Source: Deltaproteobacteria bacterium
GTDB lineage: Bacteria > Desulfobacterota > Desulfarculia > Adiutricales > Adiutricaceae
NCBI GenBank assembly: GCA_031281735.1
Contig: JAITEZ010000075.1
Span: 1-57,324, forward strand
Reading direction: 5' to 3'
Length of the DNA: 57,324 nucleotides
Below, piece after piece: positions 1 to 57,324 of the stretch. The position numbers were made by a program, and so were the translations under genes. The notes under the pieces are model-generated. The model did not search any database. It saw only the letters and a list, made by a program, of their open reading frames with translations, and was not told the DNA's origin. Every line of letters starts with the position of its first letter. Position 1 is the first letter of the stretch.

Positions 1-635
1 GGGGGCGCCCCCCCCGGGGCGCCGTTCCGCCCCGGGGGCCCGCCCTCCGGGGCCGCGCCGGTCCCGGACCCCCTCCCTTCCGGGGCCCCGGCCCGGATCC
101 CGGGGCCGGGGCGCCTCGATGCCGCCCCGACCCGGGGATCCCCCGGCCGGATCCTCACCCCCTCACCCGGCCGCCAGGGGCACCCCCCCCGGCGGCCGGG
201 CCCCGCAACGCCCCGGAGGACGGGTGGTCTATCCTCCGGGGAAGAGATCCCGCAACCGCCGCCCGCCGCCCCCCGAGGGGCGGTGACCGAAACGCCCTGA
301 AGACATCCGATTACCAGACCCGCACCTGCCCCGCCCCGCGGGGGGCAGGCGGGATCGACGAGGGAAACTGAAGTTCTCGCCGGGTCATACGGGGGGCGCG
401 CCCGCGCGCCTCGCCGCCCGCGCTTAGCCGCGGCGGCCCCGACCCCCGGCGCCCCTGTGCCGCAAGGCCGCTCGAGCGGCCGCACGGGCCCCCGGCCATG
501 CCAGGGCCGGGGGATCTCACGCCTCCAGACGCCCCCCGGGGGGCGAAAAGGGTCAGGCCGAGCACGTTGGTCGCGGAAACTCAGCCCTTGAACGGTATCG
601 CCTCGCCCGCCGCGCGGGATCTTTCCTCCGGAAAG

Positions 636-663
636 GCCCCTCCGGCGGGTACGGGGCTTTTTT
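636..663 (+). terminator. Intrinsic terminator/attenuator-like hairpin with T6 tail, about 65 nt upstream of rpoB
   Basis: GCCCC (636-640) pairs with GGGGC (653-657), followed directly by TTTTTT (658-663). No recognisable gene lies upstream within positions 1-635. Confidence 0.45.
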
Positions 664-727
664 GCCCTCAGCCCCCCGTGGTCTGAGGGCGCGGGGGGGG
701 TCCCCGATCCCCCCCGGCGGAGGAGAA

Positions 728-5194
<4,467 letters not shown>

Positions 5195-5241
5195 CGCCCG
5201 GCCCCTCACCGGCCCGCCGCCCCGCCCTGGCCCGCGGGCCC

Positions 5242-5264
5242 CCGGGGCGGCCCCCCGGCTTTTT
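5242..5264 (+). terminator. Hairpin plus T5 in the rpoB-rpoC intergenic spacer (possible partial terminator/processing site)
   Basis: CCGGGG (5242-5247) pairs with CCCCGG (5253-5258), followed by C and TTTTT (5260-5264). It lies 48 nt after the rpoB stop and about 37 nt before the rpoC ATG. Confidence 0.3.
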
Positions 5265-5300
5265 CCGGGCCGCCTGCGCGGCCCGGAAAGGAGATGAACA

Positions 5301-9761
<4,461 letters not shown>

Positions 9762-9908
9762 CGCGAGGGGGTGCGGCGGGCCCCCCGCCGCAGCCGTCTC
9801 CCCGGCGGGGGGCGGCGCCCGTCCGCCGGCGCGGGCGCCCCGGCCCCGCGGCCTTCCGGCGGAAGCCCGCGCCGCCGCGCCCAGCGGGGGCGCGCCAGGG
9901 AGGTGCCG

Positions 9909-10211
9909 GTGCCAGAGAAGTCCTGGAAGCCCGCGATAGCCGTGGCCCTGGCGATAGCCCTGGCGGCGGGGGCCTATCTCCTCGGGGCCTGGATGCACAG
10001 GGGCGACTACGTGTGCGTCATGACCTCCGCCGGGACGGTCGTCTGCGGGAGGAGCTCCGGGCCGGTCGGCGCGGCCTCCCCCGGCCAGCCCCCGCTGGTC
10101 CAGCCGCAGTGGCTGAGCTACCAGGAGGGGAGAAGGAAGGTCTCCGAGACAGCGTGCCGGGACGACAAGGACGGCACGCGCGTCTGCCGCACCACCGAGT
10201 ATTACGAGTGA
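9909..10211 (+). CDS. Small membrane-anchored Cys-containing hypothetical protein (start uncertain)
   Basis: In-frame part of ORF 9771..10211. GTG 9909 lies 5 nt after AGGGAGG. One clear TM helix (WKPAIAVALAIALAAGAYLLGAW) precedes a protein-like tail with 4 Cys. The R/P/G-rich sequence upstream of 9909 looks non-coding. Confidence 0.4.
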   Translation: MPEKSWKPAIAVALAIALAAGAYLLGAWMHRGDYVCVMTSAGTVVCGRSSGPVGAASPGQPPLVQPQWLSYQEGRRKVSETACRDDKDGTRVCRTTEYYE

Positions 10212-10427
10212 CCCGCCTTTCCCGGCCCGCCCCCGCCCCGGCCCGCCGTCCCGCGGCCGCACCCGCGGCCGCCGGGAGGGGCCGGGGGGTCCGTCCGGCC
10301 GTGCGCCTTTGCCGCGGGGCCGAACTGAGGTATCATCCTCTCCCGGACGGCCCCCTTCCCTGGCGGCCACCTATCCGGAGCCATCCTCCCGGCCCTGCCG
10401 CGCGGGGCCGCATGCCATAGAGTTCAT

Positions 10428-12464
10428 ATGCAGAGATTCGCCCATGCCGCCCAGAGCCGCCCTACCGGCGTCCGCCGAGCGGCCGCCCTGGCCCTGGCAG
10501 CCTGCCTGGCCTTCCTGGCCTCCCCCCCCGCGGGCGAGGCCCTGGCACAGGACTACGTGGTCCAGGTGAGCTCGCTGTCCACCCCGGAGGCGGCGCGGGC
10601 CGAGGCCGACCGGCTCCTGGCCCAGGGGGTGCCGAGCTTCCAGAGGACCGAGGACGTCCCCGGCCGGGGGCTCGTCCACCGGGTGTACCTGGGGCCCTTC
10701 GCCTCCCGCGGCGAGGCCCAGGCGGCCGCCGAGGCGCTCAAGGGCGGCGGCGTCATCCGGGATTTCATCCTGCGCACCGAGGGGGGCACCGCGGGGCCGG
10801 CCGCAGCCGGGGCCCCCGCCGCCGCCCCGGCGGCGCCCCCTCCCTCCCCGGCGGCCCCGGTCTACGAGCCTCCCGAGGGGGCGGGCATAAGCCCCGAGAC
10901 CCCGGTTCTCGCCGCCCCGGCGCCGCAGGCGCCCCCCGTGCCCGCCGCCCAGGTGCCCGGCGGGACCTATGGCCCGCCGCCCGTCGTGGGGCCCGGCGGC
11001 GAGAGCTGGGCCCCGCCGCCTCCCGAGGCCCCAGCCGCCGACGGCGGCTGGGGTGCGCCGCCTTCCCCCGGCGCGGCCGCGGGCGGGGAACCCCCCAGGA
11101 ACGTGGCGCCGGGCGAGACCGTCTACTGGACCCAGGGCGGGGGCGGATCCGCCGCCGCCGAGGGCTGGCCGCCTCCCCCGGGCGCGGCCGGGACGCCCGC
11201 CGCCCAGGGGCCCGCCGCCCAGGGGCCTGCCGCCCCCGGCGCCGCCGACGCCTGGGGGCCGCCGCCCGCCCCCGATGCTTGGGGCCCGCCCCCCTCCGCC
11301 CCGGCCGCGCCTCCCGCGGCTCCGGCCCCTGCGGCGCCAGTCCCAGCAGTGCCGGTTCCCGCGGAGCCCCTTCCCGCCGCCCCGGGCCGCGTCTCCGCCG
11401 GGGCCTGGGACGGCAAGGCCAACTCCTTCACGGCGCTTGTGGACCTCTCCTCCAGCACCCTATGGCTCGCCCCCTGCCGGGGCGGCCTCGTCAAGGCGGA
11501 GGCCGAGAGCACGCTCCTGCGCAAGATGAGCCAGAGGCTCCCCGACCGGCCATATGTGGCGGCCCTCCGGGTCTTCGGCTACCAGCAGGCGTGGCGCGAG
11601 GCGGACTACTCCACCCTCTATTACGGCCCCGCCGCCTACGAGCGGCAGGGCTTCGAGCAGGCCGTGGCGCGGCTCACCCCCGCCAACGCCATCTCGCCCT
11701 TCTCGGTGGGCATCCGCGCCACCGCCGAGGAGCTGGCCGCCATGCCCGATCCCAGGGCCGTGCTCATGCTCTCGGACTTCGAGGTCACCTCCAGCCCGGG
11801 CGATCCCCCCCAGGAGAGCGGGAGGCTCAGGGGCCGCTTCGGGGGCGAGACCCGGGTCTACGCCTTTTTCGTCACCAAGGACAGGAAGGCCAAGGCCCTG
11901 GCCGCCAGCATCGCCGCCGCGGGGGGAGGGAAAAGCTACGACGTCTGTGCTATGCTCGAGGACGAGCCCTCCTTCGAGGCCATGATGGACGAGATTTTCG
12001 GCCCCAAGGTGGAGCCCCCCTGCCGGGATTCCGACGGCGACGGGGTCTGCGACGAGCAGGATCAGTGCCCGTACACGCCGCAGGGCGCCCCGGTGGACGG
12101 GAGGGGGTGCTGGATCGCCGCCTACTCGCAGTTCTTCGACTTCGACAAGGCGGTGGTGAAGAGCGCCTTCGTGCCGCGCATCCAGTACGCCGCGGAGATC
12201 ATCAAGGCCAACCCGCAGATAGGCGAGATAGTCATCGCCGGCCACACCGACGCCAAGGGGACCGACGCCTACAACATGGATCTCGGGAGACGCCGGGCCG
12301 AGGCCGTCCGCGAGCTCCTGGTGAAGTCCGGCGCCCCTGCGGAGCGGCTCAGGGTGGAGTCCTTCGGCAAGTCGCGGCCCATCGCCGAGAACACCACCGA
12401 GGAGGGCCGCGCCCAGAACCGGCGCGTGGAGTTCCACGTGGGGGAGGTGCCCCCGGCGAGGTGA
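10428..12464 (+). CDS. Envelope protein: signal peptide, SPOR domain, long P/A/G-rich linker, globular middle domain, thrombospondin-type-3-like Asp/Cys motif, OmpA-like C-terminal peptidoglycan-binding domain
   Basis: N-terminal signal peptide (AALALAACLAFLASPPAGEALA). SPOR-like YVVQVSSLSTPEAARAEADRL...RVYLGPFASRGEAQAAAEAL. Asp/Cys motif DSDGDGVCDEQDQCP. OmpA_C motifs FDFDKAVV, IAGHTDAKGTDAYNMDLGRRRAEAV and NRRVEFHV. Confidence 0.85.
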   Translation: MQRFAHAAQSRPTGVRRAAALALAACLAFLASPPAGEALAQDYVVQVSSLSTPEAARAEADRLLAQGVPSFQRTEDVPGRGLVHRVYLGPFASRGEAQAAAEALKGGGVIRDFILRTEGGTAGPAAAGAPAAAPAAPPPSPAAPVYEPPEGAGISPETPVLAAPAPQAPPVPAAQVPGGTYGPPPVVGPGGESWAPPPPEAPAADGGWGAPPSPGAAAGGEPPRNVAPGETVYWTQGGGGSAAAEGWPPPPGAAGTPAAQGPAAQGPAAPGAADAWGPPPAPDAWGPPPSAPAAPPAAPAPAAPVPAVPVPAEPLPAAPGRVSAGAWDGKANSFTALVDLSSSTLWLAPCRGGLVKAEAESTLLRKMSQRLPDRPYVAALRVFGYQQAWREADYSTLYYGPAAYERQGFEQAVARLTPANAISPFSVGIRATAEELAAMPDPRAVLMLSDFEVTSSPGDPPQESGRLRGRFGGETRVYAFFVTKDRKAKALAASIAAAGGGKSYDVCAMLEDEPSFEAMMDEIFGPKVEPPCRDSDGDGVCDEQDQCPYTPQGAPVDGRGCWIAAYSQFFDFDKAVVKSAFVPRIQYAAEIIKANPQIGEIVIAGHTDAKGTDAYNMDLGRRRAEAVRELLVKSGAPAERLRVESFGKSRPIAENTTEEGRAQNRRVEFHVGEVPPAR

Positions 12465-12548
12465 GACCCGTCCGCCGGGCGGCCCCCGCCCGTCCCGGAG
12501 AGCCGCCCGTGCCGGCCCTTCCCGGGGCCGCCAGCCACCAGGTGCAGC

Positions 12549-12923
12549 ATGATAGGCCCGGTCAACAGGGGCAACATAGCGTCCATCTTCGCGGCGGCGA
12601 CCTTCAAGACGGCGCAGCACGACGAGAGGACCAACGTAACCCAGCTTCTCACCCGGAGCGAGGCCCAGGCCATGGCTCACAACTCCTCCGGGCCCATGCA
12701 GCGCACCACCTACCTCGCCCGCCAGATCCAGCCCGTATCCGTGGGGAGGCACCTGAACGGCCACATCCCCGACCTCACCAAGCAGAGCTACAGCGCCCTG
12801 GCCGACAGCCAGAGCAACTACCACGCCGGCGACTACCTCCCCAAGAACTACAACGCCCTGGGCCAGGTGGCCCAGATAGCGGATCAGGCCTCCGCCGGGG
12901 TGGTCATCAACAGGGTCATCTAG
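12549..12923 (+). CDS. Hypothetical protein (124 aa)
   Basis: The ORF has ordinary, non R/P/G-biased amino-acid composition and visibly lower GC than its neighbours. I recognised no family. Confidence 0.5.
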   Translation: MIGPVNRGNIASIFAAATFKTAQHDERTNVTQLLTRSEAQAMAHNSSGPMQRTTYLARQIQPVSVGRHLNGHIPDLTKQSYSALADSQSNYHAGDYLPKNYNALGQVAQIADQASAGVVINRVI

Positions 12924-13034
12924 GCCGCCCGGGAGGCCGCCCGCCAGGGGGCACGGAACGCCGGCCCCGGCCCCGGCACCCGCCCGCCCCCGCGCCCGGC
13001 CAGGGCGCCGCGGGCCGGCCGCCAGCAGGAGACC

Positions 13035-14168
13035 ATGTCTTTCAACATCGCGGAATTCGCGCGCGACAACAAGGTCATCGTCATCTGGACGGCCTTCGCG
13101 GGCCTGATATACCTGCTCCGTGACCTCTTCGGGCTGGTGTTCATCACCTTCGTCCTGAGCTTCGTCACGCACTCCGTTTGCCGCTTCTTCACCCACGTCC
13201 TCAAGGTCCGGCGCCGGAGGGTGGTGGTCTGCGGCATCTACGCGATGCTCCTCCTGGCCATCGCCACCTTCATCATCATGGGCTTCCCCAAGATCCTCGC
13301 CGAGGCGGGGGAGTTCACCCGCCAGCTCCCGCAGTCCATCGCCAAGGTCGAGCAGAACATCGACGGGTTCATCGAGGCCAACCCCGCCATCGGGCCCTTC
13401 CTGGAGAAGGCCAGGGAAGGCGTGACCCTGGACATCCTGGTGGGCAAGGGCTGGGGCTGGGGACGCTCCATCATCTCCCGCGGCTGGCATTACATCTCCT
13501 GGTTCTTCATCGCCATCATCTTCAGCTTCCTCATAGTCTTCGACCTGCCCGACCTCATCCAGAAGTTCCGGTCCCTCAGGTACACCAGGCTCCACACCGT
13601 CTACGACGAGACGGTCTCCAGCGTCATCCAGTTCGGCAAGGTCGTGGGGGAGAACTTCAAGGCCCAGATCTACATCTCGGCCATCAACACCGCCCTCACC
13701 TTCACGGGGCTCACCATCATCGGGACCGGCATGACGGCGCTCCTCTCGGTGGTGGTCTTCGCCTGCGGCCTCGTCCCGGTCATGGGGGTCTTCATCTCCT
13801 CGGTGCCGGTGATGCTGGTGGCCATCAACGCCGGGGGGCTCGCCATGCTCTCCTACGTCCTGATCCTGATTGTGGTCATACACGCGATCGAGGCCTACAT
13901 CCTGAACCCCCGCATAGTGTCCTCGGTCCACCACATCAACCCCGTCGTGACCCTCATCATCCTCTACATCGCCCACAGCCTCATGGGGATGTGGGGGATG
14001 TTCCTGGGAGTGCCCATATCCGTCTACGTCTACGCCCAGGCGGTGAACAACCGCAACGGCGGCCAGAACCACGGCCAGGGCCGCTCGGCGGCGGCCAGGG
14101 CCGGGGAGGCCCCCGCCCCGGCCCCGGGGGGGGCGGCCGCCCCCCCCGACCCGGCGGGCGGCAGCTAG
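13035..14168 (+). CDS. AI-2E family transporter (PerM/UPF0118-like permease)
   Basis: Multi-TM protein whose layout and C-terminal motifs are typical of UPF0118 (IEAYILNPRIV..., PVVTLIILYIAHSLMGMWGMFLGVP). It has a P/A/G-rich C-terminal tail. Confidence 0.8.
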   Translation: MSFNIAEFARDNKVIVIWTAFAGLIYLLRDLFGLVFITFVLSFVTHSVCRFFTHVLKVRRRRVVVCGIYAMLLLAIATFIIMGFPKILAEAGEFTRQLPQSIAKVEQNIDGFIEANPAIGPFLEKAREGVTLDILVGKGWGWGRSIISRGWHYISWFFIAIIFSFLIVFDLPDLIQKFRSLRYTRLHTVYDETVSSVIQFGKVVGENFKAQIYISAINTALTFTGLTIIGTGMTALLSVVVFACGLVPVMGVFISSVPVMLVAINAGGLAMLSYVLILIVVIHAIEAYILNPRIVSSVHHINPVVTLIILYIAHSLMGMWGMFLGVPISVYVYAQAVNNRNGGQNHGQGRSAAARAGEAPAPAPGGAAAPPDPAGGS

Positions 14169-14242
14169 CCACGCGGGCCGCCCGCGCCGGCGGGGCCGCC
14201 GCCCCGTCTCACCGCCGCCCCGCCTCACCGCATTCCCTAAGG

Positions 14243-14845
14243 ATGGCATGCACCATGCCCCGTCATGAAATGGTAGTACTGCTGGGGGACAGCCTCACCG
14301 AATGGGGGGACTTCTCCGGCCTTTCCGGCCGCGAGAGGCCCTGCGGCGCCGCGGGCCCCGTGAACCACGGCATCGCCGGCGACACCACCTGGGGCATACT
14401 CGCCCGCCTGCACGAGACGACGCTCCTCAAGCCCGGCTGGCTGTTCCTCCAGGCGGGCATAAACGATCTGGCCCAGGGCTCGACCCCGGAGGAAATCGTG
14501 AGCCGCCTCGGGAGGATCTGGGCGAGGGTGGCCACGGACTCCCCCGGCACCCGCATCGGGATCCTGAACCTGCTGCCCCTTTGCCCGAAGAGGCTCCAGT
14601 GGGAAGCGGCGACCGTCAGCAACCCCCTTGTCCGGCGCGTGAACGCCGCCCTCCAGGATGCGGTCTCCCGTGGGCCGGCGATCTTCGTGGATCTCTATTC
14701 GGCCTATGCGGATTCCGAGGGCGATCTGCCGGAACGCTACACCCAGGACGGGCTTCATCTGCTCCCGGACGCCTACGGGCCCTGGACCGGGCTCCTGCTC
14801 CGGATCCTCCGGGAGGAGGGCGAGAGAGGCGGCGCCGCCTCGTGA
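14243..14845 (+). CDS. SGNH/GDSL family hydrolase
   Basis: Contains the four SGNH blocks: VVLLGDSLTEWG, HGIAGDTT, GINDL and DGLHLLPDAY. The start is ambiguous among in-frame ATGs at 14243, 14255 and 14270. Confidence 0.8.
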   Translation: MACTMPRHEMVVLLGDSLTEWGDFSGLSGRERPCGAAGPVNHGIAGDTTWGILARLHETTLLKPGWLFLQAGINDLAQGSTPEEIVSRLGRIWARVATDSPGTRIGILNLLPLCPKRLQWEAATVSNPLVRRVNAALQDAVSRGPAIFVDLYSAYADSEGDLPERYTQDGLHLLPDAYGPWTGLLLRILREEGERGGAAS

Positions 14846-15194
14846 CGGGCCCGTTGCGGCCTCCCTCTGCGGCCGCCCCCCCGGCCCTCGCCTCCGCGCG
14901 GGTCTCCGCCGTCCGCCTTTCCGTCCCCGTGCCTGTCCGTCACGGGCCGGCTCCGGGGCTGCCGGCGAGTGCGCTTTCCGCTTGGGCGCCCCGACCGGGG
15001 GGGCCAGCGAGGGGCGGGGGTCATGGCTCGGGCCCGCCCGTTCCCCCCGGTCGGCGGGAGGGGGTCTCCGGGAGAGGGTGCCCTCCCGGCTTGAGGGGGG
15101 GCGGGTCTGGAGGGAGGGGGCGCCGGCCCTGGCCGATGGACCGGCATGGATCGGCATCGGCAGGGATGCTGATCCTGTTGATGTTTATCTGCAG

Positions 15195-15289
15195 AAAAGA
15201 AAATTATTTTTTAATTTAATATTTATATATATGTAATATAATATATTAAATATATATAATATTTTAAATATATATAAAATAATTATATA
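15195..15289. other. A/T island 1 (about 95 nt, two G and no C)
   Basis: Read directly from the sequence. Bounded on the left by CTGCAGA (15189-15195). Lies between the SGNH hydrolase gene and the DUF3798-like gene. Confidence 0.95.
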
Positions 15290-15866
15290 GCCATGCATTC
15301 TCTTGGCGGCATCAAATAACCTTCACTTCCCCGGGCGGACGCATCGCTCAGGCATCCTGGACGGGTGAGGGCGCCCGGCCCGGATGTCCCTCCGCTTCAC
15401 TGACAGGCCGCTAGGACGGCGGGCCTGAAGGAAAGGATCCGTCCGCGCGATCGGTGGCGGCGTTGCGCGGGCGGTGCCGCCCGAATCACCCGCGCGGGCG
15501 GCCGTCCCCGCCCCGGGTCAAGCGTGGCGGGGATCCGGGTTCTGAGCGGGAGGGCGGGCGCCTGGCCAAGGGGCGGCGCCGCGCCCGGGGCGGGGCATCC
15601 AGGTGGTAAAAGCCGCGCGGATGCTATAAAATGAAAGCTCCGGAACCGTGGCGTCCACCGCCCTACCGACCGGACGACCGTCTCGGGCCGCCCGGCGGCC
15701 CAATCTTTGCCATGACCGGCCGCGCCGGAGGCCGTCCGGAAGCCCCCTTGCCCGCCGCGCGGGCCGGGGGCCCCGCCCGGCGGCCGGGCCGGCCCCGCCG
15801 GGATCGTTGCGGCCCGGCGCCCGCCTTCTCTCCCATCGAGCTTTTTCCCTTCTATCGGGCCTTTCC

Positions 15867-18449
15867 ATGGAACCCAAGCCACGCACCTTCTCGCGGCTGC
15901 ATCTCGTCCTCGCGGTCGTCCTGGCCGTCTTCGCGGTCTCCCTGTGCGCATACCTCCTGACCGGCCGGCCCGATCCCGGCACCACGCCGCCGCCCGAGAT
16001 CATCCTGCGGGATCCCTCCTCCAGCGTGGTGGTCCTGGCCCTGGGGCCGCCCGACCTTTTCCCCGAGGAGTGGCGGGCGGCCGAGAGGCTCGCCGGGATC
16101 TACGGGTACTCCCGCGAGGGCGGGAGCATCCGCGTGGTGGAGATCCCCCCGGACTTCGAGGACGACCCTGAGAGGGCGGCGCGGCTCCTCACCGATCAGG
16201 GAGCCGATCTGGACGTGCGGGCCCTCGTCGTGGCGCCCGCCTTCCGCGGGAGCCTCGGGGCCTTCGCGCGGCTCAAGCTCTCCCGGCCGGACATTCTCCT
16301 GCTGGCCTCGGACAGCCGCGAGGATCCTGGACCCTTCAGCATGTATTCGGATCTCACCGTGAGCCCGGATTTCGTGCTCCGCCCCTTCTTCCTCGCGCTC
16401 TCGGCCAAGGAGCTCGGGGCCACGACCGCCCTGTACGTGGCGACGGAGATGGATCTCCTGAGCCCCGCGGCCGCCCGGATGCGGGCGGTGCTCAAGGCGG
16501 CGTCCGAGGATCTGGGGCTCCGCTTCGTGGAGATCCGGGCCGAGCCCGGCCTGGGCGAGGGCTCCCCGGGGTCTTCCGGGCGCGCCGGGGCCTGGGTGGC
16601 CGAGAGATGCGCGGGCTGGGTGGCCGAATACGGGCCCGAGGTGGCCTTCCACGCGCCCTCGGCGCCGCTCGCCCGGGCCTTGCTCAGGTGCGCCGCGACG
16701 GAGGGCGGCTATTTCCTGGAGGCCCCCCGGCCCTCGCCGTACGCCTCCCTCCCCGAGCTCGCGGGGCTCCCGCCCGGCGCCCCCGAGGCGGAAAGCCTCG
16801 ACTCGCGGGGCTTCACGGAACTCCTCTCCGAGCGGGCCCGGGAACTCCCCTTCCGGGGGCGCCTCGGAGTCTGGCCCGTCTCCTACGGCGCGGACGTGAC
16901 GGAGACCCTGGGAGGCCTCGCCGTCAAGGCCGCGGGGGGCGGGGCCACGGTCTCGGAGCAGGCCTTCGGCGGGACGCTCATGGCGCTCAATCCAGGCGGC
17001 GGCTGGCTGCGCGAGGATCTCCTAGACGCGGTCACCTCCCGGAAGGTCAGGAAGCACGTCCTGGTGTCGGCGGACGTGAGCGTCCTGGGCGGGCAGACCT
17101 TCTCCCACGACGAGCGGGCGGTCCCGGTCAAGTACCGCTCCGTCCATCCGGCCCCCGTCCCCTCCGCCCCCGGCGGCCCCCCCTTCCTGGTGGGCATCCT
17201 CACGGGGGACGGCGCCCAGGGCTCGGACGACCTGCTGGGCGCGCGGGAGTTCGAGCGGCTGTACGGCAAGGACTCCGACGGCGGCATGGTGCGGCTCGCC
17301 GTCTACCAGGGGGACACCTTCGAGGAGCAGATGCGCCGGGGTGTGGAGCTCCTGCTCGAGCTCGCCGCCGACCCCCTCGTCAAGGTCATCGTCGTCAACC
17401 AGGCCCTCCCCGGCACAGCCGAGGGCTTCCGCATGATCAAGGAGTTCCGCCAGGACATCGTCCTGCTGGCCATGGAGGTCCACGAATCCCCCGAGGTCAT
17501 CGCCCCGGCGGCCGATCTCTCCGTGGTCTCCGACTACATCGAGTCGGGCTACCTCATCGTCCGGGCTGCGAAGGAGCTGGGGGCGGAGGGCTTCGTCCAC
17601 ATCTCCTTCCCCAGGCACATGTCCTACGACACGACGCGGCGCCGACACGCCGTCATGCGCGCGGCGGCGGAGGATCTGGGGATCGCCTTCCACGACGAGA
17701 CCGCGCCGGATCCCGAGGAGAAGGGCGTGGGGAGCGAGTCGGCCCGGCGCTACATCGGCGAGGTCTTCCCCTCCTGGCTCGAGAGGTACGGGCGGCGCAC
17801 GGCCTTCTTCTCCACCAACGACGCCCACAACGTGGCCCTCGTGTCGGCCGTGGCCTTCGAGGGCGGGCTTTTCGTGCAGACCGACGTGCCCACCCCCATC
17901 CTGGGCTACCCCCAGGCCTTCGGCCTGGATCTCGGCTCCTACGGGAACCGCTGGGAGGACTTCCTGCGCGACCTCGACCTCAAGGCCCGCGAGGCGGGCG
18001 CCGCGGGCAGGATAGGCACCTGGGCGTACCCCCTGGGGTTCTGCGAGTCGGCGGGCGGGGCCGAGTTCGGCAGGCGGGTCGTCATGGGGGAGGCCCGCCT
18101 CGATGACATCCAGGCCCTCCTGGACTCGTTCTCCGAGTTTTCCCGCGGCGCCGCCTGGAGCGGGCGCTACCTGATCGACGGCTTCACCGGCAAGCCCCTG
18201 CGGAACTTCTTCCTGGTCCAGCAGGACACCTATATCCTCGGCAAGGGCTATCTGGGGCTCACCGAAATTGATGTGCCCGACAAGTACCATGTCCTGGGGA
18301 CCGGCCTCGGCGCCGCGACGGCCGATCTGCCCCTCCCTGACGACGCGGGGGAGCCGGGCGGGGACGCGGATCCCGCCTGGAAGGGCGGGGGGCCCGGAAG
18401 GCCAGGGGGATCGGAGGGTGGGCGGCCTGCCCCTGAAGCCGGGGACTGA
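15867..18449 (+). CDS. Tandem DUF3798 / type-I periplasmic-binding-protein-like protein with N-terminal membrane anchor
   Basis: Start at ATG 15867 (MEPKPRTFSRLHLVLAVVLAVFAVSLCAYLL). The C-terminal half carries motifs I recall as DUF3798 hallmarks (ISFPRHMSYDTTRRRH, APDPEEKGVG, RTAFFSTND). The N-terminal half is a divergent copy of the same fold (LYVATEMDLLSPAAARMRAVL..., EVAFHAPSAPLARALL). Confidence 0.7.
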   Translation: MEPKPRTFSRLHLVLAVVLAVFAVSLCAYLLTGRPDPGTTPPPEIILRDPSSSVVVLALGPPDLFPEEWRAAERLAGIYGYSREGGSIRVVEIPPDFEDDPERAARLLTDQGADLDVRALVVAPAFRGSLGAFARLKLSRPDILLLASDSREDPGPFSMYSDLTVSPDFVLRPFFLALSAKELGATTALYVATEMDLLSPAAARMRAVLKAASEDLGLRFVEIRAEPGLGEGSPGSSGRAGAWVAERCAGWVAEYGPEVAFHAPSAPLARALLRCAATEGGYFLEAPRPSPYASLPELAGLPPGAPEAESLDSRGFTELLSERARELPFRGRLGVWPVSYGADVTETLGGLAVKAAGGGATVSEQAFGGTLMALNPGGGWLREDLLDAVTSRKVRKHVLVSADVSVLGGQTFSHDERAVPVKYRSVHPAPVPSAPGGPPFLVGILTGDGAQGSDDLLGAREFERLYGKDSDGGMVRLAVYQGDTFEEQMRRGVELLLELAADPLVKVIVVNQALPGTAEGFRMIKEFRQDIVLLAMEVHESPEVIAPAADLSVVSDYIESGYLIVRAAKELGAEGFVHISFPRHMSYDTTRRRHAVMRAAAEDLGIAFHDETAPDPEEKGVGSESARRYIGEVFPSWLERYGRRTAFFSTNDAHNVALVSAVAFEGGLFVQTDVPTPILGYPQAFGLDLGSYGNRWEDFLRDLDLKAREAGAAGRIGTWAYPLGFCESAGGAEFGRRVVMGEARLDDIQALLDSFSEFSRGAAWSGRYLIDGFTGKPLRNFFLVQQDTYILGKGYLGLTEIDVPDKYHVLGTGLGAATADLPLPDDAGEPGGDADPAWKGGGPGRPGGSEGGRPAPEAGD

Positions 18450-18861
18450 GGGCTGCGCCCCGGCGCGGGGGGGGGCGGGAAGCGCGGGCGGCCGACTGCG
18501 GCGGGGAAGCCGCGGGCGGTGCGGGCCCCGGCCCCGCCCGCCTTCCGCGCGCCGCGGGGCTGGCGGGCGCGTCCTGGGCGGTGGGGTGTGGCGGGCGGTT
18601 CGAGCGGGTCCGATCACGGTGATGTCTAGCGGGGGGCGCTGGCCTTCCGGTTCCGGCCCGGGGCGGGTTTCCCCGTCCCGGTCGCGCTTTGCGGCGCTGG
18701 GCCCCGCTGGGCCCCCTGCGCCCACAGGCGCCGGGCGCAGTAGCCCGGCGCGGAAGGGTTTTATCCTACAGGTGGCCGGCTTGGCGGCTCTAACTGAACT
18801 ACACGGCAAGATCCGCGGCGGCCGCGCCGTCCCCGGCCTGTTCCGGGGCGCCTTCTCCGCG

Positions 18862-21800
18862 ATGAGGCCCACGCTCCCCCAGCTCCTGGTGGTGTGCGCG
18901 GCCTTCCTCACCCTGAGTCTCGTCTCGTATTTCTACGTCTCCAACATCATGAAGCGGCAGGTGGACCTCTACTCGGGCTCCGAGATGGAGGTGCACCGGA
19001 TCCGCATGAGGTCGCTCCTGAACGCCCACGAGTCGGCGCTGCTGCACGCGGCGGCGTCCGTGGCGTTCGAGTCCTCGCGCGGCGCGAGCCCCGAGGAGCT
19101 CCAGGAGCTCCTGCGGTCCCTTTCCCAGGTCTTCTCGACGCAGCCCGAGATGGAGGGGATCTTCGTCTCGGTATACGGCTACATCAGGGGCAACTACCTG
19201 GACGCGACGAGCTGGATACCGGGGGAGTTCTTCTACCCCGCCACGGCCCCCTGGCTGAGGGGTGCCCTCCTCACGAAGGGCATCTTCCACACCAGGCCCT
19301 ACATCGACCCCCGCACCGGCGACGCGGTGGCCGCCGTCTCGACCGTCGTCTACGACTCCGACGGCGGGCCCCTGGGCGTGCTCGCCATCGACTACTTCCT
19401 GAACCCGATAATCGACCGCGTGAGGAGCTACCGCATCGCCGAAAGCGGCTGGGGCTTCCTCCTGGACGACTCCTTCACCATCCTCACCTGCCCGGATCAG
19501 GCCTACATCGGGCGCAAGCTCTCCGAGTACCCCGGCTTCGGGCCCCTCGCCTCAGAGCTCATGGGGCAGGCGGGCGGGCCGAGATCCGATGCCGGCTACG
19601 CTCCCCAGCCCCAGCCCCAGGACGGGGAGGGGGCCGCCGCCTATACCCCCCCGCCGGCCGGGGGCGACCGTCCCGGCGGCCGGGGGGAGGGAGCGGGGGA
19701 CGCGCCTTCCCCTGCCGCCGGCGGCGCGGCCGCCCCTCCGGCCGGCGCCCCGGGCCGGGGGGAGCCCCCGCCCCGGCCTGCGGCAGGCCCCCCGGCGGAC
19801 GGGGCGCCCGGCGAGCAAGGGGCCCTGGGGTCCGGCGGGGTGCTGGTGAAGTCGCTGGAGCTGGCCGGCTCCAACAACATAGTGTTCTTCAGCACGCTCG
19901 AGAACGGCTGGCACATCGGGATCGTGTCGCCCTACCGGTACTACTACTCCGAGGTCTTCCGGCTGTTCCCGGTGATCTCGCTCCTGGGCGCGGCGCTGGC
20001 CCTCCTCGTCTGCGCGATACTCGTCCGCATGAGCCAGGCCAAGACGCGGAGCGAGGAGGAGTCGCTCCAGAAGTCCTCCTTCCTGGCCCGCATGAGCCAC
20101 GAGATCCGCACCCCCCTCAACGCGGTCCTGGGCATGTGCGAGCTGGCCCGCCGCAGCCTCGGCAAGCCCGAGGCGGCCGAGTACCTCGCGGGCATCCGCA
20201 GGGCGGGGGGGGATCTGCTCACCATCATCAACGACATCCTGGACTTCTCGCGGATCAGCGCCAGGAGCTCCGAGTTCAACGTGGCCCCCTACTCCACCTC
20301 CTCCATGCTCTGCGACGCCCTGGTCTTCCTCAAGATCCGCATGGAGGGCAACCACGTGGGCTTCAAGGCGGCCGCCTCCCCCTCGCTCCCCTCGCGCCTC
20401 TTGGGGGACGAGGTGCGGGTGCGACAGGTGCTCACCAACCTCCTGTCCAACGCCGCCAAGTACACGCGCCGCGGCTCCATCTCGCTCGACGTGGGCTGCA
20501 GCGAGGAGGCGCAGGGCAGGGTCCGGCTCTCCTTCCGCGTGGCGGACACGGGCATCGGCATCCGCCGCGAGGACATGGACTCGCTCTTCGGGGAGTTCGT
20601 GCGGCTCGAGCAGGGGGGGGTCAGGCACATCGAGGGGACGGGCCTGGGGCTGTCCATCACGCGGAGCCTGTGCCGCGCGATGGGGGGGGACGTCAGCGTC
20701 GAGAGCGAGTACGGCAAGGGATCGGTCTTCACGGCCGAGGTGGTGCAGGGGGTGGCGGACCCCACCCCCATGGGGTCGCTCGAGGAGGAGGCGCGCCCGG
20801 GCGAGGAGTGGTCCCCCGACAGGCCGGACGCGGCGCCCTTCACGGCGCCCGGCTTCCGGGTGCTCATCGTGGACGACATCGAGACCAACCTCCTGGTGGC
20901 CAAGGGCCTGCTCGAGCCCTACGGCATGGACGTCGAGGTCTCCCTGATCCCCAGCCAGGCGGTGGAGCTCTGCGAGTCCGTCCCCTTCGACCTGCTCTTC
21001 ATAGATCACATGATGCCCGAGATGGACGGGGCCCAGACCATGGAGCGCATCAGGGGCCTGGGCGAGCGCTGGAAGAGTGTCCCCATCGTGGTGCTCACTG
21101 CGGCCGTCATGGCCGGCATGAAGGAGATGTTCCTCTCCAAGGGATTCGACGCCTTCCTGGGCAAGCCCATCGTTTTCTCCGAGCTGGCCCTCATCCTCGA
21201 CCGCTTCGTCCCGCAGTCCCGCCGGGTCGCGCCCAGCGAGGCGAGGGCGGCGGGATCCTCCACGCGGGCGGGCGAGGGCATCTCCATCCAGGGCATCGAC
21301 GCCATCTCCGGCCTCAGGCGCATGGGCGGCAAGCGAGCGGACTACATCAAGGCCCTCACCGTCTTCCGCAGGGATCTCGAGGAAAGGAGCCAGGCCCTGG
21401 GCGCGGTGGAGCAGGGGGGGCTCGAGGCCTTCCGCATCCAGGTCCACGCCGTCAAGAGCGCCGCCGCCAACGTGGGGGCGCTGGGCCTCTCCGAGGAGGC
21501 GGCGCTCCTCGAGGAGGCGTCCTCCAGGGGCGATCTCGCCGGCGTGCGGACGCGGCTCCCCCGCCTGACCGCCCGCCTCGCGTCCATCACTGCGGCCATC
21601 GCGGGGGCCCTCCGGCGGGAGTCGGAGACCGCGGCCCCGCCGGCCCACGATCCCCCGCCAGCGGCGGGCCCGGCCCCCGCCCCCGCAGGTGCCCCGGCCG
21701 CCCCCGCGGGTACACCTGCCGCCCCCGCCGCCGGGGACTACGGCCGGAGCCCCGCGCTCGGCAACGGCGATGGGGCCCCCCTCCCCCCCGACGGCGGCCC

Positions 21801-22098
21801 CGCTGATCCCGGCGCTCCCGTAGCGGCGAAGCCGGTCGCGCAGGCGGGGGCCCCCGCGGGCGGCAACGGCGGGGGGCCGGGCGTGTTCCCGCGCCTCAAC
21901 GTGGAACGGGGCCTCCTGCTCGACCTGCGGCAGGCCCTCGCCAAACGGGACGTCCGCGAGATCGACCGCCTCCTGGAGGGCATCGGCTCCGCCGCGACCG
22001 ACCCCGGTACCAGGGAGGCGGTCGAGCAGATCTCGACGCGTGTCCTCATGGCCGACTACGACGAGGCCGAGTTCCTCGTCGCGAAGAGCATAGGCTGA
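18862..22098 (+). CDS. Hybrid sensor histidine kinase (TM, double-Cache-like sensor, TM, HisKA, HATPase_c, REC, Hpt, C-terminal helical domain)
   Basis: Start at ATG 18862 (MRPTLPQLLVVCAAFLTLSLV). H-box FLARMSHEIRTPLNAV, N-box LTNLLSNAAKYT, G-boxes DTGIGI and GTGLGLSI, REC VLIVDDIETN...DLLFIDHMMPEMDG, and Hpt VHAVKSAAANVGA. Confidence 0.9.
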   Translation: MRPTLPQLLVVCAAFLTLSLVSYFYVSNIMKRQVDLYSGSEMEVHRIRMRSLLNAHESALLHAAASVAFESSRGASPEELQELLRSLSQVFSTQPEMEGIFVSVYGYIRGNYLDATSWIPGEFFYPATAPWLRGALLTKGIFHTRPYIDPRTGDAVAAVSTVVYDSDGGPLGVLAIDYFLNPIIDRVRSYRIAESGWGFLLDDSFTILTCPDQAYIGRKLSEYPGFGPLASELMGQAGGPRSDAGYAPQPQPQDGEGAAAYTPPPAGGDRPGGRGEGAGDAPSPAAGGAAAPPAGAPGRGEPPPRPAAGPPADGAPGEQGALGSGGVLVKSLELAGSNNIVFFSTLENGWHIGIVSPYRYYYSEVFRLFPVISLLGAALALLVCAILVRMSQAKTRSEEESLQKSSFLARMSHEIRTPLNAVLGMCELARRSLGKPEAAEYLAGIRRAGGDLLTIINDILDFSRISARSSEFNVAPYSTSSMLCDALVFLKIRMEGNHVGFKAAASPSLPSRLLGDEVRVRQVLTNLLSNAAKYTRRGSISLDVGCSEEAQGRVRLSFRVADTGIGIRREDMDSLFGEFVRLEQGGVRHIEGTGLGLSITRSLCRAMGGDVSVESEYGKGSVFTAEVVQGVADPTPMGSLEEEARPGEEWSPDRPDAAPFTAPGFRVLIVDDIETNLLVAKGLLEPYGMDVEVSLIPSQAVELCESVPFDLLFIDHMMPEMDGAQTMERIRGLGERWKSVPIVVLTAAVMAGMKEMFLSKGFDAFLGKPIVFSELALILDRFVPQSRRVAPSEARAAGSSTRAGEGISIQGIDAISGLRRMGGKRADYIKALTVFRRDLEERSQALGAVEQGGLEAFRIQVHAVKSAAANVGALGLSEEAALLEEASSRGDLAGVRTRLPRLTARLASITAAIAGALRRESETAAPPAHDPPPAAGPAPAPAGAPAAPAGTPAAPAAGDYGRSPALGNGDGAPLPPDGGPADPGAPVAAKPVAQAGAPAGGNGGGPGVFPRLNVERGLLLDLRQALAKRDVREIDRLLEGIGSAATDPGTREAVEQISTRVLMADYDEAEFLVAKSIG

Positions 22099-22236
22099 CG
22101 CCGCCATGACGGCGGCGCTGCCGGGGGCCCGTCCCGCCCCCGGCCAACGGGCAAGGAGCCAGCAGACGATGCCTGACCTTCCCAAGCGATCCGGGGGGGC
22201 CCCGCCTTCCCGCCCGACGCGCCGGGGCTCCCCGTC

Positions 22237-23349
22237 ATGAGCGGCGACTGGTACAGCGAGGCCGAGGAGGCGGCGCCGGGCCGCCGGAAAGTCATGATAG
22301 TCGACGATGACGTGACGAACCTCATTTTCGCCAAGTCGGCGCTCTCCGAATCCTACGACGTCTTCACGGCGCCCTCGGCGGCCAAGATGTTCGAGATCCT
22401 CGCCCGCGTCCTGCCGGATCTCATCCTCCTGGACATCGCCATGCCGGAGGTAGACGGCTACCAGGCCCTCAGGAGGCTCAAGGCGGACTCGGTCGCGGCC
22501 GGGGTGCCCGTCATCTTCCTCACCGCCCTGAGCAACGCCCAGGCCGAGGTGGACGGGCTGTCGCTGGGCGCCGTCGACTACATAAACAAGCCCTTCGACC
22601 CGGCGCTCCTGCGCAAGCGGGTGGAGCTGCACCTGACCATGCAGGAGCAGAAGCTCCTCCTCGAGCGGCAGAAGGCCGAGCTCCTTTACTTCAACCGCAA
22701 CCTCATGGGCCTGGTGGAGGACAAGACCTCGCGGCTGGTGGAGCTCCAGGGCGCCATCCTCTCCACCGTGGCGGATCTCGTCGAGTGCCGGGACGACTTC
22801 ACCGGCGGCCACGTGAACCGCACCAAGAAGTACCTGCGGCTGCTCGCGGACGCCCTCGTCGGCTCGGGCCTCTACTCCGACCAGACGAGGGCCTGGGACA
22901 TAGAGCTTCTCTGCCGCTCCTCCGAGCTCCACGACGTGGGGAAGATCTCCATCTCCGACTCCATCCTCCTCAAGAAGGGCAGGCTCACCCCCCAGGAGTT
23001 CGAGGCGATCAAGCTCCACACGACCTTCGGCGTGCTGATAGTCGACCGCATCGCGAGTGCCACCAACGAGCAGGACTACCTCAGGCACGCCAGGATCTTC
23101 GCGGGGACTCACCACGAGAAGTGGGACGGCACTGGCTACCCAGCGGGCCTCGCGGGCGCGGACATCCCGCTGGAGGGCAGGCTCCTGGCCATCTGCGACG
23201 TCTACGACGCCCTGATCTCCCAGCGCCCGTACAAGGAGCCGATGAGCCACGAGCAGGCGGTGGGCATCATCATGGAGGGGCGCAGCACGCACTTCGACCC
23301 CGCCATCATCGACGTGTTCGAGTCGGTGAGCGGGTCGTTCAAGCCCTGA
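22237..23349 (+). CDS. Response regulator with HD-GYP phosphodiesterase output domain (RpfG-like)
   Basis: REC motifs (VMIVDDDVTN, LILLDIAMPEVDG, INKPF). HD-GYP motifs (HVNRTKKY, ELHDVGKISI, HHEKWDGTGYPAGL, AICDVYDAL). Confidence 0.9.
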   Translation: MSGDWYSEAEEAAPGRRKVMIVDDDVTNLIFAKSALSESYDVFTAPSAAKMFEILARVLPDLILLDIAMPEVDGYQALRRLKADSVAAGVPVIFLTALSNAQAEVDGLSLGAVDYINKPFDPALLRKRVELHLTMQEQKLLLERQKAELLYFNRNLMGLVEDKTSRLVELQGAILSTVADLVECRDDFTGGHVNRTKKYLRLLADALVGSGLYSDQTRAWDIELLCRSSELHDVGKISISDSILLKKGRLTPQEFEAIKLHTTFGVLIVDRIASATNEQDYLRHARIFAGTHHEKWDGTGYPAGLAGADIPLEGRLLAICDVYDALISQRPYKEPMSHEQAVGIIMEGRSTHFDPAIIDVFESVSGSFKP

Positions 23350-23410
23350 GCCCCGCCGGGCCTCCCCCCGCGGCCGGCGCGGAGCCCGGATCCCGCCGGG
23401 CGGGGCCCGG

Positions 23411-24781
23411 CTAGCCCTCGGCGGTGAGGTTCGGCTGGCCGGTGCGCTCCAGCACGCTGTTCCAGAGCTCGCCCATGGGGTCCACCTTCTTGCGGACCTC
23501 GATGGCCCTGGCGATCGGCACGTGCACGAAGTGGTCGTTCCACTGGCCGATGAGGCAGTTGGTCTTGCCGGCCATGGCGGCGTGGGCCGCCTTCTGGCCC
23601 AGGAAGCTGCAGAACACCTGGTCCGTGGAGTTGGCGGGCGCGGAGCGGATGATGTAGCTCGGATCGATGTACTTGAGGTTGATCTCCTGGCCAAGATCCC
23701 GGAAGTAGGCCTTGATGCGCTCCGCCAGGTAGGTGCCGATGTCCTTGTTGAGGACGTTGCCGGACGCGTCGCGCTCCAGGGCCTCGTCGGAGAAGAACTT
23801 CTGGCCCGCGCCCTCGGCGACCACGATGACCGCGTGGCCCCGGGAGGAGAGCCTCCGGTAGAGACGGTCGAGCAGCGCCCCGGGGCCGTCCACGTCGAAG
23901 TCTATCTCGGGGATGAGCACGAAGTTCGCGTCCCCGCGGGCCAGGGCGGCGGTCGCCGCTATGAAGCCCGAGTCGCGGCCCATGAGCTTCACGAGGCCCA
24001 CGCCCCAGGGGGCGCCCAGGGCCTCGGTGTGGGCGCTCCGGATGACCTCCGTCGCCACCGCCACCGCCGTCTCGAAACCGAAGGAGCGCGAGACCAGGCT
24101 GATGTCGTTGTCGATGGTCTTGGGGATGCCGATTACCGAGATCTTGAGGCCCCGCTCCCTGATCTCCTGGGAGATGTAGAGCGCCCCCTTGAGGGTGCCG
24201 TCCCCGCCGATGCAGAAGAGTATGTTCATGTTGAGCCGCTCGAGGGAGTCCACCAGCTCCTCTACGGACTGGTTGCCCCGGGAGGAGCCCAGCATCGTCC
24301 CCCCGAACTGGTGGATCTCGGCGACGGTGGAGGGGTTCAGGGTCACCAGGGCGTGCCCGTAGGAGGGGATGAGCCCCTGGTAGCCGTAGCGGATGCCCTG
24401 GATGTTCTGGACGCCGTAGCGGTAGAACAGGGTCATCACGAGGGACCTTATGACGTCGTTCAGGCCCGGGCAGAGGCCGCCCGCGGTGAGGATGCCCGCG
24501 CGGACCTTGGAGGGGTCGAAGTAGATCTTGCGCCTGGCCCCCGCCTGCTCGAAGCTCGCGGGCCGCTGGCTGTCGGCCGCCAGGTTCTCCACCGAGGCCA
24601 GGGTCGCGTCCATCAGGATGCGCTGGGAGTCGTCCGTGAAGGCATCCCAGGCGATGTTCTCGGCGATCCTGTTGGCGGCGGAGGCGGCCTTGGCCAGCAG
24701 GGGGTTGTCTATCTTTGTCGGCCCCAGGGTCTCGATAACCAGCTGGTTGTCAGCCTCTGGGTTGGGGGTGGCTTTGGTCAT
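23411..24781 (-). CDS. pfk: 6-phosphofructokinase, PfkA family (long, PPi-PFK-like clade; phosphoryl donor ambiguous)
   Basis: Start at ATG 24781 (MTKATPNPE) with GAGGAG 9 nt upstream. Motifs GGLCPGLNDV, CIGGDGTLKGA, GIPKTIDNDIS and LMGRDSGFIA. Confidence 0.9.
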   Translation of the reverse strand: MTKATPNPEADNQLVIETLGPTKIDNPLLAKAASAANRIAENIAWDAFTDDSQRILMDATLASVENLAADSQRPASFEQAGARRKIYFDPSKVRAGILTAGGLCPGLNDVIRSLVMTLFYRYGVQNIQGIRYGYQGLIPSYGHALVTLNPSTVAEIHQFGGTMLGSSRGNQSVEELVDSLERLNMNILFCIGGDGTLKGALYISQEIRERGLKISVIGIPKTIDNDISLVSRSFGFETAVAVATEVIRSAHTEALGAPWGVGLVKLMGRDSGFIAATAALARGDANFVLIPEIDFDVDGPGALLDRLYRRLSSRGHAVIVVAEGAGQKFFSDEALERDASGNVLNKDIGTYLAERIKAYFRDLGQEINLKYIDPSYIIRSAPANSTDQVFCSFLGQKAAHAAMAGKTNCLIGQWNDHFVHVPIARAIEVRKKVDPMGELWNSVLERTGQPNLTAEG

Positions 24782-25029
24782 CGGGAAAACTCCTCGGGAG
24801 CCGCGCCGCCGCGGGGGGTAAAGAGGGCAGGGTGGCGGGCGCGTGCGGTTCACTCAGATTTTATGGCTTTTCCCGGCCCCAGGCAAGGACGCCGGGCGGT
24901 CGGGACTCCCGCGGCCGGCGGCGGGGACGCCTGCGGGCCGCGGACCGGGAGCCAGGGGGCGGGGCGCGGCCTGGGCGGTTCCCTGCCGGGGCGAGGGGCC
25001 GGCCCCCTGGCGGGCCTTCGGTTCTGCAG

Positions 25030-25099
25030 ATAAATATAAAATATATAAATATTTATAAAATAATTATAAATTATTAATAAAATAAAATATTAAAAAAAA
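25030..25099. other. A/T island 2 (70 nt with no G or C)
   Basis: Read directly from the sequence. Bounded on the left by CTGCAGA (25024-25030). Lies in the divergent pfk / cydA intergenic region. Confidence 0.95.
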
Positions 25100-25591
25100 C
25101 AAGGAAAGCTTGTGGAACCGATGTCTTTCCCCAGTCATCATCACCCTTTCCGGTGGAGCTCCGCCCGCCCTGCCTTCCGCCGGGGCGGCAGGCCGCGCCG
25201 GGGAGGGCCGTCCGGTCGGCGCGCGGGGGGGGGCAGGCGGGCGAGCGGATCCGCGGCGGTGCGGCGCGGACGCGGCGGGTAGCCGGCGTATCGCGCGGGC
25301 CCGCGGCGCCGGCCGCGGGCCGTTTCCCGAGACTCCGCCCGCCGCCGGGTCAGACGGGTCGAGGCGCAACCGGCGAGCCGGGCGGCGCGGGAGGGAAGGG
25401 CGCCCCGCGCATTAGCAGTGCGGGAGGGAAGGTTCCCCACAATCAGTTGGAATTGCTTGAAAAACGCCTTCCTGCGAGCCTGGGTTTTACCGCGCGGGGA
25501 AGCGCCAGCGGTCGGCCGCGGGGGGCGGTCTTTCCCCGGAAGCCAAGCGTTGACGGGTAATTGGGGAGGGGAAGGGGTCCCACATAATTAA

Positions 25592-25620
25592 TTGACCGGC
25601 CGCTTGTCTGACGGTATAAT
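25592..25620 (+). promoter_or_regulatory. Sigma70-type promoter for cydAB
   Basis: TTGACC (25592-25597), a 17-nt spacer, then TATAAT (25615-25620), about 200 nt upstream of the cydA ATG. Confidence 0.55.
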
Positions 25621-25723
25621 CAAGGTATCCAGGAACCATTGCGTGCCCGGGCGGCCCCCGCCCGGCGGAGACTTTCACGGCGGCGGGGGCGGACGGAACG
25701 AAGACCGATATTCTTTTCCGCAT

Positions 25724-25771
25724 CACTACACGTGCAGACGGCATATCCACTACGCGTGCAGACGGCATATC
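25724..25771 (+). repeat. Tandem 24-nt direct repeat (2 copies, 1 mismatch) in the cydA leader
   Basis: CACTACACGTGCAGACGGCATATC (25724-25747) is followed immediately by CACTACGCGTGCAGACGGCATATC (25748-25771). Confidence 0.95.
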
Positions 25772-25819
25772 CGGGGAATATGTCAGCCTCATCACCTTTC
25801 CGTGCAACGGAGGACCCAG

Positions 25820-27145
25820 ATGGACCCTATCATTCTCTCCAGGCTGCAGTTCGCCCTGGCCACGATCGTCCATTTCCTGTACGTTCCCCTCACAATCGGC
25901 CTGAGCTTCTACATCGCCATCATGGAGACCCGCTACGTCCGGACGGGCGATGAGATGTACAAGACCCAGGCCAAGTTCTGGGGAAAGATCTTTCTCATCA
26001 ACTTCGTGCTCGGCGTCGTGACCGGCATAGCCCTCGAGTTCCAGTTCGGCACCAACTGGGCCATCTACTCGAAATACGTGGGCGACATCTTCGGCTCCCT
26101 GCTGGCGATCGAGGCCACCATGGCCTTCTTCCTCGAGTCCACCTTCATCGCGGTATGGGCCTTCGGCTGGGACAGGGTCTCCAAGAAGACGCACCTCGCC
26201 GCCATTTGGCTCGTGGCCTTCGCCGGCACCATCTCTGCGCTGTGGATCCTCCTGGCCAACGGCTTCATGCAGCACCCGGTGGGCTACGAGATCAAGGACG
26301 GGGTCGCGCGCCTCTCCTCCTTCTGGGCGGTGCTGACCAACCCCTACGGCTGGCTCATGTACTTCCACACCGTGTGCGGGGCCTTCATACTCACCTCCTT
26401 CCTCGTGATGGGCGTCTCGGCCTGGCACCTCTACTTCAACCAGAGCAAGGAGTTCTTCCTCGCCTCCTTCAAGCTGGCCTCGACCCTGGCCGTCATCTTC
26501 ACCCTGGCCTCCTTCGTCTTCGGCCACCAGCTGGGCCAGGCCACCAACAGGTACCAGCCCGCCAAGATGGCGGCCATGGAGGCGGTCTGGGACACCGAGC
26601 CGGACACCCCCATGTACCTCCTGACGCTCCCCAAGTTCACCAACGAGCCCGGCAACCTGATCCAGGCGTTGCCGGTGCCGGGGGCGCTGAGCTTCCTCGC
26701 CACCAACTCCTTCCACAGCACCATCAAGGGCCTGAACGACTTCCCGGCTGACGAGCGGCCCCTGGTCTGGCCGGTTTTCCTGTCCTTCAGGCTCATGATC
26801 ACGCTGGGCACCGCCTTCATCGTCATCGCCATCATCTCGGCAATAATCAGCAAGATGGTGGCCTCCCTGGGGTGGGGGCTGTGGGTGTACATCCTCTTGA
26901 TCCCGCTCCCCTACCTAACCCTGCAGCTGGGCTGGCTGGTGACGGAGCTGGGCAGGCAGCCGTGGATCGTGTACGGCATGCTGCGGACGGCCGACGCGGG
27001 GAGCCCGCCGGTCGACTGGTACCAGGTCCTCATCACGCTCCTCGCGATGGCGGCCATCTACGGGCTCATCTCGGTCTCCGGCTTCGTCCTCATGATCAAG
27101 GCGGCGATCAAGGGCCCGGACAAGCTTGACGAGCACTACGCCTAA
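25820..27145 (+). CDS. cydA: Cytochrome bd ubiquinol/menaquinol oxidase subunit I
   Basis: Start at ATG 25820 after GGAGG (MDPIILSRLQFALATIVHFLYVPLTIGL). Typical CydA motifs include GWLVTELGRQPWIVYGMLRT. Length is 441 aa, consistent with the short Q-loop type. Confidence 0.92.
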   Translation: MDPIILSRLQFALATIVHFLYVPLTIGLSFYIAIMETRYVRTGDEMYKTQAKFWGKIFLINFVLGVVTGIALEFQFGTNWAIYSKYVGDIFGSLLAIEATMAFFLESTFIAVWAFGWDRVSKKTHLAAIWLVAFAGTISALWILLANGFMQHPVGYEIKDGVARLSSFWAVLTNPYGWLMYFHTVCGAFILTSFLVMGVSAWHLYFNQSKEFFLASFKLASTLAVIFTLASFVFGHQLGQATNRYQPAKMAAMEAVWDTEPDTPMYLLTLPKFTNEPGNLIQALPVPGALSFLATNSFHSTIKGLNDFPADERPLVWPVFLSFRLMITLGTAFIVIAIISAIISKMVASLGWGLWVYILLIPLPYLTLQLGWLVTELGRQPWIVYGMLRTADAGSPPVDWYQVLITLLAMAAIYGLISVSGFVLMIKAAIKGPDKLDEHYA

Positions 27146-27169
27146 AAGGCCCAAGAAGGAGGGACTATC

Positions 27170-28213
27170 ATGGAATTCGAATGGCTGCAGGTTGTCTGGT
27201 TCGTCCTCTGGGGGGTCCTCTGGGGCGTCTATTTCCTTCTCGACGGCTTCGACTTCGGCGTCTCCATGCTCCTGCCGGTTCTGGGCGCGGCCAGCGAGCG
27301 CGAGCGCACGGCCATGTACAAGGCCACCGGCCCCTTCTGGGACGGCAACGAGGTCTGGCTCATCACCGCCGGCGGCGTGACCTTCGCCGCCTTCCCGCTG
27401 GCCTACGCCGTCCTGTTCTCCAGCCTCTACACGGCGCTCCTGATCCTGCTGTTCTGCCTCATCCTGAGGGGCGTGACCTTCGAGCTCAGGTTCCAGTGGG
27501 ACAACCCCTGGTACCGGCTCACCTGCGACGGCCTGGGGGTGCTGGCCAGCTTCGTGGCCCCGCTCCTCCTGGGGGTCGCCTTCTCCAACCTCTTCCGCGG
27601 ACTCCCGCTCCAGTTCGACCCGGCCCGGGACTTCTTCATGTACCAGGGGAACATCCTGAACCTCCTGCACCCGTACTGCCTGCTGGGCGGGGTGCTCTTC
27701 GTTGTGATGTTCGTCTACCACGGGGCGCTGTACCTGGCCTGGAGGGTCGACGGGGATCTGCGGAAGAAGTCCTTCTACATGGCCAAGCTCGTCTACCCCC
27801 TCTTCCTTCTCCTCTTCCTCCTCTACGTGGCGCTCACCTTCTTCTGGACCGACCACTTCATCGAGCCCTATCTGGCCTCGCCGTTCCTCTTCGCGATCCC
27901 CGTGCTGTGCGCCGTCCTCTTCCTGAGCTCGGGCTACAACACCTACGTCAAGAACTCCGCTGGCCGCGCGGCCCTGGCCTCCTGCGGCGGGATCCTCACC
28001 TTCACCCTGTGCGGCGTCATGGGCATGTTCCCGAACCTCATCCCCTCGCGGCTGGACTTCGCGAACTCGAGCCTGAACCTCGCCAACGCCTCCTCTTCCA
28101 ACCTGACCCTGGGCATCATGCTGGCCGTGGCCGTGGTCTTCGTGCCGACGGTCATCGGCTACCAGATCTGGGCGCACAGGAAGCTTTCCTGGACCGTCAA
28201 GGCCGACTATTAG
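27170..28213 (+). CDS. cydB: Cytochrome bd oxidase subunit II
   Basis: ORF 27170..28213 with AAGGAGG upstream. CydB-like N-terminus (WFVLWGVLWGVYFLLDGFDFGVSML...WDGNEVWLI). Confidence 0.92.
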   Translation: MEFEWLQVVWFVLWGVLWGVYFLLDGFDFGVSMLLPVLGAASERERTAMYKATGPFWDGNEVWLITAGGVTFAAFPLAYAVLFSSLYTALLILLFCLILRGVTFELRFQWDNPWYRLTCDGLGVLASFVAPLLLGVAFSNLFRGLPLQFDPARDFFMYQGNILNLLHPYCLLGGVLFVVMFVYHGALYLAWRVDGDLRKKSFYMAKLVYPLFLLLFLLYVALTFFWTDHFIEPYLASPFLFAIPVLCAVLFLSSGYNTYVKNSAGRAALASCGGILTFTLCGVMGMFPNLIPSRLDFANSSLNLANASSSNLTLGIMLAVAVVFVPTVIGYQIWAHRKLSWTVKADY

Positions 28214-28271
28214 CCGCCGGATAAGCCGGCCGACCCCTGCCGCCCGCAGGCAGGGGGATCCGGCCGACACT

Positions 28272-28307
28272 GGAAAGGCCCCGGGATCCGCGTCCCGGGG
28301 CCTTTCC
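28272..28307. terminator. Perfect 15-bp inverted repeat hairpin 60 nt after the cydB stop (no T tail)
   Basis: GGAAAGGCCCCGGGA (28272-28286), a 6-nt loop, then TCCCGGGGCCTTTCC (28293-28307). Confidence 0.45.
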
Positions 28308-30445
28308 CGTCACCGGCCGCCTGGCGGCCGCCGTCCCCCGCCGGGAGGCGAAACTCCCGGCACCCGGGGGCGGGCCGGCCCTCCCGCGGCGGGAGATGGC
28401 GGCGGAAGCCTGACCGGGGGTGCCGCCGGCCGGAAACATGACGCTGGTTCCGCGCCCCGTCCGGCCATTCCTGGAAGCCGGGACGCGGCGGGAACCCGCC
28501 CCGCGGGCGACCGGGAACGGAGGCGGGTTGCCCCGTCCGCGACGCCCGCGGCGGGGGAGGGGTCGCCAAGCGTGCGCCGCGGCGGTGGGCCGGCACGCCC
28601 GGGGAAGGACAGGTATGCCCGGGGACTGCCAGGGCAGGATGGGTCTCCCCCAGGCGGTGCCCGGCGAGCCCGGCGCGGAACCGGCTGATGCGGCGCCGGT
28701 TGCCCTCCGGCCGGGCCACGCGCCCCCTGCGCGTCCGGGCCGCCGTGCGGCCAGGCCCGGAGGGGGCGTTTCCGGCGTCCCGGCGACGCATAAGGCGTCC
28801 CCCTGCGGCAGGATAGCCGGCCAGGGCGCGGTCTGCCGCTGGCGTGGGGGCCGGGGGCAGACGGCTTCCCGGTCTTCCCTGCTCAGCCGCGCGGCGGTCC
28901 CCGGCATTTCGGGATCCTCCATCCGCGGCTCAGGCCGTTTTTGCCCTCGGCCAGTCCCGCTTTCCCGCCACAAGCCCGTGAGTCATGGACGCGGGGGTGG
29001 CGGATAGATGGAAAACCGGGAAGGAGGGAGAAAGCGGACCGCGCTGCGCCGGATCGCCGGATCACCGGATCGCCAGACGGGCGGGTCGCCCGCGAGCCGA
29101 TGCGGGCAGCCTGCGGGTCGACATCCTCCCTGCCCTGAAGTGCTGGGAGTCCATACCGGGCACGGGGCATCGGACCGGGTCTCCCCGCGGGGCGCCCGGA
29201 TCACGGGCGGGACTCGGGTGCCCTGGCCTCCCCGGGCATCGAGGCGGCCTGCCCGGCCGCCAGGACGTTCTTCGCGCCGTCCGTCCCGGCATCGTTCCTG
29301 CGGCCGCGTCCCAGGCATCTGGAACCGGCCCGCGTCCCGCGGCCGCCTTCCCCGCATGACCGCAGCCGGGACATCCCCGGCCGGCGCCGCAGGGATCGAC
29401 CCGGACAGGCCTGCCTCCCCGGAAGGACGGCTTCCTTCCGGGGGCCGCCGGGAACGCGACCCGGCCCTGACGCGGGATCGACCGGCCGGGCCAGCTCCTG
29501 GCCGCCACGCGTGGCGTCCGGATCCCTCCGGCGACCCCAGCCGGGGACGGGCGGATCCCTCGCCTTCAGATCCTCGACCGCCGCGACGGCGCGGCTCTTG
29601 CCGATCGCGGCCGGGGCCTTGTGATGGAAATCACTGCGGACGCCGGAAACCCTGCGGCCGGCGACGGCCGTCCTGCGGCGGTGCCTACGCAATCTCCCCC
29701 CCATTGGGATCCGGGCCCTCCCCTTCATCCCCGGATGAGCCTTCTCGGCCCTCTTTCTCGCGGGCGGCATCTCCAGGCCGCGACCCTCCGGGCACGCCTT
29801 TCCTTTCGAGGACCCGGCCTGTCCCGGGCCGGAGCCACGGGAGGGAGGCCGGGGGACGCGCCGCCGCCGGCGGCGGTGAGATGCGCGATGCCCATCTCCA
29901 GGCCGATGGCATCCCCCCGCAACCCCCCCTGTGCGGGCCGGGGTCAGGGACGTCCCCCTCGGACTGAATCGAGGCGCGGGACCGTCCGCCCCGACCGGGA
30001 CGGCGACGTCCCGGAGCGCGCCTTCCGCAGGCCTGGAGTACCGGCACTCCAGCCAGCCGGGAGGGGGTAGCCTGAGGCGCTGGCGGGCCCCGTCCAGCAC
30101 TGTCCGGCCCTGGATACCGGAGGGTCGCCCCGGCCTTTCCACCTGGACACGGGGAGCCCGCCCCGGCCCTCCCGCCGCTTCCTCTCGGCCCGATCCGGGC
30201 CGAACATGGCCTGCAGCAGGGCCCGGGAAGGGGGCCTGTCTCAGGAATCCCGGGCCGGGTTCTCCTTCAGCGTGGGAATCGGGTCGCTCAACCGGTTACC
30301 GGCCGGGAGCTTCCCCTCGTCATCCAGGCATCTCCTCGGCACGGCCGCGACATCGCTGCAGACGGATCTCCGGCTTCCGGCGGCTCTGCCCATGGGTTCC
30401 GGGACTCCCGGTCGGGATTCCATGTTTTATATTCATCTCCTCTCC

Positions 30446-30507
30446 TTAATAGTATTTTAATTATTTTATCAAATATAAATAATATAAATTTTTTTATATT
30501 ATATTTT
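30446..30507. other. A/T island 3 (62 nt, one G and one C)
   Basis: Read directly from the sequence. Lies inside the ORF-less region between cydB and the transposase gene. Confidence 0.95.
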
Positions 30508-30836
30508 CTCTGGAATCCAGCTCCCGACGGCTCAGATCCCCGTCCTGAAGGATGGGGTTTCGCGCCGTCCCCACACGATCAGGCTCGGCGGCGGGACGTC
30601 CTCCATGCCCTGACGAGCGCGGACCGGAGGGCGCGGGAGGCACTGCCCGCCCGGAGCCTGCGGCCGCCCCTGGGATACGCAAGAAAAAGCGGAAGCCCCC
30701 GGGGGACGCCCGGAAGCCTCCGCTTCTGGAGTTGAGAGCCAGGGAACGGTGGGGAGGCGGGCAGGGTTCGCCCTGCGGGCCCATGCCTCTCTCCCGGCCG
30801 GGCGGGGGGGCGCGCCCTGGCGGACGGCGGGGGGGA

Positions 30837-32063
30837 TCAGGAGGCCCGGGAGGTCATGGAGCTGAAGATCGGATCTATCTTCACGGCGCCCAGATCCGGG
30901 GCCAGCGTGTAGTTCCACTCTCCGTGGAACTCCGAGGGATAGATGGCGATGGACTTGCCGTCGTCCCCGTCGCCCGAGGGCGCGTAGAAACGGCCGTGAT
31001 CCAGGGTGAGGCCCAGGGCCATGGTGCGGACCTGGGCCCCGGCGCTGACGAGGCGCACGGTTATCTCGGAGTCGCGCCGCGGCTCGTTGGCGAACGAGGT
31101 GGAGAAGAAGGAGAAGAGGCGCTGGGCGTTGGCGTTCCAGCGGCTGGTCCCCGGGGGGTAGCGGCAGAACTCCACCGGGAGCCCCGCCAGGGTGGCGAGC
31201 TTCTGGAGGCCCGCCTTCCAGAGGGTGTTGCGTCTCAGGCCCCCCGCGTTATCGGCGGTGACCAGGATTGAGGAGGCCTGGGGGAAGAGCTCCCGGCCCT
31301 CCACGGCCCACCAGCCGCACAGGGAGTCGCAGGTGAAGGCCACGGCCTCCCTGGAGGTGGCGATGCAGGCCGACTCGCGGGCGAGCTTCTGGTCGTAGAT
31401 GCCGCGGAGGTGGATCCCGGGCTCCAGACGGTCCCTGGGGGAGGAGCCCTCGCGGGGGCGGGGCTGCTCGTGGGCGGAAGGATCCTGCGAGGCGTCCTTG
31501 CGGCGTGTCTCCACCGCCAGGATCGGGAGGCCGTTGGCCAGGCAGTTGCAGGCCCGGCGGGAGATGTGCCGGAACTGGGCGTCCCGGTCGGGGTGGATGC
31601 TCCCCTCCTCGGTCTTCCTGGTGCCCATGAGGTTGTAGCCGTTCTTGCGGAGGATCTGGGCCACCTTCTCGTGGCTGATCCGGTGGTGGGAGGCCGTGAG
31701 CTCCTGGGCGAGGCAACGGGTGCTCTTGCAGGTCCAGATGAGGGGCGGGTCAGTCTCCCCGCGCACGGTCTCCCGCAGGAGATCCTCCAGGGAGTTCCAG
31801 ATGCCTGGATCCGCGCGTTCGACCCGGGGCCTACCGGCCCCGGCCCGGCGGGTCTTTCCGGGCTCGAGGGGGGCCTCGTCGAGCTCCTTGATCCCCTTCG
31901 TGATGGTGACCCGGGAGAGGCCGCAGGCGCGGCTGACCATGGAGATGCCGCGGCGGCCGATGCGCTTGGCCTCGCCGGCGGCGACGAGCCTGCGCTCCCG
32001 CTCGCCCAGGTGCGGCCAGACGTTGGAGAACATCTTGCTGAGGGCGTTTTCTGTGTCGGTCAT
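30837..32063 (-). mobile_element. ISAzo13-family (Rhodopirellula-type DDE) transposase ORF, possibly catalytically degenerate
   Basis: 408-aa ORF with family-typical blocks (HPDRDAQFRHI, ILVTADNAGG, YPPGTSRWN, FHGEWNYTLAP). I did not identify terminal inverted repeats. Confidence 0.75.
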
Positions 32064-32221
32064 GGCGTTATGGATCCTGCGGGCTCTGCTGGACGCGCGG
32101 CGTCCGCTGGGGCCCGGTAGTCTGCGCCGGGTTCCCGCTGGGCGGGGCGTGTCCGCTCTCCGGGGTTCCGGGGCCTGCAGCCCCGGCCGGCGGTGAGGTG
32201 CTGGCCATTGGCAAAGCTAAT

Positions 32222-32249
32222 GATATATGGGGAGGGTTCGGCTTGTCAA
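32222..32249 (-). promoter_or_regulatory. Candidate sigma70-type promoter upstream of the transposase gene
   Basis: On the minus strand: TTGACA (32249-32244), a 16-nt spacer, then TATATC (32227-32222). Confidence 0.3.
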
Positions 32250-32276
32250 AAGGCCGTCCCCCGCCCTTCCCGGTGT

Positions 32277-32304
32277 GCCGGGGCGGGCGGGGGCCCCCGC
32301 CCCG
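32277..32304 (-). terminator. 10-bp GC hairpin downstream of the flavodoxin gene
   Basis: CCGGGGCGGG (32277-32286) pairs with CCCGCCCCGG (32295-32304). A short T run follows further downstream on the minus strand. Confidence 0.3.
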
Positions 32305-32359
32305 GGAGGCAGGCCGCGGTCAGGCCTGGCCCGGCGCGGGGAGGGCGGGCCACGGGGGG

Positions 32360-32806
32360 CTAGATGGCGGCGATTACCGCGTCGCCCCAGGTCTTGATGT
32401 CGCCCTTGGCTCCTTCGGGGTCGCCGTTGATCTTGAGCTTGCCGCCGACCACCGTGGAGCCGAGCTCGTTTAGCTTGTCGGTGATGGCGTCCACCGCCCC
32501 GCAGAAGAACTTGTAATCCTCGTCCCCGGTGCCGAAGACAGCCGTCTTGACACCTTTGGCGCCGATCTTGCTAAAGTTCTCGAAGAGGGGGATGAAGTCC
32601 TCCTGGAGCTCGATCTCGTCCTCCCCCCAGGTGGAGCAGCCGAAGAGGACGAGATCCTTGCCGGAGCAGAGGCCGTCCGCAGAGACGTCGGCGGCCTTGG
32701 CCTTGGAGACCGAGTGGCCGGCGGCCTTGATCTGCGCCTCCAGCTGGTTGGCCACCCATTCGGTGTTGCCGGTGGTGGAACCGTAAACGATGTAGACAGT
32801 CGCCAT
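32360..32806 (-). CDS. fld: Flavodoxin (short-chain, Desulfovibrio vulgaris-like, 148 aa)
   Basis: Start at ATG 32806 with AAGGAG 9 nt upstream. MATVYIVYGSTTGNTEWVA, LVLFGCSTWGEDEIELQEDFIPLF and FGTGDEDYKFFCGAVDAI closely parallel my recollection of the D. vulgaris flavodoxin sequence. Confidence 0.93.
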   Translation of the reverse strand: MATVYIVYGSTTGNTEWVANQLEAQIKAAGHSVSKAKAADVSADGLCSGKDLVLFGCSTWGEDEIELQEDFIPLFENFSKIGAKGVKTAVFGTGDEDYKFFCGAVDAITDKLNELGSTVVGGKLKINGDPEGAKGDIKTWGDAVIAAI

Positions 32807-32908
32807 ATCAGAAGACTCCTTTAGTGACGTTTGCAGGGTCCTGGCCGGCACCAGGCCGCCGCTCCCGCGGCGAGGGCGCCCCCTGTGGCTCTTTGCCTGT
32901 GTATCAGG

Positions 32909-32937
32909 ATTTTAATCTAACTGATTCTCAGTTGCAA
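32909..32937 (-). promoter_or_regulatory. Sigma70-type promoter for flavodoxin
   Basis: On the minus strand: TTGCAA (32937-32932), a 17-nt spacer, then TAAAAT (32914-32909), about 100 nt upstream of the ATG. Confidence 0.5.
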
Positions 32938-33210
32938 TAGAGAACTTCCCCCGGCCCGGAGGCCCTGTCCTTGCGGTTTCCAGTGAGATATCCGGATGTT
33001 GCGATGCAGGGGTGGCCATGGGCGGGGCCGGAGGGAATGTCCCCGGAAGGTGAATCCTGGGAAGGCCGGGGAAGGGGCCGGCCGGGGGGGATTGCGAGCG
33101 GTGTGCCGTGAGCCCGCCGCCGGGGGCGGCGTGAGGCCGCAACCCCTGACCTGACAGGGGTGTCGGCGGCAGGTGGCCAGGGCCGCTGGCGCCCCTGTTT
33201 AGACCGCCTC

Positions 33211-33240
33211 CGGGGGGAGGGCCGACCCCCGTGTTTTTTT
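33211..33240 (+). terminator. Orphan intrinsic terminator on the + strand (hairpin plus T7)
   Basis: CGGGGG (33211-33216) pairs with CCCCCG (33226-33231), then TG and TTTTTTT (33234-33240). No + strand CDS lies upstream. Confidence 0.55.
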
Positions 33241-33311
33241 GCCGGGCCCTTTCACGGGAGGAAGCCCGAACTGGAAACCCGGATGTGGAGAGCTCGAAGC
33301 AGTGGGCAGAC

Positions 33312-33430
33312 AATAATATTAATTTATATTATATATAATAATTATAATTATTATATAAAAAAAATAGTATAATTTTTATAATAAAATTATAAATAATAAT
33401 AAATAAGATTAAATTTAAGAAAAAATGAAA
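33312..33430. other. A/T island 4 (119 nt, four G and no C)
   Basis: Read directly from the sequence. Bounded on the left by GGCAGAC (33305-33311). Lies between the flavodoxin gene and the nuo operon. Confidence 0.95.
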
Positions 33431-34618
33431 CAGGGAAGGAAGCTGCTGGTTCGACGATACCCAATAGTTTATTTATTGACGGATGTGCGGGATATGTCGT
33501 GGCAGAGGGCACTGCCGACCATGAGGAGGGGACAGTGACCACGGGTGAGTGGAGGGCGTGGATTCCCAGCTGATCCCTCCCAGCCGTGTCCTGGGACGGC
33601 TAACCGCGCGGGACGGTCTCCCAGGCCGGCTGGAGGCGCGCGGAACCGGATCCTCCCGTGTCTGGGAGTGGCTTCTCCGGACTCCCGGAAGGAACCCGCC
33701 GGGACGCCAGCGGGGGAGAGGACTGTACAGTAGGGCAGGGCTTCACGGACAATGGCCGGTTCCGGCCTGCTGCAGCCGCGGAGGTGTACCGGTCAGCTGG
33801 CGAGAGGGATTGCAGCAGGCCTCTGAAAGGGCTCTCCCATGAGCGTCAGGCCGCCGGCCGGAGGCTAACGGGCGGTCAAGGCTCGTCCCGGCGGGGGAGG
33901 GCGTCTCAGGGAGACCGGCGGATGCGGGCTTGAGGTTCTCCCTCACCGGCAGGAAGTGCATGGCTTCCCCGGGAGGGGCGGGGAGAAGGTCCTGAGGCGT
34001 CACATCCCGCAAGACCTCATGCGGGCGCAGATGGGAGCCTCCCCGCGTGACCGCACCCGGCCGTCACCCCGTGGGGGTCTGGCGGAGCCAGCCTGACGGG
34101 GCCTGGCGTTCCTCTGAGCCGTACGGCGCGGCAGGCGCCTTCCTTGGCGAGCCCTGAAGCTGAAGGGCTGCGTGGGGCCCCCGGCGGAGGCGGCTTGTCG
34201 GGACAGGGGGCCGCCCTCTAATCGAGGGAGGCCGGCGATACCCAGAAGGGGCGGAAAGGGTTCCGGGCGCGGCGGAGGTGCGCCGGGCGTCTGGCCTGAC
34301 CCCACCCGTGCGGAGCCTTGGCGGTCTTCAGGTCACCGAGGCTTGCGGCGGCGGATGACGCGGGAAGGGCGGGGGAGGGCGGCTGAATGCGGGGAAGGGA
34401 AGAGGCGGAGGGGGCGGCGGGTAGGGAGGGAAGGGATAGCAAGGTTTCGGAATAAATATTACTAGGTATTACAATCCGTTGAGGAACCGTATCCCTTTCT
34501 TTCCACCGGTGCTGCCGCAGGGGGGGCGGAACTGCGGATAGGGGGCGGGATTACGGAGCCCGGCTGGCCGCTAAGGCGTGAAAAGCCCGGATCGCAAACA
34601 GGCGTCTAGAATTAAGGC

Positions 34619-34648
34619 TTGACAGTATTTCCGTTTATGTCGTAAAGT
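34619..34648 (+). promoter_or_regulatory. Sigma70-type promoter for the nuo operon
   Basis: TTGACA (34619-34624), an 18-nt spacer, then TAAAGT (34643-34648), about 155 nt upstream of the nuoA ATG. Confidence 0.5.
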
Positions 34649-34802
34649 CATGCACCTAACCAGGGTAAAACTTCATAGCGGTTGATTCCCGCCTCACCCC
34701 TTCCCGCCGTCCCGGAACCGTACGTCCGGGGTCGGTCTTGCGGCGCGCCTTCGGGGCCTCGACCTGGGCAGGCCCAGCAACCTGTCCGTCAGGGTGAAAA
34801 GC

Positions 34803-35158
34803 ATGGTCTTCGATTCCCTCCACCTGGCCGTGATCGTGTTCCTGGTGGCGGCGGCCATCTTCGCCGCCTCGCCGCTGGTCATAGCCGCCTTCATCGCACC
34901 CCGGTCCGGGGGGGGCGACTACCGCATGCCCTATGAGTGCGGCATCGCGCCCCACGGCAAGGCATGGGATCATTACGCCTTCAACTACCACATATACGCC
35001 CTCGTATTCATAGCCTTCGACGTGGACGTCCTGTACCTGTTCCCGGTGGGCGTGGCCTACCGGGCGGCGGGAGGGCTCTTCCCGCTGGTGGAGCTGAGCT
35101 ACTTCCTCTTCTTCGTGCTCCTGGCCGTAGTCTATTTCATCGCCAAAGGGGTCTTCAC

Positions 35159-35183
<25 letters not shown>
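34803..35183 (+). CDS. nuoA: NADH-quinone oxidoreductase subunit A
   Basis: ATG 34803 after AGGGTG. A three-TM small protein with the YECG motif and [10 protein letters not shown]. Confidence 0.9.
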
Positions 35184-35706
<523 letters not shown>

Positions 35707-35710
<4 letters not shown>

Positions 35711-36273
35711 TGACACCGGACGCCTGGAGGGACGCCTTCAAGGAGGCCGGGGCCCTTGCCGTGACGCGGCCCGACCCCAAGCGGACGGGGCTCGCGCTCT
35801 CCGCGCACCTGCCCCCCGAGGCGCTCGCCGCCGCGGCGGAGAGGCTCAAGGCCGAAGGCTACTCGCTCCTGTTCATCACGACCGCCGACTTCGCCGAGGG
35901 CTTCCTGCTCACCTACGTCTTCGACACCTTCGACGGGCACCTTCGCCTGGCCTTGCGGGTGCTTCTGAAGGACAGGGCCAGTCCGGAGGTCCCTTCCCTG
36001 GCCGCCATCTACCAGGGGGCCGAGTGGCATGAGCGCGAGTCCTACGACTTCTACGGGGTGGCCTTCGCGGGCAACCCCAACCTGGTTCCCATCCTTCTGC
36101 CGGGCGACGACCCCATCCCCCCGCCCCACCGCAAGAGCGAGGCCGCGAGAGCTTCCATCCGCAAGCTCGGCTTCCTGGGCGATGCCGAGTGGTCGGTGCC
36201 GGACTGGGAGCTGGCTCCCGAGGTGAAGCCCGCGGCCGGGCCGGCCGGCGACGGCAAGGAGGGGGGGAAATGA
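35707..36273 (+). CDS. nuoC: NADH-quinone oxidoreductase subunit C
   Basis: ATG 35707 overlaps the nuoB stop (ATGA). NuoC motif [26 protein letters not shown]. Confidence 0.88.
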
Positions 36274-37463
36274 GCAATTTCAGCTTCCTCAACCCTTTCG
36301 GGGTCCTGGACGAGCCCGGGACCTACATGGGGGACTTCTACTCCAACAACTTCGCCCGGAAGGCGCAGGCGGGGAACGTCATCCTGAACCTGGGCCCGCA
36401 GCACCCCTCCACCCACGGCGTCCTGAGGGTGGTGGTCGAGATGTACGGCGAGTACGTGGTGCGTTCGGAGCCGGTCCTGGGCTACCTCCACCGCTCCCAC
36501 GAGAAGATGGCGGAGCACAAGACCGCCTACGGCTTCCTGCCGAACATGGGAAGGGTGGACTACCTCAACGCCATCGGCTGGAACTGGGCCTACGCCGGCG
36601 CCTGCGAGCAGCTCGCTGGCATCGAGTGCCCCGAGCGGGCCGAATACCTGCGGGTGATAGCTGCCGAGCTCAACCGCATTTCCTCGCATCTCGTCTGGTG
36701 GGGGGCCTTCGTGCTGGATCTGGGGGCCTTCACGCCCATCCTCTACGCCTTCGACGACCGCGAGCTCATCTGCGACATCCTCCAGCGGGTCACCGGCTCG
36801 CGGCTCACCATGAACTACTTCCGCTTCGGCGGCGTGGGGGCGGACGGGGACGACCTTTTCTTCTCGAAGATCAGGGATTTCATCCCCAACATGCGCGAGC
36901 GGCTCAAGATGTACAAGGCCCTCGTGACCGACAACGTCATCCTCCGCCGCAGGCTGGAGGGGATAGGCCCCATGGACGCCGACCTGTGTGTCAGGTACGG
37001 GGCGACGGGCCCGCTCCTGCGGGCCGCGGGGGTGCCCAGGGACGTGCGGAGATCCATTCCGTACGGGATATACGACCGCTTCGACTATGAAATCCCCGTG
37101 GCCGAGACGAACGACAACTTCGGCCGCTACTGGGTGCGCCTCCAGGAGATCTCCGAGTCGCTCAAGATCGTGGAGCAGGCCGTCGCCCAGATCCCTCCGG
37201 GCAAGCACATCGTCGACAAGGCCCCCAAGCCGTCCTGGAAGCTCCCCCCCGGCGAGTCCGTCTTCTCGGTCGAGGGCGCCCGCGGGGAGATAACCGTGCA
37301 CGTCATCTCGGACGGCGGCAAGAGCCCCTACCGCGTGAAGCTCCGGGCCCCCGGCTTCTCGAACCTCTCTGTCTTCGCCGAGGCGGCCGAGGGGACCATA
37401 CTCGCCGATGCCATCGCCATCCTCGGTAGCCTGGATCTGGTCATCCCGGAGATCGACCGCTGA
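36270..37463 (+). CDS. nuoD: NADH-quinone oxidoreductase subunit D
   Basis: ATG 36270 overlaps the nuoC stop (ATGA). Motifs LNLGPQHPSTHGVLR, RAEYLRVIAAELNRISSHL and DLVIPEIDR. Confidence 0.93.
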   Translation: MSNFSFLNPFGVLDEPGTYMGDFYSNNFARKAQAGNVILNLGPQHPSTHGVLRVVVEMYGEYVVRSEPVLGYLHRSHEKMAEHKTAYGFLPNMGRVDYLNAIGWNWAYAGACEQLAGIECPERAEYLRVIAAELNRISSHLVWWGAFVLDLGAFTPILYAFDDRELICDILQRVTGSRLTMNYFRFGGVGADGDDLFFSKIRDFIPNMRERLKMYKALVTDNVILRRRLEGIGPMDADLCVRYGATGPLLRAAGVPRDVRRSIPYGIYDRFDYEIPVAETNDNFGRYWVRLQEISESLKIVEQAVAQIPPGKHIVDKAPKPSWKLPPGESVFSVEGARGEITVHVISDGGKSPYRVKLRAPGFSNLSVFAEAAEGTILADAIAILGSLDLVIPEIDR

Positions 37464-37560
37464 CAGGCCCCGGGCCTGACCCGCCGGCCGCCCCCGCCCG
37501 ACGCTCCTCCAAGGGGGCCGAAGCCCTCCCGCACGCGGGACAACCGCGCAGGGGATCCTT

Positions 37561-38541
37561 ATGGAACTCTCCAAGATAAGCGTACTGAGCCTGGTCGAGC
37601 TTGTAGTGGCCTGCCTCCTGGTCATCGCCCTGATGGTGGCCAACGCCATCGTGATGGTGTACGCGGAGCGGAAGGGCGCGGGCTTCATCCAGCGCCGCCC
37701 CGGCCCCTACGAGGTGGGCCCCTGGGGGATCCTCCAGCCCGTGGCGGACTCCATGAAGCTGCTTGCCAAGCAGCTCTTCGTGCCCGCGAACGTGGACTTC
37801 CTCCTCTACTTCCTGGCCCCGGTCCTGGCCTTCCTCCCGGTGCTGCTCCTTTTCCTGCCCATCCCCTTCGGCCCCTACCTGACGGCCCTGAAGGTACCGG
37901 ACGGGGTGGTGCTCATCCTCGCCTTCGCTGGCTTCGGCCTGCTCGCGAACCTCCTCGCGGGCTACTCCTCCAACAACAAGTACGGGATCCTGGGCGCGGG
38001 CCGGGCGGTCGCGCAGGGGGTCGCCTACGAGATCCCGATGATCCTCGCGCTCCTCGCGGTCGTCTTCCAGACGGGTTCCATGAACCTCTCGGACATCGCG
38101 GAGGCGCAGGGCTCGGCCCCCTGGCGCTGGAACTTCCTGTGCCAGCCCCTGGCCTTCTTCATCTATCTCGTGACGCTCGTGGCCGAGACCAACCGCGCCC
38201 CCTTCGATCTGCCCGAGGGGGAGTCGGAGCTCACCGCAGGCTTCCACACCGAGTACTCGGGCATGGGCTTCGCGCTCTTCTTCCTCTCCGAGTACGCGAA
38301 CATGCTCCTGGTGAGCTTCGTGTGCGCCACGTTCTTCCTGGGCGGCTACAAGGGCCCGATCCTGGACGGCTTCTGGTGGACCTTCATCAAGGCCTACGCC
38401 GTCATGGCCTTCATCGTCTGGATCCGCTGGACCTTCCCCCGCGTGAGGTTCGACCAGCTCCTGAACATCAACTGGAAATGGCTGCTGCCCCTGAGCATCC
38501 TGAACCTCTGGATCACCGCCGTAATCATCAAGCTGGTCTGA
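37561..38541 (+). CDS. nuoH: NADH-quinone oxidoreductase subunit H
   Basis: Motifs ERKGAGFIQRRPGP, AETNRAPFDLPEGESEL, GFHTEYSGMGFALFFLSEY and RWTFPRVRFDQLL. Confidence 0.93.
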   Translation: MELSKISVLSLVELVVACLLVIALMVANAIVMVYAERKGAGFIQRRPGPYEVGPWGILQPVADSMKLLAKQLFVPANVDFLLYFLAPVLAFLPVLLLFLPIPFGPYLTALKVPDGVVLILAFAGFGLLANLLAGYSSNNKYGILGAGRAVAQGVAYEIPMILALLAVVFQTGSMNLSDIAEAQGSAPWRWNFLCQPLAFFIYLVTLVAETNRAPFDLPEGESELTAGFHTEYSGMGFALFFLSEYANMLLVSFVCATFFLGGYKGPILDGFWWTFIKAYAVMAFIVWIRWTFPRVRFDQLLNINWKWLLPLSILNLWITAVIIKLV

Positions 38542-38628
38542 GGCCCTCCCGCCCGTCCGCCGCCCTCCACCGCCGCCGGCGGGGCCCGGCCCGGACGGTG
38601 GCCGGACACGGGACACCGGAAACTGCAG

Positions 38629-39198
38629 ATGAAAATGTTATCCGCCATCTGGGACAACCTGAAAGGCCTGTACAGCCTCCTCGTGGGCATGTGCATCACG
38701 GGCCGCTACTTCTTCCAGCCGCTGAAGACCGTCCACTTCCCGCGGGACGTGGTGGAGCCAGAGAACCTGGCGTCCTACCGCGGGCCACTGGAGCTAGCGC
38801 GGGGGAAGACGGACGAGTCAAAGACGCGGTGCATATCCTGCCAGATGTGCGCCAAGGGCTGCCCCGGCAACTGCATCACCGTCGTCAAGTCCAAGGAGGG
38901 CAAGAACCCCGTCACCTGGCTCTACGACTTCACGCTGTGCTGCCTCTGCGGGGCCTGCGTCGAGGTCTGCCCGACGGCGGCCATCCAGTTCTCCCACAGG
39001 CTGTACCTGGTGTCGACGTCCCGTGAGGCCCTCGTCCTGGATCTCCTCAAGGATCTCGAGGAGCGGGTGGCGGCGGGGCCGCTCCCCGCGGCGGGGGCCG
39101 GGACGCCGGACGCGAAGAAGCCGGAGGCGAGGATGCCGGACGCCGGAGGTCCGCAGAAGGCCGCGGGCGGGAGCGCCGCCCCGGACCCGGAGGGCTGA
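38629..39198 (+). CDS. nuoI: NADH-quinone oxidoreductase subunit I (2x[4Fe-4S]) with P/A-rich C-terminal tail
   Basis: Two ferredoxin motifs, CISCQMCAKGCP and CCLCGACVEVCP. Confidence 0.9.
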   Translation: MKMLSAIWDNLKGLYSLLVGMCITGRYFFQPLKTVHFPRDVVEPENLASYRGPLELARGKTDESKTRCISCQMCAKGCPGNCITVVKSKEGKNPVTWLYDFTLCCLCGACVEVCPTAAIQFSHRLYLVSTSREALVLDLLKDLEERVAAGPLPAAGAGTPDAKKPEARMPDAGGPQKAAGGSAAPDPEG

Positions 39199-39201
39199 GC
39201 C

Positions 39202-39831
39202 ATGCAGCAGGAAGCCTCTAACATAGCCTCGACCCTGCTCGAGTACATCGCGCGCCCCCTGCGGGCGCTCCAGGAATGGCTCTCGCCCTACCTGCCGGGC
39301 GACGAGTGGGCCGCCTACCTGGCCTTCGCCGTATACGTGCTGGTCATACTGGCGGGCGGCTTCGGGGCCATCCTCTCGCGGAACCTCATCCGCGCCATGC
39401 TGGGGCTGGTCCTGACCTTCCTCGGGGTGGCGGGCATGTTCCTCCTGCTCGCGAGCCCCTTCCTGGCCTTCATGCAGCTCCTCATATACGTCGGCGCCGT
39501 CTGCGTGCTCATCTTCTTCGCCGTGATGCTCACCCAGAACACGGACGGCGGCGAGGAGTCCAGGCTCCCCTCGCTCGCGTCGCTGGGCTACGGGGCGCTG
39601 GCCTTCCTGGCCCCCCTGGCCGTAGCGGGGCCCCTCATTGTCATGTACGCGGGCCGCGTCCCCGTCGAGACCCCGCAGCCGGAAGGCACGGGCCTCCTGG
39701 GAGCGGGCCTCCTCTCCTCCTACGTGCTTCCCTTCGAGCTCATCTCCATAATCCTTCTCGTGGCCATGGCCGGAGCCGTCTACCTGGCTTTCCGCGGCTT
39801 CAACCCGAAAAGGGGCGGGCAGAACCAATGA
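39202..39831 (+). CDS. nuoJ: NADH-quinone oxidoreductase subunit J
   Basis: Position in the operon and a NuoJ-like core (FLAFMQLLIYVGAVCVLIFFAVML). Confidence 0.85.
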   Translation: MQQEASNIASTLLEYIARPLRALQEWLSPYLPGDEWAAYLAFAVYVLVILAGGFGAILSRNLIRAMLGLVLTFLGVAGMFLLLASPFLAFMQLLIYVGAVCVLIFFAVMLTQNTDGGEESRLPSLASLGYGALAFLAPLAVAGPLIVMYAGRVPVETPQPEGTGLLGAGLLSSYVLPFELISIILLVAMAGAVYLAFRGFNPKRGGQNQ

Positions 39832-40136
39832 CGACGCTAACCTTCTTCCTCCTGGCGTCCCTCCTCCTGCTGGCCATGGGCCTCGCCGGGCTCATCACCA
39901 GGAGGACCCTCGTGGGCATGCTCATATCCGTCGAACTCATGCTCAACGGGGCGGGCCTCTCCATCGTCGCGGCCTACAAGTCAGTGCCCGCCGCGGACGG
40001 GGTGCTTGGCCAGCTCGCGGCCCTCTTCGTGATGGGCCTGGCCGCCGCCGAGGCGACGCTGGTTCTCGCCATGATCCTCGTGGCCCAGCGGCGCTTCGGG
40101 AAGGTCACCGTCCGAGACATCTCCATCCTGAGGTAG
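39828..40136 (+). CDS. nuoK: NADH-quinone oxidoreductase subunit K
   Basis: ATG 39828 overlaps the nuoJ stop (ATGA). A 102-aa three-TM protein with SVELMLNGAGL and AAAEATLVLAMIL. Confidence 0.9.
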   Translation: MTTLTFFLLASLLLLAMGLAGLITRRTLVGMLISVELMLNGAGLSIVAAYKSVPAADGVLGQLAALFVMGLAAAEATLVLAMILVAQRRFGKVTVRDISILR

Positions 40137-40142
40137 AGGGCC

Positions 40143-41633
40143 ATGGTCATCGAAACTAGCAAGATCCTGATACCGCTGGCCGCGACGCTCGTGGCCCCCT
40201 TCCTCATCATCGCCCTGGGCGCGAACCAGAACCGCCGCGAGGCGGTCTCCTTCGCGGCGGCCGCCGTCACTGCCCTGACGGTGCTGAGCTTCGCGCCGCA
40301 GGTGCTCGCGGGACAGATCCTCCACTGCACGCTCTTCACCATCCTGCCGGGGGTCACGATCTCCTTCATGGTGGACGGGCTCTCCTTCCTGTTCGCCTTC
40401 ATCGCCCCCTTCCTCTGGATCTTCGCCACGAGCTACAACATCGGCTACATGAGGAGCCTCAAGGAGCACGCTCAGACCCGCTACTACGCCTGCTTCGCGG
40501 TGGCCATCTTCGGCGCCGTGGGGGTGGCGACGGCCGCCAACGTGTTCACCCTGTACCTCTTCTACGAGATCATCTCGGTGTTCACCTACCCCCTCGTGTT
40601 CCACCACCAGGACAAGGAGGGCTTCGAGGGCGGGCGCAAGTACCTGGTCTACCTGGTGGGCACCTCCAAGCTCTTCCTGCTCCCCGCCATGGTGCTCACC
40701 TACGTGCTGGCGGGCACGCTGGAGTTCCCCCTCGGGGACGCCGTGCACGGCATCTTCCCGGCCCAGGTGATCGCCGAGCACCCGAACCTGGTGCGCCTGA
40801 CCTACGTGCTCTTCATCGCCGGCCTGGCCAAGGCCGCGCTCATGCCCTTCCACAACTGGCTCCCCTCGGCCATGGTGGCCCCCACCCCGGTGTCGGCCCT
40901 GCTGCACGCCGTGGCCGTGGTCAAGGCGGGCGTCTACTCGGTGTCGCGCATAATCCTGTCCGGCTTCGGCCAGGAGCCCATGGCCCAGCTGGGGCTCTCC
41001 CTCCCCACGGCCTACCTCGCGGCCTTCACGATCGTGCTGGCCTCCTTCATCGCGCTCACCAAGGACGACATCAAGGCCCGGCTCGCCTACTCGACCGTCA
41101 GCCAGCTCTCCTACGTCGTGATAGGCGTGGCCCTCGTGGCCCCGGCGGCCATCCAGGGCGGGCTCATGCACATCGGGCACCACGCCTTCTCGAAGATCAC
41201 CCTCTTCTTCGGGGCCGGGGCCATATACGTGGCCAGCCACCTGAAATCCATCGCCAAGATGAACGGGCTGGGCAGGCGCATGCCCTGGACCTTCGGGGCC
41301 TTCGGCATAGCGTCCCTGTCGATGATCGGCGTGCCGCCTGTCTGCGGCTTCGTCTCCAAGTGGTACCTGGTGAACGGGGCCCTCGACCAGGGGCAGCTGA
41401 TACTCCTGGTGGCCCTCCTTCTCTCGACCGCCCTGAACGCGGGCTACTTCGTCCCCATCTTCTACAGGGCCTTCTTCCTGGCCCCCGAGCCGGGGGCGAA
41501 CATCGAGCAGTACCACGAGGCCCCCCTCTCCATGGTGGTGCCCCTGGTCTTCACGAGCGTGGTCTCGGTGGTCCTGGGCTTCTTCCCGGGTCTGTTCCTG
41601 AACTTCATCAAGACCTTCGGCGGTTTCAACTAG
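40143..41633 (+). CDS. Antiporter-like subunit, NuoL/M/N superfamily, MrpD-like (extra subunit)
   Basis: 496-aa polytopic protein with proton-antiporter core motifs (LYLFYEIISVFTYPLV, AKAALMPFHNWLPSAMVAPTPVSALLHAVAVVKAGVY, GHHAFSKITLFFGAG). It is not the canonical NuoL, NuoM or NuoN, which are encoded separately. Confidence 0.8.
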   Translation: MVIETSKILIPLAATLVAPFLIIALGANQNRREAVSFAAAAVTALTVLSFAPQVLAGQILHCTLFTILPGVTISFMVDGLSFLFAFIAPFLWIFATSYNIGYMRSLKEHAQTRYYACFAVAIFGAVGVATAANVFTLYLFYEIISVFTYPLVFHHQDKEGFEGGRKYLVYLVGTSKLFLLPAMVLTYVLAGTLEFPLGDAVHGIFPAQVIAEHPNLVRLTYVLFIAGLAKAALMPFHNWLPSAMVAPTPVSALLHAVAVVKAGVYSVSRIILSGFGQEPMAQLGLSLPTAYLAAFTIVLASFIALTKDDIKARLAYSTVSQLSYVVIGVALVAPAAIQGGLMHIGHHAFSKITLFFGAGAIYVASHLKSIAKMNGLGRRMPWTFGAFGIASLSMIGVPPVCGFVSKWYLVNGALDQGQLILLVALLLSTALNAGYFVPIFYRAFFLAPEPGANIEQYHEAPLSMVVPLVFTSVVSVVLGFFPGLFLNFIKTFGGFN

Positions 41634-41641
41634 GAGGCTGC

Positions 41642-41935
41642 ATGCCCGACTATCAGGAAAAGGCGGGGGGCGCGGGAGGCTTGGGCGCCTTCCTCGCGGC
41701 CCAGCTCAAGCCGGAACGTGTCCGGACCTGGCGCATCGTGTTCTTCCTGGCGCTCGCGGTCACGGCCCTCCTCAACCTGGTCATCAAGAACCACGAGCCC
41801 CACTTCGGCCTGGACCGCTACCCCTTCTTCTGGCCCGTCTTCGGGCTGGTCGTCGGGGTCGTGATGGTCTTCCTCGTCAAGAAGCTAGTCCAGCCCTGCA
41901 TCAAGAGGCCGGAGGACCATTATGGAGACGTCTAG
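41642..41935 (+). CDS. Small two-TM membrane protein (97 aa) embedded between antiporter-like subunits
   Basis: ATG 41642 follows TAGGAGG. Two hydrophobic helices (WRIVFFLALAVTALLNLVI and FFWPVFGLVVGVVMVFLV). Its end overlaps the next gene's start. Confidence 0.6.
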   Translation: MPDYQEKAGGAGGLGAFLAAQLKPERVRTWRIVFFLALAVTALLNLVIKNHEPHFGLDRYPFFWPVFGLVVGVVMVFLVKKLVQPCIKRPEDHYGDV

Positions 41936-43712
41936 CTTCTACCACCCGGCGGCGGCCTTCCTGATGACGGCGGTGGCCCTCCCCTTCCTGCCGGGGAGGC
42001 GCCGCTGGAAGTGGCTCCTGCTCATCGCGCCGCTGGCCGCCATCTACGGGGCCTTCACCAACCAGCCCGGCGACTACCTCACCCTGGGCTGGCTGGGCCA
42101 GACGCTCAAGCTCGGGCACGTGGACCGCCTCTCGCTGATCTTCGCCCAGGTCTTCGCCGTGATGAGCCTCGCGGGCATCCTCTACTCCCTCCACGTGGAC
42201 GACCGGGGCCAGCACATAGCCGCCGTCCTCTACGTCGCGGGCGGCTTCGGCTGCGTCTTCGCGGGGGACTACCTGACCCTCTTCGTCTTCTGGGAGCTCA
42301 TGAGCATAGGCTCGACCTTCCTCGTGATGCTCAACCGCACCAGGGAGTCGGTGCTCGCCTCCTTCCGGTACTTCCTGTACCACACGGTCGGGGGGCTGTT
42401 CCTCCTGGGCGGGCTCCTCCTGAGGTACAAGGCGCTGGGCAGCTTCGACTTCGGGCCCATCGACCCCTCCGCGGCCCAGCCCTACGACTTCCTGATCCTC
42501 GCGGGCTTCTGCGTGAACGCGGCGGTGGTCCCCCTGCACGCCTGGCTCCCCGACGCCTATCCACGGGGGACGGTCACGGGTTCGGTCTTCATGTGCGCCT
42601 ACACCACCAAGACGGCGGTGTACGTGCTCGCCAGGGCCTTCGCGGGCTGGGAGATACTGGCAATCGCGGGGACAGTGATGGCCGTCTACGGCGTGCTGTA
42701 CGCCTCCATGGAGAACAACGCGCGGCGGATCCTCTCCTACCACATCGTCTCCCAGGTGGGCTACATGGTGGCCGGCATCGGGGTGGGCACCGCCATCGCC
42801 GTGAACGGCGCCTCCGCCCACGCCTACGCCCACATCCTTTACAAGGGCCTCCTCTTCATGGGGGCGGGAGCGGTGCTTTACGCCGCCGGCACCCAGAGGC
42901 TGGACGAGCTGGGCGGCCTCGCCGCCAGGCTCCCCTGGGTCATGGTCTGCTACATGGTGGCGGCCCTCTCCATCTCCGGGATGCCGATCTTCAACGGCTT
43001 CGTCTCCAAGAACATGACCATCTTCGGGGCGGCGGAGGCCCACCAGACCTTCGTGGCTCTGGGCCTCGAGGTGGCGGCCGTCGGCACCTTCGTCTCCGTC
43101 GGCCTGAAGCTGCCCTACTTCGCCTTCTGGGGCGGCAAGGAGACCGACTGGAAGCGCGACCTCAAGCCCATCCCGGTGAACATGTACTTCGGCATGGGCC
43201 TGCTCGCGGTGCTCTGCATCCTCCAGGGCGTTTACCCGGCCGTCCTCTACAACTACCTGCCCTACCCGGAGGCCGTCCACGAGTTCACCCCCTGGACGCC
43301 CTGGAACGTGCTCCAGGCCGCCATGCTCCTCGGATTCTCGGGACTCGCCTTCTATCTCATGCGGCATGTCATCACCCCGCACAAGGCCCTGAACCTGGAC
43401 TTCGACTGGTTCTACCGACTCGTCGGCAGGGCGCTGTACCTGCTCGTATCCAGGCCCGCCGCCTTCATCGACGGGGTCTGGACCGACGTCTGGAACTTCA
43501 TAGGCCTGCGGGGCCTCATGTCCACGGCCTTCGGGGCCGTCTTCTTCGACAAGGAGTGCATAGACGGGGTGGTGGACAACACCGCCTACGGCACCCGGGG
43601 CGCCGGGCGCGTGGGGGCCCTGCTCCAGAACGGGAAGCTCCAGTATTACCTGGGACTCATGACCGTGCTCGCGCTCGGGATCTTCGCCCTCTTCTTCTAC
43701 GGGGTGCTCTAG
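41922..43712 (+). CDS. nuoL: MrpA/NuoL-like antiporter subunit with C-terminal lateral-helix-type extension
   Basis: GGAGG lies 8 nt upstream. The core FVFWELMSIGSTFLV and LHAWLPDAYPRGT is Mrp-like. The C-terminal segment IDGVVDNTAYGTRGAGRVGALLQNGKLQYYLGLM resembles the NuoL HL-helix/anchor region as I recall it. Confidence 0.75.
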   Translation: METSSFYHPAAAFLMTAVALPFLPGRRRWKWLLLIAPLAAIYGAFTNQPGDYLTLGWLGQTLKLGHVDRLSLIFAQVFAVMSLAGILYSLHVDDRGQHIAAVLYVAGGFGCVFAGDYLTLFVFWELMSIGSTFLVMLNRTRESVLASFRYFLYHTVGGLFLLGGLLLRYKALGSFDFGPIDPSAAQPYDFLILAGFCVNAAVVPLHAWLPDAYPRGTVTGSVFMCAYTTKTAVYVLARAFAGWEILAIAGTVMAVYGVLYASMENNARRILSYHIVSQVGYMVAGIGVGTAIAVNGASAHAYAHILYKGLLFMGAGAVLYAAGTQRLDELGGLAARLPWVMVCYMVAALSISGMPIFNGFVSKNMTIFGAAEAHQTFVALGLEVAAVGTFVSVGLKLPYFAFWGGKETDWKRDLKPIPVNMYFGMGLLAVLCILQGVYPAVLYNYLPYPEAVHEFTPWTPWNVLQAAMLLGFSGLAFYLMRHVITPHKALNLDFDWFYRLVGRALYLLVSRPAAFIDGVWTDVWNFIGLRGLMSTAFGAVFFDKECIDGVVDNTAYGTRGAGRVGALLQNGKLQYYLGLMTVLALGIFALFFYGVL

Positions 43713-43837
43713 CAAGGCCCCCGGCGGGGGTGGCCGCGGGCCCCGCCGGGGGGCCTCCGCGCCCGCCCCGCCGGGGCGCGCGGCCCGTCCGACGCCCCGC
43801 CCGACCATAACAACCGCAAGCTCGGCTGGGAAACCTT

Positions 43838-45520
43838 ATGACTGGCACAAGCCCTTACCCGGTCCTCACCGTACTGACCTTCTGGCCCCTGGCCGCCGCC
43901 TTCCTGGTGGCCTTCCTCCCCAAGGACAGCCAGGTGAGGATAGCCACCCTGGTGGCCTCCCTCATAGAGTGCGCGCTGGCCTACCCGCTCCTGGCCTTCC
44001 GGAACGCCCCGGGCTTCCAGTTCCTGGAGGAGGCGGCATGGGCTCCCGACTGGGGGCTCACCTACATGATGGGTGTTGACGGCATCAGCATACTCATGAT
44101 ATGGCTGTCGCTCTTCACCCTCCCCGTCTGCGTGCTCTGCTCCTGGACCTACATAGGCAAGAGGGTCAAGGAGTTCCACGTCTGCCTGCTCCTCATGACG
44201 ACCGCCTGCGTGGGGGTCTTCGCCGCGCTGGATCTCGTCCTCTTCTACGTTTTATGGGAGGCCCTCCTCATCCCCATGTACCTCATGATCGCCATCTGGG
44301 GAGGGGACGAGAAGCGCTACGCCTCGATAAAGTTCTTCCTGTACACGCTGGCGGGCTCGACGGTCCTCCTGGTGGCCATCGTCGCCCTGCGGATCCAGGG
44401 CGGCACCTTCTCCATCCCCGAGCTCATGAAGGCCGACTTCCCGTTCAGGTTCCAGTACTGGGTCTTCCTGGCCTTCTTCCTCGCCTTCGCCATCAAGGTG
44501 CCGATGTTCCCCTTCCACACCTGGCTCCCGGCGGCCCACGTCCAGGCACCCTCCGCAGGGTCGGTCATCCTGGCCGCGGTGCTGCTGAAGATGGGTACAT
44601 ACGGCTTCCTGCGCTTCTCTCTCCCCATGACCCCGGCGGCGAGCGAGCACTTCGCGCCCCTGATGATAGCCATCTCCATCTGCTCCATCCTATACGGCGG
44701 CCTGGTGGCCCTGGGGCAGACCGACATCAAGAAGCTCATCGCCTACTCCTCGGTGGCCCACATGGGCTTCGTGACCCTGGGCATCTTCCTCTTCAGCAAG
44801 GAGGGGGTCCAGGGGGCCATCTTCCAGATGCTCAACCACGGCATCATCACCGGTGCCCTCTTCTGCCTGGTGGGGGCCGTCTACGAGCGGAGCCACAGCC
44901 GGGACATCAACCGCAACCTGGGCCTGGGCAAGTTCCTACCCTACTTCATGTTCTTCTGGGGCCTCTTCGGCTTCGCCTCCTTCGGCTTCCCCGGCACCAA
45001 CGGCTTCGTCGGCGAGCTCCTGGTCCTCACGGCCGCCTTCAAGTTCCAGACCGCCGTCGGCATCCTCTGCATACCGGGGGCGCTCCTGGCGGCGGCGTAC
45101 ATCTTCAAGGTGACGCTCAAGATGGCCTGGGGCGAGCCCACCTCCGTGTCCGGCCCCTCCTGGTACGATCTCAACAAGAAGGAGTGGGTGTACCTGGTCG
45201 GCCCCGCCGCCCTGGTCATCTACCTGGGGCTGGCCCCCACGGGGCTCCTCAACGTCATCACCCCCGCCATCGAGGACAACCTCGCGAGCTTCGACGCTCG
45301 CAAGGGCCTCGTCGCCGCCACCGTCCCGGCGGCCTCCCCCGCCCCAGCGGCCGGGGTCACCCCCGCCGCCCTGCCCGAGGGCCTGGACTCGGCTCGCGCC
45401 CCGGCCCCCGGCGCGCCTCCCGGACGCTCCGCCGCTTTCGGCGTGGCGGAAGCCGCCCCGGGCGCCGGTGCCCCCCTGCTTTCCCTGAGCGCGGTCAAGG
45501 GAGCCGATCACAATGGCTGA
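43838..45520 (+). CDS. nuoM: NADH-quinone oxidoreductase subunit M (with P/A-rich C-terminal tail)
   Basis: Motifs LFYVLWEALLIPMYLMIAIWGG, AIKVPMFPFHTWLPAAHVQAPSAGSVILA and SSVAHMGFV. Confidence 0.9.
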   Translation: MTGTSPYPVLTVLTFWPLAAAFLVAFLPKDSQVRIATLVASLIECALAYPLLAFRNAPGFQFLEEAAWAPDWGLTYMMGVDGISILMIWLSLFTLPVCVLCSWTYIGKRVKEFHVCLLLMTTACVGVFAALDLVLFYVLWEALLIPMYLMIAIWGGDEKRYASIKFFLYTLAGSTVLLVAIVALRIQGGTFSIPELMKADFPFRFQYWVFLAFFLAFAIKVPMFPFHTWLPAAHVQAPSAGSVILAAVLLKMGTYGFLRFSLPMTPAASEHFAPLMIAISICSILYGGLVALGQTDIKKLIAYSSVAHMGFVTLGIFLFSKEGVQGAIFQMLNHGIITGALFCLVGAVYERSHSRDINRNLGLGKFLPYFMFFWGLFGFASFGFPGTNGFVGELLVLTAAFKFQTAVGILCIPGALLAAAYIFKVTLKMAWGEPTSVSGPSWYDLNKKEWVYLVGPAALVIYLGLAPTGLLNVITPAIEDNLASFDARKGLVAATVPAASPAPAAGVTPAALPEGLDSARAPAPGAPPGRSAAFGVAEAAPGAGAPLLSLSAVKGADHNG

Positions 45521-46997
45521 GCTGAACTTCAGTATTTCCTATATCTGGCCCGAGACCCTCTTCTTCGTCCTGGTGCTCTACCTCTTCGCCGCGGCCCTCC
45601 TGGAGAAGAGGCATCCGGCCCTCGCGGGGAACGCCTCCCTCGCAGTCTGCCCGGTGGCGGCGCTCCTGGCCATGGCCTCGGCGATCTGCACCTTCCACTA
45701 CGACCAGGTGATGTTCTTCGGGAGCTACAGGATCGACGGGCTCTCCCAGTTCTTCAAGATCCTTGTCTCGCTGGGCTTCGCCTTCGCGGCCCTGAACGCC
45801 ATGCGCCAGCCCACCCTCGACACTGAGAAGAGGGTGGACTACTTCCTCTTCCTGGCCATGTCCGCCTGGGGCCTCACCATACTCTCCTCCGCGGCGGAGC
45901 TGGTGACGATCTATCTCGCCCTCGAGCTCTCCTCATACTCGCTCTACATCCTCATACCCGTGCGCTCGCGCTCCCGGGCGGCGGCCGAGGCGGGCCTGAA
46001 GTACATCCTCTTCGGGGCGGCGGCCACGGCCGTGGCCCTGTACGGGCTCTCCTGGATCGTGGTCGACCAGGGGACCACCTACATAAGCGTCCTCGCGACC
46101 AAGCCCTGGACGATGGCCGAGTCGCCACTGGCGGTGATGGGCCTCGCCTGCTTCCTGGGCGGCCTCTTCTTCAAGCTCGCGCTCTTCCCCTTCCACTTCT
46201 GGTGCCCCGACGTCTACCAGGGGGCCTCCAACGAGACGGCGGCGTTCGCGGCGACCCTCCCCAAGCTGGGGGCCGTGATCGTGCTCATCAGGCTCGCGGC
46301 GGTCCTGAAGCCCGAACTGGAGATCACCGGCATCCTGGCGCTCCTGGCGGCCGTCTCGGTCACCTACGGGAACCTCTGCGCGCTGGCGCAGAAGGATCTC
46401 AAGCGCATGCTGGGATTCTCCTCGGTGGCCCACGCGGGCTACATCCTCTGCGGGCTTGTCGCCGGCACGGCGGAGGGCCTGGCGGCGGCGGCCTTCTACG
46501 CCATGGCCTACCTCTTCATGAACCTCCTGTGCTTCTGGGTGGTGGCGAGGGTCTCCCAGGACGGGCGCAACCTGGAGTACGACGACCTGAACGGCCTTTC
46601 GGCGCGGTCGCCCCTGCTCGCCCTGTGCCTGGCGGCGGCGGCCTTCTCGCTCGTGAGCCTGCCGCCCACCGTGGGCTTCATCGGCAAGCTCTGGCTCATC
46701 ACCGCCCTGTGGGGCCACGGCTACGACTGGCTGGTCATAGTCGTCTGCGTCAACAGCGCGATAGCCATCTTCTATTACCTCTCCCTCGTGCGTCACGCCT
46801 ACACCGAGGATCCGAAGGGGACGATCCCCGAAGGCGCCCCGGCGGGGACGCTGCCCGGCCCCATGGCGCTCGCCGATGCCGGGGTCTTCAGCCAGGCGGG
46901 GGCGGTGGTGCTGGGCATCCTCGTGGTGATCCTGGGGGTGCTCCCCGGACCCGTCTACAGCGCGGTCCTGGCCGCCTCGCGGACGCTTTTGCCATGA
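45513..46997 (+). CDS. nuoN: NADH-quinone oxidoreductase subunit N
   Basis: Motifs IYLALELSSYSLYILI, FKLALFPFHFWCPDVYQGASNETAAF and SSVAHAGYIL. Its start overlaps the nuoM end by 8 nt. Confidence 0.9.
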   Translation: MAELNFSISYIWPETLFFVLVLYLFAAALLEKRHPALAGNASLAVCPVAALLAMASAICTFHYDQVMFFGSYRIDGLSQFFKILVSLGFAFAALNAMRQPTLDTEKRVDYFLFLAMSAWGLTILSSAAELVTIYLALELSSYSLYILIPVRSRSRAAAEAGLKYILFGAAATAVALYGLSWIVVDQGTTYISVLATKPWTMAESPLAVMGLACFLGGLFFKLALFPFHFWCPDVYQGASNETAAFAATLPKLGAVIVLIRLAAVLKPELEITGILALLAAVSVTYGNLCALAQKDLKRMLGFSSVAHAGYILCGLVAGTAEGLAAAAFYAMAYLFMNLLCFWVVARVSQDGRNLEYDDLNGLSARSPLLALCLAAAAFSLVSLPPTVGFIGKLWLITALWGHGYDWLVIVVCVNSAIAIFYYLSLVRHAYTEDPKGTIPEGAPAGTLPGPMALADAGVFSQAGAVVLGILVVILGVLPGPVYSAVLAASRTLLP

Positions 46998-47005
46998 CGG
47001 CTTCA

Positions 47006-47033
47006 TGACGCCGCCGCCTTGACGCCGCCGCCT
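47006..47033 (+). repeat. Perfect 14-nt tandem duplication just after the nuoN stop
   Basis: TGACGCCGCCGCCT occurs twice in tandem (47006-47019 and 47020-47033). Confidence 0.9.
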
Positions 47034-47510
47034 TGGCGGAGTGCCGGAGCCTCCGGGATCCGGTCGGATGCCGGGGACGGCCACGTGCGGCCGGCGGAGG
47101 TCACGGGCGCGGGTCTCCCGCGGTTCCTGGCGGGAACGCCCAGGATCAGGGGGAAGCCGCCGGATCCGCAGGATCCGGTCTGGCCTGGGGGGGAGGGGAT
47201 GGTTCCCCCTCCCGCCGTTCCAGGGCCGCGATCAGCGGGCGGTTACGGCGCCGGGACCGGCGGGGAGGCTTCCGTGTCCTGCCCGGGGAAGCCTCGCGCA
47301 TGACCGTCAGTTTGCCGTCGCTGCCGCAGGCGGGGAGCCGGTCCCGCGGGCCGGGCGGACGCCGTTGCCGCAGGGAGGCGGCGGGCGCCGGGAAGGCCGG
47401 TAGCGGCAGCGCGGACGCCGCGGCGCCCCGGCAATGCCCTCAGTCCATCGGGGACGGCGGCCGTCCTGGGTCAGGACGCGTTTGTTGCTGCGGATTCTCT
47501 GTGGCCCCCC

Positions 47511-47659
47511 TGCGGCGTCTCAGAGGCCCCCTGCGGACCCCCCCACGCGTGTGTGTCGGGGGTGGGCCGCAGCTCAGCGGCCGTCCCTTTGGCCCTCTGC
47601 GGCGTCTCTGAGGCTCCAGAGAGGCGTGCTCTGGGGGGGCTTGCGGCGTCTCACTGTGG
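47511..47659 (+). repeat. Three dispersed copies of the motif TGCGGCGTCTC(A/T)(G/C)(A/T)G(A/T)GG in the convergent intergenic region
   Basis: The exact 11-mer TGCGGCGTCTC begins at 47511, 47598 and 47642. The flanks are also similar (GGCCC upstream, purine-rich GAGG/GTGG downstream). Confidence 0.85.
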
Positions 47660-47870
47660 TGCGGCCCCCCGGCGGCTTCTCTTGTGCCCCGGGGGAGGCT
47701 CCCCCGCAGGGCTGCAGCCGGGTCTGCCCCCCCGCCGCCGAGGTACGGGGGGCGCACCCTGCCGGGAAGCGGGCGCCTTCCTCAGGGGGATCGTCGGCCA
47801 TCCCCCCCAGGCCTGCGGATCCGCCTTCGGCCGGGCGCCTGACCGCGCCGGGCGGGGGGGATCCTCCCTT

Positions 47871-50800
47871 TCAGTTGAGCCCGCTGACCATGTTTTCGGG
47901 CGAGAGGGAGAAGCCGGAGTCGAGCACCTCGCGCCAGGAGGTCAGGCGGCTGATGCTGACCGATTCCTCCGGGATGAAGATGGACGCGGTGCTGGCGTCC
48001 GGGGCCGAGGCGGAGACGGTCACCCCGGCGGAAGAGACCACCAAGAAGGTCTCGGAGGGCGCACCCTTGCCGGTGGTCACGGCCCCCGGTACCGCGGGGC
48101 TCGCGGCCGGCTTCTGCCCGGGCTGCGATTCCGCCGAGAAGAGCTTCAGGGTGGAAGGATCGGGAAGTCCGGTGAAAGTGTTCACCAGATACAGATAGCC
48201 GTCCCCATAATCGCCGCAGCTGGCCGCCCTGGGCTCGAACGTCGTGAAGGACATGAAGCTCCTGCCCCCTCCCGCTGCCACGATCTTGGGCTGGGTCAGC
48301 GACATCTCGAAGCTGTGCGGCTGCTTGGGGTAGAAGAGCGGGCCGATGGCGAGGGCCCGGCGGTAGCCTGCGGTGTTACCCGACCTGAGCTGGGCCTCGA
48401 TCTGGACGTAACTGACGGAGCCGTCCCCGGACGGCGTCAGGTTCGGCTGGGACGCGAGGCCGGTGACCTTGCCGTTCGCGAGCACCGTGGCCCCGGAGAC
48501 GTCCATGATCCTGTCGGCGTCGGGGGTGCGGTCAGCGAAGGTCATGAGGCCCTCCGGTCCCAGCTCCTCCTTGACGCCGTAGATGTACTGCCGGTGGTTG
48601 TCCCGGCACAGGGCGGTGTCCGCGGCCCCGCAGGGGGTCATGTCGTCCGCGCTCCAGAGCCTCCCGGTGCCGAAGACGACCCAGACGTTGCCGATGGTGT
48701 CGACTGCGGAGTTGACGGCGCCGGTCACGGGGCGGCCGGTGCTGAGGAGCCTGCGGAGCCGCCAGGAGGCCACCGGTAGGGGGCGGCCCTCGGTGTCCAC
48801 GGTCTGGAGGCGGTAGACGGCGCCGGAATCGGTGCAGAGCTTTCGGTCGCGGGAGACCGTGAGCCCGTAATAGAGGGCGTGGTTCGTCCAGGGGGACTCG
48901 CGGATCTGGGCGGCCGGGAGGAAGGGGTTGTTGAAGAAGGAGTTCCCCTCCTCCGCCGTCAGGAACCCCTGGGCGGAGTTGGCCTGGTGGGGGGCGCCGG
49001 TGGCGGCGTCCAGCACGATGAGCCTCGCCCTCTGGTAGCTGTGCCCCTGGTAGGGGGAGTCGGCCCCGAAGCGCACGTAGGCGGCGGCGCCCCCTCCGGC
49101 GGGCACGGGGGTGTCCGAGGCCGGGCCGGTGGGGAGTATCGCGTACCAGGCCCCCTCGTGGGATATGACCGCCGGCATGCCGGTCGTGAGCCCCAGTTCA
49201 CTGGTGCTGTAACGCCAGAGGAGCCTGGGGTCGCGCTCGGGGTCGGTGATGTCCAGGGCGAAGATCTCCGAGTAGAAGTGCTCGGAGCCGGCCGCCTGGG
49301 GATCCGGGGTCTCGATGGGCCGCCCCCCGAGCCTCAGGCCGCCCAGCAGGACGGTCCTCCACTCGCCGTCTATCTTGATGTCGTTTATGAGGGGTTTGAG
49401 ATCCACGTAGTAGGAATGGCCGTAGGCGGGGTCAGGGAGCCAGCGCAGGTGCGGGAGCAGGGACTGCGGTATGAACGCCCAGACCTCGGAGCCCCGCTCG
49501 TGGGGCTTGCCGGTCCCGTCGCTCTCCAGGAAGGCCATCTTCCCGTCCTTGAGGGTGGCGGGGAAGCCGACGTTCACGGCGTGGAGCATGCCGTCGTTGG
49601 CCCCGAAGTAGGCCATCTGCCTTCTCCCGGCCCAGGCCTCCCGGTAGGCGGTGTAGGATCGGTCGCCGTAGAGGGTGTCGTAGCCCACGGCGGGGCCTCC
49701 CACGAGGATCGGCTTGGAGTTGATGACGTCGCCGAGCCGCCAGACTACGGGCGTGCGGTCGTCGGTCCAGGGATCCCCCACGGTGCGGCCCCGCCACCCC
49801 GGGATCTCGATGCCGGCTATCCAGTCGACCAGGGCCTTGGCCGCCGCGGCCCTGTCCTGCGCCCCGGGCAGCGAGTCCCGGTAGTTGTCGTGGAGCATGA
49901 GCCGGGCGAGCTCGGGGAGCGACTCCGGGGCGTTGAATACCCCCAGCCCCGTCCCCGAGCCGGACGGCCTCCCGTACAGGATCCTGCGGCGGCCCCTGGC
50001 GAGGGTGGCGGCGGAGCCCTCCTCGCGCGGGCCGGCGGCGAGGCTGGCGGGATCCAGGTGGGCGAGCCAGTGCCCCGTGTCGAAGAGGGTGTCTATCCGG
50101 TGGACGTTCGCGGGGTGCCTGCGGCCGTCCGGCATGAGCTCCTGGCTGTTGTCGCCTATGGGGTCGAAGCAGCGGCTGATGAAGCTCCCGAACTCGTAGC
50201 AGGGGGGCGGCAGCACCGGGTGGTGGCTCAGGCTGTTGAAGGTCACGATGAGGTCCCCCAGGTCGCCGTCCTTGCCGTTGGCCATGGCGAGCTCGCCGTC
50301 GTGATCCGTGTCCTCCCTCAGGTTCCCCCACTTGTCGATGAAGAGCCCGTAGACCGAGCCGACCCACCTGAGCCTCTGGGAGGGGGAGCCGGGGTTGGTG
50401 TAGACCGGGTAGTAGAGGGTCTGGACTGACACCCCGCCGCCCCTCGTGGTGTCTATCGAGGCGGCGGTGGCGGTGGAGGTCGAGATGGATCTCGCTATCT
50501 CGCGGAAGATGGACTCCAGCCGGGACGGCAGCTCGGAGACGCGCGTGGCCTCGAAAAGGTTCGCGGGCAGCCCGTTCTCCCCCTCCCACTCCCCGGGGTC
50601 GGGCCGGCCGTTCCGGTCGTAGTCGGTGAATCCCCCGTACTTGGCGGCCAGGTTCATGGGGCTGGGCAGGTAGGTGCCGGCCCGGGAGGGATCGTGGGCG
50701 AACTCGAAGGTGCGCCACACCTTCTTGGAGACGTCGTCCCCCTTGCCCAGGGCCAGGGAGGTGCCGAACCTGGTGTTGCACTTGCTCCCGCTGGCGTCCG

Positions 50801-53657
50801 GGGCCCCGTAGCCGGCGGGCCAGTTGCACTCGGGCGGGGTGCCGTACTTGGCGATGCCGCCATGGTCGCCGATATCCATGTAGATGCCGTCGTGCGTGCT
50901 CCCGCTTATGCTGTATCCGGTCGTCATGGGCTTGTCGACCGAGGTCATGACCTTCCACTGGCCGACGATGAGCCCCGCCACTTCCCCGGGCTCGATCACG
51001 AAGGACCCGTCGTAGGGCGCCCGGAAGGCCCAGTAGGTGCCCCCCTTCACCTTCAGGGCCCCGGAGGTCCTGAGGCTGGGGTCGTCCGCCTCCTTCTTGA
51101 TGGCGGGATCCCTCTCCATGCGGTAGGAGACCCCGCCGGTCTTGGACGAGGGCGAGGCCGCGAGGAGTTCCAGGGTGTACTCGACCAGGAGGTCGGAGTC
51201 CCAGTTGGAGCCGCCGTAGGAGAAGTCGCGGCCCTGGGAGGCGTCCTCGAAGTTGACCCGGACCACCACGCGGTATGGCGTGCCGCGGGAGTCGGTCTGC
51301 CAGTCGATGATGTAGTAGTTGAGGAACCCGATGAGGCGGTTGTAGGTCGTGTAGGGGTCGCGGTTGCTCATGGAGGTGGGCATGAGCGAGATGTTGCGCT
51401 CCGGCTTGCCGGAGGCGCCGTAGACGGGGAAGGCCAGCGGCGGGAAGCTGGGGGTGAGGGTCAGCACGTAGATGTCCAGCGGCTGCTCCTCGGAGTCCGG
51501 CGGCGAGAAGGAGTGGGTGCGGGCGTAGTAGGCCACGGCGGCGGCGCTGTAGGTCCCCTCGAAGGAGGGGAGGTTGGGGCAGAGGCCCAGCACGTCGTTC
51601 AGCGACGAGAGCCTCTTGGGCGTGCAGTCGCCCCAGATTTCGTTGCTCTCGTCGTAAGGGGCCTTGTTGGGGTTGCGGTAGGGCTCCGCGGCGTAGTAGT
51701 AGTTCCTGCCGTCGTGGGCGTACCCCTCGATGCCGGTGATCAGATCGAGGTACCGCGCCATGTCGAAGGCGTCCGGGAGGCCAGCGGCGACGGCCTGCGG
51801 GAGCGAGGACAGCGGGGGCGCCCTGAGCCCTCCGGGCACGTTCACGGCGGTGTCGCCGTCGTAGTCGGCCTCCGCCTCGGCGATGAGGATGATGACGGGC
51901 TTGGCGCACTCGGCCGAGGCGACGGGGGGCAGGGACTTCCACTGCGTGTAATAGGTGGCCGAGATCTCGGGGTGGTATTTGGTCTCCTTCTTGACCGGCA
52001 CGAAGTCGGCCGTGGGCTCCACGGTGGGGGGGCGGGAGGGGTCCTCGGAGATGCGCGAGAAGTAGCGCACACCCTCGTAGAGGAGCTCGCCCACGGGGTT
52101 GCCCCAGGACGCGGCCGTGAGGTAGACGCCGCCGTAGGTCGGGCTCTCGGCAATGATGAGGGAGTCGATGTTGCGGATGAGCCCCCCCTCTATGAACTGG
52201 CCCGTCTCGGGGTTGATGGCCCCCGAGAGGTCCCCCATGTGGTTGCGCAGCACCCCGCCCTTGCGGCGGGTGTCCTGGCCGGGCCCGTCGTCCCCCTTGT
52301 AGGCCGTCCGCAGGTAGTCGTAGGAGCCTGTCAGGAGTCCGAAGAGCATCTGCCCGCTCTCCCCGTTCTGCTGGAGGAGGCCGGAGGGCTTGAGGTTCCC
52401 GTTGGGGTAGGCCCGGCAGTTCTCGCCCGGGGCGGGGCTGTCCCTGTCGCAGACGTTCACGTGGATGGTGAGGGACCTGATGAGCCCCTGGCTGCGCGAG
52501 GTGGGCCTGAGCGCGTAGAGGGTGGAGGGGTTGGGGGCCTGGTTGAGCACCCAGTCGAAGTAGCGCCCCGCGCTGCCGGTGAGGTTGATGTCGGGATCGA
52601 AGATGTTGTAATACTTAGGATCCTTGGGATCAAGCAGGTAGGAGTCGTTGGCGTCCAGGATGAACTCCACCACCGGGAAGTGGAGAACGTAGTCGTTGAG
52701 CGACTTGTTGCGTGTCCGCGCGAAGAAGTGCGCGGAGCCCCTCTTGGGCTTTGGGAAGGGCGTGTACCTGGAGATGTCGTAGTAGTTGGTGAGCTCGGTC
52801 TCGGAGGCCCAGCGGTCGTCGGAGAGGACGTCCGTCCCCCAGGTGTGGGCGTCGCGGGGCACGAGCGAGCTCTGGAGCTGGGTGACGCCCGTGCCGGGGA
52901 GCGGCTTGCCCTTCTTGTCGGTCCTCGTCACGTTCTCGTCAAGCCTGCGGTAGCCGCCGTAGAGCACCTTGCGGACGACGTCCATCCGGGTCGTCGTGAC
53001 GTAGTTGAGCCAGTTGCCGGAATAGTTCCCCCCAACTTCGGAATGGGGCTTCTGGCAGATGCCGATCCTCTCGCCCGTGGCGTAGTGGGCCGCCCGGGCC
53101 GCCTTGATCCCCCTGGCCTTGACCTGCTCCGGGCGCGCGTCGTCCAGCGCCTGCTGGGGATCGTCCTCGAGGGTGGGTCCCGTCCTCACGAAGTACTCGT
53201 TGATGTCGCCGAACTCCCGGTACTTGTCGATGGAACCCACGTAACGGTAGCAGGAGGCGCTGTCGAAGTAGCCGTAGTAGGGCACCGAGGGGTTGAAGCC
53301 GGTGTCCGGCCTGCCGTCCCGGTCCATGTCGGTGAAGCCGTTGTAGGCCTGCTGGTGGAGCTTGTGGTCCTTGGAGAAAACGAGGAGCACGCGGGGCACC
53401 GTGCGCCCGGTGCTGGTGACGGGGCTGTTGTTGTAGTTGAGGCCGTCGGGGGAGGACGCGGCGAGCGCGTGCGGCCCCGCCGCGGCGGCGGCGAGGGCCG
53501 CGAGGAGCATCCCCGCGGCGCCGATCGGCCCCGCGGCGCGGCGGGGCCCGGCGGCCGGAATGTGGCGCGGGAGGGGCCCGCGGACGGGGGAGGGCCGCGC
53601 GCCGGCAGAGTTTCCGCTCATCTGATCGCCTCTCGTCATGTGATCGCCTCTCGTCAT
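47871..53657 (-). CDS. pilY1: Giant PilY1-like type IV pilus tip adhesin/biogenesis protein (1928 aa at the longest start)
   Basis: Signal peptide (MLLAALAAAAAGPHALAAS). N-terminal PilY1-type region (PRVLLVFSKDHKLHQQAY, SGNWLNYVTT, KPSGLLQQNGE...FGLLTGSY, WGNPVGELLYEGVRYF). C-terminal PilC/PilY1 beta-propeller motifs (YFGANDGMLHAVN, EVWAFIPQSLLPHLRWL, YYVDLKP...WRTVLLGGLRLGGR). The real start is probably ATG 53639 or 53621, each preceded by GAGAGG. Confidence 0.85.
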   Translation of the reverse strand: MTRGDHMTRGDQMSGNSAGARPSPVRGPLPRHIPAAGPRRAAGPIGAAGMLLAALAAAAAGPHALAASSPDGLNYNNSPVTSTGRTVPRVLLVFSKDHKLHQQAYNGFTDMDRDGRPDTGFNPSVPYYGYFDSASCYRYVGSIDKYREFGDINEYFVRTGPTLEDDPQQALDDARPEQVKARGIKAARAAHYATGERIGICQKPHSEVGGNYSGNWLNYVTTTRMDVVRKVLYGGYRRLDENVTRTDKKGKPLPGTGVTQLQSSLVPRDAHTWGTDVLSDDRWASETELTNYYDISRYTPFPKPKRGSAHFFARTRNKSLNDYVLHFPVVEFILDANDSYLLDPKDPKYYNIFDPDINLTGSAGRYFDWVLNQAPNPSTLYALRPTSRSQGLIRSLTIHVNVCDRDSPAPGENCRAYPNGNLKPSGLLQQNGESGQMLFGLLTGSYDYLRTAYKGDDGPGQDTRRKGGVLRNHMGDLSGAINPETGQFIEGGLIRNIDSLIIAESPTYGGVYLTAASWGNPVGELLYEGVRYFSRISEDPSRPPTVEPTADFVPVKKETKYHPEISATYYTQWKSLPPVASAECAKPVIILIAEAEADYDGDTAVNVPGGLRAPPLSSLPQAVAAGLPDAFDMARYLDLITGIEGYAHDGRNYYYAAEPYRNPNKAPYDESNEIWGDCTPKRLSSLNDVLGLCPNLPSFEGTYSAAAVAYYARTHSFSPPDSEEQPLDIYVLTLTPSFPPLAFPVYGASGKPERNISLMPTSMSNRDPYTTYNRLIGFLNYYIIDWQTDSRGTPYRVVVRVNFEDASQGRDFSYGGSNWDSDLLVEYTLELLAASPSSKTGGVSYRMERDPAIKKEADDPSLRTSGALKVKGGTYWAFRAPYDGSFVIEPGEVAGLIVGQWKVMTSVDKPMTTGYSISGSTHDGIYMDIGDHGGIAKYGTPPECNWPAGYGAPDASGSKCNTRFGTSLALGKGDDVSKKVWRTFEFAHDPSRAGTYLPSPMNLAAKYGGFTDYDRNGRPDPGEWEGENGLPANLFEATRVSELPSRLESIFREIARSISTSTATAASIDTTRGGGVSVQTLYYPVYTNPGSPSQRLRWVGSVYGLFIDKWGNLREDTDHDGELAMANGKDGDLGDLIVTFNSLSHHPVLPPPCYEFGSFISRCFDPIGDNSQELMPDGRRHPANVHRIDTLFDTGHWLAHLDPASLAAGPREEGSAATLARGRRRILYGRPSGSGTGLGVFNAPESLPELARLMLHDNYRDSLPGAQDRAAAAKALVDWIAGIEIPGWRGRTVGDPWTDDRTPVVWRLGDVINSKPILVGGPAVGYDTLYGDRSYTAYREAWAGRRQMAYFGANDGMLHAVNVGFPATLKDGKMAFLESDGTGKPHERGSEVWAFIPQSLLPHLRWLPDPAYGHSYYVDLKPLINDIKIDGEWRTVLLGGLRLGGRPIETPDPQAAGSEHFYSEIFALDITDPERDPRLLWRYSTSELGLTTGMPAVISHEGAWYAILPTGPASDTPVPAGGGAAAYVRFGADSPYQGHSYQRARLIVLDAATGAPHQANSAQGFLTAEEGNSFFNNPFLPAAQIRESPWTNHALYYGLTVSRDRKLCTDSGAVYRLQTVDTEGRPLPVASWRLRRLLSTGRPVTGAVNSAVDTIGNVWVVFGTGRLWSADDMTPCGAADTALCRDNHRQYIYGVKEELGPEGLMTFADRTPDADRIMDVSGATVLANGKVTGLASQPNLTPSGDGSVSYVQIEAQLRSGNTAGYRRALAIGPLFYPKQPHSFEMSLTQPKIVAAGGGRSFMSFTTFEPRAASCGDYGDGYLYLVNTFTGLPDPSTLKLFSAESQPGQKPAASPAVPGAVTTGKGAPSETFLVVSSAGVTVSASAPDASTASIFIPEESVSISRLTSWREVLDSGFSLSPENMVSGLN
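53622..53657 (-). repeat. 18-nt tandem duplication at the pilY1 start, duplicating an SD-plus-ATG unit
   Basis: On the minus strand, ATGACGAGAGGCGATCAC is followed by ATGACGAGAGGCGATCAG and then ATG. This gives MTRGDH-MTRGDQ-M with three in-frame ATGs 18 nt apart. Confidence 0.9.
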
Positions 53658-53944
53658 GCTGTCGCCGCCGCGCAGGCCCGTGGAAGGGCGCAGTGCTAGC
53701 GAGGCCTTGCCCGGGAGGCGCGCGGCGCGGACGCCGGATCGCCATCCGTCAGGAAAGGTCAGGATGAATCATGCTGGGAAGGTCAGGCAGCTCCCGGTTT
53801 TCTCGTGCCGTCGCCCGCTCGGACTGCCGGGTGCACTTAACCGTTTTTACATGGAAGCGGGAGGGGGGTAATTGTCCGGAATGAAAAACCTGTGGATGCC
53901 GGGAGCCGTTGAGAAGGGTGCCGGAGGCAAAATATCTATCGCCA

Positions 53945-53962
53945 TTGATACATAAGTATCAA
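53945..53962. promoter_or_regulatory. Perfect palindrome TTGATAC-ATAA-GTATCAA in a local AT-rich patch about 290 nt upstream of pilY1 (operator/promoter candidate)
   Basis: 7-bp inverted repeat with a 4-nt spacer. On the + strand TTGATA is followed 18 nt later by TATGAT (53969-53974). On the - strand TTGATA is followed 18 nt later by TAGATA. Confidence 0.4.
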
Positions 53963-54849
53963 AATTAGTATGATTGTTTCTGAGGGGCTGAAGGTTGCGC
54001 CCGCCCCGGCCGCCCGCATGAGTCATGTCTGGCGGGGTTTGGGCCGGAACCTGCCCGGCAGGCTTCGGCCGTCCCCCCGCGGCCTTGCCGTGAAGTCCAT
54101 GACCGGGGCCGTCCCGGCCAGTGCCGCGAACAGCAGGCCATGCCGCGAATCCGGCGAGGCGCCGCCGTCCCTGCGCGGACAGCGGGAGGCGCGCGGGGCC
54201 GCTCGGTGGCGGCACTCGCGCCGGCGGGGCCGTCCTGCCTGGGCGGGTTCCCGTTTCCCGCGCGGCGCGCCGGAAGGCCGGGGGGAACCGGGTGGAGGTT
54301 GCGCGTCCCTCCCGCGCAATCGGCGGGAAGCGGACACGGGGGCCTGTTCCGGGAACCAGTACGCGGAGCATGCTCCCGGCGCCGCCGGGGACGGGCGGGG
54401 ACAGGGCGCGGTCCGGGGCGGGGCGAACCGCCCCGCCGGGCGCGGGGGCGGCGCCGTCATGTGGCGTACGCGGGAGCCGGGAGTATCCCGGACTGGCTGT
54501 CGGGTTCCGTCCGCCACTCGGGCCGCGCGGCACGACGTCGGCGCCCGCGGTGCAAGGTCGGCATCGGCCGCGGCCGCCCGATGCCCTCGGGAGCGCGGAC
54601 AGCCAACGCCGCGGCTGTCCCGGAAGTGACACGTTCCGGCGCCGGAGATCTGGCCGGGGGCCGCAGCGGGGCAGGCACAAGTGAGTGATCCCGGTCCATC
54701 GCTGGAAATGGGGCGCGGCAGGCCAGGCGCGGCCCGGCCCTGCCAAGGAGGAGCTGCGGGTCGGCGGCATGCGGCCAGGAGCTTCAGGAGTGATAAGCTC
54801 CCCCCAACCGACGCTACGCGTTAGAGGAGGGGCTTCCCGTTCAAGGCGT

Positions 54850-56170
54850 CTCGGGCCCGCCGGATCCACGTCCCCGCGTATCCTGCGGCCCCGTCCCCCG
54901 GGGAGGCCCGGCAGACGGGGCCCCTCCCTCCTGACATTCAAGGCGGCGTCCCAGTCCCCGTCCAGGATCTGCCGCAGTCCACGCAGGCAAATTCCCGTTC
55001 GGACGGGCCGGGGGAATCCCTCGCGTGGCCGCGCCGGGAGCGGGTCTTGCCCGGCGGGGGGATCTGGCGTTCACGACCGGCCTCTTCCCCTGTTCCCTCA
55101 GCCTGTAACCGGGCATCCGGACGGGCATGCCCCGGCCCCGCCGCCCGCGCTCCTGCCGGAGTTGAGCGCCCTGGCGAGGCCCTGCATGTACAGATCCCCG
55201 ATCGCCGCCGCGCCGCGGGCCTTGGCCGCCGGCCGCGACGGCCTGTGCAGGAAGTCCTTCACCTGCCGGGCGATCCGGCCGCGCGCCCGCGCGACCCTCC
55301 TGCGCTGCCTCTCCCTGTTCCCGCCCCTTCCCGCAGGGCGGGAGCCTCCTCTGCTCCCGGGCGAGCCTCTTCTGAGCCTTCCGGCACGCCCTGGGCGATC
55401 CGGCCCGGTTCCCGTCCGAGTCCGCGCAAGGCCCGGGCACGGGGTAATCCGGGCCGGGCACGGTCCCGGTATCGATCGGCTCCTCCCGGGGCGCCTCAGG
55501 GAACCCGGACAGGATCGGGGCGAGAAACCGCCCTTCCGGGTCGCATACCACGGAGACCGGCTTCAGACGCCATCCCTCGGGGATCTCCCGTTGCCGTACG
55601 ATGCGCGCGGCGCCCGGCCCGGGGAGTTCCAGATGCCTTTCGCCCGGGAACGCCATGTTTGTCCCGATGAGGTCCGTGGCATGGCTCGGCCGGCCCCTGT
55701 GCCTGCTCTTGCAGTTAGCCGCCCCTGAAAAATCCCATAACCTCTGCATTTTCATCGGTAAATTGGAATCAGGGCAAGTGGCTATGGCATTTTATCCTGG
55801 AGGCCGTCGATGCCGCGGATTGATGCGCTCTCGTAAATCAGCCATTGAAAATAATAAACAATATGCAATAGTGATAAAAAAACATTGACATTAGGCGCCC
55901 TGGATGATATGATGTGTCCGTCAAGGGATTTATGCCGCATCTAAAAAGGTCGAGGAACGATAAATCATTCTCCACAGATCCCAGGCATGAAGCCGCTCTG
56001 CCAGTTCCACGTTGGGTGAAGTGCCTGACCGGCAGAATCCGTTGATCGCGATTTCCAGGGCAATGGGCTGGGATCGGCTGGAACGGCGGTTGTCCCGGTT
56101 CCCCAACGCCAGGATCGGGCGTCCAGCGTTGCCTGTACGGCCGATGGCCGGATGATTATTGCCCCGGCGC
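54850..56170 (-). pseudogene. tnpB: IS200/IS605-family tnpB (orfB) pseudogene with multiple frameshifts
   Basis: Manual translation of the minus strand gives TnpB blocks spread over at least three frames: RIVRQREIPEGWRLKPVSVVCDPEGRF; RKAQKRLAREQRRL, then a shift to NRERQRRRVARARGRIARQVKDFLHRPSR...AIGDLYMQGLAR; LREQGKRPVVNARSP; EFACVDCG, then a shift to LDGDWDAALNV. The extent upstream of 55760 is tentative. Confidence 0.65.
55885..55913 (+). promoter_or_regulatory. Near-consensus sigma70 promoter inside and antisense to the tnpB remnant
   Basis: TTGACA (55885-55890), a 17-nt spacer, then TATGAT (55908-55913), preceded by an A-rich tract. Confidence 0.45.
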
Positions 56171-57324
56171 ATGCACCAACGGTGGGAAGACGGTCAATCA
56201 CGGGAGGGAAACTTGCGTTTCCAGGCGTTCACAGGAAGCCCCCGCTTCCCCCTGTCGCAACCATGTCGCCAGCCCATGATGACGCTTTCCAGGAAGAGGA
56301 TTCGGAAAGGGAGGATGTGAAATCATCCTCAGGGAGGCGGAGAGGATCAGCTGAGAGGCCGGCAAGGGGAAACTGTCATGGCAGGCAAGACTTTGCAGGA
56401 GAAGGGCATAACCTGTCCCGCAGACACGGAGCCGGTTCTGGCAGCCGTGGGACACATGCCAGGAATTGCCAGCTTCCCCGGTATCCGCTTCAGGAAAAAG
56501 TTCGGCGCGGAAAGCAAGTCGGCGGAGGCGGAGATTTATCTTGACGGGAAAGCCATGTCTCCCGCTGCCCGTCACTCTGCCGTGGGCGGGCTCAGGGCTG
56601 TCGCGAAAACCATCCTCCAGGAACCTGCAGTGGGGCACCCGTGCCGTCTCTGGCATCAGGTGAGATCCAGAACCCTTGAAACCTCCAGAAAAGCCGGCAA
56701 ACGGGTACGCGGCGGCCGCGGCAGGGTGCGGCATCCGTGAGCCCCGGACCCAGAGCACCGCAAACCAAGGGCTCATAGGAAACACGGGGCCGGAACTGAG
56801 GCATCATTTGCGCCTTCCCTGGCCAAGGGGATGATCACGGCGGCAGTCAACCTCAGGAACAACCGTCACGACGGCGGTGCCGCCGGGCCAGCGATAAACC
56901 AGACGAGCACGGCCTTCGACGGTTAAGGACCTGGGCATGCTGCTGGCGATCGCGGGCGCAAGGGGCGCCGCGAAGTAGCCGGTGTAAAAATGTCGACCCC
57001 TTGCGATCATGTGAAAGAGACGGGCGCAAAAAACAGAGAAGTGGATCAGGGAACTCATTGGCCCATGAGTCGCCGCAGAGCCGATCACTGGACATTTCGA
57101 ATCCGGTCACAGGCTATGCCGGAATCATCTCAGGGGCACTGCTGGGGATGATTATGATTCATCCCATACTGGCTTCCGCAGGTATTAATCCCCTGAGGTA
57201 TGCAAGAATCGGATGCGTTCGTCTTTGTGAACCTCCCAAAACGTATGCCGGTCTTAGCCGACGCAAAAGACACGGGTTTATCGGCCTTCCTATCATGGGG
57301 GACTGAACCACCCACTCCGTTTTG

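Follow-up and report, generated by a model that had tools for sequence, protein, structure and literature searches.

Near-pure A/T tracts in long, transposase-associated spacers of a GC-rich termite-gut bacterium

Sites of stress-induced duplex destabilisation (SIDD) and AT-rich promoter-proximal DNA of bacteria are intergenic, represent the least stable duplex of their surroundings and are located between terminators and promoters; known sites are AT-rich rather than A/T-only and usually coincide with working promoters. The AT islands of xenogeneic silencers, such as Lsr2 in Actinobacteria and MvaT in Pseudomonas, stand out by local AT-richness from a GC-rich background, with composition alone being decisive, and are kilobase-scale, gene-bearing, horizontally acquired and of moderate AT content. 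Left ends of IS200/IS605 (tnpB) elements consist of conserved sequence with a specific hairpin; these elements typically feature a conserved flank and possess neither target duplications nor terminal inverted repeats. Furthermore, the AT isochores shaped by RIP in fungi combine bimodal genome composition, sharp AT domains and dead mobile elements nearby, and the mutated repeat retains its purine/pyrimidine pattern. Poly(dA:dT) tracts of eukaryotic promoters are likewise defined by composition without sequence conservation, are homopolymeric and act in nucleosome exclusion.

In the spacer DNA of a termite-gut bacterium, four near-pure A/T tracts (islands I1 to I4; 62–119 nt, 0–3% G+C) were observed within the window, i.e., the 57,324-nt stretch of contig JAITEZ010000075.1 analysed here, which has a G+C content of 68.6%. 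A recount agreed with the coordinates and base composition given in the preliminary description. The tracts and an 8-mer palindrome at two of their edges are as follows (no strand assigned unless given):

15195–15289: island 1 (I1), 95 nt with 2 G and 0 C (2% GC)
25030–25099: island 2 (I2), 70 nt without any G or C (0% GC)
30446–30507, minus strand: island 3 (I3), 62 nt with 1 G and 1 C (3% GC)
33312–33430: island 4 (I4), 119 nt with 4 G and 0 C (3% GC)
15188–15195: palindrome TCTGCAGA at the left edge of I1
25023–25030: palindrome TCTGCAGA at the left edge of I2

Compared with SIDD sites, working promoters here lie elsewhere and are 15–30 kcal/mol more stable per 60 bp than the tracts. Unlike Lsr2 and MvaT islands, the tracts are short (62–119 nt in the window, at least 684 nt on metagenome contig L166 described below), geneless and 95–100% A/T. 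I3 resembles an IS200/IS605 left end in being located directly upstream of a tnpB gene and overlapping its start, with a conserved CAGA outer flank, no target duplication and no inverted repeats; however, the tracts are dissimilar to each other, show a roughly tenfold length spread and, in three of four cases, have no tnpB behind them. In contrast to RIP products, the A/T run on L166 bears no purine/pyrimidine trace of the tnpB half that it replaced, and the window tracts differ from poly(dA:dT) tracts in being mixed A/T and bacterial.

The tracts are real and far above chance expectation. Counted in 40-nt windows, G+C has a bimodal distribution, with 174 windows containing 0–1 G/C, a nearly empty valley and a main mode at 65–70%. 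Among all fetched loci of at least 50% GC (1.4 Mb, masked N runs set aside), 40-nt windows with 0–1 G/C were detected solely on L166. Moreover, the tracts are by a wide margin the least stable duplex DNA of the region, their duplex free energy per 60 bp ranging from -48 to -52 kcal/mol (I1: -48.1) as compared to a mean of -95.4 (sd 7.0) and to -66 to -78 for real promoter regions. They consist of mixed A/T with an alternation of 0.52–0.62, and neither a 10–11-nt helical period nor excess hairpins or significant structure were found in them. I1 contains an 18-nt tandem duplication (15236–15281; score 21 versus a null of 12.3 ± 1.9), the copies of which differ by one A/T transversion. Pairwise island scores are no better than those of shuffled A/T sequence, so the suggestion that the tracts are remnants of a repeat family did not hold; a dispersed family of the REP, MITE or PATE-like type was rejected since the islands are unalignable above shuffle, do not fold significantly and have unlike flanks apart from the TCTGCAGA pair.

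At the edges, TCTGCAGA occurs twice in the window, each time exactly at an island edge, with a composition-based chance estimate of about 1e-4 for the shared 8-mer; it was not found in 177 kb of relatives. Accordingly, the proposed common left-boundary motif stands as non-random for I1 and I2, but does not extend to GGCAGAC and CCAGAG at the other two, where only CAGA is common and a one-base register slip is needed. CAGA is located 0–1 nt outside the same edge in four of four islands. The likeness once described between the right flanks of I2 and I4 is not significant (p ~0.14–0.38 in free or anchored tests), and island flanks showed no significant likeness beyond the TCTGCAGA pair. Transitions described as knife-edged are not entirely so: mean flank GC is 50–55% within 30 nt, 65% at 31–60 nt and 77% beyond 80 nt, resulting in GC-depressed shoulders of 60–80 nt on both sides of the tracts.

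I1 is placed between the terminator of a GDSL hydrolase gene and the DUF3798-HK-RR operon. I2 occupies the spacer between the divergent PFK and cydA genes, with the PFK start about 250 nt downstream of it, and I4 the divergent flavodoxin|nuo spacer. Annotated genes beside the tracts encode the GDSL hydrolase, DUF3798-HK-RR, PFK, cydAB, a transposase-like gene, flavodoxin and nuoA/nuoD. A replication origin with its DNA unwinding element was rejected in view of four tracts within 18 kb and annotated neighbours that include no replication gene; likewise, a horizontally acquired genomic island was rejected, the tracts being geneless and the window containing no tRNA gene. Adjoining stretches and promoters are listed below (no strand assigned unless given):

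14846–15187: GC-rich spacer left of I1, 78% GC, with a terminator-like hairpin at its end (15148–15175)
25100–25591: ORF-less stretch between I2 and the cydA promoter, 72% GC overall with a local maximum of 86%
25592–25620, plus strand: proximal cydA promoter, TTGACC-17-TATAAT
28306–29117: remainder of the ORF-less stretch behind I3, 0.8 kb, 78% GC, without periodicity or homologue
33431–34618: ORF-less stretch between I4 and the nuo promoter, 68% GC, without periodicity, TnpB signal or Rfam match
34619–34648, plus strand: proximal nuo promoter, TTGACA-18-TAAAGT

The ORF-less stretches proved truly non-coding, lacking the codon-position GC periodicity that genes display (range of 0.5–0.6 between codon positions). 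Rfam yielded zero matches at gathering score in the whole window and chance-level matches only at E<=5 in 14800–34800. Proximal promoters of cydAB and nuo, separate from the islands, were confirmed, and PFK, flavodoxin and the transposase-like gene also possess their own. In relative L080 the cydA promoter hexamers are kept, while the promoter spacer is G/C-filled in the window genome, from which it follows that function alone does not hold 60–119 consecutive positions A/T. The preliminary description had furthermore oriented the islands by their boundaries, each towards an ORF-less stretch with a major operon behind it. A common arrangement of island, leader and operon is not supported at I3, where the 2.2 kb consist of a 1.35-kb decayed tnpB and about 0.9 kb of unknown DNA; the decayed gene runs away from the island and the stretch is not a cydAB leader. 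Operons and proximal promoters are also kept in relatives without tracts, which counts against this architecture. Inside I1, I3 and I4, promoter-like hexamer pairs with 9 of 12 matches were found, and none in I2; the pair in I3 (TTTATA-17-AATAAT) is a weak promoter-like signal directed into tnpB. Since the tracts lack G/C, a consensus -35 (best match 4/6) or an extended -10 is impossible, and this makes it less likely that promoter strength as such was selected for.

A dead IS605-family tnpB has I3 as its upstream end, the low-coordinate end of the island overlapping the first codons of the gene. The coding region of TnpB comprises HTH, RuvC-like and zinc-ribbon domains. In total, two tnpB relics were identified in the window, which contains no tnpA:

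29118–30460, minus strand: decayed tnpB-only insertion sequence of the IS200/IS605 family, carrying multiple frameshifts, with its start codon position inside I3
54844–55791, minus strand: second decayed tnpB, 5'-truncated, HMM positions 134–368

The 3' end of the first relic was defined by the end of its 79% nucleotide identity with L166. It was recognized by the family HMM (E 4.5e-26, HMM positions 21–393) and by tblastn with two annotated TnpBs (31–33% identity, E 4e-7 and 2e-6), and a Pfam search returned nothing at E<=1. The MILGKGYRYKTSKPDRES of P0121 (locus tag LBG06_07110) matches the window's KILLRRGDEYKTWNPDRES. Within I3, a 10-bp A/T hairpin (30479–30502, fold z-score -1.46) is present, CCAGAG is located at the outer edge, and no other close copy was found in which the 5' end is preserved and could define the terminus. 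A weaker AT patch (55843–55894, 21% GC) occupies the place where the N-terminal region of the second tnpB is expected. Screening of all six-frame pieces with the family HMM hit only 29065–30426 and 54844–55791, i.e., no TnpB signal lies behind I1, I2 or I4; a VRRYP motif after I4 (p ~0.013) is followed by nothing.

The evidence base consists of the one contig and the 5.3-kb contig L166 from a termite-gut metagenome (JGI metagenome 3300042606), which was not placed in any genome. On L166, a paralogous tnpB relic borders directly on an A/T run that covers at least 684 nt (~5% GC) and lies at the contig end; by arithmetic estimate, the contig has about 71% GC outside this run. In the 100 nt of the tnpB pseudogene nearest to the run, L166 carries A/T against G/C in the window paralogue at 13 differences (12 of them transitions) and the reverse at 3 (binomial p 0.011), these substitutions being unpolarised for want of an outgroup. 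Farther from the run, 39 versus 27 differences were counted, and the near-versus-far comparison is not significant (Fisher p 0.15). Purine/pyrimidine alignment of the run with the tnpB 5' half scored 138 against a null of 142 ± 8, whereas a positive control reached 400 against 112 ± 8. A RIP-like hypermutated repeat was rejected on this basis; to our knowledge, no RIP-like system is described in bacteria.

In the relatives sampled (43–68% GC), synteny and proximal promoters are kept and pure A/T tracts are absent, L166 being the one exception. Syntenic relatives of 43–47% GC show AT patches of ~20% GC, and two proto-islands with near-pure cores of 30–35 nt were detected, both in relatives of 65–67% GC: one upstream of the flavodoxin gene (L002, 21222–21292), matching I4 in position, and one upstream of PFK (L163, 737–796), matching I2. 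Because the spacers are unalignable, it could not be demonstrated that the islands are homologous to the AT patches of relatives. In relatives, these spacers are rich in transposases (IS110, ISAzo13-like, DDE_3).

The tracts are thus lineage-specific, non-coding, non-repetitive, random-like and A/T-only, and they sit in dispensable spacers of unusual length, within or next to which transposase genes and IS relics occur, here or in relatives. As a tentative reading, held with clearly less than even confidence, they may represent lineage-specific, self-maintaining tracts in dispensable, IS-ridden spacers, in which local AT-biased substitution keeps them pure and any activity as promoter-like melting sites is incidental. 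We infer that they are compositional domains of this kind and not regulators of the adjoining operons. The clade would have shifted from ~45% to ~70% GC, with G/C filling the unconstrained sites, promoter spacers included. IS ends and former promoter or terminator DNA may then, as examples of AT-rich seeds, have become the sole opening sites on a negatively supercoiled, GC-rich chromosome, and DNA that is often unpaired would lose its remaining G:C pairs via transitions (cytosine deamination) until it is pure A/T. Such a tract would subsequently be scrambled by A<->T changes, extend by local duplication and lower the GC of the adjoining 50–100 nt. Binding of RNA polymerase and of nucleoid proteins that seek AT-rich DNA would be a by-product, giving weak, probably bidirectional transcripts into adjoining dead DNA; I3 probably drove tnpB as such a weak promoter. 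Failure of the GC-raising force within the tracts is assumed here. Self-maintenance is consistent with the bimodal composition, composition as the only property kept, the I1 duplication with its transversion, the shoulders, the skew on L166, the proto-islands, the restriction of pure tracts to the window (69% GC) and L166, and the extreme duplex free energy. The palindrome TCTGCAGA at two edges is left unexplained by it, and we know of no demonstrated mechanism of this type in bacteria.

Selection could instead hold the tracts A/T if sites that melt readily or nucleate proteins are required on a GC-rich chromosome, the candidate roles being supercoil sinks or insulators between operons, nucleation sites for H-NS/Lsr2-like silencers and distal UP-like or alternative promoters. 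Location in the spacers of divergent genes or between one gene's terminator and the promoter that follows, extreme instability, conservation of composition only, proto-islands at comparable positions in two relatives and the internal hexamer pairs agree with such structural elements. Nevertheless, this explanation appears rather doubtful, as relatives with the same operons and proximal promoters lack the tracts, the promoter matches are poor, the phasing of designed curvature is missing, the L166 run adjoins a pseudogene, and nearly every G/C would have to be deleterious to give 0–3% GC in tracts of 62–119 nt and ~5% in the L166 run of at least 684 nt. Alternatively, IS200/IS605-type elements or their derivatives could have inserted 3' of CAGA-like sites, each island being an A/T-rich left end with the promoter, or each island could be a preferred landing pad for such elements, with the GC-rich stretch beside it as decayed element body. 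The overlap of I3 with tnpB, the P0121 match, the independent paralogous relic joining A/T DNA on L166, the AT patch at the truncated 5' side of the second relic, the edge motifs (CAGA in 4/4 islands, TCTGCAGA in 2/4) and the transposase-rich spacers speak for it. However, the HMM that finds the first relic so clearly meets no TnpB remnants beside I1, I2 and I4, where an IS200/IS605 element was rejected; moreover, tracts of 62 to at least 684 nt without common sequence are not copied from a single left end, the junction with A/T DNA differs in position among the three tnpB relics (codon 1, ~codon 130 and ~codon 236), the DNA upstream of two intact but distant family members (30% and 28% identity to P0121) is GC-rich as usual, and tnpA is missing from the window, which renders this origin unlikely.

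A recent A/T-only insert, made as untemplated break-repair filler or captured from an extremely AT-rich source and too young for GC enrichment, would account for unique, random-like sequences, for their absence from all other loci fetched, closest relatives included, and for an L166 run non-homologous to the replaced tnpB half; the palindrome common to two edges could serve for recognition or cleavage. It is quite improbable, as mixed A/T DNA of 60–700 nt is not made by any bacterial process known to us, a clean recent insertion would not be expected to leave two-sided shoulders or an AT-ward skew in the pseudogene next to it, target duplications and matching right-edge motifs are missing, and proto-islands occur in relatives. 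An assembly or sequencing artefact could be suspected since the window seems to be a singleton contig from a metagenome, the L166 run sits at a contig end and Illumina libraries cover A/T-only DNA poorly. Four distinct, non-repetitive sequences, none of which reaches the assumed read length of ~150 nt, a gene order as in relatives around I1, I2 and the I3-bearing gap (at I4, only the flavodoxin side is common to relatives) and a similar run on an independent contig make this highly improbable.

Self-maintenance of the tracts may be taken further: it is conceivable, albeit rather doubtful, that two stable states of base composition exist, with unpaired A/T tracts turning pure, lasting and creeping into their neighbours, including dead transposons, or else that untemplated A/T DNA was inserted at breaks. 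In the first case, chronically unpaired tracts would mutate from G:C to A:T far faster than the GC-raising force reverses this change, and the tracts would represent a bacterial, physics-driven analogue of fungal AT isochores.

The whole window (68.6% GC) was scanned for 50-nt stretches with at most 20% GC. The scan returned exactly the four A/T islands of the preliminary description (I1 to I4) and one weaker patch at 55843–55894. Genes were mapped from third-position GC (approximately 0.9–0.98 in real genes) and Pfam, giving the following order:

Before I1: rpoB, rpoC, SPOR/OmpA, AI-2E transporter and GDSL hydrolase genes
15195–15289: I1, 95 nt, two G and no C
Between I1 and I2: genes for a DUF3798 protein, a hybrid histidine kinase, an RR-HD protein and PFK (minus strand)
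24886–24858: PFK promoter, TTGCCT-17-TAAAAT
25030–25099: I2, 70 nt, neither G nor C
25592–25620: cydA promoter, TTGACC-17-TATAAT
Between I2 and I3: cydA, cydB, then 2.2 kb
30446–30507: I3, 62 nt, one G and one C
Between I3 and I4: ISAzo13-like DDE transposase gene (minus strand) and flavodoxin gene (minus strand)
32249–32220: promoter of the transposase-like gene, TTGACA-18-TATCAT
32937–32909: flavodoxin promoter, TTGCAA-17-TAAAAT
33312–33430: I4, 119 nt, four G and no C
34619–34648: nuo promoter, TTGACA-18-TAAAGT
After I4: 1.2 kb, then the nuo operon and a PilY1-like giant gene
54844–55791, minus strand: second tnpB relic, 5'-truncated

The rpoB reading frame (428–5194, stop to stop) is unusually long at approximately 1,590 codons, and its conserved domains are separated by large insertions.

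The distribution of G+C over 40-nt windows was bimodal, with a main mode at 65–70%, 174 windows containing no or one G/C, and a valley occupied solely by the eight island edges. Nearest-neighbour energies for 60-bp duplexes (dG37) were −48 to −52 kcal/mol in the islands versus a window mean of −95.4 (sd 7.0); the patch at 55843–55894 and recognisable promoter regions followed at −66 to −78. The edges are sharp, but not as absolutely knife-edged as first described, since mean flank GC is 50–55% within 30 nt, 65% at 31–60 nt and 77% beyond 80 nt. A/T alternation within the tracts was 0.52–0.62, and a significant internal tandem duplication (18 nt) was detected in I1 only. Hairpins and curved DNA were rejected as readings, since folding did not exceed that of shuffles (z −0.9 to −1.7) and 10–11-nt phasing was absent. 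No description of such tracts was found in the literature searched.

A left-boundary motif had been proposed for the islands. The palindrome TCTGCAGA indeed marks the left edges of I1 (15188) and I2 (25023), its only two occurrences in the window; the other two edges have CAGA alone in common. It was absent from 177 kb of relatives, and the pair is left without explanation by every reading considered here. The supposed right-flank motif of I2 and I4 did not reach significance, nor did the remaining flank similarities among islands.

The stretches beside the islands, noticed previously as ORF-less, lack codon-position periodicity, with genes ranging by 0.5–0.6 between positions. Leaving the islands out, non-coding DNA has 71% GC (locally 80–86%) and coding DNA 68%. 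Values of 77–78% (locally 86%) were recorded in non-coding 14846–15187, 24782–25022, 28306–29117 and 46998–47870. Non-coding DNA makes up approximately 19% of the window, which suggests many decayed genes. Neither tRNAs nor Rfam families were detected in the window, and tblastx of gaps against gaps and relatives returned compositional noise only. A terminator-like hairpin with a T7 run (33213–33239, plus strand) lies about 80 nt before I4; no plus-strand gene precedes it, and it could represent the end of an unannotated small transcript or a relic.

The 2.2-kb stretch headed by I3, for which a very long leader had been among the possibilities, proved to be something else. A Pfam search of every long stop-free frame in 28214–30460 gave no hit at E ≤ 1, and the tnpB relic behind I3 was detected only by tblastn and a family HMM. 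The minus-strand frame 29204–30295 matched 207 plasmid records in tblastn, nearly all annotated as TnpB among the matches listed, and two annotated TnpBs aligned to window positions 29231–29656 with 31–33% identity (E 4e-7 and 2e-6 within the window). A database search with this frame yielded P0122 and P0121, the latter 311 aa long and encoded in a termite-gut bin; P0121 in turn retrieved two intact TnpBs. Look-ups of the exact protein gave no record for P0121 (NCBI locus tag LBG06_07110) or for the window flavodoxin. Positions 21–393 of the HMM built from the proteins of these database searches map to 29065–30426 in several frames (E 4.5e-26). P0121 starts with MILGKGYRYKTSKPDRES and the window reads KILLRRGDEYKTWNPDRES from 30460, placing the former tnpB start codon inside the end of I3. 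The 3' end of the element is put at about 29118, as the 79% nucleotide identity shared with L166, a termite-gut metagenome contig, ceases there. Thus, the 2.2 kb comprise a 1.35-kb dead IS605-family tnpB element directed away from I3 and 0.8–0.9 kb of other DNA.

The weaker A/T patch occupies the expected place of the N-terminal part of the second relic. After this relic, 1.4 kb of ORF-poor DNA with lower GC (59%) extends to the contig end (54844–57324) and may be another dead mobile element. A dead tnpB is not headed by every island: no family-HMM match was found beside I1, I2 or I4, a VRRYP motif after I4 is weak, and a seeming match of the I2 and I4 right flanks to the relic 3' end was lost on alignment.

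The 5.3-kb contig L166 carries a paralogous tnpB relic, of which P0122 is the C-terminal half. The first 684 nt of the contig are an A/T run (326 A, 321 T, 37 G+C; 5% GC) which joins tnpB at about codon 236 and, being at the contig end, is at least this long; outside it, GC calculates to approximately 71%. RIP-like transition hypermutation of the missing tnpB half was rejected for this run: fixed diagonals gave a test without power, but a gapped purine/pyrimidine alignment was decisive, scoring 138 versus a shuffle null of 142 ± 8, with a homologous positive control at 400 versus 112 ± 8. Within the first 100 nt of tnpB beside the run, L166 carries A/T where the window paralogue carries G/C at 13 sites (12 transitions), versus three in the reverse direction (binomial p 0.011); further away the counts were 39 versus 27, and the near-versus-far contrast gave p 0.15.

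Among genomes, bins of termite-gut 'Deltaproteobacteria' come closest (CydA 88–90%, PFK 83–87% identical); Candidatus Adiutrix and strain Smac51 are more distant (approximately 70%). The window PFK is a singleton in the protein collection, and JGI metagenomes scanned with it gave no match closer than 72% identity. Gene order is conserved (GDSL, DUF3798, HK, RR, PFK; then cydAB and, further on, the transposase-like gene and flavodoxin). GC of the syntenic loci ranges from 43% (L171) and 47% (L161) up to 67–68% (L162, L163, L004). The PFKs of L161 and L171 are 81–82% identical to that of the window, yet these loci as a whole have 43–47% GC versus 69%: base composition has shifted very far inside one termite-gut clade of conserved gene order. 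The ISAzo13-type gene (30837–32063, minus strand) occupies the same place beside flavodoxin in L001, L002, L004 and L161; its codon GC is host-like, its promoter (32249–32220) is close to consensus, and it looks fixed or domesticated, not mobile.

Counterpart spacers in the relatives vary, holding IS110, ISAzo13-like and DDE_3 transposase genes, CAP-domain genes or an AAA-ATPase/PDDEXK gene. L162 has gaps of approximately 1.1 and 0.8 kb between called genes in its DUF3798-HK-RR operon (3448–4538, 7981–8760), so a second high-GC relative also has long GC-rich intergenic gaps. The count of pure A/T windows (no more than one G/C in 40 nt) was 174 for the window and 277 for L166; none occurred in the other fetched loci of at least 50% GC (1.4 Mb, masked N runs set aside, including those which mimicked such windows in L014, L059 and L025). 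AT patches in low-GC relatives have about 20% GC. Two high-GC relatives contain near-pure cores of 30–35 nt at matching positions: L002 21222–21292, upstream of flavodoxin, corresponds to I4, and L163 737–796, upstream of PFK, to I2. In the empty-site test against relatives promoters alone aligned, and neither homology nor empty sites were demonstrable because spacers beyond them are unalignable.

Every gene neighbouring an island has its own near-consensus promoter, as already noted for cydAB and nuo. That the tracts are absent from relatives with the same operons and promoters, adjoin pseudogenes, and lack the G/C required for a good −35 argues against operon regulators. The cydA promoter reads TTGACC-ATTATTTCTTTAAAGAA-TATAAT in L080, a relative's locus, and TTGACC-GGCCGCTTGTCTGACGG-TATAAT in the window; GC-ward pressure therefore works on single unconstrained positions, and ordinary promoter function does not yield an A/T-only tract. 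In the cydA leader, between this promoter and the beginning of homology with relatives, a 24-nt direct repeat, CACTACACGTGCAGACGGCATATC (25724–25772, two copies, 96% match), may be a regulator-binding site.

For the tracts to be pure where GC pressure fills promoter spacers, one of three things is needed: each site is under very strong selection, the tracts are young, or the substitution bias is reversed locally. Of these, the last is tentatively favoured: chronically unpaired A/T DNA would shed G:C pairs, and the tracts would thereby maintain themselves. This reading is preferred because of the GC-depressed shoulders, the AT-ward, transition-rich skew in the pseudogene beside the L166 tract, the I1 duplication, the proto-islands that relatives contain, and the limitation of tracts to the two GC-richest sequences sampled (window and L166). 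Structural elements kept by selection, which would need selection of that strength at every site, appear somewhat less probable.

Insertion-sequence ends or targets are, slightly further down, an unlikely source. Three tnpB relics meet A/T DNA at the 5' side, an unlikely coincidence; however, I1, I2 and I4 have no HMM match beside them, and the islands resemble one another and the L166 run no more than shuffled sequences do. This dissimilarity disposes of the proposed repeat-family remnants and speaks against mobile-element copies. Inserted filler DNA is improbable, and an artefact is hardly credible.

If self-maintaining, the tracts would be a natural read-out of the effect of local DNA melting on mutation, and would reveal the driver of extreme GC content, a long-standing open question, in a clade spanning 43–69% GC with conserved gene order. 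If selected, they would form a class of bacterial chromosome elements set by composition alone, e.g., sinks for supercoiling or anchors for nucleoid proteins. Tracts of this kind are probably under-assembled; since long ones may break assemblies, they may be under-counted and, as the long L166 tract ends its contig, may be an overlooked reason for broken contigs in GC-rich metagenome bins.
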